A stretch of DNA of 64,000 bases, from positions 9,350-73,349 of IMG/VR virus record IMGVR_UViG_3300028534_000024; one strand, 5' to 3'. This document shows positions 1 to 64,000 of the stretch, in pieces; within the stretch, counting starts at the first letter, position 1, and every line of letters starts with the position of its first letter. The translations under genes and the position numbers were made by a program. The notes under the pieces were generated by a model. It searched no databases and had not been told where the DNA came from. It worked only from the letters and a program-made list of their open reading frames with translations. The stretch comes from a virus (Duplodnaviria; Caudoviricetes).

Positions 1-770
1 TAGAGGGATATGGTACACAGGATTTAATTGAGTTCTATAAAAATAGTCTAGTTAGTACATCTATATTAACTAGTGAACAGCCATTAACTAAAAAACAAGC
101 AAAAGATTTAACTGAAACCTTAGGAAAAGATTATAATATATCTAAAGGTATGAGACACTCACTTATTGTATTACCTAATAATTTATCTGTTAAACCTCTT
201 AAAATGAACCCTAAAGAAGCTATGTTATTAGATTCATTAAATATATCAGAAGATAGGGTATTATCTGCTTTTAAATTACATAAAATGGTATTAGGTGGTA
301 AAATAGAGACTTATACACATAATATAGATGACTTACTACAACTTCAATTCACTAATGCTATACGCCCTATTATAAATAGGGTAGTAGATAAGATACAATC
401 ATTCTTAAGAAGAGTAACTAAGAATGATAAATTAGTAATTGAAGTTGACTATAGTTACTTACCTGAAGTTAAACTAGCTAAGTTGACTAATCAAGATACT
501 GCAAGAAATCTATATGTGTCTGGATTGTGTTCACTTAATGAGGCTAGAGAAATACTAGGGCTTCCTGCTATTGATGCAGAATTAGCTAATCAGAATCACC
601 TACCTAGTTTCTTAGTTGGTACAGATCTACACACTATTCAGAATCTTACTCCAGAAGTAATAGATAAGATAAGGAATAGTGTAGATGGTACATCCACTAA
701 TAACGATACGATGAATACTGATATACTAGGTGGTGCTAATACAGGTAAACAAGATAAGATAGATGTTTAA
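1..770 (+). CDS. Phage portal protein (HK97 family), 5'-truncated by window edge
   Basis: Frame is open from nt 3 (EGYGTQDLIEFYKNSLVSTSILTSEQPLT...) into the tracked ORF; C-terminal 'LYVSGLCSLNEAREILGLPAID' is typical of HK97-type portals; directly upstream of the protease. Confidence 0.85.
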   Translation, partial: EGYGTQDLIEFYKNSLVSTSILTSEQPLTKKQAKDLTETLGKDYNISKGMRHSLIVLPNNLSVKPLKMNPKEAMLLDSLNISEDRVLSAFKLHKMVLGGKIETYTHNIDDLLQLQFTNAIRPIINRVVDKIQSFLRRVTKNDKLVIEVDYSYLPEVKLAKLTNQDTARNLYVSGLCSLNEAREILGLPAIDAELANQNHLPSFLVGTDLHTIQNLTPEVIDKIRNSVDGTSTNNDTMNTDILGGANTGKQDKIDV

Positions 771-793
771 ATTTTAAATTAAAAAGGATTGGT

Positions 794-1372
794 ATGGAAG
801 AAACCATATATGATTTTGTCAAGCTTTCTGAGGTGGACACATCTCAGGAAGATATTATAATAGTTAAAGGTTATGCTAATAAGTATAAGTGGAAAGGTAA
901 TGTTGAAGTTGATTCTTATGGTACAACTTTTGTCCCTACTGCATATGACTTAGAGGTATATAAACTTAACCCAGTTATTCTTTACATGCATGACATTACT
1001 CAACCTGTAGGTAAATGTCAAATAATAAAGATAACTGATGAAGGGCTTTATATTGAAGCTATAATTTATAAGTCGGTTAATGAGATGGTATTTAATGCTG
1101 TAAAAACAGGTATACTTAATGGATTCTCTATTGGAATACATATTAAGGCAGAGGAATATTCACAAGTACTAGATGCTTATGTTGTAACTGAAGGGGAATT
1201 GATTGAAATATCACTTGTAACAACACCATCAAATACTAAAAGTGTTATTGAAAATGTTGATTTATGTGAGTTAGGTGCTTGTCAAGTTTTAAGAAGTAGA
1301 AAAGATACTACAGCTAGAAATATTGATAAAGCTATGATTAGAGAAATGGTTAAGAAAGCCTTAAATCTATAA
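794..1372 (+). CDS. Prohead (capsid maturation) protease, HK97 family
   Basis: VKGYAN...VDSYG, VILYMHD..QPVGK, GLYIEA, GFSIG, ELIEISLVTTPSN motifs. Confidence 0.93.
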   Translation: MEETIYDFVKLSEVDTSQEDIIIVKGYANKYKWKGNVEVDSYGTTFVPTAYDLEVYKLNPVILYMHDITQPVGKCQIIKITDEGLYIEAIIYKSVNEMVFNAVKTGILNGFSIGIHIKAEEYSQVLDAYVVTEGELIEISLVTTPSNTKSVIENVDLCELGACQVLRSRKDTTARNIDKAMIREMVKKALNL

Positions 1373-1390
1373 TATATTAAACTTGAAAGG

Positions 1391-1804
1391 ATGCACATGG
1401 AAAAAGAAGAAATATTTAATATAGTAAAAGAGGTAGTTGCTGAGCTTGTACCACAGATTGAACCTCAAGAAGAACCTGAAGTTGAACCTGAAGTTGAACC
1501 TCAAGAAGAACCTCAAGAAGAACCTGAAGTTGAACCTGAAGTTGAACCTCAAGATGAACCTCAAGAAGAACCTGAAGTTGAACCTCAAGAAGAACCTGAA
1601 GTTGAACCTCAAGGAGAGCCAAAAAGTGACACTAATTCGGACGCCAAATCATTTAATGATACCTTAACTTCTATTGAAAATAGTTTAGCAAATGATTCCG
1701 ATGAACTAACAGAAGACGAAAAACAACTTATAGAATTTATTATGTTAAACTATGATAAATTAGAAAGTAAGGTCGATAAATTAATTAATAATCAAGGAGA
1801 TTAA
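1391..1804 (+). CDS. Acidic low-complexity protein, possible scaffold or scaffold fragment
   Basis: EPQE/EPEV repeats flanked by short helical segments; lies between protease and capsid, in frame with capsid; function inferred from position. Confidence 0.55.
   Translation: MHMEKEEIFNIVKEVVAELVPQIEPQEEPEVEPEVEPQEEPQEEPEVEPEVEPQDEPQEEPEVEPQEEPEVEPQGEPKSDTNSDAKSFNDTLTSIENSLANDSDELTEDEKQLIEFIMLNYDKLESKVDKLINNQGD
1460..1615 (+). repeat. Tandem array of 13 x 12-bp units of two types (GAACCTGAAGTT / GAACCTCAAGAA)
   Basis: Read directly; encodes EPEV/EPQE. Confidence 0.97.
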
Positions 1805-2977
1805 ATGGCTTTAGATACAATCAAAGCATTACAAGATAAAATCGCTGCTCTTGAAACAAGAATGGGCGAAATGTCAGAAAGAAAACCAAAAGGTGAAATT
1901 CAGAGACCTGAGATATCACAAAAAGAAGTAAGAAATAAGGCTTCTAATCTTTATCTATTATCTAGAATTAGAGATGTAGCTCCTCAAAGTCTTGCAACAT
2001 ACAATGATGTTAAAGAACTAGCAACTCGTGCTATGGTACCTGCGGACACACCTGATTGGCTAGCAGAAGAGTTTAGTAAAGATATTTATGAAAGAATGTC
2101 TCTTATTGCTAATGTTGAGAGTCTATTCCCTAAATATACAATACCTAGTAATGTAGAGGCACTTAGTATACCTCAAAAAACATCTAAAACAAAAGCTTAT
2201 CTGATTCAGCCAGCAGCTGACGCTATTCAATCAGCTATTACTGCTGCTAAAGTAACATTTAGAGCTAAAAGATTGGTAACACTTGCTACTCTTACAGATC
2301 AAGCCGATGATGAAACAGTTGTAATGCTTACAGAAATGATTAAAAATGATATAGCAGAATCACTTGTTCTTGCTATGGAAAATGCAATCATAAATGGAGA
2401 TGAAACTGCTGGAGATACAAACATTAACGGTTCAACTGTAGGTAATGATGCAACTGATCAACTAAGAACATTTAATGGACTTAGAAAAATTACAATGGAT
2501 AATGATAATACTGTTGACTTTGGTGGGGCATTAGATTATGCTACTATAGCAGGTATGAGAAAACTAATGGGTAAAGATGGTATTAACCAATCTGAACTTG
2601 TTTATATTGTATCGCCTTCAACTTATCATCAACTTGTTCTACTCCCAGAAGTATTAACAGTTGACAAATATGGCTCTAAGGCAACTGTTGTTACAGGTGA
2701 AGTAGCAAAAATAGGAGCAATTCCTGTTGTTGTATCAGAATTTGTACCAGAAGATTTGGATGCTACTGGTGTATATGCAGATGGTGGAGATAAGACAGTT
2801 ATTATTCTTGCAAAAAGAAAATATTTCGCTGTAGCTGATAGAGGAATGGCTGGATTTGAAAGAGATAGAAATGTTATTTCTGCAACTAACATTTATGTTG
2901 GACATAGGGATGTAGATTTCAATCCACTTCTACCAGATAAGGAAATATCTGTTCTAGGATTCAATGTAGCTACTTAA
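1805..2977 (+). CDS. Major capsid protein (HK97 fold)
   Basis: N-terminal coiled coil, 'WLAEEFSKDIYERM', 'VTFRAKRL', 'AMENAIINGD', 'FNGLRK', 'IGAIPVVVSEFVP'; GGAGA RBS. Confidence 0.93.
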   Translation: MALDTIKALQDKIAALETRMGEMSERKPKGEIQRPEISQKEVRNKASNLYLLSRIRDVAPQSLATYNDVKELATRAMVPADTPDWLAEEFSKDIYERMSLIANVESLFPKYTIPSNVEALSIPQKTSKTKAYLIQPAADAIQSAITAAKVTFRAKRLVTLATLTDQADDETVVMLTEMIKNDIAESLVLAMENAIINGDETAGDTNINGSTVGNDATDQLRTFNGLRKITMDNDNTVDFGGALDYATIAGMRKLMGKDGINQSELVYIVSPSTYHQLVLLPEVLTVDKYGSKATVVTGEVAKIGAIPVVVSEFVPEDLDATGVYADGGDKTVIILAKRKYFAVADRGMAGFERDRNVISATNIYVGHRDVDFNPLLPDKEISVLGFNVAT

Positions 2978-2985
2978 TAGTTACA

Positions 2986-3005
2986 CATAGGGGATTACCC
3001 CTATG
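2986..3005 (+). terminator. Stem-loop after capsid gene (terminator, attenuator or processing site)
   Basis: CATAGGGG-ATTA-CCCCTATG, perfect 8-bp stem; no clear U-tract follows. Confidence 0.5.
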
Positions 3006-3078
3006 GATATTATATCCCTTATATTTGAATATACTTTATTTGTATATTCTATATATTTAAATATAAAGGATTTAATAA

Positions 3079-3336
3079 ATGAAATATTTTATTACATATT
3101 TACTAAAAGGTGATTACAGATTAGGAACTAAGTTAGTTTGTAAATCTGGTACACAAACTGAAGTATCTGAGGATATTTTTAATTACTTAAATAGTACTTT
3201 TGGTGATTCTGGATGGTTCACTTTTAAGAAAGAGAAAGAGTTTACAGAAGCTAAACCTAAAAAAACTAGAAAGAAAAAAGAAGAATCTATAGAAGAAGTA
3301 ATTGATATAGATAAGTCACAAGACCTATCTGAATAA
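3079..3336 (+). CDS. Hypothetical protein (head region)
   Basis: ORF with AAAGGA RBS, basic/acidic C-terminus. Confidence 0.6.
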   Translation: MKYFITYLLKGDYRLGTKLVCKSGTQTEVSEDIFNYLNSTFGDSGWFTFKKEKEFTEAKPKKTRKKKEESIEEVIDIDKSQDLSE

Positions 3337-3353
3337 TTTAAAAGGATTAACAT

Positions 3354-4532
3354 ATGATTGATAATAAAACAATCTATAGTGAACATCCTTTTTATAATCA
3401 ATTTGTAAAGTGGAGTGGACTAGAACTTAATAGTGAAAACTACTTTATGATAAATACAGCACTTTTCGGTGCTGAAGATTATATATCTCAGAGATTTGAC
3501 ATAAAACTTTCTCCTATTAATATCATAGAACACTTCGATACTAATACCCACCCAAGATATAGAATAAGTAAACTTTTAAATGTTATGTCTAATACTTTAT
3601 TATTACCATCAGTTAGGTATTATAATAAAACTACTAATGAGTATGAAAATGTAGATGGGCAATATTCATTTAATGATAGTTTAAATGTAACAGAAGATAG
3701 TACTATTACTTATTTAACTGGTTATATAGGAAAACAAGATATAACTTTCGATGTTCAACCTAGTGGTACATTTGACAATAAAGCACCATTACAGCCATTG
3801 ATATACTTTAATGATATACTAGTGGATACTCCTATTTATACATTAGAAGATACTATAGAGGTAGTTGTAGAGGGAGAAATAGGAAGTAACATTTATGTTA
3901 ATGAAAAAAATACTACTATTAATATAGGCGATGATGGTACAGCTACTATATCATTAAATATTAATAGTAGGATTACAACATATAGAATAACACTAGTAGA
4001 TACTATGAATAATGTATCTGAGAGAAATAATATTCTTATTCTTAAACAGGAAAATCAGAATATCTTAAATTTGATACTTTTAGGTCAGGAGTTGGTTACT
4101 AACAATAATGAACTTAAAGTTTCTATTTATTTGTCTGAGAGTGGTAATTTGATTATAAATGGATTAGATAAAGGTATGTACACTAAAGGAATTCACGAAA
4201 TAATAGTAGATAATCTTGATGGTTCATACATTATACTTCAATTAGTTAATGATAATAGAATATCTGATGATATCGTTATACCATACTCTATAGTAACATA
4301 TGATGATAATTATGTCAAGGCAGTTAATAAACATCTCCTTGATATTCCGTATATACCTATGGATTTATTAATAGCTTTCTTTAAGTTAACTCAGCACTTA
4401 TACCATAGTACATTATATAAAGATGATAATATCGATAGGTACTCAGCAGGTACATCAAAATCAATATCATTTACATCTCATAGAATACCTAAAGATATAC
4501 TTGAAGTACTTAGTTTGTATATAGAATATTAA
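3354..4532 (+). CDS. Head-tail adaptor-like protein with large beta-rich (Ig-like) insertion
   Basis: N-terminal 'INTALFGAEDYISQRFD' and C-terminal 'IPMDLLIAFFKLTQHLY...IPKDILEVLSLY' resemble adaptor termini; middle is alternating beta-strand sequence. Confidence 0.6.
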   Translation: MIDNKTIYSEHPFYNQFVKWSGLELNSENYFMINTALFGAEDYISQRFDIKLSPINIIEHFDTNTHPRYRISKLLNVMSNTLLLPSVRYYNKTTNEYENVDGQYSFNDSLNVTEDSTITYLTGYIGKQDITFDVQPSGTFDNKAPLQPLIYFNDILVDTPIYTLEDTIEVVVEGEIGSNIYVNEKNTTINIGDDGTATISLNINSRITTYRITLVDTMNNVSERNNILILKQENQNILNLILLGQELVTNNNELKVSIYLSESGNLIINGLDKGMYTKGIHEIIVDNLDGSYIILQLVNDNRISDDIVIPYSIVTYDDNYVKAVNKHLLDIPYIPMDLLIAFFKLTQHLYHSTLYKDDNIDRYSAGTSKSISFTSHRIPKDILEVLSLYIEY

Positions 4533-4540
4533 GGCTAATT

Positions 4541-5089
4541 ATGGCAGTTAAGATTATAGACTTAAAAGATGATTATATAAAGTTTCGTACTAATTTAAGA
4601 GCTTTAGGTTTTAAAGGTGATTCATTAAATATAGGTGTTAAAGTAGCTGAAGATTTTCTTGATAAGTTTCATATTATGCAAGTTGCTAAGTTTCAGACTG
4701 CTAAAAATAAAGTAGCTAGATTAGAAAAAAATTTAAAAAAGAAATTAAGTGATCCGTTACCTAATAGTTTAAAAGGTAAAAGGAGACATTTTAATAGAAA
4801 ATATCCTTATGCTAATTCAGGATCTTTAAAAGATTCTGTGCATCTGAAACTAGAAAAATCCGTTAGTGAGAAAAGATGGGTATATGAGTTCACAGGCATG
4901 GCGTATGGTAAAGATAATAATAGTTATGATCATGCTAATTTAACAAATAAAAATATAACTAAATTATATCCACACAAAAGAAAAGTTGCTTGGGAACATT
5001 GGTGGGATGAAGCAATGGATAGAGGACACTCTTATGGTATTGTAGGAGCTAAGGATTTAATGGAAAGTCTATTTAAGAAAGGACAATAG
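4541..5089 (+). CDS. Neck / tail completion protein (putative)
   Basis: Position, basic composition, 'SGSLKDSV' motif reminiscent of HK97 gp10-like proteins. Confidence 0.55.
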   Translation: MAVKIIDLKDDYIKFRTNLRALGFKGDSLNIGVKVAEDFLDKFHIMQVAKFQTAKNKVARLEKNLKKKLSDPLPNSLKGKRRHFNRKYPYANSGSLKDSVHLKLEKSVSEKRWVYEFTGMAYGKDNNSYDHANLTNKNITKLYPHKRKVAWEHWWDEAMDRGHSYGIVGAKDLMESLFKKGQ

Positions 5090-5529
5090 TGAGAGAAGAA
5101 GATTTAATAGATAGCCTATCTGATATATTAACTAATTTAAAAACATCTGATGATAAATTTGCAACTCCATTATTTAAAAAAGTTATTAAAAATAATATTC
5201 CAATATGGACAGCAATAAATGATACGCCATCTATTGCTTTTTATATTTCGCATACAGAATATACTAATAATAGATATAGTAATAATGTAGTTGCAGAGGT
5301 TGTAATATTTATATATAATAGACATAAAAAAACAGGATTATCGTTAGATGATATTTTAAGTCCTCTTGTTACTAAAACTAGATATGCTGTAAAAGAATTA
5401 GTTAATCAAAATGAAAATATTATATCATCCGATATAATAGAAAGTAATAAAGATGGTGGTACAATACTACCATACACGGTAGCTGAGCTTGTATTTCAAG
5501 TCGAATTCGTAGAGGAACCATTGTGTTAA
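5089..5529 (+). CDS. Tail terminator protein (putative)
   Basis: 146 aa, GTG start coupled to upstream stop, directly before tail tube gene; 'TPSIAFYI' segment. Confidence 0.6.
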   Translation: MREEDLIDSLSDILTNLKTSDDKFATPLFKKVIKNNIPIWTAINDTPSIAFYISHTEYTNNRYSNNVVAEVVIFIYNRHKKTGLSLDDILSPLVTKTRYAVKELVNQNENIISSDIIESNKDGGTILPYTVAELVFQVEFVEEPLC

Positions 5530-5583
5530 TACTAAAATGTGACACTAAGGTCCCACGAAATTTTTAAAATATAAAGGATTAAA

Positions 5584-6585
5584 ATGGCATTACAAAAATC
5601 GAATGCTACAATAGCAGCATTTAAACTAGAACCTACATTTAAAGAAGCCGTTACCTTTGAAGATAAAGATGTTGTACCATATAACTCTTTAAGTTGGAAA
5701 CCTGAGACTGATACTATAGAACGAACCTATTTAAATTCTAAAAGTTTGATTGCAGGTAAACCACTTCAAGGTAAATCAACAGCTAGTGGTTCTATACAAC
5801 TAGAGGTAATACCTGATGCATCAGACTCAACTATACTTGTCGGAGATGTACTTTATCAAGTAGCATTAGGTAAATATACAGCTAATGGTGCTGAAATAGA
5901 TTTAACTAATCATACAATTGTAGATCATATATCTGCTGCTGATGGTGATGCAGGAATGTATTATCTATCTGATGGTAGTGAAGCTATTCAATCTATGGGT
6001 GCTAAATATGTTATAGGTGGTGTAGAAGCTAATTCTGTCGATATTAGAGGAATTCTTATTAGCTCGCTTAAATTTACTTTCCCGACCCAAGGATTAGTAA
6101 CAGCAGATTTCGAAATGGGTGGATCTACAGGGTTTATTCCAGTTGACCAAGGTACAGATTTAGCAGATTTCTGTAGTTCAATGACTCCACATGTTGCCAG
6201 AGGAATGACAGTAACTATAGATGGTGTTGCTGTATGTGCTACAGATTTGGAACTAACTATAACAAATGAAATAGCGGATTATGTGTGTGTTACACAAACA
6301 GGTGTCGGGGAGAAATCAGTAACTAAAAGAACAATCGAAGGTTCATTTAAAATTGCTTTTGAAAATCTTGATCAAATAAATGCGTATAATGCATGGCAAG
6401 AAGCTTCAATATTCGCATACTCTGTAACATTAGATGGTAAAGAATTTGCTATTGAGTTACCTAAGACACAAAGAACAAGTTTAGATTTAGCTGATGATAA
6501 TGGTATATTTACACAAACAGTTACATTCTCAGTAATTGATGATTGTGCAAATGGGAATTTACCAATTAAGATAGCATCTAAATAG
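5584..6585 (+). CDS. Major tail tube protein
   Basis: 333 aa, 'ASGSIQLEV', 'LELTITNE', 'KRTIEGSFKIAF', 'IELPK' tail-tube-like strands; position before chaperones and TMP. Confidence 0.8.
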   Translation: MALQKSNATIAAFKLEPTFKEAVTFEDKDVVPYNSLSWKPETDTIERTYLNSKSLIAGKPLQGKSTASGSIQLEVIPDASDSTILVGDVLYQVALGKYTANGAEIDLTNHTIVDHISAADGDAGMYYLSDGSEAIQSMGAKYVIGGVEANSVDIRGILISSLKFTFPTQGLVTADFEMGGSTGFIPVDQGTDLADFCSSMTPHVARGMTVTIDGVAVCATDLELTITNEIADYVCVTQTGVGEKSVTKRTIEGSFKIAFENLDQINAYNAWQEASIFAYSVTLDGKEFAIELPKTQRTSLDLADDNGIFTQTVTFSVIDDCANGNLPIKIASK

Positions 6586-6610
6586 ATATAGTAATTAAGA
6601 AAGGATCACT

Positions 6611-7021
6611 ATGGCATTAACATTTAAAGCAAAAAAACTACAGGACACATTTACTTATATCCCAGAAAGTCAAAGAGGAGAAGAAAAACCCTTCTCTGTT
6701 GAGTTTAAAAGGATACCACTAGATGTATTAGCAGAACTACAGGATGAATCTATTGGACTATCTCAATCTGGTACTTATACAATTAATATAAATCAACAAC
6801 ATCTTAAGGCCCTTAAATATGCCCTTATTGGGTGGGAAAATATAGACGATGGTAAGAAACCTATTAAGTTCAGAATAGTACATAATCAAGCATCTGATGA
6901 ATCTCTAGAAGTTCTTCCACCAGAGATTAGAGCTGAGATAGCTTCTGTTATTATAGAAGTTAGTAAAGATCCTGCTAGTGCAGATAAGATTTTAGGGAAT
7001 GAAGATGGAGAAGATAAATAA
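6611..7021 (+). CDS. Tail assembly chaperone
   Basis: 'ALIGWENI' motif and position between tail tube and TMP. Confidence 0.7.
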   Translation: MALTFKAKKLQDTFTYIPESQRGEEKPFSVEFKRIPLDVLAELQDESIGLSQSGTYTININQQHLKALKYALIGWENIDDGKKPIKFRIVHNQASDESLEVLPPEIRAEIASVIIEVSKDPASADKILGNEDGEDK

Positions 7022-7649
7022 AGATTTATTTCCTAAAAGTACACTATATCCTAAAGAGTATTCTTTTGAATCCTCTATTGGATATATAGACTTCAAAGCA
7101 TTAACTTACAGAGAAATTGATAATCTCTATTCTAAGTATTCTATGAGACCTAATGCACTCAAAATAAATACTGTTAAACTCTCATTAATAGACTCTTCTA
7201 TACTTCCTAACCTTTCTCAAAATATTATTGATAATTTATTTGATTTAATAATCTATGTTTCTACTCTAACAAAAGATGAGTTTGCTACTATAGAGGATGC
7301 TCTTCATATAATGAAAGAAGATCAATTTGAGGATAAAACTTTTAAATCATGTAAGTTATGTAAGGAAAGTGGCTACGATAAATTACGAAATTGTCCAATG
7401 TTAGATAAAAAATATCATTCTAGAGATGTGTTTTACTTAGTAAATAATAAAAAACTAAATGAATGTCCTATGGATAATATAAATAATAATGAAATGGTGT
7501 CAGACGCTATATCTGCTTATATTATGTATAAAGATAAGTTATTACCTATATTAGGCGGATTAACAGAACAGACTACATATTTTTTTAGGGTAGCTCCTAT
7601 GGCTTATAGTATTTTATATCAACCTAGTTTAAAAGATATAGATAAATAG
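6999..7649 (+). CDS. Second tail assembly chaperone-like protein (Cys-containing)
   Basis: Position before TMP; CxxC...CP...CP and 'LPILGGLTEQT' motifs. Confidence 0.55.
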   Translation: MKMEKINKDLFPKSTLYPKEYSFESSIGYIDFKALTYREIDNLYSKYSMRPNALKINTVKLSLIDSSILPNLSQNIIDNLFDLIIYVSTLTKDEFATIEDALHIMKEDQFEDKTFKSCKLCKESGYDKLRNCPMLDKKYHSRDVFYLVNNKKLNECPMDNINNNEMVSDAISAYIMYKDKLLPILGGLTEQTTYFFRVAPMAYSILYQPSLKDIDK

Positions 7650-7669
7650 CGAAATAAAAAGGATTATAT

Positions 7670-10600
7670 ATGGCTTTAACAACTAATTATAAGTCAGTTC
7701 TAGATTTGGATTTTAATGTTCATGCTGAAAAGTCCGAACAAATATTAGATAGAATAAATAAAAGTATCTTAGATACTGAAAAGATGCTAGATAGGTATGC
7801 TAAATCTATTAATAGTACTTATGAAAAACAACTTCAATTAATAAATAGGATTAATGAGGGTACTATTAAAGAAAGGGAAGCAGTTTTAAAAATTAAAGCG
7901 GCGGAAGAGAAAAGATTAGCTACTGAAAAAAGTAGAATAAAAGTAAAAGAAAAAGAAAATATATTACAACAAGAAATAAATAGCAAAGCTCAAATGGAGG
8001 ATCATTGGCTAAGAACTAGGAAGGAACTAGCTAAGTATAATGCGGAGTTAAAAAGTACCGATCATAGTATGGGAAGTGTATTCTCTAGAGCATTAGCTAC
8101 TGTACCAGCTTTTTATGCTGCGTATTCATTATTAGATATGATTAAATCTGGATTACAGGCAGTTGTTAATGAAGCAATTCTGTATGATAGTACTATGAGA
8201 ACATTAAGTGCTGTTACAGGAGAGAGCTTAGATGTTACAGCTAAACTATCAAAAGAAGTACTAGAGTTAGGAAATGTATATGGTGGGAACTTAAATGATT
8301 TAGCTAAAACATCTCAAGAACTTGCTAGAGCAGGTATTGCTACAAACGAACTTGCTAATGCTACTAAAGTTGCTACACAATTAGCATTAATTACAGGGGA
8401 TAGTATACAAACTGCTACAAATGCTATAGTATCCTACTCACAAGTATATGCTAAAGCTAATGGTAAAATGATATATAGTACACAAGATTTAGGTGATAAG
8501 CTAGCGTACATGGCGAATGCTTCTAGACTATCTGTACAAGATATTGGGACGCTATCTAACTATGCTCTAGCCTCATCTAAATCAATAGGTTTAACTATAG
8601 ATCAAGTTAATGGTCTTGCTATTGCTTTCGCTAATGCGGGTAATAACGCATCTACTATTGGTACACAAATAAGAAGATTTTCTTCTACATTGAGCTCTAA
8701 CTCATCAGCAGTTAAAGAATTCTATAAAGCTATAGATGTTAATAGAAGTGAACTAATAAGTAATCTAGGTAAATCTAAGAATGGTACTGTAGAAGGCATA
8801 CAAGAATCTAATAAGGCATTTGAAGAATTTGTAATGAAAGTAAAAAGTCTTTCTGAGAATGAATTTAGAAATGCTATTTATGGTATGAATGTATTAGATA
8901 CACAATTCTTTACGCAACTACGAAACAATAGTGATGAAGTAGTTATGCATATGAAAAATTCATTTAGTGACTTGAACGGGGAATTAGATAAAACAGCCGT
9001 CATTGCCGATAGTATTAGTAAAAGATGGGAAAAAATGAAAAATAGGGCCCTTACTTTTGCTGAAAGTGATTTAAAAGAAGTTACAACAGTAGGTACAGGA
9101 TTAGTTGAAGAATTACAATTAGGTTTGGGGTCAACATTTGAGTTACTAACTACCGATATATCTAAAAATGCTAGAAAGTATACAGCAGATGTTAATACTA
9201 TAATAGCGTTTACTAATAAATTAAGAGATCTACAAGAAAAAGATAATAAAACAGATTCAGATAGAGCATTAATGGATGAGTATGCTGCATATGTTAAAAA
9301 GTATGAACTATTAAAGAAGATAAATAAATTAAAAATAGATGATAAACAAGTAAGTGCTGAATTAAATAATCAAGCTGTTATTAATGAAGTAATATTAGAA
9401 AGACAACAAAAAATAGTTGAAGCAGTAAATAAAGGGTTCTCATTAAATAGTATAGAAGTAGAAAAAATAAAAAGAAAATATGCTGGAGTTATAACATTAT
9501 TAAATACTGGATATAAAAAACATCAGGAATCCTTAAAACAAGAACAAGCAAAAAAAGATATTGTAAATATAATAGCTGATATAAAAAAGAATAAAGAACT
9601 TAAAGCTGATGATGATATTATACAGAGTTTAAATAGACAAGCATACCTAAAAGCTGTATCAGCTGGGCTATCAAAAGAAGAAATACAATCATTAGGTATA
9701 GTAGTAGATGAACTGACAAAAGTAGAAGCTAAGCATATAAATATTAAATCAATACAAAAAGATCAGCTTAGAGACCTAGAAACATATAGTAAGTTAGTTA
9801 GAGATTCATCTGTATCTACTGATGATCCAATGTTTCAAGCTTTCGAAACTCAAATGTCAGATTTAATTAATATGCAATCTACATCATTGACAAAATATAA
9901 AAATGATTTAGTTAGGTTAGTTAATGATGCTAATAAATTGGATCTTAAAATAGCAGATCCTAAAGGGGCTATTGATCTATCAAAAGAAGTGGAAGAACTA
10001 GTTAAAGCTAATAAATATACAGAGGCTAATAAAAAATCAATAGAAGCAACCACTAAACTATACCAAATAAGAACAGATTTATTAACAGAAGAGAAAAGAC
10101 TTGAAGAAGAAGGTGTAAGTAAAGAGGATGAAAGATATAGTAAACTTTTAGCTATACAAGAGGCTGTAGAAGGGTGGTTACGAGGACAAGCAGACTTAAA
10201 TAAAGAATTACTTATCACAGATGAAACATATACTAAAGTAAATAAAAATGCTAGTAATGTAACAGCTGAAGTAAATAGAACAGCTCAAGCTATTATAAAT
10301 GCTTCTAATAATACAATAGCTTTTTCTAATCGTATGAATCAATTAGCTGTCCAGACTCAAATGTTAGCACTTAAATGGGAAGCATTTAAAGGTAACTTAA
10401 AATCAACAGATTTAGGACAGATTAAAGTAAACCTAGATATAGATAGTACTAAAAAAGATATAGATGCTTATAGAAATGAAATAACAAAATTAGGCTCTAG
10501 AATGTTATCTGGCGATAGTAGCCCAGAACTCTTAAAACAAATAGATGATTATAAATATAAAATAGAACAGAAACAATTAGAATTAGGTAATCTAGAATTA

Positions 10601-12814
10601 AAAAATGAAGAACTTATCAGAGCAAAGAAAGAACAAACCTTATTAACCGATACTCAAATTAAGAATGTTCAGCTTCAAATAACAGCTGTGGGTAAAGATA
10701 AAATTACACAAGCTAAATTAGCAGTTGAGCAGGCAAAAGAAGAGTACAATACTATACTAAAAATAAATAAAGACAAAGGTGCAAATAAAGATACACTAGC
10801 CATTAAACAAAAAGAATTAGCACTTAAGCAAGCTGAGGCTAGTCTAGCAGATGCCCTAGTTAAATCAAATAGTAAAGCTACATCTACTACAAAATCTAAT
10901 AATACATATCAAGCAGATTTAACTAAAGAATTAGAAAAACAAAAAGCACTTATTAAAGATATAAATAATATAAAAAATGGCGAACAGCAACTATCATTAA
11001 AAGAAGCATTAAATCAATGGGAAGCCAGTAAAAATATTGTAAAAGAATATGAGAAGTTTAAAGACACTAACAGATTAAAGTACGAGAAATCTGTAACGGC
11101 AGAACTAAAAGCACAAAAAAAGTATCTTGAGTTGGCTAAAAAAGAAGCAGAAAAGTATGCTAATAGTTTTGAAAGTATGTTTAATAGTTTCTTTGATGGA
11201 AATTTTGCTGACGGTATAAAAAATATATTTAAAAGTATAGGTGATGATATGATGAAACCTATGCTAAATGATATGTCAAGCTATATGAGTAAGCTTACAT
11301 CTGGAATAACTAATAGTTTTAGTGGATGGGCTTCATCATCTTTTGGTAATATTGGAGGTAGTATAGTAAGTGGGTTAGGGGGTCTAGCACTAGGGGGTCT
11401 AGGTTCGTTGTTTGGTGGTCTGATTGGTGGACTATTTAGTAGCGAAGAAACGCCTCCTGAGTTAGAGTCTATGCATCTTACATCTGAAAGTATGGCAAAA
11501 TCTTTAGACTTTATAAAAGAAGCACAACATCCACTCTTGAGTTATACTAAAAAACAAACTGAGTACTTAGAAACAATATCCAGAAGCTTTGGACGGATAG
11601 GTAATAATCTGTTAAATAGTGGGCTTGATTTGGGTGGTAACTTCTATCAGGGTAAATCAAAAGGTAACTTTTTTAGGACTAAAACTTACGAGTTATATGG
11701 TACAGATGTTAAGTTTGATGATGCTAGTTTTATGCAGTATATGACAGGTGATATCCAAGCAGCTTATGATGAAATTATAAAAAAGACTTATGATAGCTGG
11801 TTTAAACATAAAGTATCATATAGTACCCATACAACAGACATTAGTGATTTACTATCGCAAGACCTTGCACAAGCAACTAAGTCTATGTTCGATAGTCTTA
11901 ATGCAAGTGGAGATTTGCTAGGGCTTGATACCAGTGGTCTAGTAAATGAAACCATATCTCTCGGTAAAATGGACACTACAGGTAAAGATGGGACTGAGAT
12001 AGCCCAAATGATTGAAGATAGATATGCTGCCGAAATGGATAGAATAGTACAGGATATGTTCGGTAATGAATTGTACGACTTCCAAAAGGCAGGGGAAGGA
12101 CTAGCAGAGACACTAAGTAGGGTATCAACAACTTTTGAACAAGTATCTTATAGCTTAGATATGATAGGACAAAGTGCTAGTTGGCAAAATACAAACTATC
12201 TAGCAGACTATTCTGGAGGACTGACAGAGTTTAATAGCACCTTTGATGCTTACATAGATGCATTCTATAGTGATGCTGAAAAGTGGGATATGAAGCAAAA
12301 AGAACTTACAGACTCTTTTGCAGCTTTAGGTGTGGCATTACCTGAAACTAAAGATGATTATAGAAACTTAATAGAAAGCTTTAGTATTACAGATGAAGCT
12401 AGTGCGAAAACATATGCTGAACTTCTTAAGCTTGCACCTGCTTTTGATGAGTTGAATGAGAGTATGGAAGATTTAGGAGTAAGTGTAAGCGAAGCTATGA
12501 AGTCTATATATGATGCTTATATGGGAGATTTAAGCTACTTTACTACACAGCAAAAGCTAGACTTCGCTGAAAAATCATACAGCTTAGGTTTTGATAGCGA
12601 AACATCTACACAAAATTATGAAGATTATCTTAGCTTGTTGAAACAGAACTCCACTAGAGATGAGTATATAGGTGCTTTTAATGAGTATATAGCAATGCAA
12701 TCGGATGAAGTAGAAGATGCTTCAAATCGTGATTTGCTTAATGAGTTGATAGCTATAAGGGATGAGTTAGATGACCTTAAGACAGCTACACAAGATAGTA
12801 TAAGGATGAGCTGA
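7670..12814 (+). CDS. Tail tape measure protein (TP901-type core)
   Basis: 1714 aa, helical; 'YDSTMRTLSAVTG', 'QELARAG', 'ASTIGTQIR' core and Gly-rich hydrophobic stretch. Confidence 0.95.
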   Translation: MALTTNYKSVLDLDFNVHAEKSEQILDRINKSILDTEKMLDRYAKSINSTYEKQLQLINRINEGTIKEREAVLKIKAAEEKRLATEKSRIKVKEKENILQQEINSKAQMEDHWLRTRKELAKYNAELKSTDHSMGSVFSRALATVPAFYAAYSLLDMIKSGLQAVVNEAILYDSTMRTLSAVTGESLDVTAKLSKEVLELGNVYGGNLNDLAKTSQELARAGIATNELANATKVATQLALITGDSIQTATNAIVSYSQVYAKANGKMIYSTQDLGDKLAYMANASRLSVQDIGTLSNYALASSKSIGLTIDQVNGLAIAFANAGNNASTIGTQIRRFSSTLSSNSSAVKEFYKAIDVNRSELISNLGKSKNGTVEGIQESNKAFEEFVMKVKSLSENEFRNAIYGMNVLDTQFFTQLRNNSDEVVMHMKNSFSDLNGELDKTAVIADSISKRWEKMKNRALTFAESDLKEVTTVGTGLVEELQLGLGSTFELLTTDISKNARKYTADVNTIIAFTNKLRDLQEKDNKTDSDRALMDEYAAYVKKYELLKKINKLKIDDKQVSAELNNQAVINEVILERQQKIVEAVNKGFSLNSIEVEKIKRKYAGVITLLNTGYKKHQESLKQEQAKKDIVNIIADIKKNKELKADDDIIQSLNRQAYLKAVSAGLSKEEIQSLGIVVDELTKVEAKHINIKSIQKDQLRDLETYSKLVRDSSVSTDDPMFQAFETQMSDLINMQSTSLTKYKNDLVRLVNDANKLDLKIADPKGAIDLSKEVEELVKANKYTEANKKSIEATTKLYQIRTDLLTEEKRLEEEGVSKEDERYSKLLAIQEAVEGWLRGQADLNKELLITDETYTKVNKNASNVTAEVNRTAQAIINASNNTIAFSNRMNQLAVQTQMLALKWEAFKGNLKSTDLGQIKVNLDIDSTKKDIDAYRNEITKLGSRMLSGDSSPELLKQIDDYKYKIEQKQLELGNLELKNEELIRAKKEQTLLTDTQIKNVQLQITAVGKDKITQAKLAVEQAKEEYNTILKINKDKGANKDTLAIKQKELALKQAEASLADALVKSNSKATSTTKSNNTYQADLTKELEKQKALIKDINNIKNGEQQLSLKEALNQWEASKNIVKEYEKFKDTNRLKYEKSVTAELKAQKKYLELAKKEAEKYANSFESMFNSFFDGNFADGIKNIFKSIGDDMMKPMLNDMSSYMSKLTSGITNSFSGWASSSFGNIGGSIVSGLGGLALGGLGSLFGGLIGGLFSSEETPPELESMHLTSESMAKSLDFIKEAQHPLLSYTKKQTEYLETISRSFGRIGNNLLNSGLDLGGNFYQGKSKGNFFRTKTYELYGTDVKFDDASFMQYMTGDIQAAYDEIIKKTYDSWFKHKVSYSTHTTDISDLLSQDLAQATKSMFDSLNASGDLLGLDTSGLVNETISLGKMDTTGKDGTEIAQMIEDRYAAEMDRIVQDMFGNELYDFQKAGEGLAETLSRVSTTFEQVSYSLDMIGQSASWQNTNYLADYSGGLTEFNSTFDAYIDAFYSDAEKWDMKQKELTDSFAALGVALPETKDDYRNLIESFSITDEASAKTYAELLKLAPAFDELNESMEDLGVSVSEAMKSIYDAYMGDLSYFTTQQKLDFAEKSYSLGFDSETSTQNYEDYLSLLKQNSTRDEYIGAFNEYIAMQSDEVEDASNRDLLNELIAIRDELDDLKTATQDSIRMS

Positions 12815-14220
12815 TGGCATTTGTTGGTATTTTAAATAATACAGAATTTTATAGTGAACAAGGGTTCACAGACCTATCTCCTGAAATTGATTTTAGTCAA
12901 GATTATGATGATGGCACTATACTTAAAAGAGGTGAAAATCTCTTTAAAGTAAATAATAACTTATCATTTGTAAATAGTGAATTGAGTGTTACAGTAGATA
13001 GTGCAGAACAATACGAATATGCAAAAGATAACTTATATCAAATAGAGAACGATACATACTTAGCTATGTATCAGTATCCTGAATATCACGATAACCCAGT
13101 ACAACAATGTGATGAAAGTTTATATCATGGTAAATTTTGTGATTTGTACGGTGATTTAACAAAATATGAAGTTGATGGAGAACATCATATCTTTACATTT
13201 AAGATAGACTGTTGTGATGACAATGGATATTGGCAATATACAGTAGTATCACAAAAGGTAAATGCATATACATTTAATGTTGTACTATTACAAAGACAAA
13301 AATACAACTGTGACGATAGCGAAGATGGATACCTTTGGACACTAGCAAATAGCGGTAAAATCTATATATTAGATACAAACAATCCTACACTAGACTATAG
13401 TAAAGTAGATGCAGATGATTGGATTATAAACTATAGAGTAAGTAGTGTAGCTAGACTTTATAGAATAACAAGAAATTTATTAGGAACAGAGTCTTACCCA
13501 TTTAAAAAACTTCCTGCTTTTATCTATACTGGGAAAAGAAATGAGTTAAAACCTTTCGATGGGTACTACTCTGTAGCAAAAAGTACAGATGAGAGTATAA
13601 ATAAAATATATGAAGTAAAAGCATTGAGTGATGCTAACTCTTTAATATTAGGTGGGATTATCGCTAAAAGTGTAAATATAAAACTACTTAGAGATGGTAT
13701 GGTAGTACAGGAAAGTAGTTTTTATCCAGATACTTTAATGGATGGATATGGATTACTTGGTAGTTCAAATGTTACAACTATCACAAAGCTAGATATAAAG
13801 CAAGATGATTTGATATATATAGAGTTTGGGGATGGTGATGTAGAAGTAGGAAGCATAGAAACTTCTACTGTAGTAGATGATGGACTTACTAAATATAGTT
13901 TTAGTTTTAACTTTGTTAATTACAACAATAAAACAGAAGAGTTTGGGGAAGTTGAGTTAGGTACTAAACCACTAGTTGGTAGGGTAAGCATAACTAATGT
14001 AGTTGATTTTAGTTCTGGTCGACAAGTATATAATAGATATAAAAAACTACAACTACACAACATAATATATGATCCGTTTGATAGTTATATAAATCCTACA
14101 ATGTCTAGCTGGGTACTTAGAGGATTTATAGAAGATGTAAAAGTGAACACTAAACAAGTAAATGAAGATAGCTATCCTGAGTTATTCAGCGTAGCAGTTA
14201 ATATAAGAGAGATATTATGA
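12814..14220 (+). CDS. Tail-tip (distal tail-like) protein
   Basis: Coupled to TMP stop; beta-rich; position. Confidence 0.55.
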   Translation: MAFVGILNNTEFYSEQGFTDLSPEIDFSQDYDDGTILKRGENLFKVNNNLSFVNSELSVTVDSAEQYEYAKDNLYQIENDTYLAMYQYPEYHDNPVQQCDESLYHGKFCDLYGDLTKYEVDGEHHIFTFKIDCCDDNGYWQYTVVSQKVNAYTFNVVLLQRQKYNCDDSEDGYLWTLANSGKIYILDTNNPTLDYSKVDADDWIINYRVSSVARLYRITRNLLGTESYPFKKLPAFIYTGKRNELKPFDGYYSVAKSTDESINKIYEVKALSDANSLILGGIIAKSVNIKLLRDGMVVQESSFYPDTLMDGYGLLGSSNVTTITKLDIKQDDLIYIEFGDGDVEVGSIETSTVVDDGLTKYSFSFNFVNYNNKTEEFGEVELGTKPLVGRVSITNVVDFSSGRQVYNRYKKLQLHNIIYDPFDSYINPTMSSWVLRGFIEDVKVNTKQVNEDSYPELFSVAVNIREIL

Positions 14221-15206
14221 TTTGTTATGATAGTTTACCAAAAATAAATAATGTTTTTAGGAATACCATTTGCCCTATTAAGCTAAATATGTGTGTTAAG
14301 CTAGATGACTATAGCGTTACTACAGATGCTATAGTAGGCTATGGTAGGTATATGACGCCTGATAGGTACAAAGTAACACTAACATTACTAGCTAGAAACG
14401 AGACTGATATATCTCGTATCCCACAAATAATAAAAGATGGTATGTTCTATATAGATTTACCAATTACAGATGAGATTATAACTTATAGATGTGTGATAGA
14501 TGGCGATGTAAAAGAAAAGTATCTAAATGAGCTTAATAGAGATTATACATTAAGTGCTACAGTACAAGATGCTAGAGATACATTTGGTTATCGCTTTCCA
14601 CAAGATAACACTTATGTCAATAAATTTGGTACTACTTGTAGGTTTATAAAATGGAGAGAGCCTAGAGACCACGATACTATGAATGTGTTTAGTCCATATC
14701 CGTTTGCAGGTCTAACACAAAAAATCTTCCAAATAATAGATGGACATCTTATTATTGGTGGAGTTGATTACGGTCCTGTAACTCCCACAGATAAATTATG
14801 TTGTGTTAGTGGCAATAATGCTAGTCATGTAGATAATGCAGAGTTGTATCACGGAGTTCCAGAAGAAGGTTCAGTGGTATGTGTATTTGCTAGAGATTTA
14901 GATGAAAGCTACTATCCACCCGTGCAACACGATGATTGTGAAGCCGATAACAATATAGCAGTAATGCAGATACTTACTTGGAAGAGTATAGGGGATGGTA
15001 AAGTAGTTATGTATAACTATATAAATGGCTACTTATATGATGTACAAGAAGACTATGCAGATGTTTTTAACATCTATATAAGGGATGAAGATATGTGTTA
15101 CATTTCTATAGTAGATGGCTATCTAAAAGATTGGCAAGTATCACTTTATAACTACAATTTAAGATGTGGTGATTGTGATGATGTATATAGAAGAAATAAC
15201 CTATAA
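14217..15206 (+). CDS. Tail-tip/baseplate protein (putative)
   Basis: ATGA overlap with upstream gene; position; Cys-rich C-terminal half. Confidence 0.45.
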   Translation: MICYDSLPKINNVFRNTICPIKLNMCVKLDDYSVTTDAIVGYGRYMTPDRYKVTLTLLARNETDISRIPQIIKDGMFYIDLPITDEIITYRCVIDGDVKEKYLNELNRDYTLSATVQDARDTFGYRFPQDNTYVNKFGTTCRFIKWREPRDHDTMNVFSPYPFAGLTQKIFQIIDGHLIIGGVDYGPVTPTDKLCCVSGNNASHVDNAELYHGVPEEGSVVCVFARDLDESYYPPVQHDDCEADNNIAVMQILTWKSIGDGKVVMYNYINGYLYDVQEDYADVFNIYIRDEDMCYISIVDGYLKDWQVSLYNYNLRCGDCDDVYRRNNL

Positions 15207-15215
15207 GGAGGATAC

Positions 15216-15878
15216 ATGATAGAACGATATGATGGCAAAATGAAAGCATTTGCAAGTGAGTATACTTGTAACTATAAAACGATTTTCAATATGGGTGTAG
15301 ATAGTAGTACACTAGAAAGCAATATGACAGATGATTGGTTTAGAGGTTTTGAGAGTGTAGATAAACCTACTATACAAGATTGGAATGCATTTGGATACAC
15401 GATAACTACCCAGATAAATTATCTGTATCAACAAGGTATATCAGAATGGAATAGTGAACAGGACTACTATATAGATAGTCTTTGTGTTTACAATGGTACA
15501 ATTTATTTATCTACAACAGGAAGCCTGTCAAGTCCAAATGTAGGCAATACTCCAGATGGTGATGACATATGGTTAGCTTTATCCAGTAGTACAAGAGAGC
15601 CTATAAAAAATCTAATAAAAGATGATAGTTGTCATATTGGTGCTGGTACATTTGTTTGGGCAGATACAAGCAATGGCTCTTGGACACTACAACTAGATGA
15701 TGCTAACAATTTTGAAGTGGTTAAGATTGTCGATTTTACAGGTTCTTTTGATACAAATAATTTGATTGTTGATGGTGGTGTAAACACCATAATGGGAAGT
15801 GATGATAGTTTTGTTATAGATGTAGAAAATGCAAGTGTAGAGTTGAGACTAATAAATGGTGATTGGAGAGTTGTATGA
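15216..15878 (+). CDS. Tail fibre N-terminal module protein
   Basis: 'RYDGKMKAFAS...QDWNAFGY...YLYQQGISEWNSEQDY...YNGTIY' resembles phage tail-fibre attachment domains. Confidence 0.65.
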   Translation: MIERYDGKMKAFASEYTCNYKTIFNMGVDSSTLESNMTDDWFRGFESVDKPTIQDWNAFGYTITTQINYLYQQGISEWNSEQDYYIDSLCVYNGTIYLSTTGSLSSPNVGNTPDGDDIWLALSSSTREPIKNLIKDDSCHIGAGTFVWADTSNGSWTLQLDDANNFEVVKIVDFTGSFDTNNLIVDGGVNTIMGSDDSFVIDVENASVELRLINGDWRVV

Positions 15879-16402
15879 ACTATAGTTATATGATAAAAAG
15901 ACAGATCGATGTAGCTAATGTAGATGCTGATACATTAGATGGTAAAAATTCTACAGATTTTGCAAATAAAAATGGTGATACTACACAAAGTTTTTATATA
16001 GCAGATGGTGGAGAAGATGCACAAGCAGTATCTTTATCACAACTTAATAATGTAGAGGAAAAGATAACATTAAAAGTAGTAGATGATGTCATAAAAAACA
16101 TAGATGATACATCTATAAAAACTACCATAAATGAACTGATACTGTTTGATGGTGCTGATGGTGGTACTGTTATAACTAGTTTAGGACTTACATTTACTAG
16201 AGAGGATGTTGGAAAATATACTATAACATTTGATACAGAAAAACCTGATACAAATTATATAGTAAATGCAACTGATACACTAGTAGCAAAAGTAAAATTA
16301 GATATAGCAAATAAAACAACAGCATCTTTTAAAATAGAAACATTTGATAACGATAATGCGAATGTAGATATAGATGTATGTAGCTTAGTTGTGATAGGGT
16401 AA
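15875..16402 (+). CDS. Tail fibre-associated protein
   Basis: Likely ATG at 15875 (ATGA overlap, GGAG RBS); 'DADTLDG', 'AVSLSQL', 'GKYTITF...NYIV' fibre-like motifs. Confidence 0.55.
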   Translation: MNYSYMIKRQIDVANVDADTLDGKNSTDFANKNGDTTQSFYIADGGEDAQAVSLSQLNNVEEKITLKVVDDVIKNIDDTSIKTTINELILFDGADGGTVITSLGLTFTREDVGKYTITFDTEKPDTNYIVNATDTLVAKVKLDIANKTTASFKIETFDNDNANVDIDVCSLVVIG

Positions 16403-16406
16403 TAAA

Positions 16407-17414
16407 ATGCTAGAAATAAGCAAGAGTAATTTTAGCGTTAAGTATGTTATAGACGCTGGGGCTATTATATATGATATGATGGTAAGAAGTCCAGAAAATG
16501 GACGCATAATAATAGTAGATGAAGATGGTACTAGAGATGTGTTTTTTGATGGTGAGTATGTTTTTGAAACGAAAGGAGAAGTTAGACTTTATGGTGAAAA
16601 TATAGACTATTTTAAAACTAGAAATAGTGGCGATATTACATCTCCATACGACCTGTCTATACGAGAAGTATATATGTATAAGGCTGTAGATATTGTTAAT
16701 ATGAAATTAACATTCGTAAATCTAGCAGAACTAACAAAGTTGTATATAGATCCAGACTCTTTACAGAAATGTACACAGATGACTAGAATGTGTAAGGGAT
16801 GTCGGAAACTAAAAGAAACACCATACTTACCTAAAACATATGCACTAACAGATATACAAGAAATATATCGTAGTGCTATGTACTATCAAAACACAAATGA
16901 TGATGATTTTTATATGCTTCCTGTGTATAAATTTAATTATATGTACACAGAAAATGTAACAAATTTTGTAGGAGCTTTTGATTCTACTAAACTCAAAAGT
17001 ATCCCAGCTATAAGTTATAAAAATGCTATTGACTTGAATAGTGCATTTGCTTATATGTATTGGCTTAAAACAGTTAATCTACATCTACCTAAAGCTACAA
17101 GCATGAAGCTATTGGTTAATAATTGTAGGGAACTATTAAATATAAAAGTTGTAGGCGAAAACATAACAAATGCTTATTCACCTTTTTATAGCTGCGATAA
17201 CTTATCTAAAATAACTCTTATGTTAGACACACCTTTATTAAATGCAGTAGCTATGTTTCAATATTTAAATGATTTTTGTGTAGAGGGTGATTTTGCAACA
17301 GATGAAAATTGTGATACATCATCTATGTTTTATAGGGTATCTGGGACGAACCTAACACAAGATGAAATGGATAGTCTTAAAGCTGGTGGATATAGACTTA
17401 TAAAAAGTTGTTAA
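16407..17414 (+). CDS. Leucine-rich/BspA- or DUF285-like repeat protein, candidate receptor-binding protein
   Basis: Repeated (M/A)FxxCxxL-like units: 'MCKGCRKL','AFDSTKL','AFAYMYWL','LVNNCREL','PFYSCDNL','MFQYL'. Confidence 0.55.
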   Translation: MLEISKSNFSVKYVIDAGAIIYDMMVRSPENGRIIIVDEDGTRDVFFDGEYVFETKGEVRLYGENIDYFKTRNSGDITSPYDLSIREVYMYKAVDIVNMKLTFVNLAELTKLYIDPDSLQKCTQMTRMCKGCRKLKETPYLPKTYALTDIQEIYRSAMYYQNTNDDDFYMLPVYKFNYMYTENVTNFVGAFDSTKLKSIPAISYKNAIDLNSAFAYMYWLKTVNLHLPKATSMKLLVNNCRELLNIKVVGENITNAYSPFYSCDNLSKITLMLDTPLLNAVAMFQYLNDFCVEGDFATDENCDTSSMFYRVSGTNLTQDEMDSLKAGGYRLIKSC

Positions 17415-17433
17415 TAAATAAAAGGAGAAAAAG

Positions 17434-18651
17434 ATGATAAATGAATTTATAGACGAACTAAGAAATGGTAGTTTGGTAGTTGTAAACCCAGCTACTGTTG
17501 GTAGTAGATGTGAAATAGCTAGTGCTATGACCCCTATGTGTTTGGACGAACTAAAAGAAAGTGTTATTGAGTATAAAGAGCTAGAGCCTATTGATGGGAC
17601 ATATATAGTCGATAATGGGTACAAGCTTGGTAGGTACACAGACCCTAGTATTTGTACTCGACCTTATATGTTAGATAAAGATGGCGAGTATATTGTTAGC
17701 GTAGACCACGATAAACACTCTATATTTTACTTCGATAAAAACTTTAACATACATTCTAAGTACTATACAGGTGAGAACAGTGACAATAGATATCCTAGAA
17801 GCGTAGCCATAACAGATACAAAATTGTATATAGGAACAGACTACAATAGACTACTTTGTATAGATAAAGCGACAAGAGAAGTTGATTGGGAGTTTGGAGT
17901 TTATGGAAGTAGAGGGAAGTGTGTAGATGGTAAAATTGGTGAATGTATGCAAGTGCAAGTACTCTCAAATGGTAACATCTTAGTAGGAACATATGATGGT
18001 GCTGGGGATGCTGGGTTGTATTACGGAACTTTAGAAGAATTTGATGCAGACGGCAACTGGATAAAAACACATCTGGAGTATGAAGGTACAGGGTTAGGTG
18101 TAGATATGCAAACAAAATATATACAATCTATAAGAGTGTATGATGATGTTGTATATGTAGGTAAGTTGGATGAAATAGATATATTTAAGTATGAAAATGG
18201 AGAACTAACATATATACAAACTATACGAAAACCAAGCAACTCAGGGGTAGATGAGCTAAATTTACGAGATTTTGTTATAGATGGAGATATACTATATCTA
18301 ACAGCACCCAATCTCAAAAAAGTTATAGGGTTTAATCTAATAGACCAATCGGTAGATTTTAGTGTAGGTAAGTATAGTTACGAAAGTGTTGGTGGTATCC
18401 CACATGCTGGGAACGGTTTTAACTATCCGATGGGTATTGTAGTTGTCGATGGACATATTTATGTAGCAGATAGTAGCAATTATAATATAGTAGAAGTTTT
18501 CAAAGATGACTATATATATCCAAAATTTGAAGTACCTGTAAACATAGAATTGCTATACAGTTCAAATAAAATTGAGGATGACAGTACGGTAGCGACTCCA
18601 GTAGGTGAAGAACCTGCTAATTTACATATAGTGTATAAAGAACAAGTATGA
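17434..18651 (+). CDS. NHL-repeat / beta-propeller protein
   Basis: 'FNYPMGIVVVDGHIYVADSSNYNI' and 'YPRSVAITDTKLYIG' NHL-type blades. Confidence 0.75.
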   Translation: MINEFIDELRNGSLVVVNPATVGSRCEIASAMTPMCLDELKESVIEYKELEPIDGTYIVDNGYKLGRYTDPSICTRPYMLDKDGEYIVSVDHDKHSIFYFDKNFNIHSKYYTGENSDNRYPRSVAITDTKLYIGTDYNRLLCIDKATREVDWEFGVYGSRGKCVDGKIGECMQVQVLSNGNILVGTYDGAGDAGLYYGTLEEFDADGNWIKTHLEYEGTGLGVDMQTKYIQSIRVYDDVVYVGKLDEIDIFKYENGELTYIQTIRKPSNSGVDELNLRDFVIDGDILYLTAPNLKKVIGFNLIDQSVDFSVGKYSYESVGGIPHAGNGFNYPMGIVVVDGHIYVADSSNYNIVEVFKDDYIYPKFEVPVNIELLYSSNKIEDDSTVATPVGEEPANLHIVYKEQV

Positions 18652-18974
18652 GAGAGCTTGTTCTTTTTGTAGTAGCATATTTATTGGTAATGCTACTTAC
18701 CCCTTTTGTGTTTATATATAAAGTTATAAAAGAAACTAATAAGAAAAATTATATAGAAACTTGTGCAATAGGATTTGACCAAGCTGGTGGTAGCGTAATG
18801 TATAGTAAAGAAAATTTTACAATATCATCATACACATATTATTTATGTAGGTATTGTAATAAAAAATGCTGGTTTATGAAGTTTATAGACTTTATTTTTG
18901 GAGATAAGCATTGTAAAAATAGTTACTTTTGGGAAGTAACTAAAGATAAGAAGGACTTAGAAGAGATATGTTAA
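18648..18974 (+). CDS. Lysis-cassette-associated membrane protein
   Basis: N-terminal TM helix; 'FDQAGG...FTISS' motif; position. Confidence 0.5.
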   Translation: MRELVLFVVAYLLVMLLTPFVFIYKVIKETNKKNYIETCAIGFDQAGGSVMYSKENFTISSYTYYLCRYCNKKCWFMKFIDFIFGDKHCKNSYFWEVTKDKKDLEEIC

Positions 18975-19384
18975 ATGATATAAATAACACAGTTACTACT
19001 AGCGTAAAAGCAGGAGCAAGTGCTAGTAGTTTTCTAGCTACAAACTTGGTTATATTTACAGATAACACATATATGTATCTAGCAATCACAGGTGCAGTTG
19101 TTAGTAGCTTGGGAGTTTTACACGAACTCTTTGGCAAAACAGGGGTGGATTATTCTGCTAAAAAGATTATAGCAGAGGTTATCAAAGGCTTTATTCTTGG
19201 TGTTCTCGCTATACCATTTTGGTTTCTTGTAATTACAGAGGGAGTTTTAGGGAATATAGTAGGCTTTAATATAGGGGATGTATCATCTTCCTTGGCGCTC
19301 ATTATCTCATTCGCTCTTAGCTGGTACACAGTTCCGATCTTTGATTGGATGGTAAGCAAAGTGAAAATAAAGGCTAACAAATGA
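18968..19384 (+). CDS. Holin (putative)
   Basis: About three hydrophobic helices, basic C-terminus, upstream of spanins and endolysin. Confidence 0.6.
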   Translation: MLNDINNTVTTSVKAGASASSFLATNLVIFTDNTYMYLAITGAVVSSLGVLHELFGKTGVDYSAKKIIAEVIKGFILGVLAIPFWFLVITEGVLGNIVGFNIGDVSSSLALIISFALSWYTVPIFDWMVSKVKIKANK

Positions 19385-19620
19385 GTGGGATTATATTACT
19401 TAATATGATAAGCTTAGGGCTTTTATTTGTACTTATAGTTACAGGTTCTTGGAGAAAGAGTTACACTACAATCGCATATGTAGTGTCTCTTGTTGTCGGA
19501 ATAGAGATAATGAAGTTTATAAATATAGATCTAGGTATCTTAGTGATAGTAGCTGGTGCAGTATTTAGCGTAGCAAGAGCTATTTTACAGAACCAAAATG
19601 ATAGATTTTTAAAGGTTTAA
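19381..19620 (+). CDS. Small membrane protein (holin/antiholin candidate)
   Basis: Three hydrophobic segments in 79 aa. Confidence 0.45.
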   Translation: MSGIILLNMISLGLLFVLIVTGSWRKSYTTIAYVVSLVVGIEIMKFINIDLGILVIVAGAVFSVARAILQNQNDRFLKV

Positions 19621-19621
19621 G

Positions 19622-19864
19622 ATGGGTAATATAAAAGCATTTATAAGTGCTATAATTTTGATAGGATATGTTGTTGGTTTTGTATATGTTAAATATTTAA
19701 AAAATGAAATAGAACATTTACAAAATGATATAAAAGTAGAAAAAGCACAAGCTACTTATAATTGTGTAAAAAAGTACACAGATAAGGAAATAGAAGATGT
19801 TAAAAATATTAAAGTTGTTATTGATGACGATAATAGCACTATTGATTTTGACGAGTTGTGGTAA
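19622..19864 (+). CDS. Inner-membrane spanin (Rz-like)
   Basis: N-terminal TM then coiled coil; overlaps a downstream lipoprotein gene. Confidence 0.65.
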   Translation: MGNIKAFISAIILIGYVVGFVYVKYLKNEIEHLQNDIKVEKAQATYNCVKKYTDKEIEDVKNIKVVIDDDNSTIDFDELW

Positions 19865-20096
19865 GCCTGTTCCTAATGTAGAACCAGCAAAATACAAAGT
19901 ACACACACTTAAAAAATGTGGTAAGTTAAAGTATGAAAAGCAAGGCGATAAACTTATACTTGATTATAAAGTAGCTAAGTGTTTAAAAAATAATCTAATA
20001 GTTTGTTGCAAAGATAAGAAAGCATTAGAGATTTGTAATAATGCGAATATAGAATATATAAAGTTATTGAAGGATTACATAAATGATAGAAATTAG
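19797..20096 (+). CDS. Outer-membrane spanin lipoprotein (Rz1-like)
   Basis: Lipobox LILTS-C followed by Pro-rich GKPVPNVEP; probable start ATG at 19824. Confidence 0.65.
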   Translation: MLKILKLLLMTIIALLILTSCGKPVPNVEPAKYKVHTLKKCGKLKYEKQGDKLILDYKVAKCLKNNLIVCCKDKKALEICNNANIEYIKLLKDYINDRN

Positions 20097-20748
20097 AAAA
20101 CTAAAACTTATATTTCCAGAATCAAATGATTACTTTATATATGAATTATATAGATATTTATCTGAGTATTCTAATAGCTTCAGACTTGATAATAAAGGTA
20201 GATTAGCAAAGTTCTTAGCACTAGCAAAAGCTGAGATATTTTTTAAAAATGGAAAACCTATACTTGTTGAAAATCTAAATTATAGCAGAAAACAACTTAA
20301 AAGATTTAGCAAAAGATTTAGAAATAATCCTAAACTATTAGATAAAGCAATGAGTCTAAAAGGAAAAGAAAAACAGAAATTCATAGCAATGGAATGGTAT
20401 GGTACAGGGAAGAAAGCAAAAGCCCTTGGAAACAAATCAAAATACGATGGATGGAGATTTAGAGGTAGAGGTATTTTTCAAATAACAGGAAGATACAATT
20501 ATGAAATTATAGCAAACTATGTATTTGAACATAGTGATATAGTATGGATATATGATAATGATGATGTTTTCAATAGAATAACTGGCTCTATGGAGTTTAA
20601 TATTGTTAGTGCATTTGGTTTTTGGTCTTATCATAGAATGTATGATAAGAGTATAAAAAAATGTATAAAAACTATAAATGGTGGTCTTCCTTCATCAGAG
20701 ATATATAAAAGAAAAAAGTACTATAAAAAAATATTGGCAATGATTTGA
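20083..20748 (+). CDS. Endolysin, glycoside hydrolase family 19
   Basis: 'ENLNYS', 'DGWRFRGRGIFQITGRYNY', 'SAFGFW', 'INGG'. Confidence 0.93.
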   Translation: MIEIRKLKLIFPESNDYFIYELYRYLSEYSNSFRLDNKGRLAKFLALAKAEIFFKNGKPILVENLNYSRKQLKRFSKRFRNNPKLLDKAMSLKGKEKQKFIAMEWYGTGKKAKALGNKSKYDGWRFRGRGIFQITGRYNYEIIANYVFEHSDIVWIYDNDDVFNRITGSMEFNIVSAFGFWSYHRMYDKSIKKCIKTINGGLPSSEIYKRKKYYKKILAMI

Positions 20749-20758
20749 TGTCATTAGC

Positions 20759-21382
20759 TTATATAAGCTTATCAAGTAGGTTTTTAATTTTTTCTAGGTG
20801 TTGTAACCGGTCAAGATGTTCTTGACGTGATGTATGATTTTTATTGTATTTTTTATTTTACGTAAGAATTGTAATTTCCAGTCATTAATACATAATGATG
20901 CATCAGGAAGAGTAAATTCACTACCATTTATTTTATTAAATTCTGATAATGCTTCATTATTTAGATATACTATTATCTTATGAATTAAATGTTTATCATA
21001 TTCAATTGTCATAGCATACATATAATCTTTTTGGTAATTACCAAAACTCCAAATTACTTTGTACAGGTCCCAAACCAATCATTATCATTTTTATGTTTAT
21101 GGAATGTTTCCCTATCTATAAACTGGTAATGTCTATCTTGTAATTTATTATCTTTTATATCCTTAAGTAATGATACAACTCCTGTATTAAGTTCATTATA
21201 TACTACTATTTCAAATTGAGATACCTGCAATGTGTAAAAACTCATAGCCCTCTACCACCAAATAAATCTACAAAATATTTTACATTAGTATTTTCTTTTA
21301 TTATAAAATCTATTATCTTGGGTGCCAATCTTCTTTTGCTTCCTAGATATGGCATACCCAATCCTTTTATTACATCATTCAT
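20759..21382 (-). pseudogene. Dam-like (D12 class) adenine methyltransferase pseudogene
   Basis: Manual translation gives MNDVIKGLGMPYLGSKRRLAPKIIDF...FVDLFGG, continuing via single-base shifts into the tracked 21054..21245 and 20794..21078 ORFs and then 'HLDRLQHLEKI'; no DPPY motif before the endolysin end. Confidence 0.8.
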
Positions 21383-21393
21383 ACATTCCCTTT

Positions 21394-21927
21394 CTATTGT
21401 TTAAAATTAACTATCTTACCTATTATTTCTTGTTCATCTTCTGCCTCAAAGATATTATAGCTTAAAGTTTCTGTCCATCCGTCCCCATATACTTCTTTAG
21501 GTATTGCTCTTCTATATTCATCATATGTGTTAAGAATAAGCTGTTCTCTATCAAAAGCGTCTATTCCTTTATCGAATCTTACGACTGCTAGTATTTTAAA
21601 ATCTTGGAATGGTTGATTTTTATACCTAGTAGCAACATCTAAATGTGTTATACCTAATTTATAATAAGTATTTCCATTTATATTAAATGATATATAGTAA
21701 AGATTGGATGGTATATCTTTCTTATCACCAAGTTGTTCCCGCATCCTACAAGAATAACAATTAAATCTTAAGTGATTATCTGGTGTCTGATAAATGCGTC
21801 CATGAATGGGACATATAATAGGCACCTTAGTTCTATTATTTATATAGTTAACATATCGATAATCAAACTTATCCCCATGTACCTCTTTCGCTTTCTTAAT
21901 AAAATCCTCTGTGGTTAGTCTTTTCAT
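21394..21927 (-). CDS. Free-standing homing endonuclease-like protein (DUF723-like zinc domain plus GIY-YIG-like domain)
   Basis: 'EDFIKKAKEVHGDKFDY...IICPIHG...CYSC' and 'LYYISF...YYKLGIT'. Confidence 0.7.
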   Translation of the reverse strand: MKRLTTEDFIKKAKEVHGDKFDYRYVNYINNRTKVPIICPIHGRIYQTPDNHLRFNCYSCRMREQLGDKKDIPSNLYYISFNINGNTYYKLGITHLDVATRYKNQPFQDFKILAVVRFDKGIDAFDREQLILNTYDEYRRAIPKEVYGDGWTETLSYNIFEAEDEQEIIGKIVNFKQ

Positions 21928-21935
21928 ATCTTTCC

Positions 21936-22484
21936 CTAATTATCTATTGGTAACTCTTCAATTATTATTTGTTTTGGTAAGAAGTCACAACAATAATATG
22001 AAGAACTAAATGTTATATTACTTCCTTGCCCGTAAAGTATTCTTTTATCGAACATCAATAATTGCATATCCTTATTAGCTTCTTTAAATACAAACTTACT
22101 ATATTTATCATTAAGCCAAGCATTTGTCATTAATAAAGCGAATGGTTTATTAAACTTCAATGCTCTTTCAAAGATAAATCTTTTTTTACTAAAAGGTGGA
22201 TTGCTTACCATAATATCCCATTTATCAGGTTCATATTCATAGTAGTCTTGTCCGTATTCTATATGGGAGTAAGTAACTGTGACAAATGGTAATTCTGCTA
22301 TTAGTTTAACAAACTTACTTTCTTCTTTATCAAATGGGCACCACACTATTAAATTATCATATGGGTCTATCCCTTGTTCTTTTATGAATACATCATAGTA
22401 ATACATCTCAATGTACTTTAAAATTGGTTTTACACCATAAGCTGGTGTGTAGCATTCATCATTCTTTCCTTTTGAGTATATCAT
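21936..22484 (-). CDS. DNA amino-methyltransferase (NPPF motif)
   Basis: 'NDECYTP', 'VWCPFD', 'VSNPPFS', 'KPFALLM'. Confidence 0.8.
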   Translation of the reverse strand: MIYSKGKNDECYTPAYGVKPILKYIEMYYYDVFIKEQGIDPYDNLIVWCPFDKEESKFVKLIAELPFVTVTYSHIEYGQDYYEYEPDKWDIMVSNPPFSKKRFIFERALKFNKPFALLMTNAWLNDKYSKFVFKEANKDMQLLMFDKRILYGQGSNITFSSSYYCCDFLPKQIIIEELPIDN

Positions 22485-22505
22485 ATATTCTCCTTATACT
22501 ATTCT

Positions 22506-23441
22506 TTAGGTACCCATCATAAGTTCTAACATTGATGAACTACCTATTATTTTCTCACCAGCTTCACCAAAGTCCTTAAAGTTAGACTTATAAAGCCACT
22601 TTGTCTTATTATCAAATAAACCTAAAGTTGTAGGTATTTTTTCTTTCCATTTATTAAATAATGATTGTTTATTGCCTAACATTTTTTCTACACCTGCATT
22701 ATCATTATCCCAGCATAGTATTACTCTATCTGTACCTAACTTAATAGCTTCAAGTACCCAATTATCACTAGGAGTACGGAACCCTAAAGATGGTGTTGCA
22801 GCTACCCCTAATTGTAATAAATGAAGAGCATCTTGTGATCCTTCTGTTACAATTAAAGTTGATGTATCTATATTATTATCTTTCATATACTTACCAAATA
22901 AGATATGATTAGATGGTTGTATGCCAGTCGAGTGCATATACTTAGGGATAGACTTATCGGTTGAATTACCTATATACCTACCTGTATATCCTACAAGTTC
23001 ATTATCTATATTATAAAAAGGAAATATAAGTCTATCTTGAAATCTACCTCTTAAACATATAAAAGCATTAATATCTGAAAGAAACTCTTTAGATAGTCCT
23101 CTATATTCATCAGGAAATTTATGTGCTGGTGGTAAAGCAAACACGGTATTCTTATCGTTAATTGTTTGAAACTTACTTTCAAGCTTGTTTATAATATCAT
23201 TGAAGCGGGACTTAAGGTGTAAATCTTTAAGTTCTTGACTATCATTTGTAAAAGTTTTAGGGGATACATAGAATCCGCATGCTTTACAAGATAGCCACCC
23301 TTCCATTGTACTGACAAAGCAACTTTCGTTACTATCATCATGTTCAGGATTTGGACATTGACATAATAAATATCCGTCTCCTGATTGTTTCCATCTTAAC
23401 TTCTGGGTATCTAACCAATCAGTTATTATTTGTTTAAACAT
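22506..23441 (-). CDS. DNA primase (Zn finger + TOPRIM)
   Basis: CPNPEH...CKAC zinc finger; 'RLIFP', 'VTEGSQDAL', 'WDNDNAG'. Confidence 0.9.
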   Translation of the reverse strand: MFKQIITDWLDTQKLRWKQSGDGYLLCQCPNPEHDDSNESCFVSTMEGWLSCKACGFYVSPKTFTNDSQELKDLHLKSRFNDIINKLESKFQTINDKNTVFALPPAHKFPDEYRGLSKEFLSDINAFICLRGRFQDRLIFPFYNIDNELVGYTGRYIGNSTDKSIPKYMHSTGIQPSNHILFGKYMKDNNIDTSTLIVTEGSQDALHLLQLGVAATPSLGFRTPSDNWVLEAIKLGTDRVILCWDNDNAGVEKMLGNKQSLFNKWKEKIPTTLGLFDNKTKWLYKSNFKDFGEAGEKIIGSSSMLELMMGT

Positions 23442-23468
23442 AATATTATCCTTATAATTACATTTATC

Positions 23469-24467
23469 TTATTTAACATTCCCATATTTAAGTAATTTAT
23501 AGTCCTCAAGTTGTAAGGTAGGGAACACATTGAAAATACTAATACATTTTCTTATAAAGTCTTCATAAGTTAAATCTGTTGGTTTACTATCAAGTGCTTT
23601 TTTAATAATTACTAATTCATTTGGTTTAACTTTATGAATAGGTATCGGATTCATCATTAGAAGATTATGGTGATATTGTGCTTTAACATCTTGGAACTTA
23701 GCCTTTGGGTGTATATGAAGGTTATACTTCTTTTCTTCTATTAATTTATTAGCTATATCTTCCCATTCATCTACCGGATAAGGTAGAAAGTGCTTCTTAA
23801 ATCTTGCCTTGGCTATATTAACAAGCCCATAGATGGAATCTTTTTTCTGTCCTTTTAAAGCAGAATAATGTGGTAAAATATCAAAAGGTAGCCCATATAA
23901 CTCTTCTACTTGTTCTTCGTGAGTATATAGTTCATTCTTAGAGTACTTTAAAAGGTGCGTATTACCTTTGTCAGTTCCTGTATTTTCAATCCTATAGTAC
24001 CAATCTTCATCAAGAGAAAATAGAAGTATATTAGCTTTAGGTTTTAAAGTTCTAATAATGTTTGATAAATCATCTGCTTCTAATGTTGAATTTAAGTCTT
24101 GTAATGAATAACCTACATCATTAAATATTTTGGATAGGTTCATATAATCTTTAAGGAAAGCTTCCCTTTCTTTTTTATGCTTATCATTATCCCTTGATTG
24201 AATCTCTTTTCTTTGCCCTTTATAATCATGTTGCATATTTAGTCTATATTCTGATTTATTAAAATCACTTGCATATAGTACTTTTTTAAAGTTTATTTTG
24301 TTAAACTTTAAGGCATCTGCTATAGTCTTAAACATATGCGTTGCATGTTGTTTCCTATGGAATGAATTATAAGCTACCAATTTACTATCCACAATAACAT
24401 AATCATAGACTATATTAGGCCTATTAATTTTCACATCTGGTATGTATTTATTTTGTTGTTCTTTCAA
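23469..24467 (-). CDS. 5'-3' exonuclease / flap endonuclease
   Basis: 'VIVDS', 'YKGQR', 'EADDL', 'SLDED', 'KDSIYGL'. Confidence 0.85.
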   Translation of the reverse strand: MKEQQNKYIPDVKINRPNIVYDYVIVDSKLVAYNSFHRKQHATHMFKTIADALKFNKINFKKVLYASDFNKSEYRLNMQHDYKGQRKEIQSRDNDKHKKEREAFLKDYMNLSKIFNDVGYSLQDLNSTLEADDLSNIIRTLKPKANILLFSLDEDWYYRIENTGTDKGNTHLLKYSKNELYTHEEQVEELYGLPFDILPHYSALKGQKKDSIYGLVNIAKARFKKHFLPYPVDEWEDIANKLIEEKKYNLHIHPKAKFQDVKAQYHHNLLMMNPIPIHKVKPNELVIIKKALDSKPTDLTYEDFIRKCISIFNVFPTLQLEDYKLLKYGNVK

Positions 24468-24475
24468 TATTACTC

Positions 24476-24640
24476 CTATGTATTTATCATTTCTTTAATA
24501 ATATCTTCACTTACATCAAACATCTCTGCAATATCTGAAATACTAATACCTGAATTAATCAAGGTTATTACATTATCTTTACTAAATTCCCCATGTATAC
24601 CTAATGTAGCGTCTATTATATCATCTAAAAATCCAAACAT
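24476..24640 (-). CDS. Small HTH-like protein (not in ORF track)
   Basis: AGGAG RBS; MFGFLDD...LINSGISISDIAEMFDVSEDIIKEMINT, 54 aa. Confidence 0.55.
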   Translation of the reverse strand: MFGFLDDIIDATLGIHGEFSKDNVITLINSGISISDIAEMFDVSEDIIKEMINT

Positions 24641-24673
24641 ATATTCTCCTTTTAATGCTATTTTAAGATCTAT

Positions 24674-24892
24674 TCAATCTTTAATGTTATCAATCTTATC
24701 TTTCATAAGTTTAAATAATTCAGTATTTGAAATAGTTGAAAGTTCTTTTCTTGTATTAGCTGTTACATCAGAAATAACTTTGCATATTGAATATAAAGTA
24801 GCCTCACTTAATAATTCAAGTCCGACTAATGATTTTGTAAGTTCATCTTGAAACTTTTTCTTTGCTTTTATATTTAATTTATTTGATTGCAT
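24674..24892 (-). CDS. Hypothetical protein
   Basis: AAAGGA RBS behind a consensus promoter. Confidence 0.6.
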   Translation of the reverse strand: MQSNKLNIKAKKKFQDELTKSLVGLELLSEATLYSICKVISDVTANTRKELSTISNTELFKLMKDKIDNIKD

Positions 24893-24921
24893 ATATGTCC
24901 TTTATTTATTTTATATGTAGT

Positions 24922-24951
24922 ATTATATCATATATAGTGTATATTTGTCAA
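24922..24951 (-). promoter_or_regulatory. Sigma70-type promoter TTGACA-N18-TATAAT with extended -10 TG
   Basis: Minus strand TTGACA aatatacactatatatga TATAAT. Confidence 0.85.
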
Positions 24952-24956
24952 GTATA

Positions 24957-25275
24957 CTATATAAATAAACCTATATAGTTATCTTATAAAGTAAGGACTA
25001 TCGTCCTATATATTGGGAACCTTTCGGTTCAGACTGATATTATACCATAAAAGTTATGTTTTGTCAAGTCTTTTTTGAAATTTATATAATATTTTTCAGG
25101 AAACTTTTGTAACAAAAGAAAATTGAAATTAATTTATATTATTATATAAAGTTTCCTAACAAGATATACCATTTAAAGCAACAGAATGGTACTTTAAAAG
25201 GCTTTTCTTTTAGTTTAGGTATCATAGGCTACCTAAGATGTAAAACCTTTCATATTTGCTTTTAAATTATTTATC
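24957..25275 (-). repeat. Repeat family A, copy 1 (promoter -35 at 25062-67, -10 at 25039-44, two hairpins)
   Basis: 294 bp shared with 35155-35448; homology to copy 3 extends to 25275. Confidence 0.97.
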
Positions 25276-26301
25276 AATTCTTATTCCGTGATACACAGGA
25301 AACCTAGGAATACCCCCATCAGTAAATTCGAAGAACCTTACTTCAGCTAACTGTCCAATATACTCATTTTTGTTTTTAAGTATTTCTTTTCTCTCATCTA
25401 TTGATACTTTCATATTACATTTAAAAGTTGTATCATTGATTTTACATATAACTGTACCTTGCGTAGTATCTGCTTCATTAGGAATAACATCAACTATTTC
25501 GTAAGTCTCATCTATAAAGTCTTTATATTTAAGAAGCGATTTGGATCTTTTATTGAACTCATAATGTGTATTATCAGTTCTGACTATCGTCCCTTCATAT
25601 CCTTGTGATAGGAATTGTTTATGCCAACCTTTAAGTTCATCTAATGAGTTAACTTTATATGTAGGTACTATTTCTATATTATTTTTATATATACATAAAT
25701 TATAAAGCTCATCATATCTTTCGGAGAATGTTCCTTTAATAGAAGGCATATCATACACATAGTATTTAATCTTTTCTGTTTCATTTTCTTGATATTTTTT
25801 AACTCTTGAGATTATTTCTTGGAATGTCATTCCGTGACAGTATAATTCACCATCAAGTATATCTTCATCAGTTAAGAAAGACAAATCGATATGTTCCACT
25901 GTTGTAACTTCTCTATTCTTTCTTGAAAGTTTGTTTTTATTTGTCCCTACCATTCTTACACCATCTAGTTTAGGTTGTACATAACAATGAAACTCAATAG
26001 TCTTCTCATTAAACTTATTTGCTAGCATAGGCATAAGTGATGTATGCGATTTAGCTTCTTCAAGTGTTTCAAAGTACCCTTCTTTTAATTTCTTAGTAAT
26101 AAGAGCTTCCATTTGAAGTATTGATTGTTCATCAGCAGTTGTTTCATTAGCTCGACCTATATTCTTAGCTTTACACTCTCTGATATTAGTTACTAATTTA
26201 CCATCAAGTAAACCTGATTCTTGATAAAGAAGATGTCCTTTAGTGAACACTCTCAATATCCTTATTTTGTTCTTACTATCTTTTTTATATAATGTTTTCA
26301 T
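25267..26301 (-). CDS. ATP-dependent DNA ligase
   Basis: 'PMLA', 'QPKLDGVR', 'LDGELY', 'YDMP', 'EGTIVR', 'LLKYK', 'PRFP'. Confidence 0.93.
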   Translation of the reverse strand: MKTLYKKDSKNKIRILRVFTKGHLLYQESGLLDGKLVTNIRECKAKNIGRANETTADEQSILQMEALITKKLKEGYFETLEEAKSHTSLMPMLANKFNEKTIEFHCYVQPKLDGVRMVGTNKNKLSRKNREVTTVEHIDLSFLTDEDILDGELYCHGMTFQEIISRVKKYQENETEKIKYYVYDMPSIKGTFSERYDELYNLCIYKNNIEIVPTYKVNSLDELKGWHKQFLSQGYEGTIVRTDNTHYEFNKRSKSLLKYKDFIDETYEIVDVIPNEADTTQGTVICKINDTTFKCNMKVSIDERKEILKNKNEYIGQLAEVRFFEFTDGGIPRFPVYHGIRIDK

Positions 26302-26578
26302 GTATGTTCCTACTATCTATGGTATTAAATAATTTGTATATATCTGCCACTTCATTTATTACATCGTCACAAGATTGTTTAGTCAAATCTATAGTTAGTT
26401 CATATAGATTAAATGTAGATTTTCTATGGGTAAGTCTTGTGACAGGTAATATTTTTTTTTTTTTATATTTATCTAGCAAGTAAAATATTAATATATATTT
26501 ATCAGTCTTACATCTAATACATTCTTGGTAGTATCTACCAAGAATATCTTTCATATTTTTATTATAAATTGTTTTCAT
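26285..26578 (-). CDS. Hypothetical protein
   Basis: ORF with AAAGGA RBS in operon. Confidence 0.5.
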   Translation of the reverse strand: MKTIYNKNMKDILGRYYQECIRCKTDKYILIFYLLDKYKKKKILPVTRLTHRKSTFNLYELTIDLTKQSCDDVINEVADIYKLFNTIDSRNIHENII

Positions 26579-26592
26579 ATATGTGTCCTTTG

Positions 26593-27000
26593 TTATTTAA
26601 AACTTGTCCAGTCTTCGTCTGTAATTGTGCCATCTGTAATCCCTAATTTATAATTTCCTGAAATCTTTTCTTTTTGTGCTACTTGAATAGCCCCTGTTTT
26701 TGTGTATTGATTAACCCATAAGCAAGGATTAAATGTTTCTTCCGCTATTGGTTCTTCTCCAATAGATCTTAAAACATTATTAACATTATATTCAGCGTAT
26801 TGTTTAAGTATTGTACTATTTAGTCCTAGTAATTGAGGATTATCCTCGAACTGATAATCTATCCATTCATAATCAGCATCTAAGGCATCTTTATATAATT
26901 TAATATACTTATCTTTTTGCTCTTCAAAAGCAAATGCCCATTCTGGATCTTTCTTTAATCTATTTATAAGATTAACAGTCATAGCGTAATGCATTATCTC
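26593..27000 (-). CDS. nrdB: Ribonucleotide reductase class Ia beta subunit, exon 2
   Basis: Splicing joins ...IQLD to EIMHYAM, restoring the DExxH iron ligand motif. Confidence 0.9.
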   Translation of the reverse strand, partial: EIMHYAMTVNLINRLKKDPEWAFAFEEQKDKYIKLYKDALDADYEWIDYQFEDNPQLLGLNSTILKQYAEYNVNNVLRSIGEEPIAEETFNPCLWVNQYTKTGAIQVAQKEKISGNYKLGITDGTITDEDWTSFK

Positions 27001-28058
27001 CTTTATATTCAGATGAGGTCGTTAATCCCATCCCGCTTATTAGTAAGCTGCTGGTACTTTCATACCAGAATAGATCATATCATGAACCTTAGTTTTAGTG
27101 AAGGTCCCCTACCTTTTCCATCTCACTCGAGATGTACTCTACTTGCTTCTCATAATACCTATTTGTATTGTTCTGCGTTCGATGATCGTTACACATGTTT
27201 GTATTAAGTTTGTTAAATATAATTCTATCATTTTTTGTTAATCTATTATTTCTAAGCTTAGAAATAATAGAAGGGTCTAAATCAAATTTTCTTGCTATAT
27301 CTGCGTTAGTATTATCTGCAAAGAAAGCATCTATAAGTAATGCCTCCCTGTCGTACATAAAATTATTTTTTGTACTTACATTAGCTACCTGATTCGGAAA
27401 TTTTGTATCCCACACACTTTTCCATCTCTTTTTGTGTCGAATCAATGATACATATCTTGGATGTAAATTAAAAAGTATCGCTACTTCCTCGTTCGTTCTA
27501 CCATCTATAAGAAGCTTAATTACTTGCTCTGCGTCATTATTTGTCAATTTAGCATTGTAGCAATCCTCGCCTTTAGGTACTTTGACTAACCCAGTAGTAA
27601 TAGCGTGTATTTGGTTCTCAGATCTAGTTACCCATTCTAAGTTACTAATATTATTATTAGTTTTGTCACCATCTATATGATTAATATGTGGTTTATTGTA
27701 TGGATTAGGTATAAAAGCTTCTGCTACTAATCTATGGACCAACTTTGTATGTCCTTTCTTATTATTATCCCTTAAACCAACCATCACATATCCAGTATTA
27801 CTTATAGTAGTTGATAACTCTTTTGGTACTAGCCTATTATAGTAATTATATGATATTACTCTACCATCCGTAGTTATTTTATATTTATCGAAACCTAGTA
27901 TTGTTTTGCTTTTCATATTCTCTCCTTTATATCAGATAGAATATTATATTACTTAATACAAATTTAGCACGGTATTGCCATATGCTTTCGCACTTAGGGT
28001 TCCACCGTTTAGATAGGTTTTATATCTATATGTTACCATATAGTTGGACTCAAAGTTA
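27001..28058 (-). ncRNA. Group I intron (IA2-like) in nrdB
   Basis: 5' exon ends in U; P1 UUGGAU/GUCCAA; P2 CUAUAUG-GUAA-CAUAUAG; P3 CCUAUCU/AGGUAGG; P4 ACGGU/ACCGU; P7 GAUCA/UGAUC; P9 CUGGUAU-GAAA-GUACCAG; terminal G. Confidence 0.92.
27095..27916 (-). CDS. Intron-encoded HNH homing endonuclease (NUMOD4-like + HNH)
   Basis: 'YKITTDGRV', 'LVHRLVAEAFIPNP...INHIDGDKTNNNISNLEWVT'. Confidence 0.93.
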   Translation of the reverse strand: MKSKTILGFDKYKITTDGRVISYNYYNRLVPKELSTTISNTGYVMVGLRDNNKKGHTKLVHRLVAEAFIPNPYNKPHINHIDGDKTNNNISNLEWVTRSENQIHAITTGLVKVPKGEDCYNAKLTNNDAEQVIKLLIDGRTNEEVAILFNLHPRYVSLIRHKKRWKSVWDTKFPNQVANVSTKNNFMYDREALLIDAFFADNTNADIARKFDLDPSIISKLRNNRLTKNDRIIFNKLNTNMCNDHRTQNNTNRYYEKQVEYISSEMEKVGDLH

Positions 28059-28763
28059 ATCCAATTGAATCTTCTGTATCGCATCTGTTGCATTTATCAT
28101 AATACCATTTTCTTTATATGCAAATGATGTAACAAATGATGTCTTAAACAATACTGCCTCTAGTATGTTCAATGCGAACAATGACATTACTATTGATTTC
28201 TTATGTTCATTTTCATTATATTTCTCTGGTTCAATATGTCTAAGATTATATCTTGCATTATGTATAATAGTATCTTCAAATGTATCAATAATATCTTTAG
28301 CTCTTTTTAGAATATTGTCATTAATAATTATATCATCAAATATCTCAACAATATCAGTTGGCATAGCTTTAAGTATTTCTGCATAAGTTGGACTATGAAT
28401 TGATGTTTCGAAGAATTGGTGGGTACTCCACCACAGCTCAAGTTGAGGATTTGTAGTTACTGGAGAGAATACCTCAGCGACTGCTCTTCCAGCTATTGAG
28501 TCAAGAAGTGTTTGGAATTTAAAGTTTTTAAGATATAAGTTCCTAAGTTCGGGAGTCATCTTCATAAAATCTTTTGCATCTTTCTTGTAAGGAAAATCCC
28601 CTTTGAACCACATCAGTCCTTGTGCATTGTCTGTTAGTTTTTGAATTCCTTGTTCGATATTTAAATCGTTCCTTGCTACATTCCTACCAGAGCCTAAGAA
28701 TAAAGGCTCATTTGTGAAATCTATGTTGTTTGGGTTAAATAAATTATGTACTTCTGTTGTCAT
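28059..28763 (-). CDS. nrdB: Ribonucleotide reductase class Ia beta subunit, exon 1
   Basis: 'EPLFLG...NVAR', 'FQTLLDSI', 'FETSIHSPTY', 'LNILEAVLF..SF'. Confidence 0.92.
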
Positions 28764-28791
28764 GTGTATCCTTTTATATTTTATTAGTTAA

Positions 28792-31023
28792 TCAGACTGA
28801 ACATCCACCACCAACACATCCTTGTTCACTTGTGTCGTCGGCATCTTCTACTTTTGTATTCTGATAATATCTTGCTTTAGCACCATAGTATTTAGCGAAG
28901 AATAAATCTGATATAATATTAGATGCATATACTTTACCATTATTATCTGGTGTATAGAAAGTATTCATAGATATTCCTTTATCTATCCACTTTTGCGTTA
29001 TTGCTACATGTTTAATGAAATCTTTATTTATATCTCTATCATAAGCAAAGTCATAATATTGAGCCAGTTCAAGTGCTTTAGGTGCATACTGTTTTAAATT
29101 AACTCCTGATTTATCTTTAATTGTGAGCAAATCTTTAATAGGTTCTAATGAGGTTGTTTGATTAGATGGTACGGATGAACTTTCCGATGGTGGAATACAA
29201 GATAGTCCACAGTTAGCTGCTCCGTGTTTTATTAATTCCCCTCTTAAATATTCCCAATCTAAATCATATGCTCTATTTACTAATTCATCTACTGTTTTCT
29301 TATATCTATCAATAGGTAAGAACTTGTCAATATCTACCTTGCTCCTAAATAAAGGAGCTTCCCCTACTTCTTTTGCTAATTTAATAGATGCATTTATTAA
29401 CCCATAAGCAAAATGTTCCATATACTGATCGTGTAGTTCTAATCCTTTTGTATGTCCATACCTAACTTTATTTTTAGCTAAGAAATATGCATGATTAGAT
29501 ATACCAATTCCTATATCTCTATATTGTTGTACAAAAGCATTTGCTTGAGGCATTGGATGGTTTTGTTTAACAGCTAAATGTGTCTGTAATCTAACCATTA
29601 GTTCAGTCATTAATGGTAGCTCTTCTAATGAAACCTCTCCTTGATTAATATTACCTAAAACACATACACCTATATCTGGACTATTTGGGCTATTTGGATC
29701 TAATGGTTTTGTAGGGTGGAAGACCTCTTGACATATATTACTTTGTGGTATAGCTTCCTTATAAGTAGTGTTATAATTAGCTTCATCAATATTTACTAAA
29801 TAATATGCAGATGTTTCTGTTCCTTCAGTCGCAAATAATTTAAAAAAGTGTCTTGCATCTACTTCATCTTTTGCTAAACCTTTTTGCTCACATTCTTCGT
29901 AGTATCTTATAAACTCTTCTTGATCCTTGGCATAAAATAACTCATTAAGTTTTGGACAATCTCTTTTAGAGAATAATGATAATTTTTTTCCTTGTTTAGC
30001 TCTATCATATACAAATTGATTAACCTTTATACCATAAGATAAGTCATTAATTCTGTCCTCAGCAGGCATTCTTGGAGATTTAAGTGCCATAATAGATAAT
30101 AGTTCAGGATCATAAAAATTAATAAAAGGTGTAGCACTTCCTCTTCTACCGTTTTGAGAACATTTTCCTATTGTAGTATCTATAGATTTAACAATAGGTA
30201 ATTTACCTGAATGAGTAATTAATCCATTTTTGACTTTATCTCCTACTGATGCAACATCAGCTATATCTACACCACACCCTGCAGATTCAACTGTATGAAG
30301 TACCAACGCCTTATCTACTTCGTGCCACGATGGTATATTATCACCTAATCTTAAAAGAATACAAGACGCATAAGCTGTAGAGTTTGTTCTTAATGCTCTC
30401 ATCTCAGGCGATGGAAGAGTAACCTTAAATGTAGATAAGGCTTCATAAAGTGTTTCAATCCAAAACATTCTATTCATATGATAGTCTTTAAATGCATCCA
30501 TAGCAATTAACATATAAATAAATTGTGGTGTTTCTGTTGGTTTCATATCTTTTATTATTCCATAATTTTCACATACATATTGAATACCTGAGTATGTAAA
30601 ATTAAAATCTCTACTATGTTGTATTTTAGAATTAAGTTTATCTAATTCCTCATCACTAAAGAAAGCCTTAACAAAGGAGTAACTTATTTCTTTATTTTCT
30701 TGTAGCTCTATAAACTCTTTAATATGCGGAGGTTCAATACTATTAAAAATATTTTTATATAGTTTTTGGATGTATAGGTTTTTAGCTACTGCGTCATACC
30801 CAATATTTTTCAATGATGACATATCATTGCATGTCTTAATAAATGTATCATGAATAAAATCAGTAGAAATACCATCGAATAGGTGTAATTTGGCCCTCAT
30901 CATAATATCTGATACTGATACATTTGGAATACCCTCTGTTGCCCATTGAAGCGATTTAATTGCTTTATCTAAATCTAATGGCTCTAATGTACCATCTCGT
31001 TTCCTTACTTTATAGTTCTGCAT
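28792..31023 (-). CDS. nrdA: Ribonucleotide reductase class Ia alpha subunit
   Basis: ATP-cone 'VRKRDGTLE', 'ASCIL', 'QNGRRG', 'SNICQE', 'CVLG', 'PPSESSS', 'SMNTFY'. Confidence 0.96.
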   Translation of the reverse strand: MQNYKVRKRDGTLEPLDLDKAIKSLQWATEGIPNVSVSDIMMRAKLHLFDGISTDFIHDTFIKTCNDMSSLKNIGYDAVAKNLYIQKLYKNIFNSIEPPHIKEFIELQENKEISYSFVKAFFSDEELDKLNSKIQHSRDFNFTYSGIQYVCENYGIIKDMKPTETPQFIYMLIAMDAFKDYHMNRMFWIETLYEALSTFKVTLPSPEMRALRTNSTAYASCILLRLGDNIPSWHEVDKALVLHTVESAGCGVDIADVASVGDKVKNGLITHSGKLPIVKSIDTTIGKCSQNGRRGSATPFINFYDPELLSIMALKSPRMPAEDRINDLSYGIKVNQFVYDRAKQGKKLSLFSKRDCPKLNELFYAKDQEEFIRYYEECEQKGLAKDEVDARHFFKLFATEGTETSAYYLVNIDEANYNTTYKEAIPQSNICQEVFHPTKPLDPNSPNSPDIGVCVLGNINQGEVSLEELPLMTELMVRLQTHLAVKQNHPMPQANAFVQQYRDIGIGISNHAYFLAKNKVRYGHTKGLELHDQYMEHFAYGLINASIKLAKEVGEAPLFRSKVDIDKFLPIDRYKKTVDELVNRAYDLDWEYLRGELIKHGAANCGLSCIPPSESSSVPSNQTTSLEPIKDLLTIKDKSGVNLKQYAPKALELAQYYDFAYDRDINKDFIKHVAITQKWIDKGISMNTFYTPDNNGKVYASNIISDLFFAKYYGAKARYYQNTKVEDADDTSEQGCVGGGCSV

Positions 31024-31039
31024 TCGTATCCTTTCTTTG

Positions 31040-31915
31040 CTATTTAAGTTCTTTTATAAAATCAATATTAAGATAAATCTGTTCAAGCGTTTCCTGTGTA
31101 AACTTAGGGGATTTATCTTGTTTAGTTAATACAAGTGTTCTATCATCACACACTTGTAAAATATCAGTTAAATTATCTACACTCTCTGCTTTAAATGTTG
31201 GTACAAGTCTTATATAATTAAAATTATGTTTCTCTAATTGTAGATCCAATAAGAACCATCTTTTAGAAAATATAATATCATCTATATACATATCTGATAT
31301 GTATATTAAATCATCTTTTAAATACCCAGTTAGCCAACTATTTAATGGTATCTCTAGTTGTTGTAGTTCATCCTCAATGTGTTCTTTGATGTGTATTCTC
31401 TTACCTTCTAATGTTGTCACTATTGTCAATCCGAAGTCATTATATATATTAATTCTTTGTGTATTTGATGGAAGTAATTGTACATAACAAGGGAATGATG
31501 GAAACCCATAATCTATTGGGTACTCATTCCTTATAGTAAAGGATTTATAGTCTAAGAAATAAATATCTTTAATAGTTATCAGTAGTGATCTGTTAAGAAT
31601 AACTGAGTAAGCCTTCTGAGATGGACTATCAAGACTCCTCACGTAACTTAGAAGCTCATCTTCATAGGTTTTATCTACTTCAAATTTAAATAGCTTTCTT
31701 CTAAACATAGGAAAAGTATCAATGGTTGGTATAGTAGGCTCTGACTTAAGGATTACATTGAATCTTTCTGATAACTTAAATCTATACTCAGGAGATGTTG
31801 CTAATATTAATAACTGTACAAATAATGTGTCATTTTTATTCTTTTGTATGAATTTTATTTGTTTGTTTTTTGTATCCAATTCTGATAATTTTAATAATTT
31901 TATATGTGGTTGCAT
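31040..31915 (-). CDS. Hypothetical protein, possibly a catalytically dead DNA-ligase-like fold
   Basis: Helical N-terminus like phage ligase DNA-binding domains; 'FPCYVQLLPS' lacks KxDG. Confidence 0.35.
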   Translation of the reverse strand: MQPHIKLLKLSELDTKNKQIKFIQKNKNDTLFVQLLILATSPEYRFKLSERFNVILKSEPTIPTIDTFPMFRRKLFKFEVDKTYEDELLSYVRSLDSPSQKAYSVILNRSLLITIKDIYFLDYKSFTIRNEYPIDYGFPSFPCYVQLLPSNTQRINIYNDFGLTIVTTLEGKRIHIKEHIEDELQQLEIPLNSWLTGYLKDDLIYISDMYIDDIIFSKRWFLLDLQLEKHNFNYIRLVPTFKAESVDNLTDILQVCDDRTLVLTKQDKSPKFTQETLEQIYLNIDFIKELK

Positions 31916-31935
31916 TTATCCTCCTATTGATATAT

Positions 31936-33240
31936 TTATGGTACCTTCTCTACATTATCAAGTTCCTCTAGAATATCACTTATTTTACTTGATTTATAAT
32001 TACCCCATTTAGGTATATAATTAATAAATAAAGGTTCTGGCTTATTATCAAACTTAGTTTTTAATCTACCTACTAATTGATCCACATTCTCTTTAGAACC
32101 TAAAGCCATCATATTAATTACTAATGATAGCCTTGGGATTGATACACCTTTTAACATTACATTAAGTCCTGTAAATATTTGTATTTTGCCATCTTTTACT
32201 TTTTGGATATTCTCGTCTTGTACCTTTTTATTCCTTGCTTCACTATTAAAAACGCAAGTAGTGTAGCCTAATGTTTCAAATAAATTAGCATAATGGTTCT
32301 GTACTTTCTGCGATGGTGTAGCTAACATAATAGTTCTATCAGAATACTTTGATACTAAATTAATTATGTCATTGACAACTTCTTTCTGTAGAAAATACTT
32401 ATTATAACTAGCTGATGGATTAAAAGTACTAGGTTTATAACTTAAAGGAGCTTGATGATTATACCACTTAACTGTCATATCATTTGGATTATATCCTACT
32501 ACCTTAATTTCTCCGAATAAATCAAATAATACATTTGTTAGACCATCTGATGATCTACTAGGAGTTGCTGTTAATCCTAGCCTATACCTTGATGGAAAAG
32601 ATTGAATAATTCTCTTATATGTATTAGCAGCTGATACATGAAGCTCATCTACAATAACTAATCCATACTTTAACTTGATTTGTTTTGTAATATCGGGATT
32701 TTTATTTAAAAACTGAAAGGTTGTGATTGTTATATCATAATCATTTAAATCCTTATCTAGTATTCCTATATTTGCATTTGTAAATGTTTTAATATCTGAT
32801 ATAAATTGATTAACAAGCAAAGTTTTATCGACTAATATAAGCGTTTTTTGTTTTAATTTTTGTATAACAGCTGTGGCACATATACTTTTACCAAATCTAG
32901 TCTTAGCTTGTGCAAGACAGTTAATATCATTTTTAAATACATCTAAAATTAAGTTTACAAAAGGAACTTGATAGTCATATAAAGCAATCCCATTATTGAA
33001 ATTAAATGATGTACTTTCGTTTGTTATTAGATTATACTTTAAGGATATATTTGGAAATATGCTTTTAAATTTATCAATGTTTCTAGGAAACCAATATTCA
33101 TTATTTGTAGTATAATAATTATGTACTACCTCCTCACCATCATAGGTTATTTTATTGTACATATAGTGTTTAAGGTGGGTATTAGATACATATTTTTTAG
33201 GTATCTTAATGGTACCACCGACTACTGCTTCATGTTTCAT
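31936..33240 (-). CDS. Superfamily 2 DNA helicase
   Basis: 'AKTRFGKS', 'VDELH', 'GLTATP', 'QLVGR'. Confidence 0.9.
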   Translation of the reverse strand: MKHEAVVGGTIKIPKKYVSNTHLKHYMYNKITYDGEEVVHNYYTTNNEYWFPRNIDKFKSIFPNISLKYNLITNESTSFNFNNGIALYDYQVPFVNLILDVFKNDINCLAQAKTRFGKSICATAVIQKLKQKTLILVDKTLLVNQFISDIKTFTNANIGILDKDLNDYDITITTFQFLNKNPDITKQIKLKYGLVIVDELHVSAANTYKRIIQSFPSRYRLGLTATPSRSSDGLTNVLFDLFGEIKVVGYNPNDMTVKWYNHQAPLSYKPSTFNPSASYNKYFLQKEVVNDIINLVSKYSDRTIMLATPSQKVQNHYANLFETLGYTTCVFNSEARNKKVQDENIQKVKDGKIQIFTGLNVMLKGVSIPRLSLVINMMALGSKENVDQLVGRLKTKFDNKPEPLFINYIPKWGNYKSSKISDILEELDNVEKVP

Positions 33241-33826
33241 AAAGAATCCTTAAAATATCTTGGATTCCATCGTAAGAGGATGCTAAAAATAATCCATCAA
33301 TAGATTTAAATATTCTATTCCAGTTATACATATTTTCGTAGTTAAAAAGAATAGCTATTCCTCCATTAGCTACAAACATAAGACAACTTTCAAGTTTATC
33401 ATCGATAAGTATATTAGGTTTGCCATTATCATTTATTGCAAAGTCATATTTATAATATGTATGGATAACATTTGAAATACCATAATATTTATAAATATGT
33501 TGATCCTTGAATGTTTTTGTTTTTTCGTCTTTAGTCGATGTCAAGATGGTCGTATTGTACAACCTAGAAACCTCATCAAAGAAGTCTATCGAACCTTGAA
33601 TAGGTTTTACTTCGTAGTTACCTGAAGTATAAGGTAAATTTTTCTTAAAGTATTCAGTTACCTCATATTGAGTATTAAGTTCTTGGAAAAACTCCCATCT
33701 ATTTATATCCTCAAACTTATAATTAGTATTATATGTACCATTAACCCATTTTATCCACTTAAAAGGTAAATCATTGAGGGTAGCATCATAATCAATGTAT
33801 AAGTTCATATCTTTATTGTTCTTCAT
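33230..33826 (-). CDS. 5'(3')-deoxyribonucleotidase (HAD family)
   Basis: 'YIDYDATL', 'ILTS', 'ILIDDK'. Confidence 0.8.
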   Translation of the reverse strand: MKNNKDMNLYIDYDATLNDLPFKWIKWVNGTYNTNYKFEDINRWEFFQELNTQYEVTEYFKKNLPYTSGNYEVKPIQGSIDFFDEVSRLYNTTILTSTKDEKTKTFKDQHIYKYYGISNVIHTYYKYDFAINDNGKPNILIDDKLESCLMFVANGGIAILFNYENMYNWNRIFKSIDGLFLASSYDGIQDILRILYET

Positions 33827-33836
33827 TTATTTCCTT

Positions 33837-34172
33837 TTATTTCAAACTTAGGAGTTGTATCATAAATACATCTATGTTTCCTAAAAGTTGCCATTTTATA
33901 TTTTTATTGTTAGCTCTAGGATGATGATAGTATAATCTATGAATATAAGTACAAACTAAATCGTACCTCTTAATAGATAAATAGTAGGAGATAGATAAAA
34001 TCAAATCATCCATATATTGATATGTACTATTTGATTCATCTTTATTTTTACATTTAAGTAAATCATATATTCTACCAATTAAATCATATTTTAAATCATA
34101 ATCTTTTATATCCATAAGTATGTCTGCATAAATTGATAGCCGTACCTGTTTAGTTTTACTTAAATTATCCAT
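33837..34172 (-). CDS. Hypothetical protein
   Basis: ORF with RBS in operon. Confidence 0.5.
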   Translation of the reverse strand: MDNLSKTKQVRLSIYADILMDIKDYDLKYDLIGRIYDLLKCKNKDESNSTYQYMDDLILSISYYLSIKRYDLVCTYIHRLYYHHPRANNKNIKWQLLGNIDVFMIQLLSLK

Positions 34173-34197
34173 CTCTATCCTTTTTGTATTAAGAAAG

Positions 34198-34560
34198 TTA
34201 GCTACTTTTAGGTATGTCTGGGTTATACATATCTAAAAAGTTAAATGTTTCATCACCTTTATGTGGATATAGGTTATTTTGACGATATTGAGATGTTCTT
34301 AAAATAGATATTAAAAGATCGTCTTCTATTGTATTTAAACTCCCTCCTCTATATCTAGCTATTAAATCATTGGTAAAATTGAAAATAAGTATATTATTTA
34401 TCATAGTATTCTTACTATTTTCAGTTAAAGTGTTAAATACCTCATCTTCTTTACTTAAAAGTTTATATGCTAATTTAAATAACATATCATAGTTGATTTT
34501 ATTTTCTAGTTCTGGGCATCTTAATCTAACATTACTCTTAAAATTTTTATAATCTAACAT
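34198..34560 (-). CDS. Hypothetical protein
   Basis: ORF with RBS; upstream TGATATAAT -10. Confidence 0.5.
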   Translation of the reverse strand: MLDYKNFKSNVRLRCPELENKINYDMLFKLAYKLLSKEDEVFNTLTENSKNTMINNILIFNFTNDLIARYRGGSLNTIEDDLLISILRTSQYRQNNLYPHKGDETFNFLDMYNPDIPKSS

Positions 34561-34619
34561 TTTTTTCCTTTTATATTATGTGTATTATATCATATAATTA
34601 CTTATAAGTTACTTAGTTG

Positions 34620-35102
34620 CTATCTTGTAATTTGTAGAAAATCATCTATTAGGTCTGATGCTAATGGATAATTTCTTTTAAATAAAGAAGTAGCATATAT
34701 ATCTGAACATATTATTGTAGTATTACCATTTGCTTTATTTAATTTAATGAGGTTTGATAATACTTTATCTGAATAATTTGTAGAGTTAGCTAATTCTTCA
34801 CCTACATCATAAATATACAATACATTACTTTTAACTGTACCATTTCCACCATCAAAGACAGCCGAGAAGTATTTAGGATAGTCAATACCATATATATCAC
34901 TAGGGCTTTTTGTTTCATCCTCTATAAGCCTATCTAAAATGGCCCCTTTATCTCCATGTAGAAACACTGTCTTATTTCCTTCACTCAATTCTATAGCCAA
35001 CCTATTAAATTTAGCTGGAGAATATAAATGTAAATCCTCCCATTTAGTATCTATAAGCGTCAATGGGATATTTTTTAATTGTAGTACTTGTTTATTATCC
35101 AT
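34620..35102 (-). CDS. Degenerate DnaC/IstB-like ATPase (putative helicase loader)
   Basis: 'VFLHGDKG' eroded Walker A; 'LYIYDVGEE' Walker-B-like; 'TTIICSD'. Confidence 0.45.
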   Translation of the reverse strand: MDNKQVLQLKNIPLTLIDTKWEDLHLYSPAKFNRLAIELSEGNKTVFLHGDKGAILDRLIEDETKSPSDIYGIDYPKYFSAVFDGGNGTVKSNVLYIYDVGEELANSTNYSDKVLSNLIKLNKANGNTTIICSDIYATSLFKRNYPLASDLIDDFLQITR

Positions 35103-35154
35103 TTTCTTCCTTGTATTTATATATTCTATTATATAGGTATAATATCATGAATCT

Positions 35155-35448
35155 CTATATAAATAAACCTATATAGTTATCTTATAAAGTAAGGACTATC
35201 GTCCTATATATTGGGAACCTTTCGGTTCAGACTGATATTATACCATAAAAGTTATGTTTTGTCAAGTCTTTTTTGAAATTTATATAATATTTTTCAGGAA
35301 ACTTTTGTAGCAAAAGAAAATTGAAATTAATTTATATTACTATATAAAGTTTCCTGACAAGATACACCATTTAAAGCAACAGAATGGTACTTTAAAAGGC
35401 TTTTCTTTTAGTTTAGGTATCGTAGGTTATCTAAGATGTAAAACCTTT
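35155..35448 (-). repeat. Repeat family A, copy 2 (-35 at 35260-65, -10 at 35237-42)
   Basis: 294 bp with 7 substitutions versus copy 1 by manual alignment. Confidence 0.97.
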
Positions 35449-35457
35449 TAAATCATC

Positions 35458-35676
35458 TTATACTTCAATATAATATACTTCATCTTTTATTAACTTTTTA
35501 AAATCTTCATATTCATCATAGGTATCATCCATTTGCTCTAACAGATATCCTAAGTTATATCGAGCTGTACCATCTAAGTCATTTACCATTATAGGCGATG
35601 TATTCCGTAGTAAATCTAGTGCTTTCCTAGATAATACTTGATTAATTACTGCTAGTTTTACTATTATGTATTTCAT
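35458..35676 (-). CDS. Hypothetical protein
   Basis: Start coupled to polymerase stop (TAATG). Confidence 0.55.
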   Translation of the reverse strand: MKYIIVKLAVINQVLSRKALDLLRNTSPIMVNDLDGTARYNLGYLLEQMDDTYDEYEDFKKLIKDEVYYIEV

Positions 35677-36582
35677 TATTTATCCTTTTTAAAGTCTTCT
35701 TCTAATTTATTTAAGAAATCTTTTATTTCACCCAAACTTGCATTATTTGCTAAAGTTTCTTGTTGTTTCCATGAAAAACCAAAATCAAGTTCAGCTTTAT
35801 TATGTACTAATTGATCTTCTTTATAGTCTTTTATCATTTCTGATATAACTATTTCGTTAGCTTTTTGTACTATTATAGGATCGTTCTTAACTTGAAGATA
35901 TACAGCATCGTGTATAGTTAAGAATATATACATATTATCCTCTAAGTTTTCATCTTCAATTCTTTTTTGAATCCTATTAATAGCTTTCATCATAAGTTGT
36001 CCTGATAATCCTTGAATTAATGCATTACAATAAGATCTTTCAGCTTTTTCTACTGATATCTGTTCCTCACCTAGTAATTCATGACATCTTATTATTAATC
36101 CATGAGGTGTTCTTCCTACTCCTTTATTATCTCTAGCTTCTTTCAGATACTTGTCATAGTATTTTTGTACACCACTATAAAGTTTGTGGTAATTATCTAC
36201 AATAATCTTAGCCTCATCTAAAGAAATATTTAAAGAATTTGCTACAGAATGTTCAGTTGCTCCGTAAGCAAGTCCAAAAGTTACGGCTTTAGACAACTGT
36301 CTTAAATCTGGAGCTTCTTCTTTAATTATAAAGGATTCCTCAACTGTTATAGTATTACCGTAAGGTAATCCTCTTTCCTTTAATTCATCAGCAAAGTAGC
36401 TGGCTGTATTAAAAGAATGCGAGTCATGTCCTTCAAGGATTACTTTACATTTTGCATCATCTCTTGTTTCTTCCGCACCTACTCTATCCTCCAAAGCATT
36501 AAAATCAGCTCCCGCAAATAGGTAATTATCTTCAGCAATACAAACGTTTTTAATAAGTTTAGCATAGGTTGAACCTGAAGGC
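35676..36582 (-). CDS. Family A DNA polymerase, exon 2
   Basis: Frame reads PSGSTYAKLIK...GADFNALEDRV (motif A), 'RQLSKAVTFGLAYG' (motif B), 'TIHDAV' (motif C). Confidence 0.92.
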
Positions 36583-37453
36583 CAGGGTGTTATACAAGCG
36601 TGTAGTGATATAACAACCTATACTATATTATAAGGTCTATCTATTACTTTATATTTATCTAAAAGATAATTAACATGTAATGCTGCCTCTTTTTCGGTAT
36701 TAAACCGTTTCTGTCCTATAGTTTTATTATTGAGTCTTAGTGATCCTATCCATTTCTGTCTACTCTTATCATAGCTAACATTATGATAGTTTGAGGATTT
36801 ACCAATCTTTAATCCCAAAGTAGGTAAATTATACTCCTTAAGTCCTGTTGTTAAGGCATGTATTTTATTTTCACTGGATGTACACCATTCTAAATTATCT
36901 AGTCTATTATTTAATTTATTCCCATCTTTATGATTGACTTCTAATTGTTCACTATTATCTACTGGATTAAATGTTAACATAACTAATCTATGAACTAAAT
37001 AATTTTTATTCCTAATTGAGACATCTAAATAACCACTATTTAATAAATGTGGTCGTAGGTACGGTACTTGTATCCCTTTAATTCTACCATAAGTTGATAT
37101 TAAATATCTAGTATCAATAGGGCATTCTTTCCATTGTTCAATAATATCCTCCTTTAATTTTTATTTAATTGCTTGTATCACTCACAGTCTCCTATGAGAT
37201 CGGACTATATCTTCACCCTTAAATAAGGGGATCACCACTTCGACGTCACTACTCGTCTACTCCTAAAAGGATAGTCTCTGAACCTTTACCTTATCTCGCA
37301 CTTAGGTACTTGGCTGCTGATTGTCTCTATTATATGTATTTTTAGGGGCCGTTAAGTCATTTCTGCTTAATATCCTAACATATACCTAACAAGATGTTCC
37401 AGCAATTCGATGATTTTACTATATCATATTGCTATGATATGACCCACCATTCT
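36583..37453 (-). ncRNA. Group I intron (IA2-like) in DNA polymerase gene
   Basis: P AAUUGCUGGAA, Q AAUCAGCAG, R GUUCAGAGACUA, S AAGAUAUAGUCC; P1 ACCU/GGGU; junction CT|G restores NLQNL-PSGS; terminal G. Confidence 0.93.
36618..37142 (-). CDS. Intron-encoded HNH homing endonuclease (NUMOD4-like + HNH + AP2-like), probable ATT start
   Basis: Frame open to ATT at 37142, 5 nt after AAGGAGG; 'EQWKE...YLISTYGRI', 'VHRLV', 'VNHKDGNKLNNRLDNLEWCT', 'SSNYHNVSY...WIG'. Confidence 0.85.
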   Translation of the reverse strand: MEQWKECPIDTRYLISTYGRIKGIQVPYLRPHLLNSGYLDVSIRNKNYLVHRLVMLTFNPVDNSEQLEVNHKDGNKLNNRLDNLEWCTSSENKIHALTTGLKEYNLPTLGLKIGKSSNYHNVSYDKSRQKWIGSLRLNNKTIGQKRFNTEKEAALHVNYLLDKYKVIDRPYNIV

Positions 37454-39114
37454 AGGTTTTGTAAGTTTGGATTTGAACTACTAAGTCTTCCAGACACTGT
37501 ACCATGAAGTTTAAAGTCTCCATGTACTCTATATATGCCTTTATCATCTTGAACAGAAAGTTCATCAAATGCTTTTAAGAATGTACCTGCTACTTTAGAC
37601 GCATCAGTTATATCTTGAAGTAGTTTTAATATTCTTAATTTATGTTCGTCTTGTTCCTGTTCCCTATATTGTTTCATGACATCTTTACCTACTGATGGAT
37701 TACCAGTTTTCTTAGATGTTTCAAGAACAGGATAACCTAAAGTATCAATAAGAAGCATCACTTTATGGTTCGTAGAGTTAGGATTAAATTCTACATCAAA
37801 ATCATCCACTGTTTTCTGTTTAACATGTGATGAGTTATATTTAAACATAGCATTATATTTTAAATCAGTTACTACTTCTTTAATCTCATCAAAACTTCTT
37901 AACTCTTCAAGTGACTTTTCTATCAGACTATTAAGTTCCTCTTGTGCTTCTGTAAGTTTCTCTTTATCAATTATAAGTCCTTGATACTTCATCTTAATAA
38001 GAGTCTTAAGGGATGGTTTATAATAATTAGTAAAGATATCTAATTGATCTTCCTCTATTATCTTCTTAGAATACTTATTATACGCTTCAAATGTACCTGT
38101 AACATCATACACATTATATGTACCAACATCTTTAAATGAATACTCTAATAACCTATCCTGTTTGATATTATTATCATATTCTCCATATATATCAAATAGT
38201 TCATCTTTAAGGCCTAAACTGACTCTTTGTAGCCCATTAACACAAAGGTATTTTAGGTGCATTACATCAGTGATATTCCAATTATTAACAATATCATTAA
38301 GTCTTTTTCGTTCATAAACAGAAACATCCATCAAATCCCTTAATATGAATGGAACATCAAATATAGCGTTATACCCTAATTGCTCGCCTTTATACATAAG
38401 ATAGAAATTATATAATTCTTCTCTGATCTCCTCATATTCTGATGAATATTCTGGACAAGTAGCAAAAGCATATCCTTTAGTTGTACTTGTAGCTAACGCA
38501 ACTGTGATAATCCTATCTCTTCCTAAAACTAAACCTGTTGTTTCGATATCCATAGCTAGTTTAGGTTCTTTAATAAGCCTATCAAGTACATCTCTTGTTT
38601 CTTCTAGATTATCTATAAGTTTTACATCAATCTTATCAAGGATATTGACTGTATCTTTATAAGTACCATTAAGTACACTATCTAAACATTCTACTGATTT
38701 ATTTAGCTCAGTTAATTTCTGAGGTTGTGAGAATAACATAAAGAAGTTAAGAACAGGTACTATCTTATATCCATCTAGTTCATTTATACCATCTAAAGCT
38801 TTTCCTAAAGATGCCATAAAGTGTTTTGATCCTGTTGCAAACTTAAAGAAATCTGGGTTGGTGGTTGCAATAGTAAGCACGCCATTATTCTCAGCTATCT
38901 CTTTCAATTCTTTAACATTTTCAGTATAGTGTACTTTTTTATGTTTTCCTGTTTTCGTGTCCAAGCTTAAAGCATAATATAAAACTGATTGTTTATTACT
39001 ATCAGAAAGTTTAGCCTGATAATTAATCATAAGTTTGGTAATATTTGAATGATTCATCAAATTAGGATTACCAACAATTATAACTTTTGGATTGTTTGAT
39101 TTATTAATTAACAT
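37454..39114 (-). CDS. Family A DNA polymerase, exon 1 (N-terminal extra domain + 3'-5' exonuclease)
   Basis: 'AMDIETTGL', 'YNAIFD', 'YNVYDVTGT', 'GTVSGRLSSSNPNLQNL'. Confidence 0.93.
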
Positions 39115-39364
39115 TTTTCTCCTTTTACTTTAGTGTTTCTTAGAATCAAAGTACCAATAATACTGTAATAATGTATTAGCAACAATAGCAATCAATGCTA
39201 TATGTTCGAATGTACCCCAATTCATTTATTAAACCACAATAGAATAATAAATGGAATTATGATACCAATAGTTAAATCTAATAGTATCTCCTTATGGTCT
39301 AGTTTATCTTTCTCATCTATCCACTCTATATACCTTAAAAATTCTTTCATATTATATCCTTTCT

Positions 39365-40588
39365 TTATATTTGCCCTAAATCTTCAAATCGTTGTATATC
39401 CAATCTATCAGCTAATCCTACAGAACACTTAGTGGCATTTCTAGCTTTAGTAACCACCATTTCAAGCAACCCATCAACATCAGGTGGACGATAAATAAGT
39501 AATGCTAACGATGCCGTATTAAGTAACTCAGTTGTTCCCCTTGTTCTCATTTTTAATGTACCATCAGTCTCCTTTTCGATATCAATTTGTGTAGGTAAGA
39601 TAACAACAATACCTAACTCCAGACATAGCTGATTTAAATCCCTAACGAAAGTTGCTTTTGATTGCCAAGTTGATCCATCTGAATTTGCTTTAGCAGAAGT
39701 TAAATTAAGATAATCAATAACAAATAATTCCACATTATGCAATTCATTATAAGTTCTTATTAAACTCTCAATCTCAGTAGGATCGAATACATCATCGAAT
39801 ATGAATATATCTGGTGATGTACTTGATGATAATTGCTTCCTTCCTTTATCAAGTTTATCTTTAAGTTCTTTTGATAGTGGTTTTCTAATATCATCAGGCA
39901 GTAAATCATTAAGGATATCAGCTAGTGGTACCTCACAAAGGTTTGCTAATAATCTAGCTTCAAGTAACTTAGCTGGTAGCTCTAATGAGAAATAAACAGA
40001 TGATCTTCCATTTTTCCAATTATGTATACATTCTTGTGCTGCGAAAGCTGACTTACCTACCCCTGATGGGGCCCCTACAATAGTTACACCACATAGTCTA
40101 TTACCTGTTTTATTAAGTGTAGGGAAAGATGATGGTAACATAAAGATATTATTATCAATATCTTCACCTAACTTCTTTGCTTGTTTTTGTGAGGTACTTG
40201 ATACTACCTTAGTTAGCTCCTTAGTTTTACTTGCTAATACATCTAAGTCTTTATTGATAGCAGCATCAGCAATTTCTGATAAGGAACTTTCAACTTGCGT
40301 TAAAGCATAATTTACCTTTAGATTCTCAATTACTTCATTGGCACTTAATTCTGTCTCTAATTCATCAACAGTTGATAAGTACGCTTCACATTTAAGGTAT
40401 TCAGAGTTACCTAGTGATGATTTAAGTAAAGTTGATAAATCTTGCCTTGTTATGTTATTGTTTCTTTTAAAGGCTTTTGAGTAGATTCGTATTATTTGGA
40501 ACACCAAAGGATTCTCTAACCACCCCAATTGAATATCATTAGGTGATATATTTCCTTGTAACAAATGGTATAGTAATAGTTTTTCCAT
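39365..40588 (-). CDS. Replicative helicase, DnaB-like
   Basis: 'GAPSGVGKS', 'FSLEL', 'VIDYLNL', 'VTKARN'. Confidence 0.9.
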   Translation of the reverse strand: MEKLLLYHLLQGNISPNDIQLGWLENPLVFQIIRIYSKAFKRNNNITRQDLSTLLKSSLGNSEYLKCEAYLSTVDELETELSANEVIENLKVNYALTQVESSLSEIADAAINKDLDVLASKTKELTKVVSSTSQKQAKKLGEDIDNNIFMLPSSFPTLNKTGNRLCGVTIVGAPSGVGKSAFAAQECIHNWKNGRSSVYFSLELPAKLLEARLLANLCEVPLADILNDLLPDDIRKPLSKELKDKLDKGRKQLSSSTSPDIFIFDDVFDPTEIESLIRTYNELHNVELFVIDYLNLTSAKANSDGSTWQSKATFVRDLNQLCLELGIVVILPTQIDIEKETDGTLKMRTRGTTELLNTASLALLIYRPPDVDGLLEMVVTKARNATKCSVGLADRLDIQRFEDLGQI

Positions 40589-41419
40589 TTAAGCTCCTTG
40601 CTTTAATCCATTGAATATATGTTTTATTACCTCTATAGTCCAACCATTACCAATGGCATGACATCTGGACGTTACTCCTAGCCCTTTAGTGTATCCTTCA
40701 GGAAGTGTTTGAAGTCTTTCCCATTCTAGTGGACTCATAAGTCTAACCTTTGTTTTGTCCTCATTAAACAAATATTGATATGCATGGGATCTATTCGTTG
40801 TTAATGTGTTGGATTTTGGGTTATTTACCCAATTTAGACCATCTGCTCTGATAGTATTCCCATATTTACCATATATGAATTTTGGAGGGTCTCTCCAAGG
40901 CTCTTTAAGATCCAATATATCCTTAAAGATAATACCTCTATCTTCAGGTAAAGTTACATTAGGTATATTAGTCCAATATAACCTCTTCCTTCTTTGTGCA
41001 GACACTAATGCACTATCAATCATTAGAGGTTCTACACCAAGTAAATTAGTTATAACTTGCTTTGATTGATTATTCATTATAACATTCTCTAACATAAAAT
41101 ATTTAGGTTGTATTACATCTAAGGCTCTTTTAAACTCAAAAAATAATTTACTTCGTGGATCTTCTAAGTTCAGTCTTTTACCTGCGAAACTAAACCCCTG
41201 ACAAGGACTACCTACTATAATTAAATCAATATCTTTATAATCTTCGAAATTTATTTTTGTAACATCTCCAATATATATAATATCGTCCCAATTATTTTTA
41301 GAAATTTCTATAGCTTTCTCATCAATCTCAGAAGCATAGTAGGTATCTACTTTAATACCTAACTGATCTAATGCTATTCTCCCACAAGATATACCATCAA
41401 ATAAACTTAAAACTTTCAT
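40589..41419 (-). CDS. DNA cytosine-5 methyltransferase
   Basis: 'LSLFDG', 'GSPCQGFS', 'LENV', 'QRRKRLYW', 'ERLQTLP', 'IGNGW'. Confidence 0.95.
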   Translation of the reverse strand: MKVLSLFDGISCGRIALDQLGIKVDTYYASEIDEKAIEISKNNWDDIIYIGDVTKINFEDYKDIDLIIVGSPCQGFSFAGKRLNLEDPRSKLFFEFKRALDVIQPKYFMLENVIMNNQSKQVITNLLGVEPLMIDSALVSAQRRKRLYWTNIPNVTLPEDRGIIFKDILDLKEPWRDPPKFIYGKYGNTIRADGLNWVNNPKSNTLTTNRSHAYQYLFNEDKTKVRLMSPLEWERLQTLPEGYTKGLGVTSRCHAIGNGWTIEVIKHIFNGLKQGA

Positions 41420-41428
41420 ATGTTACCT

Positions 41429-41965
41429 TTATATTTCTTTTGTATAAGCTAAAATTATATCTAGCACTTCCTCATCTGTATGTGGTAGTTCTTTCCAGTT
41501 ACTTAAATAATCTCTACTATACAATACCCAAGCCTTATGTGCTTCCAGTATGGGTATAAAATAACCTTCGTTTTCACATACATTAACGATAACATCTAAA
41601 TCATCAAGATGTGGTTCATAAGGCGGTAAATCAATAGCATCTCGAAGGCATTTAAGTTTTATTATTGAAGCATTCATTTGTTTCCTTAAAATGTCTTCAT
41701 ATTCTGGAATGTAAATCCAATAGTCTACATCAATTTCGATATTAGGATTATCATCCCACTTAAATCCTTCTAGGACTATTGAATCCCATAAGTTAATAAA
41801 CCATTTATATGCTTCGCTATTGAAACCTAAAGCTCTTACCTCTAAAGCATCTACAACACCATCATATGGACAATCTTGTTGAAGTATGGTGTAGTAGTCT
41901 ATTTCCTGTAATTTACATTTTCTTATTATCTTATAATTTTTATCTTTATCTTCTTGGATTTTCAT
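41429..41965 (-). CDS. Hypothetical protein
   Basis: ORF in operon. Confidence 0.55.
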   Translation of the reverse strand: MKIQEDKDKNYKIIRKCKLQEIDYYTILQQDCPYDGVVDALEVRALGFNSEAYKWFINLWDSIVLEGFKWDDNPNIEIDVDYWIYIPEYEDILRKQMNASIIKLKCLRDAIDLPPYEPHLDDLDVIVNVCENEGYFIPILEAHKAWVLYSRDYLSNWKELPHTDEEVLDIILAYTKEI

Positions 41966-42174
41966 ATGTTATCCTTATGTATATTTTTATTTATATCTAC
42001 CAATTCCGATAATCTAAATGATACAACATTATATAGGTATTTAAATAAACTATCAGATGAGTTATTGATAGATAAGAACTCCGTTAATTCTTTTTCCATT
42101 TCTATAACCTCATCATACACTGTACATGATATAATACAAGAGTCAATTATTCTTTTTATTGTTAATGTTTTCAT
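41962..42174 (-). CDS. Hypothetical protein
   Basis: ORF in operon. Confidence 0.45.
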   Translation of the reverse strand: MKTLTIKRIIDSCIISCTVYDEVIEMEKELTEFLSINNSSDSLFKYLYNVVSFRLSELVDINKNIHKDNI

Positions 42175-42264
42175 ATTACCACATTGTTAATACTTCACAT
42201 ATTAGAGAGAATAATATTATCAGTATGAATGTTTGAATAGAATAAGATATAAGTCTTTCTACGG

Positions 42265-42504
42265 TCATATTATCCCTCCCCTCACTGTCGTTAAATTTTC
42301 GACTAACCAATCACATTCAGTCTCATTAGACATCTCAATTTCATATGCATCTGAGGCATAGAAATCAGCCCCATTAAACTCACCTTTGTAATATTTATTT
42401 TTAGCTTTAGTAATAGCATCCTCTCTTGATGTAGCTTTTACTTCTATGTCAAGCAAATCAACCGATTTGACATCAAACTCCAATCTTACTATGTATTTAT
42501 CCAT
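42265..42504 (-). CDS. Hypothetical protein
   Basis: AAGGA RBS; 'IEVKATSREDAITKA' motif common in small phage proteins. Confidence 0.55.
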   Translation of the reverse strand: MDKYIVRLEFDVKSVDLLDIEVKATSREDAITKAKNKYYKGEFNGADFYASDAYEIEMSNETECDWLVENLTTVRGGII

Positions 42505-42519
42505 TGCTATCCTTGTATT

Positions 42520-42711
42520 TTATGAATATATAAAATATAAATTAGAGAAATCAAACCTCTCAGTTTCTTGTATTACTAAATTTTCCTCATATAATCTATT
42601 ATACAATTCAATTTCATTGAGAATAAACTCATCATCTATTTCTGTATTTTCAAGCTCCTTTATGTAGTTTATAAGGGCTTGTTCGATTGTTTCATCTATC
42701 ATCACACTCAC
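42520..42711 (-). CDS. Hypothetical acidic protein
   Basis: ORF in operon. Confidence 0.4.
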   Translation of the reverse strand: MSVMIDETIEQALINYIKELENTEIDDEFILNEIELYNRLYEENLVIQETERFDFSNLYFIYS

Positions 42712-43321
42712 TCTTATTATTAACCCAATGAATTGTAGGTAATCCTACAAAACTTTTATCCCAAATATACCAAGCATATGCTATAGCATTTGACGCTCCT
42801 GTATCCTCCCCATTCTTATACATAGGTTGTCTGTTTGAGAATACAAGAACATATTTAAGATGTGAATTATTGGTAAAGAACTCATATCTACCAATAGACT
42901 CTAGATAAGTTAATTTAAGGAACATAGCTACTCCTTTATTAGCTTCTTGTAAGGCTTTATTAATAATAGGTTGAAGTAGTTGTCTATCATATGGTGGATT
43001 TGTTATTATCCAATCAATACCATCAAATGGAGTTATTAGATAGTCTGTAATATCAACATCAAATACATAATCGAAATCATATTTGTACTTATCAGTGGCT
43101 ATTGTTTCTTTAAAGTATGGAGATAGTACTTCAGCAACCCATCCTGTACCAGCACAAGGTTCTAATAAAGTATCATTTGATGTATCACCTAACAGCCCAC
43201 TCCCAATTAATGCTAAAGTTGAACATCTAGGTGTTGGGTAATAATCTGTTGGATGCCTATCTTCACTTTCTTTTCTTCGTCCCCCTGTTAGTAATGATGG
43301 CCTATTTTTAAGTTTATTCAT
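42692..43321 (-). CDS. DNA amino-methyltransferase (NPPY motif)
   Basis: 'DYYPTP', 'LEPCAGTG', 'ITNPPY', 'AWYIW'. Confidence 0.88.
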   Translation of the reverse strand: MNKLKNRPSLLTGGRRKESEDRHPTDYYPTPRCSTLALIGSGLLGDTSNDTLLEPCAGTGWVAEVLSPYFKETIATDKYKYDFDYVFDVDITDYLITPFDGIDWIITNPPYDRQLLQPIINKALQEANKGVAMFLKLTYLESIGRYEFFTNNSHLKYVLVFSNRQPMYKNGEDTGASNAIAYAWYIWDKSFVGLPTIHWVNNKSECDDR

Positions 43322-43331
43322 ATGTCTTCCT

Positions 43332-43571
43332 TTAGTTATCTATGCTTTCAAGATGCCCTATTAAGAAATCCAAATTCTGTCTTGCCTTCCTCAAATCCTC
43401 GATACCATTTTTAAATTTATATCTTGAAACATATTTAATAACACATCCCTCAACAAATCCTAAATCATTTTGGAGAATATACTCCATAGGTTGTATCTTA
43501 AGTTTCTGGTAGTGAGTACCTCCAACTTGTTTATCAAATACATTCACTAGTTTCCTCCTCCATAACAACAA
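43332..43571 (-). CDS. DUF3310-like protein
   Basis: 'QVGGTHY', 'GCVIKYVSRYKFKNGIEDLRKA'. Confidence 0.8.
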   Translation of the reverse strand: MLLWRRKLVNVFDKQVGGTHYQKLKIQPMEYILQNDLGFVEGCVIKYVSRYKFKNGIEDLRKARQNLDFLIGHLESIDN

Positions 43572-43779
43572 CTGATGGGATTATATTATTAATTTCCATA
43601 AAGTCTTCAATTAATTTTGCTTTATCTATATATAAATGTGTTGGATTATATAGTTCATTACCGGAAGCCAATTTATATGTAAATCCATTATGATCCTCTA
43701 CAATACTCTCAATCACATCACATTCAATCTTCAACCCATTTATAAAATAAATCTTATCATTAACTTGAATATTTCTCAT
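43534..43779 (-). CDS. Hypothetical protein
   Basis: ORF in operon. Confidence 0.45.
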   Translation of the reverse strand: MRNIQVNDKIYFINGLKIECDVIESIVEDHNGFTYKLASGNELYNPTHLYIDKAKLIEDFMEINNIIPSVVVMEEETSECI

Positions 43780-43781
43780 AT

Positions 43782-44003
43782 TTAATCCTTTTTATTATTG
43801 TTTGTTTTACAAGCTTCTTGTTTAAGAAGCACAGCAAGTATAGCCTTTTGTACATAAAGTTGTTCTAATCTGACATCACCTACCAAAGAGGCTTTATCCA
43901 TAGTACTTAATGCTATATTTAATTTACTTTTAGTTATAGAACATTCTGATGTTTCAGAAAATACAAATACAGAAAGTAATATTAATAGTTTAATTACTTT
44001 CAT
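43782..44003 (-). CDS. Hypothetical protein with signal-peptide-like N-terminus
   Basis: MKVIKLLILLSVFVFS. Confidence 0.45.
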   Translation of the reverse strand: MKVIKLLILLSVFVFSETSECSITKSKLNIALSTMDKASLVGDVRLEQLYVQKAILAVLLKQEACKTNNNKKD

Positions 44004-44201
44004 AATCTACTCCTAGATATTTTTCTTGATTGTCTGTACAAAATATACATTCATCATCATTATCTAAACACATACATCCATAACTAGATAAATTATCTAT
44101 ACCGTTCATATGTAATTGATTTAACATTTCTGTATGTATCAATAGTTGTATATACTCACCCCTATCTATTGTTACTGCATTATTATCTATAATATATTCC
44201 T

Positions 44202-44687
44202 TTAATTATTAGTCCATATAAGTTTTCTGCAATCATCAAAATTAGCTTTATACCAATTTGCTTTAGCTTCTTTCGATAAATCTTTCTCGAACTTACCATT
44301 AACTATAGATCCAACTCTAGAGTTAATTTCCTTAGCTACCTCTAATAGTACCTTTTCTGGATCATATTTAATCTTCATAAGTTCTGTTATAGAGAATACA
44401 ATAATATCAGCAATTGCATCAGCTCTTATATCATCATGTGATACTACTAATTCAGTATCTATAACATTTTCTTTTAGAAGTTCTTTTAGAAAATTTTCAT
44501 AAGCTGTCTTAAGTTTATCTCTATCCTCTTTCTTGACCTCTCCTCCAAGTAGCTCTATAAGTTCTTCTTGGATATTAGCAATGTAGTCAAAAGCTGAATA
44601 CTCCATTTGATGAATATTCCTATCTATTGCAAATCTTTCAATTTCTTTTATAGGATTCTTGCAATCATCTTGTACTTCATTTTTCAT
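44202..44687 (-). CDS. MazG-like / all-alpha NTP pyrophosphatase
   Basis: 'IQEELIEL', 'DAIADIIVF', 'KEINSR'. Confidence 0.75.
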   Translation of the reverse strand: MKNEVQDDCKNPIKEIERFAIDRNIHQMEYSAFDYIANIQEELIELLGGEVKKEDRDKLKTAYENFLKELLKENVIDTELVVSHDDIRADAIADIIVFSITELMKIKYDPEKVLLEVAKEINSRVGSIVNGKFEKDLSKEAKANWYKANFDDCRKLIWTNN

Positions 44688-44708
44688 ATCGTCTCCTTTA
44701 TGTTAGAT

Positions 44709-45587
44709 TTATTGTTTGTCTTCCTTAACTATCAAATTAAGATAACTTTTAGGTGCAGCCTCTTGTATAGCTATTGCAAGCTCTCTCATTAAAAAGTAAG
44801 CTGCACCAGAATTTCTTAGCTTTAAATAGTTTTTAAGTGATCTAAGATTCATCTTAAAAACTAAATCAACTTTCCAATTATCAGTTACAATATGCTTAAA
44901 GCTGTCACCTATATTTCTTGCTTGTTTTGATGATTGCAATGCTTCAAACACCATATCTGGATTATATTGATTTATAGCTCCATTATTTCTCATATCTTTT
45001 GATGTAGCTAATTCAATGAATTTTTCTTCACCTAAAGCTATTTTTTGTTTAAGTAATCGTCTATACATAAAGTGTATATCCTCTTCCTGATCTTTAATAG
45101 TAAACATATCAAATTCTTTTACTTTATTTAAGAACCAATCATAACCATTTGTATGTCCACATACTTGACTAGCTAAAAATGCATTTATAACTGATGACAT
45201 AGTGTATCTTGTTGATTGTACTGTTAATTCTTGTACTCGGTGCCTAGAGTGTTCCTGAATTACACTTCTGCTCGTACCATTAACAAAGAACCAGAGTTCA
45301 CACATCTCAAGTACACTATGATGATGGTGTACCCAAGCTAGATTTGTTAAAAGTTCTGATGATTCTATTGCATTTACTTTTGATATCGTATTATCTAGTT
45401 CAATCCCATAGTCTTCATCTTCCTTGAGAAGAACAGCTAAGTCTTTAATTGCATTATTTTCTGATTTGTCGTAGCTATTATATGCAGTTCTTCCAGCTAG
45501 CTCTGAAATACCTAATCCTTCAGCTTTAAGTAGTGTAACTGTAGGTAGATAGTATTCAATACCATTATGCTTAATTGTTTTGTTCAT
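44709..45587 (-). CDS. thyX: Flavin-dependent thymidylate synthase
   Basis: 'HHSVLE', 'SRSVIQEHSRHR', 'STRY', 'MNLRSLKNYLKLR'. Confidence 0.93.
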   Translation of the reverse strand: MNKTIKHNGIEYYLPTVTLLKAEGLGISELAGRTAYNSYDKSENNAIKDLAVLLKEDEDYGIELDNTISKVNAIESSELLTNLAWVHHHHSVLEMCELWFFVNGTSRSVIQEHSRHRVQELTVQSTRYTMSSVINAFLASQVCGHTNGYDWFLNKVKEFDMFTIKDQEEDIHFMYRRLLKQKIALGEEKFIELATSKDMRNNGAINQYNPDMVFEALQSSKQARNIGDSFKHIVTDNWKVDLVFKMNLRSLKNYLKLRNSGAAYFLMRELAIAIQEAAPKSYLNLIVKEDKQ

Positions 45588-46095
45588 TTTTATCCTTTAA
45601 CTTAAATTATATAACACATATATACATATTAAACTAAAACCTATAAACCATTCTAGTGATCCATTATTCTCTAGTGTATTTAGACCTATGAAAATAATAA
45701 GTAATATTGCTATAATTATTTTCATACCAATTATCCTTTCTTGTTAAAATACCCTTCACATAACTCTGTGTCTTTTAAGTTACCTATAGAGAATATAGGA
45801 TTACCATTATAAAGTCTATTTGCCCTGTCCTTGTGTTTATCTGTTAAGTATCTTAAACATAAATCATTACCACAAATTTTATCCATATAAGTCATACCAC
45901 CATCCTGCATTAAAAATTAGTATATATCTCTATTGATTTATACCTGTCATTGATTTCAAAGTTGTCTTCCTTAAATTCTTTTCTAATCATATATGTCGGA
46001 GAATCTAAATATTCCTCATAAGTGTACTTTAATTCATAATCTTGTGGTAGTGTCTTTAAGTATTCTATCATATCTTTAACCTGCATATTTCATCC

Positions 46096-46356
46096 TTAAT
46101 GTTGTTTTGATTTAATAAACTTATCTATATAAGTTATAAGTGAATCATTTGATATATAAAATAGATTTAGATTATACTCTATTTCAATTAAATAAATCAA
46201 TTGTCCTATTCTTAAATTATGCTTCTCACATACTGTTTTTATATAATCCATAGGTAAATCTACTGATTCTCCCCTTAACATTTCTTTATTCATTAACTTT
46301 TGATTAATGAAATTCTGTATTTTATCCATCATATCTATCCTTTCATTTATCTCCAT
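46096..46356 (-). CDS. Hypothetical protein
   Basis: ORF in operon. Confidence 0.45.
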   Translation of the reverse strand: MEINERIDMMDKIQNFINQKLMNKEMLRGESVDLPMDYIKTVCEKHNLRIGQLIYLIEIEYNLNLFYISNDSLITYIDKFIKSKQH

Positions 46357-46843
46357 AATATGCTAAAAAGTAAGCATCTGTTAAATCGTACAATCCAGTT
46401 GTTTTCTTAAAGCCATTATCTACAAAGAACTTCTTGATATTTTCAGGGAGAGCATCTAACATATCTTCTTTATTTGCTCTACCATTACCTGTGGTTTTCT
46501 TTTTAAGTGAACTAGGTGCTATCTGATATGAGTTATTTTTATGTCTATATATCAATGTAGCTATGAAGTAATGAAACCCAAATAATTGGTATACCCTCGA
46601 CCCTTTCCCTAAAAAAGCAGGGGCTTCAAGATATACATCATAATCAGGATATTTTAAAATAACTTGATTTATCTTATCTGCTACTTGAAGACTTCTCTTG
46701 TAGATATTGGTATTAGGGCTAGTCTTTATTGTAAAGAACTCTTCTATAGCTTTATTGTTATCAAGCACCACAACACCTGTAGATGTCATTGATAAATCTA
46801 TACCGATAGTTCCGTGTATTTTATTGACTCCCATCGACTTCAT
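46343..46843 (-). CDS. RuvC-like Holliday junction resolvase
   Basis: 'IGIDLSMTSTG', 'YLE', 'PSSLKK..TGNGRANKEDM', 'DLTDAY'. Confidence 0.88.
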   Translation of the reverse strand: MKSMGVNKIHGTIGIDLSMTSTGVVVLDNNKAIEEFFTIKTSPNTNIYKRSLQVADKINQVILKYPDYDVYLEAPAFLGKGSRVYQLFGFHYFIATLIYRHKNNSYQIAPSSLKKKTTGNGRANKEDMLDALPENIKKFFVDNGFKKTTGLYDLTDAYFLAYYGDK

Positions 46844-47774
46844 CCTCCATAACCTTTTCTATAACTAAATGTGTCAACCTGCTATGCTTTTCGGCATAAC
46901 TAACTTCTAAAAGAAGTCTATCAAGTCCTAATTTAAGATACTTTTTAGTTACTTTATATTTAATACTATAAATTTTATCTTTATAGCTGATCTTAAAACC
47001 TATAGGATTATAGTTATTATCAACAACCCAATCTATAGGTTTGACTATAAGACAACCTTTAGGTACAAAAATAGTCTCAGGAGTGTCCTTTAATAGCGTG
47101 ATGTATTTACCTATATTGTTTTCCTTTAAAGATTGTAATTGACTTTCTTTAATACTAGGTAGATCAGTTATAGTTGTGTATGTATTTGTTTTACCTTGAA
47201 AGTAATTTAATAAGGATTTATCTCCTTGCATCACAACTATATCCCCATCTGTGATATAACACCATTTTGGTGGTACATTCGGTCTTTTTCTTCTATCTAT
47301 AATAGACGAGTAAGTATTTTTATCTGATCTATAAGTATAATGTAATTTAGAGCTATTATGAATAATATAAGGTATATCTATATCTTTTTTAAATTCACCT
47401 ATAAGTTCCGATAATGTATACAGCTTATCTGAATTATAAATTATATTGTTATCACTAAATACATTGCTATTTGATAGTAGATGTTTAAACACAACTTGAT
47501 ACTCTGTTGGAAATAGATTGATATACTTATTGATAGTTTTTACATCTTTTGCTATGATGATATTATATACCAAGCTTTTTATTTTATCATCACTTAATTT
47601 TGATGCGTTTGTAGTTAATTTTATTTTAGATATAGGTAACTGAAAATGAACTTTTAATGATAATAGTAATTGTAGGTCTTTTGTTGGGTTCTTAAGTAGA
47701 CGGGCTAATTGATGTCTTCTTAAGGTATTATCTAGAGGAATAAGATTATATAATATTTGAAAAGTTTCATTCAT
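46821..47774 (-). CDS. Hypothetical protein (weak ligase-like architecture)
   Basis: Helical N-terminus and OB-like C-terminus; no catalytic motif recognised. Confidence 0.3.
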   Translation of the reverse strand: MNETFQILYNLIPLDNTLRRHQLARLLKNPTKDLQLLLSLKVHFQLPISKIKLTTNASKLSDDKIKSLVYNIIIAKDVKTINKYINLFPTEYQVVFKHLLSNSNVFSDNNIIYNSDKLYTLSELIGEFKKDIDIPYIIHNSSKLHYTYRSDKNTYSSIIDRRKRPNVPPKWCYITDGDIVVMQGDKSLLNYFQGKTNTYTTITDLPSIKESQLQSLKENNIGKYITLLKDTPETIFVPKGCLIVKPIDWVVDNNYNPIGFKISYKDKIYSIKYKVTKKYLKLGLDRLLLEVSYAEKHSRLTHLVIEKVMEDEVDGSQ

Positions 47775-47786
47775 ATTTTGCCTTTA

Positions 47787-48209
47787 TTATGTATTAAATA
47801 TATTTTTAACTATATATATATCATTATCTGATGGTTTATCAAAAAGTACATTAAACAGTGCTTTTATTTCAGCATCGGAGAAATCAGATAGATCTATATC
47901 TAATGATATATCAATATCTTCATCCTCTAAATCTTTATGTAAGTACTCAATAGATGTTTTATAGTAGTGTTGAATACGGTATCGTATTCTATGCTTTAAA
48001 TGATTACCTAATGAACCTTTTGTCTTATCATATGTATTCAATCCATCGTTAATCCCTTGCATACATTCTTCTAAGAATATACCATCAGGTATTCTTTTCC
48101 AATTATTATACGAATTTACTATAAAAGTAGCTATATATTTAGCGGTCATAAGACTTAATGAGTTGAAACGGATAAGTAGTTCTTCTAAAACTAATGATTT
48201 TTTTAACAT
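47787..48209 (-). CDS. Small sigma-factor-like protein (region 2)
   Basis: 'LEECMQGINDGLNTYDKTKGSLGNHLKHRIRYRI' parallels sigma70 region 2. Confidence 0.55.
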   Translation of the reverse strand: MLKKSLVLEELLIRFNSLSLMTAKYIATFIVNSYNNWKRIPDGIFLEECMQGINDGLNTYDKTKGSLGNHLKHRIRYRIQHYYKTSIEYLHKDLEDEDIDISLDIDLSDFSDAEIKALFNVLFDKPSDNDIYIVKNIFNT

Positions 48210-49768
48210 AATGTAATCCCTTGTTCTTTGGTAAGAGTAATTACTTCATCAAATAACTTATATGGTAGTTCATTATGATGTTGTATAACAATTACATTTT
48301 TATTCTTTTTTAGTTCATCTATTAAAGAACTAATTGGTTTAATATTATGCTTATCTATTCTATTGAAGGCTTCATCTATAACAAGTATAGGCACAATTAT
48401 ATTTAACTGTTGCTCTAATGTTTTAAATAATGCCGTAAGAATAGTTAAAGCAAGAATAGTAAACTCACCTCCACTTAGCATAGCTAGTTCTCTATCTACC
48501 CCATTACTAGAAATATTAAACATAATTTTACCTTTAACTATTTTAGCATATAAAGAGAAATCATTATTTGTGGATGATAAAATATCTTCAATATTATCAT
48601 TTAATCCAGATATAAATGTATGTAGATATACAGTTGTAACTTTCCCAGATTCTAATAATTTAATTAGAGATTTAACTATCTGTAATTCTTTCTCTTTTTC
48701 TAGTAATTCTAATTGTAACTTATCAATATCCTTAGATGGGGCAGATAGTATATGTTTATGTGTAGCTATTTTAGCTTCCAGACTAATTATCTTATCATTT
48801 ATTATTTTAAATTGACTATCAAATTCATCTTTTAAATTAGTTAAAGATTCTTGTTTATGTGATAATAAGGTTGATGTTGTTAATATTTTATCTTCAATAT
48901 CACTTAATTGTTCTTGTAAATTATCTACATTTAAATTATCTAAAGGTCTATTACAAGTAGGACAAATAGATAATTCTAATAACTGAAGTGATGATTCTAC
49001 TTGTTTTTTAATAGAATGTAAAGATGATAATTTCTCAGACAAAATAGAAATATCATTTGTAAGTTTAGATTTGCTTGTCATATAAGTATGATTTTCAATT
49101 AACTCCTCCTTATCTTTATTCAATTCATCTAATTCATCATATAAATTATCTTCATTTACTACAGATATAGATTTAGTTATATCACCTATTCTTAATTTTA
49201 AAGTCCTAATATCAGAGTTCAGGTTAGCTCTCTTATCCTTAGCCTTCCTTGTGTAGATATCCAATATTGTCAAATCAAAATATTTAAGAATTAAATTACC
49301 ATCAGTTGAAAATAGATTTCCAATAGTATCTTGATTTATATATGATAAAGTAACAAATTCTTCATAAGTTAATCCAATAATATCTTGGATTATTGTTAAT
49401 GATTCCGTTATCCTATCTGATAGCACTTTATCATTTGTCAGATCCTTAACTATGATAGATAAAGTATTTCTATCATTAGAAATAAGATAGTCTATACTTT
49501 TAACTTCAATATAAAGTTTAATCACATAAGGTTTACTTGTTATGTGATTATTAAGATTTTCAAAATAATTTGACTTTGGGTTTCGATTAAAGAGACATTG
49601 TATAATTGATAAAGTAAAAGCACTCTTACCTGCACCATTAGATGTTGGAAGATTATCTACAAGTACATCATTATTTATACCATTAAGAAGATACAATTTA
49701 TTCTCAAAAGTAAAATCAATATGCCCTATGGACATAAAATTATTAATAATTATTCTTTTAATTTTCAA
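48203..49768 (-). CDS. SbcC/Rad50/gp46-like ATPase
   Basis: 'NGAGKS', coiled coil with CPTC hook, 'LSGGE', 'IDEAF', 'QHH'. Confidence 0.93.
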   Translation of the reverse strand: MKIKRIIINNFMSIGHIDFTFENKLYLLNGINNDVLVDNLPTSNGAGKSAFTLSIIQCLFNRNPKSNYFENLNNHITSKPYVIKLYIEVKSIDYLISNDRNTLSIIVKDLTNDKVLSDRITESLTIIQDIIGLTYEEFVTLSYINQDTIGNLFSTDGNLILKYFDLTILDIYTRKAKDKRANLNSDIRTLKLRIGDITKSISVVNEDNLYDELDELNKDKEELIENHTYMTSKSKLTNDISILSEKLSSLHSIKKQVESSLQLLELSICPTCNRPLDNLNVDNLQEQLSDIEDKILTTSTLLSHKQESLTNLKDEFDSQFKIINDKIISLEAKIATHKHILSAPSKDIDKLQLELLEKEKELQIVKSLIKLLESGKVTTVYLHTFISGLNDNIEDILSSTNNDFSLYAKIVKGKIMFNISSNGVDRELAMLSGGEFTILALTILTALFKTLEQQLNIIVPILVIDEAFNRIDKHNIKPISSLIDELKKNKNVIVIQHHNELPYKLFDEVITLTKEQGITLC

Positions 49769-50696
49769 GAATACTCCTTATATAATCTTCATCTTTTTTA
49801 ATTGTTTTAGGTAAAATAGATATTAAAGTATCTATAATAGTATCTTTCTTGGTCACAACTTCTTTTTTAGTAGCTTCTTCTTTTTCTATTTTAGGTATAA
49901 GCCTAGTAATACAGGAGGGTATAACTAACTTCTTTAGTTTTTTAAGTTCATCAGTATTTCGTATATCTACTTTAATGATATATTTATGTTTTATGTCAAT
50001 ATTTTCTAGGAAAGAAACTAATTTTGATAAAGGTAAAGTTATAGATAGTTTATTAGGTAAGTCTAGTAGAACTCGTTCATAAGTTAAATCTTCGAAATTT
50101 ACAAGTAGGTATGAATGCTCACCTTGAATTTTATATTTATTAGAATATGGACTTCCAATATAGATTACATTAGCTTCAGGTTCATAGCTTTCATGAATAT
50201 CTCCTAAAAATACTATATCAAATTTGTTTTTAATATCACTTTCATATTTATAAAGTTCACCTTTACCAAATAATGGATGTGACCATCTAAAATGTGATAA
50301 TAATACATTATTTCCTTTATAAGATAAATCTAAATATTGTATAGATTCTATATCTTGATGACCTATAGGATATATTTTAGTTGTTCCTGTAAAAGAAGTT
50401 TCTATTTTTTGAATATTAAACAAACCCATAATATCATCAAGGCAGTAGTATTGAGCATTTACTCTTTCGTGATTACCTTCGATATAGTAAATTGGCTTAC
50501 TAATACAATCTATAAATTCTTTAAAAGCTATAATATCAAACATATCTGGTTTTGATTTATCAAATATATCTCCTAGAAGATATACTTCATCTGATTCATC
50601 TCTATCTAAAATACTTCCAAGTTCTATCAGTCTATTAGTTTCAAATACTTTGTCTTCTGAAGTATTGATATGAATATCAGCCACTAGTGATACCAT
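49758..50696 (-). CDS. SbcD/Mre11/gp47-like nuclease
   Basis: 'ADIH', 'LGDIFD', 'GNHE', 'LGDIH', 'YIGSP'. Confidence 0.92.
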   Translation of the reverse strand: MVSLVADIHINTSEDKVFETNRLIELGSILDRDESDEVYLLGDIFDKSKPDMFDIIAFKEFIDCISKPIYYIEGNHERVNAQYYCLDDIMGLFNIQKIETSFTGTTKIYPIGHQDIESIQYLDLSYKGNNVLLSHFRWSHPLFGKGELYKYESDIKNKFDIVFLGDIHESYEPEANVIYIGSPYSNKYKIQGEHSYLLVNFEDLTYERVLLDLPNKLSITLPLSKLVSFLENIDIKHKYIIKVDIRNTDELKKLKKLVIPSCITRLIPKIEKEEATKKEVVTKKDTIIDTLISILPKTIKKDEDYIRSILEN

Positions 50697-51060
50697 CGTG
50701 CTTCCTTATAAAATATGCACAATAAAATTCCATTGGGTTATTTATTAATAATTGTAATTGCATACAGTTTCCTATTTTATTGTCAAAATTTTCACAACAA
50801 TTACAACATTTATCATTCACTATAACTACTGCATACTCCATAAACATTTTATGTACTGTTATTAATTTATTAGCTTTTTTATTATATACATAAGCATGAT
50901 TTATATCTTCATGTGGTATATTAACCCATACATCCTTGTCTTCATAATCGTATGATAACGATTTAAGTTGTTTTAATGTAGGAACTTCCCATCCTTCTTT
51001 ATTAGCCACATCAAAAAGTTCACTATAACCAAATTTTTTAATTAAACTTTTTAGCCGCAT
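50677..51060 (-). CDS. Hypothetical protein
   Basis: 'GWEVPTLKQL' motif, Cys-rich C-terminus. Confidence 0.5.
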   Translation of the reverse strand: MRLKSLIKKFGYSELFDVANKEGWEVPTLKQLKSLSYDYEDKDVWVNIPHEDINHAYVYNKKANKLITVHKMFMEYAVVIVNDKCCNCCENFDNKIGNCMQLQLLINNPMEFYCAYFIRKHDGITSG

Positions 51061-51281
51061 TAATTATCCTTATAATTATCTATAACTTTACTCAGAAAAT
51101 TAAAAATAGTGTAATCTAGATCAGAGTCTTTAATGCATGGTACTTTATTACACTCTGTGTATTCTTCTACAGTGTTACTACTTAGATTCATTCTGTGCCA
51201 CATAGTGTACACTTCTTCAATAGTTTCTAGTGTGATAGTAACAGGTTTAAATTCTTTATTTTGTTCAATTTTCATATGCAT
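51060..51281 (-). CDS. Hypothetical protein
   Basis: ORF in operon. Confidence 0.5.
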   Translation of the reverse strand: MHMKIEQNKEFKPVTITLETIEEVYTMWHRMNLSSNTVEEYTECNKVPCIKDSDLDYTIFNFLSKVIDNYKDN

Positions 51282-51294
51282 CCTTTTGGTTTAT

Positions 51295-51726
51295 TTAATG
51301 GTATAACATATTAGATATACTTAATGTATCTACATAATGTAGAATATGGTTAGGAATAATAACACTATAGTTTTCTGAATGTTTAGTCCTTACTTTACCG
51401 ATACTTGTATGTCTATATTTAGGCTTTATAAGTAGATTTAAATGTAACTCTTTGCACAATTCTATAATAGTACCTAAATCTAAATAATGAATAGGTTGTA
51501 TTTCAAACATACCACTATATCCATACTCATACCCATTATCATCTTCAAATTCATAATATTCATAAGGATTAAAAGTTACATTTCCAGATGATTCATAATA
51601 TCGTCTTATACGATTTTCTATTTCATCATCATCGAAATATAACTCATAATCTTTTGTTAGTTTATCTATTATTATAGCTTTCATAGTTTTATCCTTATAA
51701 AATGTTGATATGGACAAAAAGTCCAT
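51295..51726 (-). CDS. Hypothetical protein
   Basis: ORF in operon. Confidence 0.45.
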   Translation of the reverse strand: MDFLSISTFYKDKTMKAIIIDKLTKDYELYFDDDEIENRIRRYYESSGNVTFNPYEYYEFEDDNGYEYGYSGMFEIQPIHYLDLGTIIELCKELHLNLLIKPKYRHTSIGKVRTKHSENYSVIIPNHILHYVDTLSISNMLYH

Positions 51727-51731
51727 ATCAG

Positions 51732-52529
51732 TTATGCTGGAAGATCATCTTGTGATGTTGTCCCTGTTTTAGACATAAGCTCCTCATCGAGCTGTCTATT
51801 TAAATCTTCTATATATTGATTTATAGCTTTATTAGTCTCAAGAATAAAGTTAAGATTATCAATCATTTCTTGTCCTTCGAATGCCCTAGCTGTTGTATTT
51901 TCGTTATCCAAATCAACAACAGCATACTTAACTGCTCCTTGTTTTCCTACCCCCATTTCCATATTAATAACTACATATGGAGTTTTTGGATTTACTGAAG
52001 ATATAAGCTGATTCATACCATAAAGAATAGTACCTTTAATATACATATTATATGGTGTAAATGGTTCATCACTTTCTTTTGGTCTAATACCAATAGTTAG
52101 TAATGTTTGTGGTTTTACATCTTTACCTTCATCGATAAGTTGTACCACAGACTTACCGGAAATTACATCTATATAGTTTACCTTTTTTGTATAAGGATCT
52201 TGTAGTTTTGTTTTAACTGAGACAGAATTTGTTGTCGGGTCAAACATATTATACATAGATTTTCTATTAATAATAAGAATATCTATATCTTTTGGATCGT
52301 ATACTATATTGTATTTGATAACTTCACCATCTTCATCTTTCTCAGGATCCCCTACAATTTGTCCGATCTCTGCAATACCTTTAACATTATTAACTTTTAA
52401 AAGGGGGAACGGTAATGAAACACCTGTAGTTACCTCAAATTGTTCTTTATATACTTTCTCTGCTTCTTCTATATCCATACCTGAAGCTATTAATTGTGCT
52501 ATAATTTGTTCTTTCATTTCGTTTGCCAT
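51732..52529 (-). CDS. Putative single-stranded DNA-binding protein
   Basis: 265 aa with acidic tail ending 'SQDDLPA', next to recombination genes; inference. Confidence 0.5.
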   Translation of the reverse strand: MANEMKEQIIAQLIASGMDIEEAEKVYKEQFEVTTGVSLPFPLLKVNNVKGIAEIGQIVGDPEKDEDGEVIKYNIVYDPKDIDILIINRKSMYNMFDPTTNSVSVKTKLQDPYTKKVNYIDVISGKSVVQLIDEGKDVKPQTLLTIGIRPKESDEPFTPYNMYIKGTILYGMNQLISSVNPKTPYVVINMEMGVGKQGAVKYAVVDLDNENTTARAFEGQEMIDNLNFILETNKAINQYIEDLNRQLDEELMSKTGTTSQDDLPA

Positions 52530-52625
52530 TTAAATTCCTTATAATTTATTATTTTAGTTGTTAGCATTATGCACCTATTATTTATTTGTTATATTTTAAC
52601 TACTATACTTATTTATTAAATTATT

Positions 52626-52829
52626 TCATAAAATCTCCTTATCTTTTGGTGTTAATCTTTCAGTTATGATCGAAGGACATATATAACCACCCATCACGAT
52701 AGCTTCAATGAGTTGTTTGATCTCTTTAGATGATAATGATGATAGATTTAATAACTTTTTACCTCTCTTAGGCGATAATGTTAGACTATCTCTTGTGAGT
52801 TCTGATAATTTATATTTTCTAAACTCCAT
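52626..52829 (-). CDS. Hypothetical protein
   Basis: GAAAGGA RBS behind a consensus promoter. Confidence 0.55.
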   Translation of the reverse strand: MEFRKYKLSELTRDSLTLSPKRGKKLLNLSSLSSKEIKQLIEAIVMGGYICPSIITERLTPKDKEIL

Positions 52830-52857
52830 ATATGTCCTTTCTAATTTTATATTTGGT

Positions 52858-52887
52858 ATTATATCATAGTAGATATAAATTTGTCAA
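52858..52887 (-). promoter_or_regulatory. Sigma70-type promoter TTGACA-N18-TATAAT (extended -10)
   Basis: Minus strand TTGACA aatttatatctactatga TATAAT. Confidence 0.85.
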
Positions 52888-52895
52888 GATGTAAG

Positions 52896-53220
52896 GATAA
52901 ATAATTTAAAAGAAAATATGAAAGGTTTTACCCCTAAGGCAACCTATGATACCTAAATGAAAAGAAAAGCCTTTTAAGATACCATTATGTTGCTTTAAAT
53001 GGTATATCTTGTCAGAAAACTTTATATAATAATATAAATTAATTTCAATTTTCTTTTGTTACAAAAGTTTCCTGAAAATACTATATAAATTTCAAGAAAT
53101 TTACATTTTACTCTTGACAAATCTTTAATAGTGTGGTATAATATCAGTCTGAACCGAAAGGTTCCCAATATATAGACCGTAGGTCTTAGCTTATAAGATA
53201 ACTATATAGCTATTTTATAG
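52896..53220 (+). repeat. Repeat family A, copy 3, inverted (-35 at 53114-19, -10 at 53137-42)
   Basis: Reverse complement aligns to copies 1/2 and is identical to copy 4 over 117 bp. Confidence 0.97.
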
Positions 53221-53221
53221 A

Positions 53222-53623
53222 CTATATTTTACCCCATGTTTTATTATACCCATACTTATGTATGATTCTATATACAGATGCTACAGATATATCATAGTCT
53301 TTTGCAAGTTGCCTTGATGATATACCATTTAATATAAATTCCTCAATTATACTTTTATGAAGTACTTTAGGTATTCTTTTACGGATACATTTAAGTTTGT
53401 TATTGTATATTTTAAATTGCTTATGTACATCATATTTATTTACCTCTTCTTGTGTAGCATAGTAGAATTTGTAAAGTCCATCCACCCAAACAATAGGAGC
53501 AACATTATTACATACGCTTATATATTCGTTATCATTACTTACTACTAATATCCCATATCCATTATCGTAGGCTTTTTGTGCTTCCTCTATTGTTAATTCT
53601 TTTCTATTTTTAAAGTTTTTCAT
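53222..53623 (-). CDS. HTH-containing protein
   Basis: C-terminal 'ISSRQLAKDYDISVASVYRII'. Confidence 0.65.
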   Translation of the reverse strand: MKNFKNRKELTIEEAQKAYDNGYGILVVSNDNEYISVCNNVAPIVWVDGLYKFYYATQEEVNKYDVHKQFKIYNNKLKCIRKRIPKVLHKSIIEEFILNGISSRQLAKDYDISVASVYRIIHKYGYNKTWGKI

Positions 53624-53699
53624 TATTTATCCTTATGTTAGTTTAAATTACTTACCTATTAAAATAAGCAACTTTCTTGGTGTTGCTTATACTTTACCA

Positions 53700-54578
53700 T
53701 TAACTAATGAATTTATGTTGATCAAGTAAATCATCTGGATCAAATCCTAATGACCATAATATTTCCCTGAATATTTTATTCTCCTCTTCCAATTCATCAT
53801 AGTAAACATCATAGTAGTCGAAATAATTATCAACATATATATTATCTTTACTTTCATAGACTTTGTTAGGTATCTCTATATCCTTAAGTACTTGAAGAGT
53901 ATTTTCCATACAGTCTACATATAACACCTCATTTTTTGTATGTTCATTATCGTAGCCAACGCTTAAGTTTACACAAGCAATATCGTTTGCCAGCTCAGAG
54001 GCATCTGTGATAGAACCTATACTTTCCTTAAAGCCATACTCAGTAAATAGCTTTGTAAGCTCGTCATTATCATAACCATATAATGCAACTTCCTGTTTAC
54101 CATAGCCAGATTTTCTATCTAAACCAATAAAACAAGTCGGGCTAAAATCCTCGATAAGATTTTCTTTTAGGTCTAGGGATAAGTTTCCACTACCAATACA
54201 CCCTATCTCTTCATCTATAAAGAAACCTATATCATATTTAAAGTTATCCGTCTCATTCATATAATCTATCAACTTTAATGCAATATATAGTCCTGCTCTA
54301 TCATCACCCCCTAGGCAACTTAGTTCGGATAAGGGAGAAAGACTTATAATATTATTCTTACTGTCGAAAACAAAATCATCTACAGTAGGTTTTATATTAT
54401 CCTTACTGTGTGTATTTATTGTATCTAAATGTACACATAGTAAAGGCTTTGAGGATGGACTTGTTAGTAGAATATATTTATCTCCTATTATTTTATCAAA
54501 TCCATCGAATTTTTTGTTAAAAAAATACTCATATATCTCATCTTGTGTTTTACTTAAAATACTTATTATGTTATCCAT
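53700..54578 (-). CDS. M20/M28-family metallopeptidase-like protein
   Basis: 'VHLDT', 'GGDDRAG', 'DEEIG', 'GLDR', 'SITD', 'NLSVGYDNEHT'. Confidence 0.85.
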   Translation of the reverse strand: MDNIISILSKTQDEIYEYFFNKKFDGFDKIIGDKYILLTSPSSKPLLCVHLDTINTHSKDNIKPTVDDFVFDSKNNIISLSPLSELSCLGGDDRAGLYIALKLIDYMNETDNFKYDIGFFIDEEIGCIGSGNLSLDLKENLIEDFSPTCFIGLDRKSGYGKQEVALYGYDNDELTKLFTEYGFKESIGSITDASELANDIACVNLSVGYDNEHTKNEVLYVDCMENTLQVLKDIEIPNKVYESKDNIYVDNYFDYYDVYYDELEEENKIFREILWSLGFDPDDLLDQHKFIS

Positions 54579-54587
54579 TTATTTTCC

Positions 54588-56093
54588 TTAATTTTTGTTG
54601 TATTCTAAAAATGCTTCCTCTGATGACCAATATGTATCAGATTCTTCATCATAATATAAGTCTGTATTACCACTATAATATACATCTAAGTCTTGTATAT
54701 AATATACATTATCAATATTCTCATAGTATTCTCCACTATCTTCTGTATAGTATAAATCTGAACTATCACTATAGTATTCTTCACTATCTTCTGCGTAGTA
54801 TAGACCATCAGTATAGTAGTACCATTCATTTGTACTATATATGTATACACAATCATCCTTAAATTTATATTCATCTATATCTTTAGCATAACATATATCG
54901 TCATCATCTTGCAGATACCAACCATAGCCATGGATATAACATAAATCTTCTGTATAGCAGTAGTATTCATCATCGCTTTCACAATAGGTAGCATCATCCT
55001 CATGTACATAATCATCTATATCTACACACCATACACCGCTTCTAAATTCTGATATACCACAATCCTCTCCAGAAGAGCCATCTGTTCTTTGTAAGGAGTC
55101 TATATAATCATCACTACAGTTAGTTAACCTGTACCTATCACTATCCTCTATGACATAGCACATATTATCAACATATGGTACATAATCATAACTACCAACA
55201 GACTTTTTGGTTACAAAATCTGTGGTACTATCTGGTAAACTACTATACCCGTTCTCTCTAGCCCACTTTTGTAATGTTAATCTATTTATTTCATTATCAA
55301 AGAAGATACGATCAATATATTTAAGATTACCATCTTGGGCATCATTATCTTCGTAATAGTATTCTAAATTATTATCCCATAGTAATGCCCTAGCTCTTAA
55401 ATATCCATCTTCCTCAATATATGCAATTTTACACCCAAGATCCTCATAAATCTCCATAAATTTACCCTTATTTGCCATACAGGATCCTCCAACATTAGAT
55501 ATATCATATACTCTTCTTATATCGTCAGATACTTTTACTATATTTGTATCTATACTATAAGCTGATTTCCATTTAGATACATACTCTTCTATTTTTGTAG
55601 AATCTGGATATATTAAAATATTCTGTAGAATCTTCCCAAGTTTTAATTCTTGGTCACGATTATGTAACCAGAATTTACCTGATATTGCATTCTTTATATA
55701 ATGCTTCTCCTCTGTATTTAATGATTTAAAGGAGCTTATTTCGTATATGTTATTATTCTGTTTCGCAATAGTAGGTAATATTTCATTATCACCTATATTA
55801 CAAATATTCTGTACTCTCCATAAAGTTTTGTTACTAATATATAATTTTTTCTGTGGTATAGAAAAATCTCCGTGACCTTCGTAATATTTAAATGGTTCAT
55901 CAAGCCTATTTTTAATTTTACCTTGTAAAAAGGTATCTAAATTAGTTGCATAACAAAAATCAGTATATCTAGTATCGTCAGGACAATCGTCTATAAATAT
56001 ATATCTAGAATCTTTATAGGTTATAGCATAACCATCCTCCCAAGCCTTTTGTGCTTCTTCTTTTGTTAGCTCTTTTCTTTTGAAGTTATCCAT
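54588..56093 (-). CDS. Hypothetical protein with 'GSCM' and 'RARALLW...DRIF' motifs and Tyr/Asp-rich C-terminal repeats
   Basis: Translation; about 16-aa periodic YYxED units at the C-terminus. Confidence 0.7.
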   Translation of the reverse strand: MDNFKRKELTKEEAQKAWEDGYAITYKDSRYIFIDDCPDDTRYTDFCYATNLDTFLQGKIKNRLDEPFKYYEGHGDFSIPQKKLYISNKTLWRVQNICNIGDNEILPTIAKQNNNIYEISSFKSLNTEEKHYIKNAISGKFWLHNRDQELKLGKILQNILIYPDSTKIEEYVSKWKSAYSIDTNIVKVSDDIRRVYDISNVGGSCMANKGKFMEIYEDLGCKIAYIEEDGYLRARALLWDNNLEYYYEDNDAQDGNLKYIDRIFFDNEINRLTLQKWARENGYSSLPDSTTDFVTKKSVGSYDYVPYVDNMCYVIEDSDRYRLTNCSDDYIDSLQRTDGSSGEDCGISEFRSGVWCVDIDDYVHEDDATYCESDDEYYCYTEDLCYIHGYGWYLQDDDDICYAKDIDEYKFKDDCVYIYSTNEWYYYTDGLYYAEDSEEYYSDSSDLYYTEDSGEYYENIDNVYYIQDLDVYYSGNTDLYYDEESDTYWSSEEAFLEYNKN

Positions 56094-56097
56094 GTTG

Positions 56098-56307
56098 TTA
56101 TCCTTCTGTAGTTTTTATTGAGTTAAACATTGCTACATATAGTAGTGAATTTGAGTTTTCTCTCTTGTGTACTCTGATTTGATTATTGTCATAGAAAGAA
56201 GTTAATTTAAGATAATTATCTTTGTCTCTATACTTAATTTGCTTTTTTCTTATATCATCTAAAGAGATCTCATTATATAACTTGCCATCTTCAAACACTA
56301 ATTGCAA
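56098..56307 (-). CDS. Hypothetical protein
   Basis: ORF in operon. Confidence 0.45.
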   Translation of the reverse strand: MQLVFEDGKLYNEISLDDIRKKQIKYRDKDNYLKLTSFYDNNQIRVHKRENSNSLLYVAMFNSIKTTEG

Positions 56308-56412
56308 TGCTTCCGTTTCTAGATCTTTATATTTACCTTTAGTTGTTCTATATGTTTTCTTTGCTGTGTTAAATGCTATTTCTATTCTACCTTTTTAGAA
56401 TTGTACTTGCTT

Positions 56413-56640
56413 TTATTTTTTGTGCTTATTTATATACTCATTATGATTATACTGTCCATAAATTGTGTTGTCATTACTTTCTGTACAATTTAATGATGTT
56501 TCGTTTTTTATTATAGAATTTAAAGTTCTTTCCCCTTGTTCATATTCTTTATATTTTTTTGTTTTTACAGACACTCCTGTACCAGCAATAGTTTGTAGTA
56601 CTGCTACTTTATTCCAAAAATCATCTATACAATTACTCAT
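56413..56640 (-). CDS. Hypothetical protein
   Basis: AAAGGA RBS. Confidence 0.45.
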   Translation of the reverse strand: MSNCIDDFWNKVAVLQTIAGTGVSVKTKKYKEYEQGERTLNSIIKNETSLNCTESNDNTIYGQYNHNEYINKHKK

Positions 56641-56810
56641 AGTTTGTCCTTTTTAATTATTAAGCATGTGATTAAATATCACAAAACCAAAAATACTTGC
56701 ACCTATACAAAGACCTACAGCTCCTTGTTCGGCTGCTTTCTGTGTTGTACTTAATGCCATTGGTATTATTGCATTTAATCCTACAATTATTGTTATTATC
56801 TCGTTTTTAT

Positions 56811-57014
56811 TCATTTATCTACCTTATCTACCTCTAATGTCAATGATTTTGTTAAATAACCTATATCATACATATCTTCATCAGGTTTGAAATTATTTAT
56901 GATTTCTTTAGCTAATTGTAAAGCTAATTCATTATCATAAGCTTCTATTAAATCTTTAAATCTACCATCTTTTACACCTGTTACACTAAAATTTACACTT
57001 GCTTTAATTATCAT
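56811..57014 (-). CDS. Hypothetical protein
   Basis: Start coupled to upstream stop. Confidence 0.5.
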   Translation of the reverse strand: MIIKASVNFSVTGVKDGRFKDLIEAYDNELALQLAKEIINNFKPDEDMYDIGYLTKSLTLEVDKVDK

Positions 57015-58147
57015 TATTTCTCCTTATGTTTAGTAAAAAATTCCTTAAAAGTTTGTCCTCCATATTGATTTTCTGTTATTTTAATAATTTCTTTTATAGA
57101 ATACTCTTCTTTTTTATCAATACGCTCTACGAAATTACGAGTACCTTGCGAACAAGCACCTGTGATGCTTCGATACATTACTATCATTTTATCAAGAGGT
57201 AAAGTAGTATCAAGAGTATAATTTTCATAGCCGGACATATCTCTATCTAGTAATTTGTAAGCCAAATCCTCTTTGGCTTCTTTAATAGTAGCTCCATGGG
57301 CAAATTGCCCATCTTGTTCTATGAGATAGGATGGACTATCGTACTCTTTTGTGTCAACATTAAAGTTCCTTACTTTTCTTACATTGCCTTTTTTAGTGAT
57401 AACCTTAGATAATATACTATCAGCTATAATATGTTCTTCCCCATCTTTATACCATTTACCATCTATAAGTTCCAAATATCCAGGTATCTTATACGGACAC
57501 CACTGAATGGTTTGATTATTTAAAACTATACATTCAAAAATATCGTGTCTTATAGCTACGATATTTTTACCACCAGCTTTTATTGTAGAGGACCAACCAG
57601 CTTTTATGGTAGAGTAACTACCAGTATCTATTGTAGAGGACCAACCAGCTTTTATGGTAGAGTACCGACCAGCTTTTATTGTAGATGAATCACCAGTATC
57701 TATTGTAGATGAACCACCAGTATCTATTGTAGATGAATCATCAGCTTTTATGATAGAGTAACTACCAGTATCTATTGTAGAGGACCAACCAGCTTTTATG
57801 GTAGAGTACCAACCAGCTTTTATTGTAGATGAACCACCAGTATCTATCGTAGATGAACCACCAGTATCTATTGTAGATGAATCACCAGCTTTTATGGTAG
57901 AGTAACTACCAGTATCTATTGTAGAGGACCAACCAGCTTTTATGGTAGAGTACCAACCAGCTTTTATTGTAGATGAACCACCAGTATCTATCGTAGATGA
58001 ACCACCAGCTTTTATAGTAGATGAATCACCAGCTTTTATAGTAGATGAATCACCAGCTTTTATGATAGAGGACCGACCAGCTTTTATTGTAGATGAACCT
58101 TTTTCTAAAATAATTTCGATACTGTTCTCATTCTTTGTTATTTTCAT
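57014..58147 (-). CDS. Octapeptide-repeat (beta-solenoid-like) protein
   Basis: 22 x GxxSTI(KA/DT) units; C-terminal 'YRSITGACSQGT..F' motif. Confidence 0.8.
   Translation of the reverse strand: MKITKNENSIEIILEKGSSTIKAGRSSIIKAGDSSTIKAGDSSTIKAGGSSTIDTGGSSTIKAGWYSTIKAGWSSTIDTGSYSTIKAGDSSTIDTGGSSTIDTGGSSTIKAGWYSTIKAGWSSTIDTGSYSIIKADDSSTIDTGGSSTIDTGDSSTIKAGRYSTIKAGWSSTIDTGSYSTIKAGWSSTIKAGGKNIVAIRHDIFECIVLNNQTIQWCPYKIPGYLELIDGKWYKDGEEHIIADSILSKVITKKGNVRKVRNFNVDTKEYDSPSYLIEQDGQFAHGATIKEAKEDLAYKLLDRDMSGYENYTLDTTLPLDKMIVMYRSITGACSQGTRNFVERIDKKEEYSIKEIIKITENQYGGQTFKEFFTKHKEK
57575..58102 (-). repeat. 24-bp tandem repeat array (22 units) with a 144-bp higher-order period
   Basis: Read directly from sequence and translation. 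Confidence 0.93.
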
Positions 58148-58439
58148 AATTTATCCTTTTTATATATTTAAATATACAATGCTATTTTTAAGTAACTCTT
58201 CAATAGTGTTATATATTTTATAATGCTTGATGTTTATTGTAGATGTTTTAAGCTTGTTGCCATTTCTGTATTGAATTTGTATAAAAGGATTTACATCATC
58301 TATTTTACATTTATGTGCTTGTATATATTTATAAAATACATCATCTGTTCATAGTACTTCAAACTCTATGATTTTATTATTTTTTATATAAAACATTACA
58401 TATCTAGTGTTATTGAATTTAATTTCATAACTTTATCCT

Positions 58440-59084
58440 TTATCTTGATATACTAGGTAGTTCTCCAATAAATGGCTCACAATTATCCCAGTAACTATTA
58501 CCACATATAATTTCTTTTATATTGTATTTATTTTCATTCATACTTAAAAATGTTGCTATATATGGATAATCACATTCGTTATTCCATATCCAAACTTTTT
58601 CTTCTGGTTCTGGTTCCCATAGTGTAATATCTTCCTTTTTATATACTCTATCTTTTGAGTATATATTATCATTTGTTATAAAAGCTATTTTATCTATTTT
58701 CCCATCTTTGGTTCGTATGAAATCATTTTCTTTGAACTTATATTCTTCTGGTTTTACTCTATATTTTTTGATATCTATTTTAATGGTAAAATTTGGAGAT
58801 AATTCAACATCTATCCACTCTTTTTTTATATCCATTCTATCTTGTATTACACCATATGAAGATATAACTTCCTTTAGGTGTTGTATAGTTTTACCTTCTG
58901 CTATAGCTTTTCTTAATTCTGCATATTCATCATTTATTACATATTTATTATGTACAAACCATTTTGGGTCATCAGTAAGAAACCATGTATTATTATTTTC
59001 TTTACACCATACTTTTGCCCCGTTTGGCTGAGTATAGAACCAGTCTATGATTTCTCTATATTTTAAATATTTTTCTCTTGTCAT
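58440..59084 (-). CDS. Hypothetical protein
   Basis: 'ELRKAIAEGKTIQ...W.D...YRVKP' and 'WEPEPEEKVW...CEPFIGELP'. Confidence 0.65.
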   Translation of the reverse strand: MTREKYLKYREIIDWFYTQPNGAKVWCKENNNTWFLTDDPKWFVHNKYVINDEYAELRKAIAEGKTIQHLKEVISSYGVIQDRMDIKKEWIDVELSPNFTIKIDIKKYRVKPEEYKFKENDFIRTKDGKIDKIAFITNDNIYSKDRVYKKEDITLWEPEPEEKVWIWNNECDYPYIATFLSMNENKYNIKEIICGNSYWDNCEPFIGELPSISR

Positions 59085-59085
59085 A

Positions 59086-59730
59086 TCATTCTCCTTTGGT
59101 TTTATTTAATCTGCTTTTTGCAATATTGTAATAGGTCTCATCTATTTCTATTCCCATAAAATTTCTACCTAACTTTAACGCAACTAATCCAGTACTTCCA
59201 CTTCCCATGCAAGTGTCTACTACTAAATCACCATCGTTGGTGTTGTCTATAATAAGCTCTTCTAGTAAAGAGTGTGGCTTTTCCGTAGGGTGAAGTTTAC
59301 TCCTACCAGTTGGGTGTACTAACCAGTTCTTTTTACATTTGCTGTTTAGTTTTCCAGTACCTTTCTTCTTAAACCACACTGCATTTTCTGTAGCACTTAA
59401 ATATACATACTCCCCATTCATAGGCGATGGGTTTGATTTGGCGTAAACAAGCTGTCTAGTTGTCCCTAGCTTCAGTTTTGACTTTTTTGCGAAGAACTTA
59501 TAAATAGTTGAATACTGTTCGTTACCACAGAAGATAACGAATATATCAGCAGAATTGTAAATGTGTTCTTAGAACACATTTATGTCAAATGTTGGTATAT
59601 CTGCTATTCCCTTGTTCAGGTTCCTTAACCCATTACTTTCCCTGTTTACTTTCCCGTAGGGTATATCGGTAAGCAATAACCTACATTTTGGGATATCCAC
59701 CTCAGTACAATCTGCATTAATTAGTTTCAT
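59086..59730 (-). pseudogene. N4/N6 DNA methyltransferase (beta class) interrupted by one in-frame TAA
   Basis: MKLINADC..TDIPYG..FDINVF*EHIYNS..HPTEKP..DTCMGSGSTG..GIE in a single frame; stop at 59569-71. Confidence 0.88.
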
Positions 59731-59990
59731 CTCGCTCCCCTTTATAATTCTCAGGTACTGAACCATCAAATGGTTCTATTTTTTTTACAGTTATGTTCCG
59801 TCTCATAAGGTAACAACACTGGTGCCACAAAATCGTTGTTTACTTACATCGTTACCCATACTAACTCCCCCTCTTTAGGTTCCCATTTTTTAGCTCAGTG
59901 GGGTTATACGCGAAACCATCACTGAGTAGGACTCGCCCATTAACTTCTTCCACCACTTGTAGTGTTTCTTTTTTTTTTTTAATTTGTTTA
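59717..59990 (-). pseudogene. Decayed ORF similar to the C-terminus of the 58440..59084 protein
   Basis: Fragments 'KWEPKEGELVWV' and 'IEPFDGSVP' in shifting frames; begins at a 12-nt A run. Confidence 0.5.
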
Positions 59991-59992
59991 AC

Positions 59993-60196
59993 TTATAAAG
60001 AAAATCCACAAATTTTCTCTGCCTTTATTTTATAGTTTAAATCCTCAGCTAAACTTATACTACCATCCACATATTGCATATGTTTTTCAGGAGCTTTTTC
60101 AATGGCTTTGTAGCATTTATCAGAAATTTGCATATATAATACCAATTCACCCGAAAACAGGTTTGATATTAACAATAAAATATACAAAGTTTTCAT
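59993..60196 (-). CDS. Hypothetical secreted-like protein
   Basis: MKTLYILLLISNLFS signal-like N-terminus. Confidence 0.5.
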   Translation of the reverse strand: MKTLYILLLISNLFSGELVLYMQISDKCYKAIEKAPEKHMQYVDGSISLAEDLNYKIKAEKICGFSL

Positions 60197-60402
60197 TATC
60201 TTGCCTTATATTTCTTATCTACTACCAAATAGGTTACTGTTGGTATAAAACTCTTAACATCCTCAGGTCTCATATGTCTAGTCTCAGAATATTTTTTATT
60301 TCCAATTTTATAAGTAATGGCATACATACCAATACCTTTTTTGCTCATTGAAATTTGTCTGATATCTATATTTGTAACCTTAATTTCGTTTTTCTTTTTC
60401 AT
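60196..60402 (-). CDS. Hypothetical basic protein
   Basis: AAGGA RBS. Confidence 0.5.
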   Translation of the reverse strand: MKKKNEIKVTNIDIRQISMSKKGIGMYAITYKIGNKKYSETRHMRPEDVKSFIPTVTYLVVDKKYKAR

Positions 60403-60536
60403 GTTCTATCCTTTTATTTTACACATTCTTACATAAATGCTTCTTCATATTAGATGATATAATCATCACAGCAGTCCTTTGGAATATACCCATCAAACCA
60501 CACAGAAAGACACCTGTGCGTTTCAAAAGATGTATC

Positions 60537-60803
60537 TTACTGAAACAATTTATTTAATTCATTAGAATCACTTGAAGCTTCAATCATGTTATACTGATTG
60601 AAGCTTACCAAATCCATAATTTCAGCTATAATCATATTATAAATACCATCAGACACCCAAGCTGATGTATTAAATACTTTCATAACACCATTATGAATTT
60701 GTAAGCTCCAATCTTTGCCCTCATAAGAGGACATATTAACATCTTTTTTAAATGGGTAATCTAAATTCGCCCAAAAACTTTGAATTTCTAATAAATTTTT
60801 CAT
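60537..60803 (-). CDS. Hypothetical protein
   Basis: AAAGGA RBS. Confidence 0.55.
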   Translation of the reverse strand: MKNLLEIQSFWANLDYPFKKDVNMSSYEGKDWSLQIHNGVMKVFNTSAWVSDGIYNMIIAEIMDLVSFNQYNMIEASSDSNELNKLFQ

Positions 60804-60855
60804 ATTTTATCCTTTTTGTTTTGTTTTATTTTATTTGTAAAATTTCTAGTAGATT

Positions 60856-61041
60856 CTAAAGTATATTATCTACAGTCTTAAGCATATCATTTATCACAAC
60901 TTTTGTATGTTTCAAATAGAAATCTGAAAATTTGAACATAAGTTCATCTCTATGCTCACTATCTGGCATATCTCTTACATATTCGAATATATCATCTATG
61001 AAATCCATTGATAATTTCATATCATTTTTTGGAATTTCCAT
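60856..61041 (-). CDS. Hypothetical protein
   Basis: AGGA RBS. Confidence 0.5.
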   Translation of the reverse strand: MEIPKNDMKLSMDFIDDIFEYVRDMPDSEHRDELMFKFSDFYLKHTKVVINDMLKTVDNIL

Positions 61042-61045
61042 AATT

Positions 61046-61165
61046 TTATCCTATAATGTAAAGTTGCTTATTTAGTCTATAAGCTAACTCAGTAGCAACC
61101 ACAAGCTGTGAAAGTGTAAGGTAGCTTTCAAATCTTTTTCCTCTGACCTTAAATTTTGTTCTCAT
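61046..61165 (-). CDS. 39-aa ORF (not in track) behind repeat family B leader
   Basis: AAAAGGA RBS; MRTKFKVRGKRFESYLTLSQLVVATELAYRLNKQLYIIG. Confidence 0.45.
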   Translation of the reverse strand: MRTKFKVRGKRFESYLTLSQLVVATELAYRLNKQLYIIG

Positions 61166-61290
61166 ATTTTATCCTTTTGTTTTATTTTTGTTACCCTTAT
61201 TGATAACATATGAATATCTTATATTTAAAACATTCATAAATTATCAATGGATTTTATAAGTATCTTTTATACTGAATTTAAGAATCCCAT
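61163..61290 (-). repeat. Repeat family B leader, copy 1 (similar to 63854..63965)
   Basis: Shared TGTTTTAAAT..AAGATATT.ATATGTTATC.A.AAGGG..AACAAAAA..AAAAGGATAAA..ATG. Confidence 0.75.
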
Positions 61291-61503
61291 AAATTCCTCA
61301 CAAGAGATTCTTAAAAATTCAGAAGTTCATTATTACACCATATAATACCTATTTTAAGATACCTAGAAGCCAAAATAACGGTGATTCTAGGATTACCTAT
61401 ACCTAACATTAGGTATGCATTTAAAAGCTTTTATTTTTGGTTTTTAAGAAATATAGCTAACTCACCCACTGTTTTGATATTCTTGTTATTTTTAAGAATA
61501 TAT

Positions 61504-61734
61504 CTAAGTTCTTTTGCTGTCATAACCAGTCCCTTCTTTATTTAAAAATTGTTCGTATGATTCATATGTCTCTTTTTCGATACCATCTTCCCAGAGGGTA
61601 ATAAAATATCTATCTCGGTATTTTTCATTCTGTAAAAAATTGATAATATCGTCTTTTGTCCCTACGCAGAGGGTTGTGGATGCGTAATCCCCAAATCCAT
61701 CGTAACCTATTGTTATTACCTGATATATTTTCAT
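61504..61734 (-). CDS. Hypothetical protein
   Basis: AAAGGA RBS. Confidence 0.5.
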   Translation of the reverse strand: MKIYQVITIGYDGFGDYASTTLCVGTKDDIINFLQNEKYRDRYFITLWEDGIEKETYESYEQFLNKEGTGYDSKRT

Positions 61735-61811
61735 GTTTTATCCTTTTATTTATTTATTTATTTTATAGTCACATATCAACTAAAGAAAGAGATTCTAACC
61801 AAGCCTTTCAG

Positions 61812-62009
61812 TTATCTTTCAAACTCATAGCCATCCCCTTCTTTATTTAAATATGGTTCATATAATTTCTCCCTATCAGCATTTAATTTGAACAATTTCT
61901 CTCTAATGTAGATAGGTGTAGATTTATCATTAAGAATCTCATCAAGTACATCACTTATAAGATTTACCTCTAAACTTAACAAATGTTCTATATTGTTTAG
62001 ATTATCCAT
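61812..62009 (-). CDS. Hypothetical protein
   Basis: AAAGGA RBS. Confidence 0.5.
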   Translation of the reverse strand: MDNLNNIEHLLSLEVNLISDVLDEILNDKSTPIYIREKLFKLNADREKLYEPYLNKEGDGYEFER

Positions 62010-62253
62010 AATTTTATCCTTTATGTTTTATTAAAATACATCTACAAATACATTTACAGAAGCCTCCAAGACTTTCAGTTATCTTGAATTATAGAAAATT
62101 CTCAAACTTACTCGATAGTGCCTTAAAATGTATATGTTACATTTCAAAACATCAAAATTATAAGGGTAACCAAAAATTAAAAAGGAGGAATCAATGCCAC
62201 GAAAGCATTATAGTTTATTTATTTAAGATATTGGAGACCTCTGTAAATGTATT

Positions 62254-62436
62254 TTAGATATTAAATATCCACTTTTCAGATGGACATAACTGTATCTTTA
62301 ATTTATACTCATAAGCATATTTAATGTTATCTCTAAATACCCTCACGATAATATAAGAACCCTTATGAGATTCTATAAATTCATTTGCTTTAACTTCTGA
62401 GTTTGTAGTAAATAGTTCCCACATATAAATCTCCAT
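62254..62436 (-). CDS. Hypothetical protein, first gene after family A copy 4 promoter
   Basis: ORF downstream of a consensus promoter; RBS weak. Confidence 0.4.
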   Translation of the reverse strand: MEIYMWELFTTNSEVKANEFIESHKGSYIIVRVFRDNIKYAYEYKLKIQLCPSEKWIFNI

Positions 62437-62476
62437 GAAATTATAAGTATAATATAATGAATATAACCATAAGAAT

Positions 62477-62630
62477 CTATATAAATAAACCTATAAAATA
62501 GCTATATAGTTATCTTATAAGCTAAGACCTACGGTCTATATATTGGGAACCTTTCGGTTCAGACTGATATTATACCACACTATTAAAGATTTGTCAAGAG
62601 TAAAATGCAAAATTCTTAAAATTTTTATAC
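62477..62630 (-). repeat. Repeat family A, copy 4, partial (-35 at 62592-97, -10 at 62569-74)
   Basis: 62491-62607 is the exact reverse complement of 53104-53220. Confidence 0.97.
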
Positions 62631-62887
62631 TAATTTCAAAATCTCAGAAATTCATCATCACGCTACATAAATATAACCCTTAATAAAAATATAATATCAA
62701 TTTTAAGGTACCTAGAAGCCAAAATAAGCCACTTTAAGAACGCTTAGCGACCAAAGATATAGGTAGCACTATAAATAGCTTTAAAATGGATTTTCAGATA
62801 CCTACAAACCGACCAAAAAACAAATAATAAAAAACCAAACACGCTAAAAATAGCAGAATGGTTTTATTATTTAAAGAAGAGAGTTAC

Positions 62888-63856
62888 CTATTTGGTAACC
62901 TCCTCCAAATCTATAACTACAGTATCCATATCGTCCAAACTCTTGGCTATGAAGCCATTTGTATGTACGAACACTGTATTTGATACACTTACAATCTTCT
63001 GTACATCAGTATCTACCTGATATGTCCAGTTATTTTGGAGTTTATCATAAGATACAAAAATCTTTGTACCGTACCCATTATCCCATAACCACTTAGCAGC
63101 CATTGGGAATGACTGAAAATCTTCAAAATAGACAAACTGCCCTTTAACTTTAACAGTATTTTTGATTTTATTTATCTTTGATTCAGCCTCTTTTTGAGTA
63201 TTTGAAGCTATTTCTGAAATAGTTTTATATAGCTCACAAGCCTCTATGGTTCCTTTAAAATATTTTGTGAATAAATCTGTTAAGGTATTGAACATATCGT
63301 CCTGCTCTTTTGAAGCTATATCTAGCTGATTACATCCTGATATAGCATTAAATAACATATCAAAAGTGACATCTTGGCAAAATATAGAGTTTTTCCATTT
63401 ATCGTATTCAACTCTAGTATCTCTAGCATCAACAGCAGTCACCAAATTTAATAGAGATTGAGATGGCTCAGATACTACAGTATCTACCCACGGACACTCA
63501 CCCATATCACAGCAGGCACTCATAGGCTCTGTTAGAGCCTTAAAAATCAATCCTGCACTAGATAACCCATAAAGTTCATCACCCTCTCTGAATTGATGGT
63601 GATCAAACTCCCCCAATACTGCATAGCCTCTGAATTGTGTCATTGACATATAATCTCCATAATATGAAGACCAGCATGTAGGAGCATACTCCCCTCCTAC
63701 ATCGATTTTAACATCACAAGAGCTTAATTCTTGTGGATTTCTAGTACGCACAAGCTCTACATTATCTTCTATATATGCTCTATAAAGAGCCATTGCTACA
63801 ATTTCATCTGCGTGAAATACGCCGTTGTGTGTTCCTATGTTTAATTTTGTTTTCAT
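62888..63856 (-). CDS. MYG1 (UPF0160)-like phosphoesterase/exonuclease
   Basis: 'GTHNGVFHADE', 'RTRN', 'DVGG', 'FDHHQ', 'LSSAGLI', 'VDARD', 'FVHTNGFI'. Confidence 0.85.
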   Translation of the reverse strand: MKTKLNIGTHNGVFHADEIVAMALYRAYIEDNVELVRTRNPQELSSCDVKIDVGGEYAPTCWSSYYGDYMSMTQFRGYAVLGEFDHHQFREGDELYGLSSAGLIFKALTEPMSACCDMGECPWVDTVVSEPSQSLLNLVTAVDARDTRVEYDKWKNSIFCQDVTFDMLFNAISGCNQLDIASKEQDDMFNTLTDLFTKYFKGTIEACELYKTISEIASNTQKEAESKINKIKNTVKVKGQFVYFEDFQSFPMAAKWLWDNGYGTKIFVSYDKLQNNWTYQVDTDVQKIVSVSNTVFVHTNGFIAKSLDDMDTVVIDLEEVTK

Positions 63857-63965
63857 GATTTATCCTTTTTATTAATTTTTTTGTTATCCCTTGTAGATAA
63901 CATATAAATATCTTATTTTATTTAAAACATTTATATATCATCATAAGCCAAAATCCCACAAATTT
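63854..63965 (-). repeat. Repeat family B leader, copy 2
   Basis: Aligns with 61163..61290. Confidence 0.75.
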
Positions 63966-64000
63966 ACCCCACGCGATATATCACGCATAGAATAAAAAAA

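What the first reader, a model, noticed from the sequence alone, without database searches (positions are those of the whole stretch)
24957..62630. Four-copy ~300-bp non-coding element: perfect promoter plus conserved downstream hairpins, in both orientations
Seen: copies at 24957-25275, 35155-35448, 52896-53220 (inverted) and 62477-62630 (partial). Each has TTGACA-N17-TGnTATAAT followed immediately by the invariant ATCAGTCTGAACCGAAAGGTTCCCAATATATAG, a second hairpin and an AT-rich tail. The -35/-10 spacer differs between copy pairs while the downstream segment is conserved, so selection acts on more than the promoter. No ORF, transposase or clear target duplication was seen. Inference, competing models: (a) transcription-primed replication origins (promoter plus unwinding element, as known for T4 R-loop origins), with the inverted copy priming the other strand; (b) a cis-acting antitermination leader analogous to HK022 put; (c) a multicopy small RNA; (d) module-bounding recombination repeats like those known in large Campylobacter phages. 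This is the strongest candidate here for an undescribed system.
Basis: partly seen in the sequence, partly recalled or inferred. Interest (0 to 1): 0.88.

Follow-up and report, generated by a model that had tools for sequence, protein, structure and literature searches.

The report
Repeated early-promoter cassette in uncultured phage
An uncultured, AT-rich tailed phage carries at least five copies of a non-coding cassette made of a textbook-perfect bacterial promoter followed by a small folded RNA; the copies swap sequence with one another and sit at the heads of the phage's gene blocks. This resembles the promoter cassettes known from T4-type phages but is built differently.

Summary
The window is part of a 73-kb IMG/VR phage contig. 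It holds four copies of an "A module", and a fifth lies just outside the window. Each A module has a 12/12 sigma-70 promoter (P1) with a TG-extended -10. A leader of about 100 nt follows, with an invariant hairpin 1, an invariant 10-nt linker, a covarying hairpin 2 and an AU-rich hairpin 3 with a U tract.

Three copies also carry a roughly 190-bp "B module" upstream of P1. It has a back-to-back promoter and may encode a folded RNA of about 170 nt.

There is no match in Rfam, the phage collection, IMG/VR or bacterial genomes. One metagenome holds a related phage (72-92% identity) with diverged copies at the same places, including the inverted one.

The copies evolve in concert. There is a 155-bp perfect direct repeat and a 117-bp perfect inverted repeat, and copy 3 is a mosaic of two others. 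Cassette edges coincide with breaks in synteny.

Best reading (about 0.45): a modular early-transcription cassette spread and homogenised by recombination. It is analogous to T4-type PeSL cassettes but is not a member of that family. The job of the leader RNA is unresolved: stabiliser or attenuator, trans-acting small RNA, antiterminator or origin primer. Earlier notes of this scan describe the same repeats on this genome only.

The parts
24957..25067 (-). Copy 1, A module. P1 -35 at 25067-25062 and -10 at 25044-25039; leader with hairpin 1 (25017-25030) and hairpin 2 (24994-25007); AU-rich tail.
25069..25275 (+). Copy 1, B module. Back-to-back promoter TTGTCA-N18-TATAAT at 25061-25090 (+). 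A candidate folded RNA of about 170 nt starts near 25098. The last 9 nt (25267-25275) are also the end of the DNA ligase gene.
24922..24951 (-). P2 promoter module of copy 1 (TTGACA-N18-TGaTATAAT, then a short 5' UTR, RBS and ATG of the 72-aa gene 24674-24892).
   Evidence: repeat D10
35155..35265 (-). Copy 2, A module (hairpin 1 at 35215-35228, hairpin 2 at 35192-35205). Bases 35155-35309 are a 155-bp perfect repeat of 24957-25111.
35267..35454 (+). Copy 2, B module. It carries a compensatory A-U to G-C change in the long 5' helix relative to copy 1.
53114..53224 (+). Copy 3, A module, inverted. P1 fires rightward, convergent with the early operon. The leader ends against the stop codon of the HTH gene. 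Hairpin 1 at 53151-53164, hairpin 2 at 53174-53186.
52896..53112 (-). Copy 3, B module, inverted. It is copy-1-like, while the adjoining A module is copy-4-like; the crossover lies near 53073-53085. A 17-nt insertion separates the -35 and -10 of the back-to-back promoter.
52858..52887 (-). P2 promoter module beside copy 3 (perfect TTGACA-N18-TATAAT). It serves gene 52626-52829 and lies on the B side here.
62477..62638 (-). Copy 4, A module only (P1 at 62597-62569, hairpin 1 at 62547-62560, hairpin 2 at 62525-62537). It heads the 9.3-kb block of small early ORFs. Bases 62491-62607 are a 117-bp perfect inverted repeat of 53104-53220.
53222..53623 (-). 133-aa helix-turn-helix protein gene, last gene of the early block. 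Its 3' end abuts the inverted leader, so P1 of copy 3 reads antisense into it.

Best explanation
The element is a modular early-transcription cassette of an uncultured, roughly 100-kb, 29% GC siphovirus-like phage.

The core A module is an A/T-rich upstream tract plus a perfect host sigma-70/sigma-A promoter (P1). P1 transcribes a leader of about 90-110 nt. Within a few nucleotides of the predicted start the RNA folds into an invariant 5-bp GAAA hairpin. An invariant single-stranded linker follows, then a 5-bp hairpin whose stem covaries, then an AU-rich hairpin with a U-rich tract that looks like a weak terminator or attenuator. A second, simpler promoter module (P2, with a short 5' UTR and RBS) usually follows and serves the next gene.

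Three copies add a B module upstream. It contains a promoter back-to-back with P1 and probably gives a folded RNA of about 170 nt on the other strand.

The cassettes head each leftward gene block. Homologous recombination and gene conversion have copied, inverted and homogenised them, and they act as break and join points between gene modules.

Shown here: the anatomy, copy number, covariation in hairpin 2, mosaicism, and conservation of position and orientation in a related phage.

Inferred: that P1 is an early promoter; that hairpin 1 protects the 5' end or binds a protein; that hairpin 3 attenuates; and that B is transcribed.
For: Repeats and coordinates.

Promoters: five of the nine perfect consensus promoters in the contig are P1 and three are P2, with P2 ending in near-identical RBS contexts. 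The back-to-back TTGTCA-N18-TATAAT scores 11/12.

Gene context: all genes from 21 to 64 kb lie on the minus strand, and P1 of copies 1, 2, 4 and 5 sits directly upstream of gene blocks. Copy 4 heads about 18 small ORFs.

Related phage: six metagenome contigs at 72-92% identity carry the cassette at the places of copies 2, 3 (same inverted orientation), 4 and 5, and at one new locus.

RNA structure: across 11 copies, 98% of hairpin cells are paired. Two pairs of hairpin 2 changed on both sides, and no shuffle or slid register reaches the observed score. The linker CAATATATAG was not part of the search pattern and is invariant in all 11 copies.

Hairpin 3 with a U tract is present in copies 3 and 4 and in most relatives.

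B module: a long 5' helix starts at the predicted start site in both lineages with unrelated sequence. A 9-bp helix is unbroken in 6 of 6 copies and varies only through G-U wobble. Copy 2 carries one compensatory change.

Concerted evolution and mosaicism: 155-bp perfect direct repeat, 117-bp perfect inverted repeat, and copy 3 built from a copy-1-like B and a copy-4-like A.

Synteny breaks at cassette edges: L028 lacks exactly the 72-aa ORF next to B, L032 breaks at the end of the leader, and L027 has unrelated flanks.

PeSL cassettes of T4-type phages are the published precedent for promoter cassettes that mediate modular shuffling (PMC2839356, PMC4122927).
Against: No expression data could be obtained, so no transcript, start site or 3' end is shown.

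Hairpin 1 never varies, and the search pattern required it. It could equally be a palindromic DNA operator or a DNA hairpin.

Hairpin 2 has only two haplotypes, possibly a single event spread by gene conversion.

A strong P1 firing antisense into the early operon at copy 3 is awkward for a pure operon-promoter reading.

The strand of B could not be settled: each strand's predicted fold favours its own strand. The helices in B are AU-rich with several alternatives.

Hairpin 3 is weak (-3 to -12 kcal/mol). It has lost its trailing U tract in copies 1 and 2 and is partly deleted in L030.

Metagenome contigs that end or join at repeats may be assembly chimeras.

More distant relatives (ligase 50% identical or less) have no such repeats at all, so the cassette is not essential to the wider phage group.
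Confidence: 0.45

Rival explanations
1. Autonomous multi-copy small-RNA genes. P1 makes a discrete RNA of about 90 nt ending at hairpin 3 and its U tract, and the back-to-back promoter makes a roughly 170-nt B RNA. Both act in trans at high dosage early in infection, for example as a decoy for a host protein or nuclease. Downstream genes are served by P2.
For: A P2-type promoter lies between the leader and the next gene in most copies. Hairpin 3 with a U tract is terminator-like. The cassette works as a unit in either orientation: copy 3 is inverted, and this is conserved in L031. The stem, loop and linker of hairpin 1 are invariant in sequence, which suits protein recognition. The promoter is perfect and present in five copies, giving very high output.
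Against: Hairpin 3 is weak. It lacks a trailing U tract in copies 1 and 2 and is degenerate in copy 5, L029 and L030. No target complementarity or partner protein was identified. No RNA data are available.
Confidence: 0.2
2. Transcription-primed replication origins. The P1 transcript forms an R-loop in the very AT-rich leader DNA. The displaced non-template strand folds into stable C-G-closed G(N)NA DNA mini-hairpins. The RNA primes leading-strand synthesis. The back-to-back promoter and the inverted copy supply the opposite direction.
For: A strong promoter is followed by DNA that is 85-90% AT. The loops GAAA, GATA and GTA, closed by C-G, lie on the non-template strand. The divergent promoter pair and the presence of both orientations fit bidirectional initiation.
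Against: Nothing here tests replication. The whole genome is AT-rich. GC skew follows gene direction only, with no switch at the cassettes. Five near-identical origins would be unusual. An iteron-like array elsewhere in the contig is an alternative origin candidate.
Confidence: 0.15
3. Cis-acting processive antitermination site (like HK022 put or lambda nut). The hairpins of the nascent leader, alone or with a phage protein, modify the RNA polymerase that made them, so that it reads through terminators across each long early or middle gene block.
For: The two small hairpins lie directly downstream of each strong promoter at the head of blocks 4-17 kb long. Hairpin 1 is a 5-bp stem with a GNRA loop, like boxB. 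Sequence-level invariance fits a binding site.
Against: No arginine-rich N-like protein is encoded by the first genes after the promoters. No boxA-like sequence was seen by eye. The hairpins are much smaller than the put stems. Copy 3 would send terminator-proof polymerase antisense into the early block. There is no Rfam match.
Confidence: 0.1
4. A selfish or neutral dispersed repeat. A promoter region was duplicated by illegitimate and homologous recombination and is kept similar only by gene conversion. The leader and B module have no function of their own.
For: Copy ends are variable, and copy 3 carries 9 nt of ligase coding sequence along with B. Long perfect stretches and mosaicism are present. 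Distant relatives lack the element.
Against: Position and orientation of four copies are conserved in a phage whose aligned flanking DNA is 78-85% identical. Hairpin 2 keeps pairing through double changes. The linker is invariant although the neighbouring spacer and start region vary. Direct 155-bp and inverted 117-bp perfect repeats carry a cost in deletions and inversions that should be selected against if the repeats were useless.
Confidence: 0.1

Closest known systems
PeSL (promoter-early stem-loop) cassettes of T4-type phages (Arbiol et al. 2010, PMC2839356; Comeau et al. 2014, PMC4122927)
   Same: Both are small, repeated, non-coding intergenic cassettes built around a sigma-70 consensus early promoter with an AT-rich tract upstream of the -35. 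Both are associated with small ORFs of unknown function. Both are exchanged by homologous recombination, so cassette edges are indel and replacement points between related phages.
   Different: In PeSLs the stem-loop lies upstream of the promoter, is G/C-tract rich and acts as a terminator. Here the conserved hairpins lie downstream in the transcript. The upstream B module is AU-rich, has no terminator-like hairpin in the gene direction and is absent from two of five copies. The cassette is three to five times larger, has a back-to-back second promoter and occurs in inverted orientation. The phage is not T4-type: it has a long tape measure protein and family A polymerase.
HK022 put and lambda nut antitermination sites
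   Same: Two short stem-loops are transcribed immediately after the early promoters and are present at each early transcription unit. Hairpin 1 has a 5-bp stem with a GNRA-type loop, like boxB.
   Different: There is no sequence similarity or family match, no boxA and no N-like protein. There are five copies rather than two. One copy points against the genes. Activity is untested.
Transcription-dependent phage origins (T4 oriF/oriG; lactococcal phage c2 ori with its PE1 transcript), recalled from my own knowledge
   Same: A promoter is followed by AT-rich DNA and a non-coding, folded transcript.
   Different: Those origins are single or dissimilar loci, not a family of five near-identical repeats. 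No replication evidence exists here.
Lambda PR'-tR' (6S RNA) arrangement
   Same: A strong constitutive promoter is followed by a short leader that ends at a terminator upstream of a long operon.
   Different: No Q-like gene or Q-binding element was identified. The terminator candidate is weak and variable, and a second promoter follows it.

Membership tests
T4-type PeSL cassette | Sigma-70 consensus early promoter with an AT-rich tract upstream of the -35 | tested here: met
   12/12 promoter with TG extension in all five copies, and an A/T-rich tract before the -35.
T4-type PeSL cassette | Stable stem-loop upstream of the promoter, often polyG/polyC, acting as a terminator of upstream transcription | tested here: not met
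   The terminator scan finds nothing upstream of P1 in the gene direction. B helices are AU-rich and are followed by A-rich, not U-rich, sequence in that direction. Copies 4 and 5 have no B module.
T4-type PeSL cassette | Flanks small orphan ORFs, and cassette edges are indel or replacement points between close relatives | tested here: met
   L028 lacks exactly the 72-aa ORF next to copy 2. L032 and L027 break at cassette edges. Copy 4 heads the block of small ORFs. Caveat: these are metagenome contigs.
T4-type PeSL cassette | Host genome is a T4-type myovirus | tested here: not met
   1714-aa tape measure protein, family A polymerase, DnaB-like helicase and SbcC-like protein. The best polymerase hits among cultured phages are 31% identical or less.
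T4-type PeSL cassette | Mini-circles formed by recombination between cassettes | not testable with these tools
   Needs inverse PCR or long reads from infected cells.
HK022 put / lambda nut | Stem-loops transcribed just downstream of early promoters | tested here: met
   Hairpin 1 starts about 5-8 nt and hairpin 2 about 30 nt after the predicted start.
HK022 put / lambda nut | Similarity to a curated RNA family (the put/nut reference sequences themselves were not compared) | tested here: not met
   No Rfam match at gathering score or at E<=1. No reference put sequence was at hand for a direct alignment.
HK022 put / lambda nut | For nut: a boxA element and an arginine-rich N-like protein encoded early | tested here: not met
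   The first genes after each promoter encode no arginine-rich peptide. No boxA-like motif was seen in the leader (read by eye).
HK022 put / lambda nut | Terminator read-through by the modified polymerase | not testable with these tools
   Needs reporter assays.
Transposable element (IS or MITE) | Defined terminal inverted repeats, target-site duplication, transposase | tested here: not met
   Copy ends differ between copies. There is no ORF in the element and no flanking duplication. Only an 8-bp AT-only similarity exists at the ends.
Any Rfam family (riboswitch, ribozyme, known small RNA, intron) | Covariance-model match | tested here: not met
   Zero matches in the window at gathering score, and zero at E<=1 on three cassette loci.
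R-loop origin of T4 type | Promoter plus a downstream DNA unwinding element at which nascent DNA starts | not testable with these tools
   The promoter and AT-rich DNA are present. Unwinding and initiation cannot be computed in a genome that is 29% GC throughout.

The most novel reading that the evidence does not exclude
The cassette is a self-contained dual non-coding-RNA unit. Two back-to-back consensus promoters drive a roughly 90-nt three-hairpin RNA and a roughly 170-nt two-domain RNA. The unit has been amplified to five or more copies in a lytic phage and works in either orientation. The RNAs act as a new class of high-dosage phage effector, either as a decoy for a host defence protein or nuclease, or as a polymerase-modifying antiterminator. 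In addition, the 117-bp perfect inverted copies with inward-facing promoters make the 9.3-kb early block expressible in either orientation.
Probability: 0.2. Interest if true: 0.75.

Novelty: new variant of a known kind. Interest (0 to 1): 0.5.

Why it matters
Repeated promoter cassettes are thought to be how large lytic phages shuffle small accessory genes, but so far they have been described mainly for T4-type phages. This is an unrelated, uncultured phage lineage with a differently built cassette: hairpins inside the transcript, a back-to-back second promoter, and use in both orientations. It shows the same signs of concerted evolution and module exchange, which suggests the strategy is more general.

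The leader and the B module are candidate new RNA families with no match in Rfam.

The near-ideal promoter with its conserved initial transcript may also be useful as a strong, compact expression part, if the host range of the promoter is confirmed.

Tried and rejected
**Searches for homologues**
- Rfam: no match at gathering score on the window or at E<=1 on three cassette loci.
- BLASTN (distant mode) of copy 1 against 50,697 phage records: no match.
- Exact-pattern scans of IMG/VR with four different conserved motifs: none.
- Bacterial and archaeal genome scan with the A motif: none.
- Bacterial and archaeal genome scan with a B motif: one hit inside a coding region of a Sphingobacteriales MAG, with no surrounding similarity. 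Rejected as chance.
- Covariance model of the leader, searched over 500 kb of the window, relatives and two whole related contigs: only the 11 training copies.

**Distant relatives**
- Five relatives found through the ligase have almost no consensus promoters. The two fetched whole (G001, G005) have no dispersed repeats. The cassette is therefore lineage-specific.

**Expression data**

**Other checks**
- Strand of the B RNA by G-U versus A-C counting: inconclusive, because each strand's predicted fold favours itself.
- The hairpin TTAGGTA/TACCTAA and the ACCATT/AATGGT hairpin seen in copy 1 are not kept in the relatives. They are dropped as conserved structure.
- N-like arginine-rich protein: not found.
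- Transposon features: not found.
- N4-type hairpin promoters were considered because of the small hairpins and the N4-like best polymerase hits. They were set aside because the largest ORF found in the stretches scanned (window and L004) is the 1714-aa tape measure protein; contig bases 1-6831 were not scanned, and polymerase identity is only 27-31%.
- The short match of the L032 left end to the region downstream of copy 4 (68 nt, 79%) is too weak to claim a recombinant between copies 2 and 4.

Full report
**What the window is.** The window is bases 9350-73349 of a 73,349-bp IMG/VR virus contig, about 29% GC. Its genes include a major head protein, a 1714-aa tape measure protein, family A DNA polymerase, a DnaB-like helicase, an SbcC-like protein, ribonucleotide reductase and ATP-dependent ligase. 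The nearest cultured phages share at most 31% identity in the polymerase. Genes at 1-20.7 kb lie on the plus strand (structural). Everything from 21.4 to 64 kb lies on the minus strand.

**Check of the observation.** The four stated copies exist as described.
- Copies 1 (24957-25275) and 2 (35155-35454) are 97% identical over 300 nt.
- Copy 3 (52896-53220) is inverted.
- Copy 4 (62477-62638) shares only the promoter-leader part.
- A fifth copy of that part lies just before the window, at contig 8300-8423 on the minus strand.

The promoter is TTGACA-N17-TATAAT with TG before the -10, a 12/12 match. It is on the minus strand in copies 1, 2, 4 and 5 and on the plus strand in copy 3. The whole contig has only nine perfect consensus promoters. 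Five are this one (P1). Three belong to a second family (P2: TTGACAaat-N18-TGaTATAATac, then about 25 nt, an RBS and ATG). One lies at contig 2000. The element contains no tRNA, no Rfam family and no conserved ORF.

**Anatomy.** Alignment of the five copies separates two modules.

*Module A*, present in all five copies, consists of:
- an A/T-rich tract and P1;
- hairpin 1 (GAACC-GAAA-GGTTC), starting about 5-8 nt after the predicted start;
- the linker (C/A)CAATATATAG;
- hairpin 2;
- an AU-rich stretch.

*Module B*, about 190 bp upstream of P1, is present only in copies 1-3. In copies 1 and 5 a perfect P2 follows the leader. In copy 2 a weaker extended -10 version of P2 follows, and copy 4 has only a candidate -10. 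In copy 3 the A and B modules together are flipped between the upstream gene's stop codon and P2. As a result P2 adjoins B, and P1 points into the 3' end of the 133-aa helix-turn-helix gene at 53222-53623.

**Relatives.** Exact-motif scans of IMG/VR found nothing. A metagenome scan found six contigs from one sample, Ga0256828. They align to the contig at 72-92% identity. They carry the cassette at the places of copy 2 (L028, L032), copy 3 (L031, same inverted orientation), copy 4 (L030) and copy 5 (L029), and at a locus with unrelated flanks (L027).

In L031 the orthologous HTH gene is 183 aa with two HTH repeats, and it again ends against the inverted leader.

More distant relatives, found through the ligase at 50% amino-acid identity or less and with contigs of 88-100 kb, have almost no consensus promoters. 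The two fetched whole (G001, G005) have no dispersed repeats. The cassette is therefore a recent feature of one sub-lineage.

**Evidence for structure in the leader.** Across 11 copies, hairpin 1 is invariant, but the search pattern required it. Hairpin 2 occurs as AGGAC-GATA-GTCCT or AGACC-G(A)TA-GGTCT. That is two pairs changed on both sides, with 98% of cells paired, and no shuffle or slid register reaches the observed score. Both forms occur in both phages. Orthologous copies can differ in form, which points to exchange between copies.

The linker was not part of the search pattern and is invariant in all 11 copies, whereas the promoter spacer and the first 8-9 transcribed bases vary.

A third, AU-rich hairpin followed by GUUUAUUUAUAU is present in copies 3 and 4 and in most relatives, at -7 to -12 kcal/mol. 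In copies 1 and 2 an 11-nt deletion removes its trailing U tract. It is weak in copy 5 and L029 and partly deleted in L030. It looks like a weak terminator or attenuator, but nothing shows that it works.

**Module B.** On the strand opposite to P1 there is a back-to-back promoter that shares the -35 region:
- TTGTCA-N18-TATAAT in copies 1 and 2 (11/12);
- TTGTCA-N17/18-TATAAA in L028, L031 and L032;
- a weaker form in L027;
- disrupted by a 17-nt insertion in copy 3.

A transcript from it would begin with a long helix in both lineages, although the helix sequences are unrelated (GGAAACUUU... in this phage, AUGAACUUAUAA... in the relative). In copy 2 one A-U pair of that helix has become G-C. 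A 9-bp helix (AUGGUACYU with AGGUAUCAU) is unbroken in all six copies, and its four variable positions change only to G-U wobble on this strand.

A direct comparison of the two strands is nevertheless inconclusive, because the fold predicted on each strand favours that strand. Two hairpins seen in copy 1 are not kept in the relatives. Several blocks are invariant in sequence, including the palindrome CTTTTG-N3-CAAAAG, which occurs nowhere else in the contig. These could be protein-binding sites on DNA. I therefore treat a roughly 170-nt B RNA as likely but unproven.

**Evolution of the copies.**
- Copies 1 and 2 share a 155-bp perfect stretch.
- Copies 3 and 4 share a 117-bp perfect inverted stretch.
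- Copy 3 is a mosaic: its B part is copy-1-like and its A part is copy-4-like, with the crossover in a short shared motif near 53073-53085.
- Copy 3 also carries the last 9 nt of the ligase reading frame that ends inside copy 1. This suggests, without relatives having been checked, that its B part was copied from the ligase locus.
- Copy ends are ragged, and there are no terminal inverted repeats or target duplications.

So spread was by recombination, not transposition. Copies within one genome are more alike than orthologous copies in the two phages, which is concerted evolution.

Cassette edges coincide with synteny breaks. L028 lacks exactly the 72-aa ORF 35458-35676 next to B. L032 loses homology at the end of the leader. 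L027 sits between unrelated genes. Metagenome contigs can be chimeric at repeats, so this carries moderate weight.

**Interpretation.** The safest statement is that this is a modular early-transcription cassette that heads each leftward gene block and is multiplied and homogenised by recombination. The closest published parallel is the PeSL cassette of T4-type phages (PMC2839356, PMC4122927). That cassette also has a consensus early promoter with an AT-rich upstream tract, it is associated with small orphan ORFs, and recombination between cassettes causes indels and replacements.

It is not a member of that family. The defining upstream G/C-rich terminator stem-loop is absent, the conserved hairpins here are inside the transcript, and the phage is not T4-type.

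What the leader does is open. Three transcripts from strong promoters here begin with a helix within a few nucleotides of the predicted start: A, B and the one at contig 2000. That fits 5'-end protection. The sequence-level invariance of hairpin 1 and the linker fits a protein-binding site. Hairpin 3 followed by P2 fits an attenuated or self-contained short RNA, and would also explain why an inverted copy is tolerated.

Rival readings are given with their odds in the rival-explanations section: trans-acting multi-copy small RNAs, R-loop origins, and put/nut-like antitermination.

**The inverted copy.** P1 of copy 3 and P1 of copy 4 face each other across the 9.3-kb block of about 18 small ORFs. 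Because the promoters lie inside the perfect inverted repeat, a flip of the block by homologous recombination would leave it transcribed from whichever P1 then lies upstream. No flipped isomer was seen in the six metagenome contigs.

In the present orientation, P1 of copy 3 would make RNA antisense to the HTH gene unless it stops at hairpin 3. This arrangement is conserved in the related phage, so it is probably tolerated or useful. Any regulatory role is inference only.

**Verdict.** This is a real feature beyond chance and has no match in the family or sequence libraries searched. It is a new variant of a known kind of phage regulatory cassette, with two candidate new RNA families attached. 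It is above ordinary because of the unusual build, the use of both orientations and the clear comparative signal.

Noticed in passing
window 24922-24951, 52858-52887; contig 8220-8249 (outside the window): A second repeated regulatory module, P2: a perfect TTGACA-N18-TATAAT promoter with TG, followed by a short 5' UTR and similar purine-rich RBS contexts (AAAGGACATATATG in two copies, AGAGGAATATAATG in the third). It combines with the A and B modules in different orders.
   Followed up: partly
L006 1500-1880 (contig about 2000-2375, before the window): A sixth perfect consensus promoter has an upstream tract like that of P1 but a different hairpin leader. Next to it lie arrays of a 25-bp GC-rich repeat (five units) and a 23-bp repeat (three units). 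These are iteron-like and could mark an origin, packaging site or injection-stop signal.
   Followed up: no
window 53222-53623 and L031 832-1383: The last gene of the early block encodes a small protein with a resolvase/transposase-type helix-turn-helix and weak, below-cutoff Mor-family hits. The related phage has the HTH duplicated in tandem (183 aa against 133 aa).
   Followed up: partly
window 57497-58165: 19 tandem copies of a 24-nt unit lie inside the 377-aa ORF 57014-58147, giving an 8-residue protein repeat.
   Followed up: no
window 1404-1653: A 12-nt tandem repeat (about 14 register-shifted copies) lies inside ORF 1391-1804, encoding an acidic Glu/Pro-rich repeat next to the head genes.
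   Followed up: no
window 36500-39114: The family A polymerase appears split: a 560-aa ORF at 37432-39114, and small ORFs across a roughly 450-nt gap. The Rfam scan of the window at gathering score found no intron family.
   Followed up: no
window 62883-62900: The hairpin GGTTACC-AAAT-AGGTAAC straddles the stop codon of the MYG1-like gene (62888-63856, minus strand) and is followed by a U-rich run. It looks like a conventional terminator. A 290-nt non-coding stretch follows before P1 of copy 4.
   Followed up: no
window 61149-61246 and 63840-63943: Another direct repeat of about 100 nt (82% identity) lies in the early region and is unrelated to the cassette. It covers gene starts with similar upstream sequences.
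   Followed up: no
L004 1740-1830 (contig about 8570-8660): A GC-richer, hairpin-forming stretch (GGAGGGATTGACCCTCC) lies between copy 5 and the first plus-strand structural gene.
   Followed up: no

Follow-up and report, generated by a model that had tools for sequence, protein, structure and literature searches.

Positions 52,896–53,220 (plus strand) of the window, by which we mean the whole 64,000-bp stretch that was analyzed, are occupied by a repeated cassette of ~320 bp, a length that includes a palindromic upstream block. The window represents bases 9,350–73,349 of a 73,349-bp IMG/VR virus record that is ~56% complete, and of the five cassette copies in that record the one at this locus is referred to as copy 3. 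The repeat ends at 53,220, two bases short of the stop codon of a convergent gene (53,222–53,623, minus strand) for a 133-aa protein with a C-terminal HTH_7-type helix-turn-helix (HTH), and the copy 3 promoter points into the 3′ end of that gene. On its other side, copy 3 is back to back with a second promoter (52,858–52,887, minus strand; TTGACA-18-TGnTATAAT), designated type B, which has a short unstructured leader. The HTH gene was considered as a possible serine recombinase or invertase of the 9.3-kb block between copies 3 and 4 and was rejected as such, as it has HTH units only, without a recombinase domain; its ortholog in L033, a contig from a related strain, has two HTH units.

The G+C content of the window is ~30%. 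The structural genes, among them those for the major head protein and a 1714-aa tape measure protein, are on the plus strand and precede a long minus-strand block that encodes a family A DNA polymerase (split), a DnaB-like helicase, primase, ligase, ribonucleotide reductase and an SbcC-like protein, and two copies of the cassette sit within this replication gene cluster. The phage is an uncultivated, siphovirus-like phage of roughly 130 kb from vent and epibiont metagenomes. The listed sequencing runs containing the sequence are labeled epibiont and hydrothermal vent metagenomes, none of them recorded as RNA. Four DNA sequencing runs showed strain variants only, with word depth raised over the cassette. 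The ribonucleotide reductase, considered as a clue to the host, had no close relative in the genome collection.

Architecture of the Cassette

The upstream block of copy 3 (52,896–53,113) comprises ~200 bp of palindrome-rich sequence, with an A/T-rich, UP-like tract adjoining the −35 element. In a five-copy alignment this block is common to copies 1, 2 and 3 and is absent from copy 4. Its equivalent in copy 1 has a folding z-score of −3.8, and the upstream-block palindrome CTTTTGyWACAAAAG is kept in relatives. The block is followed by a promoter (53,114–53,142), designated type A, that consists of TTGACA, a 17-nt spacer and TGg-TATAAT (12 of 12 matches plus an extended −10), and by a discriminator and start region (53,143–53,150; atcagtct). 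Based on the promoter geometry, we infer that transcription starts at ~53,149–53,150, which would place the beginning of hairpin 1 at ~+2 to +3.

Hairpin 1 (53,151–53,164; GAACC-GAAA-GGTTC) is separated from hairpin 2 (53,174–53,186; AGACC-GTA-GGTCT) by a conserved, single-stranded linker of 9 nt (53,165–53,173; CCAATATAT), whose general form is (C/A)CAATATAT. As placed by the promoter, the twin hairpins and the linker are the first 40 transcribed bases. The remainder of the repeat is an AT-rich tail (53,187–53,220) that contains CTTATAAG (53,190–53,197), CTATATAG, CTATTTTATAG and CTATATA (53,202–53,208), and whose length and sequence differ from copy to copy. Copies 3 and 4 share the AGACC-GTA-GGTCT form of hairpin 2, whereas copies 1, 2 and the fifth copy have the alternative allele AGGAC-GATA-GTCCT. 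Both hairpin sequences and the split of copies 1–4 between the alleles had been given in a preliminary description of positions 53,151–53,210, and were found there and in the other copies as described.

Copies in the Record and in Related Strains

Four instances of the 14-mer that forms hairpin 1 are present in the window (at 25,017, 35,215 and 62,547 on the minus strand and at 53,151 on the plus strand) versus 0.13 occurrences expected, a count that none of 100 shuffles reached. The fifth occurrence is in the part of this record that lies beyond the window. Within the record, the 14-mer is confined to the cassettes, all five of which have the same perfect promoter in front of it. Copy 1 (24,955–25,067, minus strand) has its promoter at 25,067–25,039, hairpin 1 at 25,030–25,017 and hairpin 2 at 25,007–24,994, with a type B promoter (24,951–24,922, minus strand) adjoining it on the 3′ side. 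The corresponding features of copy 2 (35,153–35,265, minus strand), which is placed after the gene for the C-terminal part of the DNA polymerase and a 72-aa ORF, are at 35,265–35,237, 35,228–35,215 and 35,205–35,192, and those of copy 4 (62,491–62,607, minus strand) are at 62,597–62,569, 62,560–62,547 and 62,537–62,525. The 117 bp of copy 4 are the exact reverse complement of 53,104–53,220 in copy 3.

Eight further copies were found in metagenome contigs of related strains, seven of them from one sample (L029–L035, identified by a metagenome scan) and one in an ENA contig (L045, identified by a protein-guided look-up). Their status as related strains is based on the similarity of their flanks (72–92% identity). 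Orthologs were recognized for all five positions of the record, with L034 corresponding to copy 1, L030 and L035 to copy 2, L033 to copy 3, L032 to copy 4 and L031 to the fifth copy; the context of L029 is missing from this record. Hairpin 1 is identical in the orthologs of all five positions, and the 17-nt promoter spacer keeps just 6–17 of its 17 bases. Among the 13 copies, the start region has five alleles and is always 8–9 nt long, and the linker has two alleles, although its conservation stems in part from the copy search itself, as the linker was included in the search pattern.

The cassette family is limited to a narrow clade. The promoter scan and the covariance model did not find the cassette in ligase relatives at 25–50% identity (L009–L028) or in polymerase relatives at 52–66% identity (L046–L048). 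A blastn search with the cassette as query found no match among 50,697 phage records, exact leader-pattern scans of viral contigs identified no relatives, and a pattern scan of the genome collection found none. Searches against Rfam 15 were negative, both at gathering score in the window and at a threshold of E ≤ 1 in three cassette loci. A scan that fixed the −10 and the linker and left hairpin 1 free gave a single match, in coding DNA, that was rejected as chance. A scan for TATAAT-N5-10-hairpin 1 matched three contigs: L006 and L007, where the match lies in the 5′-UTR in other phages, and L008, which was rejected as a relative because it is a terminator-like chance match.

Compensated Pairing in Hairpin 2

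For both hairpins, the RNA form is predicted to be more stable than the DNA form. The predicted energies for hairpin 1 are −5.5 kcal/mol as RNA and −3.1 kcal/mol as DNA, and the predicted RNA energy of hairpin 2 is −6.2 kcal/mol for both of its alleles. Covariation was assessed on a model-guided alignment of the 13 copies in this phage and the related strains, 10 of which are distinct. Two adjacent pairs in helix 2 switch on both sides (A-U/G-C and C-G/A-U) and 94% of the cells are paired. The covariation score was not attained in any of 500 shuffles, and sliding the partner by 1–3 columns left just 9–49% of the cells paired. A plain alignment gave a similar result, whereas RNAalifold on a MAFFT alignment recovered hairpin 1 only, hairpin 2 being misaligned through indels. 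The earlier observation that paired stem positions of hairpin 2 change together is therefore borne out, and the alignment supports the view that the compensated change is real and that pairing of one strand is under selection. The loop also varies on a constant stem, as GATA and GTA are both found on AGACC/GGTCT.

The number of independent events behind this pattern may be just one, given that the copies show concerted evolution and no more than two stem alleles. Both stem alleles are present in both phage lineages, and they probably derive from one event, or very few, with subsequent spread by gene conversion. In principle, palindrome-templated mutation could also yield compensated changes without selection. 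The preliminary description had further proposed that an outer TATATAG/CTATATA helix can enclose hairpin 2 and CTT(T)ATAAG. The letters for such a helix are present, but it shows no compensation and is 87% paired and broken in 4 of 11 distinct sequences, and this part of the proposal did not hold up in the relatives.

The stem of hairpin 1 has no variation in the 13 copies and hence no covariation signal, and its invariance, which partly reflects how the copies were found, is equally expected of a protein-binding DNA palindrome. Possibly, then, the palindromes, chiefly GAACC-N4-GGTTC, are double-stranded operators for a dimeric phage repressor that would jointly shut off the type A promoters at the early-to-middle switch. 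Such a role would fit the fact that hairpin 1 and the linker are constant in sequence as well as in pairing, the restriction of the 14-mer to the cassettes, and a position at which a bound protein would block promoter escape; moreover, the phage encodes HTH proteins, such as the product of 53,222–53,623. We nevertheless consider operators improbable. This is because a single protein reading both half-sites would leave the two mirrored alleles of hairpin 2 in one genome unexplained, and because hairpin 1 tolerates the loss of 1 nt at its center, as in L045 and in an X2 contig of another run (place 35223).

RNA Versus Displaced DNA Strand

Hairpin 1 begins 8–9 nt past the −10 in all 13 copies, and the hairpins are taken to be transcribed because they have this location relative to a consensus sigma-70-type promoter. 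RNA and the non-template strand are indistinguishable by sequence alone, as their letters are the same and there are no G-U pairs in either helix. The preliminary description had favored the DNA, with mini-hairpins in the displaced non-template strand that would hold an R-loop or recruit primase or helicase, and by extension the cassettes could be transcription-activated origins or priming sites. Its premise was correct, as d(GCGNAGC) and d(GCGNNAGC) hairpins are exceptionally stable and are used in N4 early promoters (PMC13037366, PMC4496689). In a DNA GC-stem context, GAAA, GATA and GTA loops closed by C-G have reported stabilities of 76.5, 71 and 70°C, respectively, against 39°C for r(GCGAAAGC) (PMC13037366). 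The loop rule of this class (GNA or GNNA with a sheared G-A pair, closed by C-G) fits 23 of the 26 loops in the 13 copies, and the forms CC-GAAA-GG, CC-GTA-GG and CC-GATA-GG all agree with the published class, whose motifs are known at the G4 origin, at ssiA of RSF1010 and in the N4 promoters (PMC13037366). The cassette is also orientation-independent, AT-rich on both sides and flanked by palindrome-rich sequence, and two copies lie in the replication cluster. Origins of the T4 type pair a promoter with an unwinding element.

Several features count against action in the displaced strand, which we regard as quite unlikely. Two G-C pairs beside the loop (GC-GC or CC-GG) are essential for a mini-hairpin (PMC13037366). 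This rule is followed by hairpin 1 and, of the two forms of hairpin 2, by the AGACC allele. The AGGAC allele, which has an A-T second pair, fails it in three of the five record copies and in five or six of the 13 overall; the A-T second pair (AC-GATA-GT or AC-TATA-GT) is found in copies 1, 2 and the fifth and in relatives that include L031 and L045. The AGGAC/AGACC switch thus leaves and enters the DNA mini-hairpin class while the predicted RNA energy is equal, which argues against the DNA as the functional form. The loops themselves point the same way. The earlier statement that all of them are C-G-closed G(N)nA is true of this genome and fails in the relatives, where hairpin 1 has AAA in L045 and in the X2 contig and hairpin 2 has TATA in L029 and L045, on weakened stems. 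As a result, the first G of the loop is not fixed, being lost in those relatives, and the last A is invariant.

The likeness to the N4 promoters lies in G(N)nA loops closed by C-G, into which hairpin 1 and the CC-G(A)TA-GG allele fit. It does not extend to position, as the N4 hairpin is centered at −11, upstream of +1, on the template strand and with a 3-nt loop (PMC4496689), whereas the hairpins here are downstream of the start, on the RNA-like strand and have mostly 4-nt loops. The N4 early promoter also needs a giant virion polymerase of 3500 aa (PMC4496689), and the largest ORF listed in the window, which covers 64 of the 73 kb of a record that is ~56% complete, is that of the 1714-aa tape measure protein. 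In addition, folding of the RNA, which is the stabler form in the predictions, would sequester it from the template and so compete with an R-loop. The leader is AU-rich, and a purine excess is not apparent by eye (uncounted); an AU-rich leader without purine excess does not favor a persistent R-loop. Five or more origins with consensus promoters would also be unusual.

The RNA rule set is likewise followed in part. The GNRA form is found in hairpin 1 (GAAA in 12 of 13 copies) and not in hairpin 2 (GAUA, GUA and UAUA), in agreement with the earlier remark that GAUA and GUA are not GNRA loops. This partial fit of the loops to both rule sets makes a clean discrimination between RNA and DNA hairpins possible.

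Promoters, Leaders and a Proposed Role in RNA Stabilization

The TTGACA-17-TATAAT promoter is a 12/12 match in all 13 copies, 12 of which also have the TG extension (L034 is without it). Nine perfect promoters are present in the record: the five of type A, three of type B and one at genome position 2000, which heads a long ORF-free stretch and has a hairpin at +1. The type B promoters (n = 3) have a spacer of 18 and no leader hairpin, and the two whose downstream sequence was read (window 24,951 and 52,887) have a ribosome site ~20 nt after the start. All six long leaders thus begin with a hairpin at +1 to +3, versus none of the three type B leaders. Separately, the downstream block ATATTATACCTATA was considered as a genome-wide promoter motif and rejected, with 8 matches versus 7.2 expected.

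Bacterial mRNA is protected from 5′-end-dependent decay by a 5′-terminal hairpin or by a ribosome site close to that end, and the pyrophosphohydrolase RppH requires at least 2–3 unpaired 5′ nucleotides (PMC3997798). The 6/6 versus 0/3 pattern is what would be expected from this rule, and hairpin 1 is accordingly read here as a protective stem-loop. We propose, with a probability of about 0.5, that the cassette provides an RNA 5′-leader whose terminal hairpin at ~+3 protects long-leader early transcripts, and that it has been spread and homogenized by recombination. The host sigma-70-type polymerase would initiate 1–3 nt 5′ of hairpin 1, and the nascent RNA would form a 5′-terminal, C(GAAA)G-capped hairpin of 5 bp and then, 9 nt on, a second 5-bp hairpin. 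The terminal stem-loop would leave too few unpaired 5′ nucleotides for the pyrophosphohydrolase and for RNases of the RNase E or RNase J type, and may thereby stabilize those early transcripts whose leaders are long and ribosome-free. Hairpin 2 may reinforce the stabilization or be read by some factor.

The proposed role resembles that of the leader stem-loops of ompA, papA and aprE (PMC3997798) in having a small stable hairpin no more than ~3 nt from the predicted 5′ end of a long untranslated leader, and in the hairpin being absent where a ribosome site is near the 5′ end. It differs in that the cassette has a second conserved hairpin and a conserved linker, which are unneeded for simple end protection. 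A similar arrangement was found in L006 and L007, which are unrelated phage contigs of higher GC in which the same 14-mer directly follows TTTACA-17-TATAAT. It is succeeded there by a second hairpin that covaries between the two (GGGAG/CTCCC versus GGTGG/CCACC) and then by a ribosome site, and judged from this layout the 14-mer in these contigs would plainly be part of an mRNA 5′-UTR.

Two stem-loops directly 3′ of strong promoters that head long co-directional gene blocks could also be expected of processive antitermination, in which the leader RNA, alone (put-like) or with a phage protein (nut/boxB-like), would modify the polymerase for operons of 10–27 kb. The lambda nut boxB and HK022 put elements are likewise small nascent-RNA stem-loops just 3′ of early promoters. 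In particular, boxB is a GNRA-type loop on a 5-bp stem, which hairpin 1 resembles. Here, however, there is no boxA-like element, the structures are much smaller than put, there was no Rfam match, and no ORF with an arginine-rich motif (N-like) was found in the 73 kb. Furthermore, intrinsic terminators are almost lacking within the operons, and a termination-resistant antisense polymerase from copy 3 would do harm. We therefore give antitermination a slim chance. If instead the stabilizing RNA leader is the true function, the cassette would be a further case of a consensus promoter and a 5′ cap-like hairpin that are moved as a unit, which would aid the annotation of early regions, explain mosaicism and offer a compact natural promoter-plus-stabilizer part.

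The Inverted Copy and Adjacent Promoters

The cassette is more than the promoter of the next gene. Copy 3 and its ortholog L033, in which the inverted arrangement is kept, face against their neighbors, and a second perfect promoter, of type B, adjoins the cassette at three loci (3′ of copy 1 and of the fifth copy, and back to back at copy 3) and could suffice for the genes there. The inverted copy and these redundant promoters would be more natural for a unit that is important in itself, such as a small RNA gene, an attenuated transcript or a DNA element. It is thus possible, although on the whole rather unlikely, that the cassette is an orientation-independent unit that either yields an abundant RNA of ~50–90 nt at the onset of infection or serves as a transcription-activated replication or priming site with mini-hairpins in the non-template strand.

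More specifically, the cassette could be a transcription unit of its own for a small RNA or attenuator of ~50–90 nt, made up of hairpin 1, hairpin 2, an AU-rich third hairpin and a U-rich tail. This RNA, which would be very abundant, would act in trans (as a decoy, sponge or antisense RNA) or be subject to regulated termination, with read-through as a by-product. The retention of an orientation that serves no gene and the ability of the adjacent type B promoters to express the next gene alone are both consistent with this. So are an AU-rich hairpin followed by UUUAUUUAU in 6 of the 13 copies and the weak terminator-like site that is flagged at hairpin 2 of copies 1 and 2. The tail, however, was rejected as a third hairpin or terminator, as its z-scores versus shuffles are −0.8 to −2.1, the opposite strand folds equally well, its form is unconserved and the proximal arm is missing in copies 1 and 2. 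There is also no canonical terminator and no Rfam match, and we regard a small RNA of this kind as unlikely. If either the inverted copy or the DNA mini-hairpins should prove functional, this would suggest that phages have a new type of small RNA, or that transcription-primed origins extend beyond the T4 group.

Probable Recombination Between Copies and Comparison to PeSL Cassettes

Evolution of the copies is concerted. There is no difference between copies 1 and 2 from promoter to tail, and atcagtct as the start-region allele and CCAA as the linker are found in all of copies 1–4, whereas the fifth copy has the allele of the relatives. Alleles go by genome and not by position. Copy 3 is chimeric: across its upstream 200 bp it resembles copies 1 and 2, a resemblance that takes in the final bases of the ligase gene, whereas from the promoter through the leader it is copy 4 that it matches. 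Such mosaic copies support recombination as their source. Under the RNA-leader proposal, recombination between copies would duplicate and homogenize the cassette and use it as a crossover point.

These properties are reminiscent of the PeSL cassettes of T4-type phages, which consist of a strong early promoter and a stem-loop, are repeated, and act as a crossover point (Arbiol et al. 2010, PMC2839356; Comeau et al. 2014, PMC4122927). In both cases a short cassette with a sigma-70-like early promoter and a stem-loop is repeated in intergenic sites of the early region, copies can be chimeric, and close relatives differ in gene content at the cassettes, which here is seen in metagenome assemblies that are possibly chimeric at repeats. 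The main difference is that the stem-loop of PeSL is a GC-rich terminator 5′ of the promoter, whereas the hairpins here are 3′ of the start site, and a terminator scan of the upstream block of copies 1–3 found no hairpin with a T-run. In addition, the present cassette is larger than PeSL, at ~320 bp, has only five or more copies of which one is inverted, and belongs to a siphovirus-like phage that is not T4-like. Mini-circles and recombination are described for PeSL, and recombination is proposed for the cassette here. By analogy, we would file it as a variant of the PeSL kind and not as a member.

Differences in context among the strains may represent real recombinants or assembly chimeras of the metagenomes at the repeat. 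After the polymerase C-terminal gene, the 72-aa ORF and the cassette, three downstream contexts are present among the strains. That of L030 is the same as in this genome. L045 continues with a type B promoter, a 72-aa ORF and a flap nuclease, which is the order after copy 1 here, and the sequence downstream in L035 resembles that 3′ of copy 4.

Arrangement and surroundings of the type A cassettes

Copies 3 and 4 of the type A cassette (window 53104-53220 and 62491-62607) form a perfect 117-bp inverted repeat, each arm comprising promoter and leader, and the 9.3 kb enclosed between them hold small early genes, with the two identical promoters pointing toward one another. The inverted copy is also present in a related strain (contig L033), where its leader is that of the copy 2 orthologue (L030), unlike that of the copy 4 orthologue (L032).

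A palindrome-rich block of ~200 bp lies 5' of the type A promoter at window 25072-25262 (-), 35270-35450 (-) and 52896-53113 (+), and folding of the copy 1 block was well above that of shuffled sequences (z -3.8). Within it, the 15-bp palindrome CTTTTGyWACAAAAG is retained in all relatives despite differing surroundings, and is a candidate protein-binding site.

Compared at window 34900-35700, the related strains represented by contigs L030, L035 and L045 differ in the genes that lie downstream of the cassette 3' of the polymerase gene. These differences may reflect either rearrangements mediated by the cassette or assembly chimeras at the repeat.

Other promoters

Perfect promoters of the second family, type B (TTGACA-18-TGnTATAAT), were located at window 24922-24951 (-) and 52858-52887 (-), and outside the window at genome position 8249 (-); all three adjoin a type A cassette. 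The in-window pair, whose downstream sequence was read, have alike short unstructured leaders, ac.a.atataaa...aggaNatatATG.

A further perfect promoter, ~7.3 kb before the window (genome 1972-2000, -), has a predicted transcript with a 6-bp hairpin, AGATAG...CTATCT, at +1. Two contigs of unrelated, higher-GC phages carry a promoter, TTTACA-17-TATAAT, with a leader (L006:9855-9970, +; L007:3480-3592, -). In both, the same GAACCGAAAGGTTC as in the type A cassettes occurs 6 nt downstream of the promoter, followed by a second hairpin that covaries between the contigs, and then a ribosome site.

A split polymerase gene and a possibly split methylase gene

The family A DNA polymerase is encoded by two ORFs (window 35676-36494 and 37432-39114, both -) that are ~0.9 kb apart, with a 120-aa ORF at 36618-36980 within the gap. 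Since this gap is occupied in the related contig L045 by HNH_3 and DUF723 genes, a homing-endonuclease or intron-type insertion in the polymerase gene is suggested. At window 59086-59421 (-), the similarity of a 111-aa ORF to the N6_N4 DNA methylase family is confined to the C-terminal portion of that family, so the methylase gene looks split or truncated at this locus.

Follow-up and report, generated by a model that had tools for sequence, protein, structure and literature searches.

A palindrome-centred stop codon in a phage DNA methyltransferase gene and its probable origin by template-switch loop inversion

The gene for a DNA methyltransferase (MTase) in the phage genome analysed here is interrupted by a TAA codon at the exact centre of a perfect 25-bp palindrome, and a sister strain carries the same palindrome with only its central base complemented and the gene open. 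We propose that the interrupted gene is probably a recent loss-of-function allele produced by general template-switch loop inversion, that it could revert by the same route and that it is probably not part of a dedicated switch. The flipped centre in the sister strain, two further loop inversions and compensatory changes in hairpin arms together make template switching, or micro-inversion, the best-supported origin of the stop on sequence grounds, and the process could run in reverse. Throughout, "the window" denotes the whole 64,000-nt stretch of DNA analysed, which comprises bases 9350–73349 of a 73,349-bp IMG/VR record (CheckV completeness 56%), has a GC content of 29.6% and is densely coding under the standard genetic code. 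The features discussed are collected in Table 1.

Table 1. Positions in the window of the interrupted gene, its palindrome and the hairpins compared between strains
Feature	Position	Strand	Remarks
Orphan β-class N6/N4 DNA MTase gene, 214 codons, stop-interrupted	59086–59730	−	PF01555, PHROG 67, 5hek/5hfj
Perfect 25-bp palindrome, 12-bp arms, 1-nt centre at 59570	59558–59582		Arms identical in L054 and L055; centre complemented in L055
In-frame TAA, also the hairpin triloop; replaces an invariant Leu	59569–59571	−	TTA in sister strain
Hairpin, 7-bp arms, 7-nt loop; loop inverted relative to sister strain	63715–63735		GCTTAAT vs ATTAAGC
Hairpin, 11-bp arms, 3-nt loop; loop inverted, with compensatory arm pair	26521–26545		Within 95-aa ORF
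Hairpin, 12-bp arms, 8-nt loop, in 88-aa gene	60575–60606		Compensatory pair in sister strain

The interrupted methyltransferase gene and its palindrome

When the TAA is treated as Leu, the gene becomes a single open frame (product P0001). This read-through product scores 85.7 bits with PF01555 (cut-off 26.7), aligned over profile positions 5–220 of 221, and also matches PHROG 67 (E 6e-44); among proteins of known structure, a DpnA-type adenine MTase comes closest (5hek/5hfj, E 1e-19). Translation probably starts at the ATG at 59730, which follows a GGGGAG Shine-Dalgarno site, and the protein then comprises 214 aa. Motif IV (D35-I-P-Y38) and motif I (G189-S-G-S-T-G) are invariant in an alignment of 32 sequences, motif IV lies N-terminal to motif I, which is the β-class order, and the second residue of motif IV is Ile rather than Pro throughout the subfamily. 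In its domain, its IV-before-I order and its size, the protein resembles small β-class MTases of ~215–240 aa such as the H. pylori DpnA-type M1.HpyAVI (5hek/5hfj), an assignment made by sequence match; it differs from them in having DIPY as motif IV and in being interrupted. Presumably, the MTase protects phage DNA from host restriction.

The TAA falls at codon 54 of the 214-aa protein, which is residue 67 of P0001, and splits the frame into two pieces, one of 53 aa (called as 65 aa) and one of 111 aa. The position is Leu in all of the 32 aligned homologues, and the codon used there is TTA at 40 of 47 viral loci; we therefore take TAA to be derived from TTA. A functional enzyme made of two pieces was considered and rejected, as the next in-frame start, M117, would lose the conserved residues 68–116. 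Readings in which the codon is not a true stop were likewise rejected. An alternative genetic code or stop recoding does not fit the 79 long frames, which are terminated by TGA, TAG and TAA in 18, 15 and 46 cases, respectively. Code 25, in which TGA is read as Gly and which would fit a GGA-to-TGA lesion described below, is contradicted by the MTase gene and many other genes that end in TGA. As to a suppressor tRNA, neither the window nor the remaining 9.4 kb of the record contains a tRNA.

The + strand of the palindrome reads TAAATGTGTTCT-T-AGAACACATTTA, with 12 perfect pairs. On the coding (−) strand the frame runs ..AAT GTG TTC TAA GAA CAC ATT TAC.., so that the middle base of TAA is the palindrome centre and codons 63–66 pair with codons 68–71 in the hairpin. 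As single-stranded DNA, the site forms a hairpin with an 11-bp stem and codon 67 as its triloop (dG −8.8 kcal/mol, z −4.1, with 0 of 200 shuffles as good). Because the reverse complement of TTA is TAA, inverting either the loop or the whole 25-mer exchanges Leu for stop, or stop for Leu, and alters nothing else.

The palindrome and the stop at its exact centre had been reported in the preliminary description and were confirmed in the sequence. The chance estimate of 0.004 given there was too low for DNA of 29.6% GC: from 200 dinucleotide-preserving shuffles of the window, 0.125 palindromes with arms ≥12 bp and a loop of 0–5 nt are expected, and two are observed, which is still above chance. 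For arms of at least 10 bp, the corresponding values are 1.5 expected and 6 observed, and perfect palindromes in the window are altogether 4- to 16-fold enriched over shuffles. Given the peptide INVFLEHIY and the codon usage of the phage, the probability of 12-bp arms is ~3e-4; they require the rare codons GTG (8%), CAC (25%) and TTC (26%). Among odd-centred palindromes of the window, this one has the longest arms. A structured RNA at or near the site was sought in Rfam, which yielded only a sub-threshold, chance snoRNA-like match. A Gram-positive LexA (Cheo) box requires GAAC-N4-GTTC and was rejected, the site being GTTC-N3-GAAC.

Two alleles in a pair of strains

Both split products of the window are present in the protein collection, and the 90% identity cluster of the C-terminal piece has one further member, an intact 226-aa protein encoded on the sister contig L055. 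This 75,976-bp JGI contig (IMG 3300005095) derives from a study of a deep-sea hydrothermal-vent sulfide chimney (PMC7329443). It carries the identical 25-mer with its centre complemented, reading TTC TTA GAA, with all 24 arm bases the same. The coding-strand centre is thus A in the window and in L054, a second contig with the stop allele, and T in L055. The L055 protein is the read-through product of the window, and over the 684-nt frame the two sequences show only two differences, the centre base and a synonymous site at 59668. An intact 214-aa MTase with all motifs and no other lesion, which had been predicted by flipping the centre, is therefore found in nature: L055 encodes exactly that protein, with Leu.

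L054 is a 4,488-bp Logan contig (SRR8439170) that was assembled separately and shows no mismatch and one homopolymer-length difference to the window. Identity between L055 and the window is about 87–99%, patchwise; the L055 sequence used for comparison amounts to 34.5 kb, retrieved by exact-protein look-ups. Among ~15 billion proteins and 153 billion gene positions, the methylase locus of this phage occurs in these three contigs only (window, L054 and L055), and look-ups with neighbouring proteins gave no further contigs with the locus. The 25-mer with either centre had no match in the viral, genome and metagenome collections, in scans that exclude near relatives, and a nucleotide search of GenBank phages returned only MTase fragments of ~70% identity. 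The two stop alleles are near-identical and possibly come from one sample, and the Leu allele is represented by one contig.

Homologues of the MTase are numerous (~2,000), with the closest only 73% identical. At 47 homologous viral loci, the site has 0–5 consecutive complementary pairs and 3–8 of 12 in total, and the 31 closest proteins all lack the peptide INVFLEHIY. The palindrome is confined to this lineage, being absent from homologues at ≤73% amino acid identity; the check proposed earlier, whether homologues keep it through synonymous sites, was thus negative. Breaks in short database fragments of homologues fall at many different positions. One distant homologue, 65–75% identical and represented in two ENA samples (L052/L053 437–450), is broken at the same Phe-Leu junction. 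There the lesion is a 1-base deletion in a T5 run (TTTTTA to TTTTAA), and the locus has no palindrome.

The surroundings of the gene also differ between the strains. A second nonsense mutation lies 1.2 kb from the MTase, where Gly16 of a 78-aa gene (58163–58396) changes from GGA to TGA at 58349–58351 (− strand); it is outside any palindrome and is shared by L054. Two small genes of L055 (L055 11338–12125), which encode 95 aa and 114 aa and match no family, are missing at 58404–58425 of the window. Furthermore, 56 bp upstream of the MTase ATG, the window and L054, but not L055, have a single-copy insertion of 182 bp (59787–59968), which lies between A-runs, has 43% GC against 30% for the window and holds an 18-codon mini-ORF behind a strong GGGGGAG site. 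The insertion gave no Rfam or tRNA match, and its folding is unremarkable (z −0.17). In the strain of the window, the block that contains the MTase gene is in flux or undergoing decay. Elsewhere, the DNA ligase of the sister strain is called in two pieces (209 + 143 aa; L059 6601–7637), whereas that of the window is intact (344 aa; 25267–26301), so that each genome has its own lesions or sequencing errors.

Hairpin inversions elsewhere in the strain pair

We scanned every perfect hairpin with arms of at least 7 bp and loops of at most 8 nt over the ~28 kb common to the window and the L055 record (L055 + L059), using a gap-averse alignment to detect inversions. Apart from the MTase palindrome, two loops are inverted between the strains. 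At 63715–63735, in a MYG1-like gene, the window reads CACAAGA-GCTTAAT-TCTTGTG and the L055 loop is the exact reverse complement, so that 5 of the 7 loop bases (63722–63728) differ and ELS becomes ELN. At 26521–26545, the window reads ATTCTTGGTAG-TAT-CTACCAAGAAT and the relative ATTCCTGGTAG-ATA-CTACCAGGAAT; all three loop bases (26532–26534) differ, and one arm pair is T-A in the window and C-G in the sister, with pairing kept. A third hairpin, at 60575–60606, has a G-C versus A-T pair in the sister strain, plus one mismatch.

Of about 41 informative hairpins, 3 are flipped; for arms ≥10 bp, the count is 2 of 5. The per-site divergence of the strains is 2.9% (729/25,404), and A-T changes make up 98 of 666 mismatches (15%). 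Clusters of differences with flanking arms are found only by the reverse-complement transform; reverse-only and complement-only controls give no further such cluster, with the exception that the ATA/TAT loop at 26532–26534 is both complement and reverse complement. Two apparent inversions that have no arms (62752–62757 and 63385–63387) lie at the edges of diverged segments and were dismissed as chance.

Several further observations concern hairpins of the window. When loop inversion was simulated at hairpins inside long frames, a stop was created in 10 of 85 hairpin-in-ORF pairs. One of these latent toggles, currently open, is AGTATCT-T-AGATACT at 7763–7777 within a 1714-aa gene, which is TTA-centred and would become TAA by a centre flip. 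At 62745–62775, L055 has a hairpin TACCTATA-TCTTTG-TATAGGTA; the window has the reverse-complement loop CAAAGA with the left arm replaced by diverged sequence, which may reflect more complicated template switching or the edge of a recombined segment. The 26521 hairpin lies in a 95-aa ORF (26287–26574) between nrdB exon 2 and the ligase; this ORF is missing in relatives of 88–93% identity (L061–L063; JGI 3300026521, ENA ERZ27262639) and resembles a small gene that was inserted recently. The longest palindrome of the window, at 27242–27271, has 15-bp arms, no spacer and a central AAGCTT; it lies in the nrdB intron/HNH region and is kept in the 93% identical relative L061.

Template switching and other origins of the stop codon

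In the lineage of the window, codons 63–71 would have formed a perfect, codon-aligned palindrome by chance or through templated mutation. During replication, the nascent strand may then have jumped, while in the arms, to the opposite template, taken up the loop in reverse-complement form and returned to its own template, in what is termed inter-strand template switching, or spacer or loop inversion. The codon for the invariant Leu would thereby have changed from TTA to TAA, giving a nonsense allele with no other change; the ON allele of the sister strain would be ancestral and the OFF allele of the window strain recent. The palindrome outlasts such an event, so the same process could restore TTA, and this allele would revert more readily than an ordinary nonsense mutation does.

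Inter-strand switching inverts loops at perfect hairpins in rRNA and miRNA, and a compensatory change together with a loop inversion gives the strongest support for the inter-strand model (PMC8794818). In yeast coding DNA, spacer inversions are found only at arms >9 bp and are reversible; ten occur in S. cerevisiae genes, for example the K/L flip in SPO75 (PMC8604942). In the light of these yeast and rRNA studies, we read the compensatory arm changes and loop inversions of the phage pair as footprints of inter-strand template switching. Indeed, as in yeast, rRNA and miRNA (PMC8604942, PMC8794818), the phage arms are perfect in both alleles and the spacer is exactly reverse-complemented; the 12-bp arms of the palindrome accord with the arms >9 bp and short spacers of the yeast cases, and several events are seen per genome comparison. 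The event at 26521 combines an arm change with a loop inversion, which is the strongest-support pattern of PMC8794818. Unlike the yeast spacers, the phage spacer consists of 1 base (or a one-codon triloop) and toggles sense and nonsense, and with it the whole gene ON or OFF, where the yeast flip alters a single residue. In further contrast to the yeast and rRNA cases, the host of the palindrome is a phage, and one transition is seen, with no recurrent flips on a tree.

According to the work cited in PMC5941160, phage T4 provided the first description of template switching at inverted repeats, and the hotspots at quasipalindromes covered by the reviews PMC5941160 and PMC7202029 include phage T4 rII (Ripley 1982) and E. 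coli thyA and rpsL. These hotspots resemble the present site in that the opposite arm templates a replication error inside a gene, and quasipalindrome template switching would explain both the enrichment of palindromes and the compensatory arm changes. Classical quasipalindrome events, however, perfect imperfect arms, whereas here the arms are already perfect and only the centre has changed, so that the inter-strand version of the switch is required.

Several points count against an origin by template switching. The 1-nt centre leaves no multi-base signature at 59570, and a single A/T difference could be an ordinary transversion; such a signature is present at 63722–63728 (5 changes) and at 26532–26534 (3 changes plus the compensatory pair). 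Furthermore, only three contigs have the locus, and L054 may come from the same sample as the window. Finally, the ordinary GGA-to-TGA nonsense mutation 1.2 kb away indicates that plain decay operates in the block. The same mutation also speaks for a T-to-A point mutation with which the palindrome had nothing to do. A-T transversions account for 15% of mismatches, TTA is one step from TAA, and the distant homologue is broken at the same Phe-Leu junction by another lesion (−1 in the T5 run). We nevertheless regard such a coincidence as unlikely, since the chance of an A/T difference at 59570 is ~0.4% (2.9% × 0.15), the strain comparison shows two flips among five long-armed hairpins and the two multi-base loop inversions reveal a process active in this strain pair. 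A one-off mutation had been among the earlier alternatives.

An assembly artefact was also put forward earlier; more broadly, the stop might be an error of sequencing, amplification or assembly at the palindrome, such as an MDA chimera or an inverted-repeat-specific Illumina error. Palindromes provoke template switching by amplification polymerases, and the record is a metagenome assembly with a completeness of 56%. Such an artefact is very improbable, because the stop is also present in the separately built L054, which shares private features with the window, namely the insertion of 182 bp and the premature TGA of the 78-aa gene. In addition, a consensus base requires a majority of reads, and the 12-bp arms are short enough for assembler k-mers of ≥21 to extend into unique flanks, which should fix the centre unambiguously.

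A more far-reaching possibility is that the palindrome has been selected as a contingency switch, in which a centre flip that needs neither recombinase nor repeats toggles an anti-restriction MTase, and populations would mix methylating and non-methylating genomes. Known phasevarions rely on mod genes with simple-sequence repeats, and invertible hsdS loci are driven by recombinases. The phage locus is like these phase-variable MTases in having ON and OFF alleles separated by a small, in principle reversible DNA change, but it has no repeat tract, recombinase or invertible segment, its MTase is an orphan and the element is not conserved in homologues. Both states occur naturally on an otherwise identical gene with the palindrome intact. 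The palindrome is codon-aligned, uses rare codons and has a loop codon whose reverse complement is a stop, its odd-centred arms are the longest in the window, and yeast spacer flips are reversible (PMC8604942).

On the other side, the palindrome is missing from every homologue at ≤73% amino acid identity, the 10 stop-creating cases among 85 hairpins indicate that such toggles arise by chance in AT-rich coding DNA, and the other flipped hairpins alter only one to three residues, with no switch-like meaning. A crude rate, based on small numbers and on surviving changes only, is ~0.3–0.4 flips per long hairpin over a divergence of ~0.03 per site; the flip rate would thus be about 10 times the per-site substitution rate and orders of magnitude below known phase variation. 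Among the three contigs, no homoplasy is seen and the states differ only between strains that diverge by 1–3%, and neighbouring genes are decaying in the same strain. We therefore consider an evolved switch improbable, somewhat more so than a chance point mutation. The preliminary description had joined template switching or micro-inversion to a phase-variable switch; the mechanism gains from the flipped allele in L055, and the switch loses from there being three contigs with no repeated switching seen.

What the present case adds is that the open allele is actually observed, with both alleles in hand. A stop allele made by loop inversion would be a clean natural example of a hairpin loop whose inversion toggles a stop codon in a phage gene. 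The genome pair shows a wider footprint of template switching, in the form of inverted loops, compensating changes in arms and more perfect palindromes than expected. Where substitutions at palindromes of viral metagenomes are clustered or odd, they should accordingly not be taken for independent point mutations or errors. If the flip rate were high, the site would represent a new minimal route to phase-variable DNA methylation, and if the palindrome were indeed a selected switch, it would define a new class of phase variation through which a phage hedges between methylated and unmethylated genomes. Under the origin that we favour, by general template switching, some nonsense alleles of phage accessory genes may be built to be unusually revertible.
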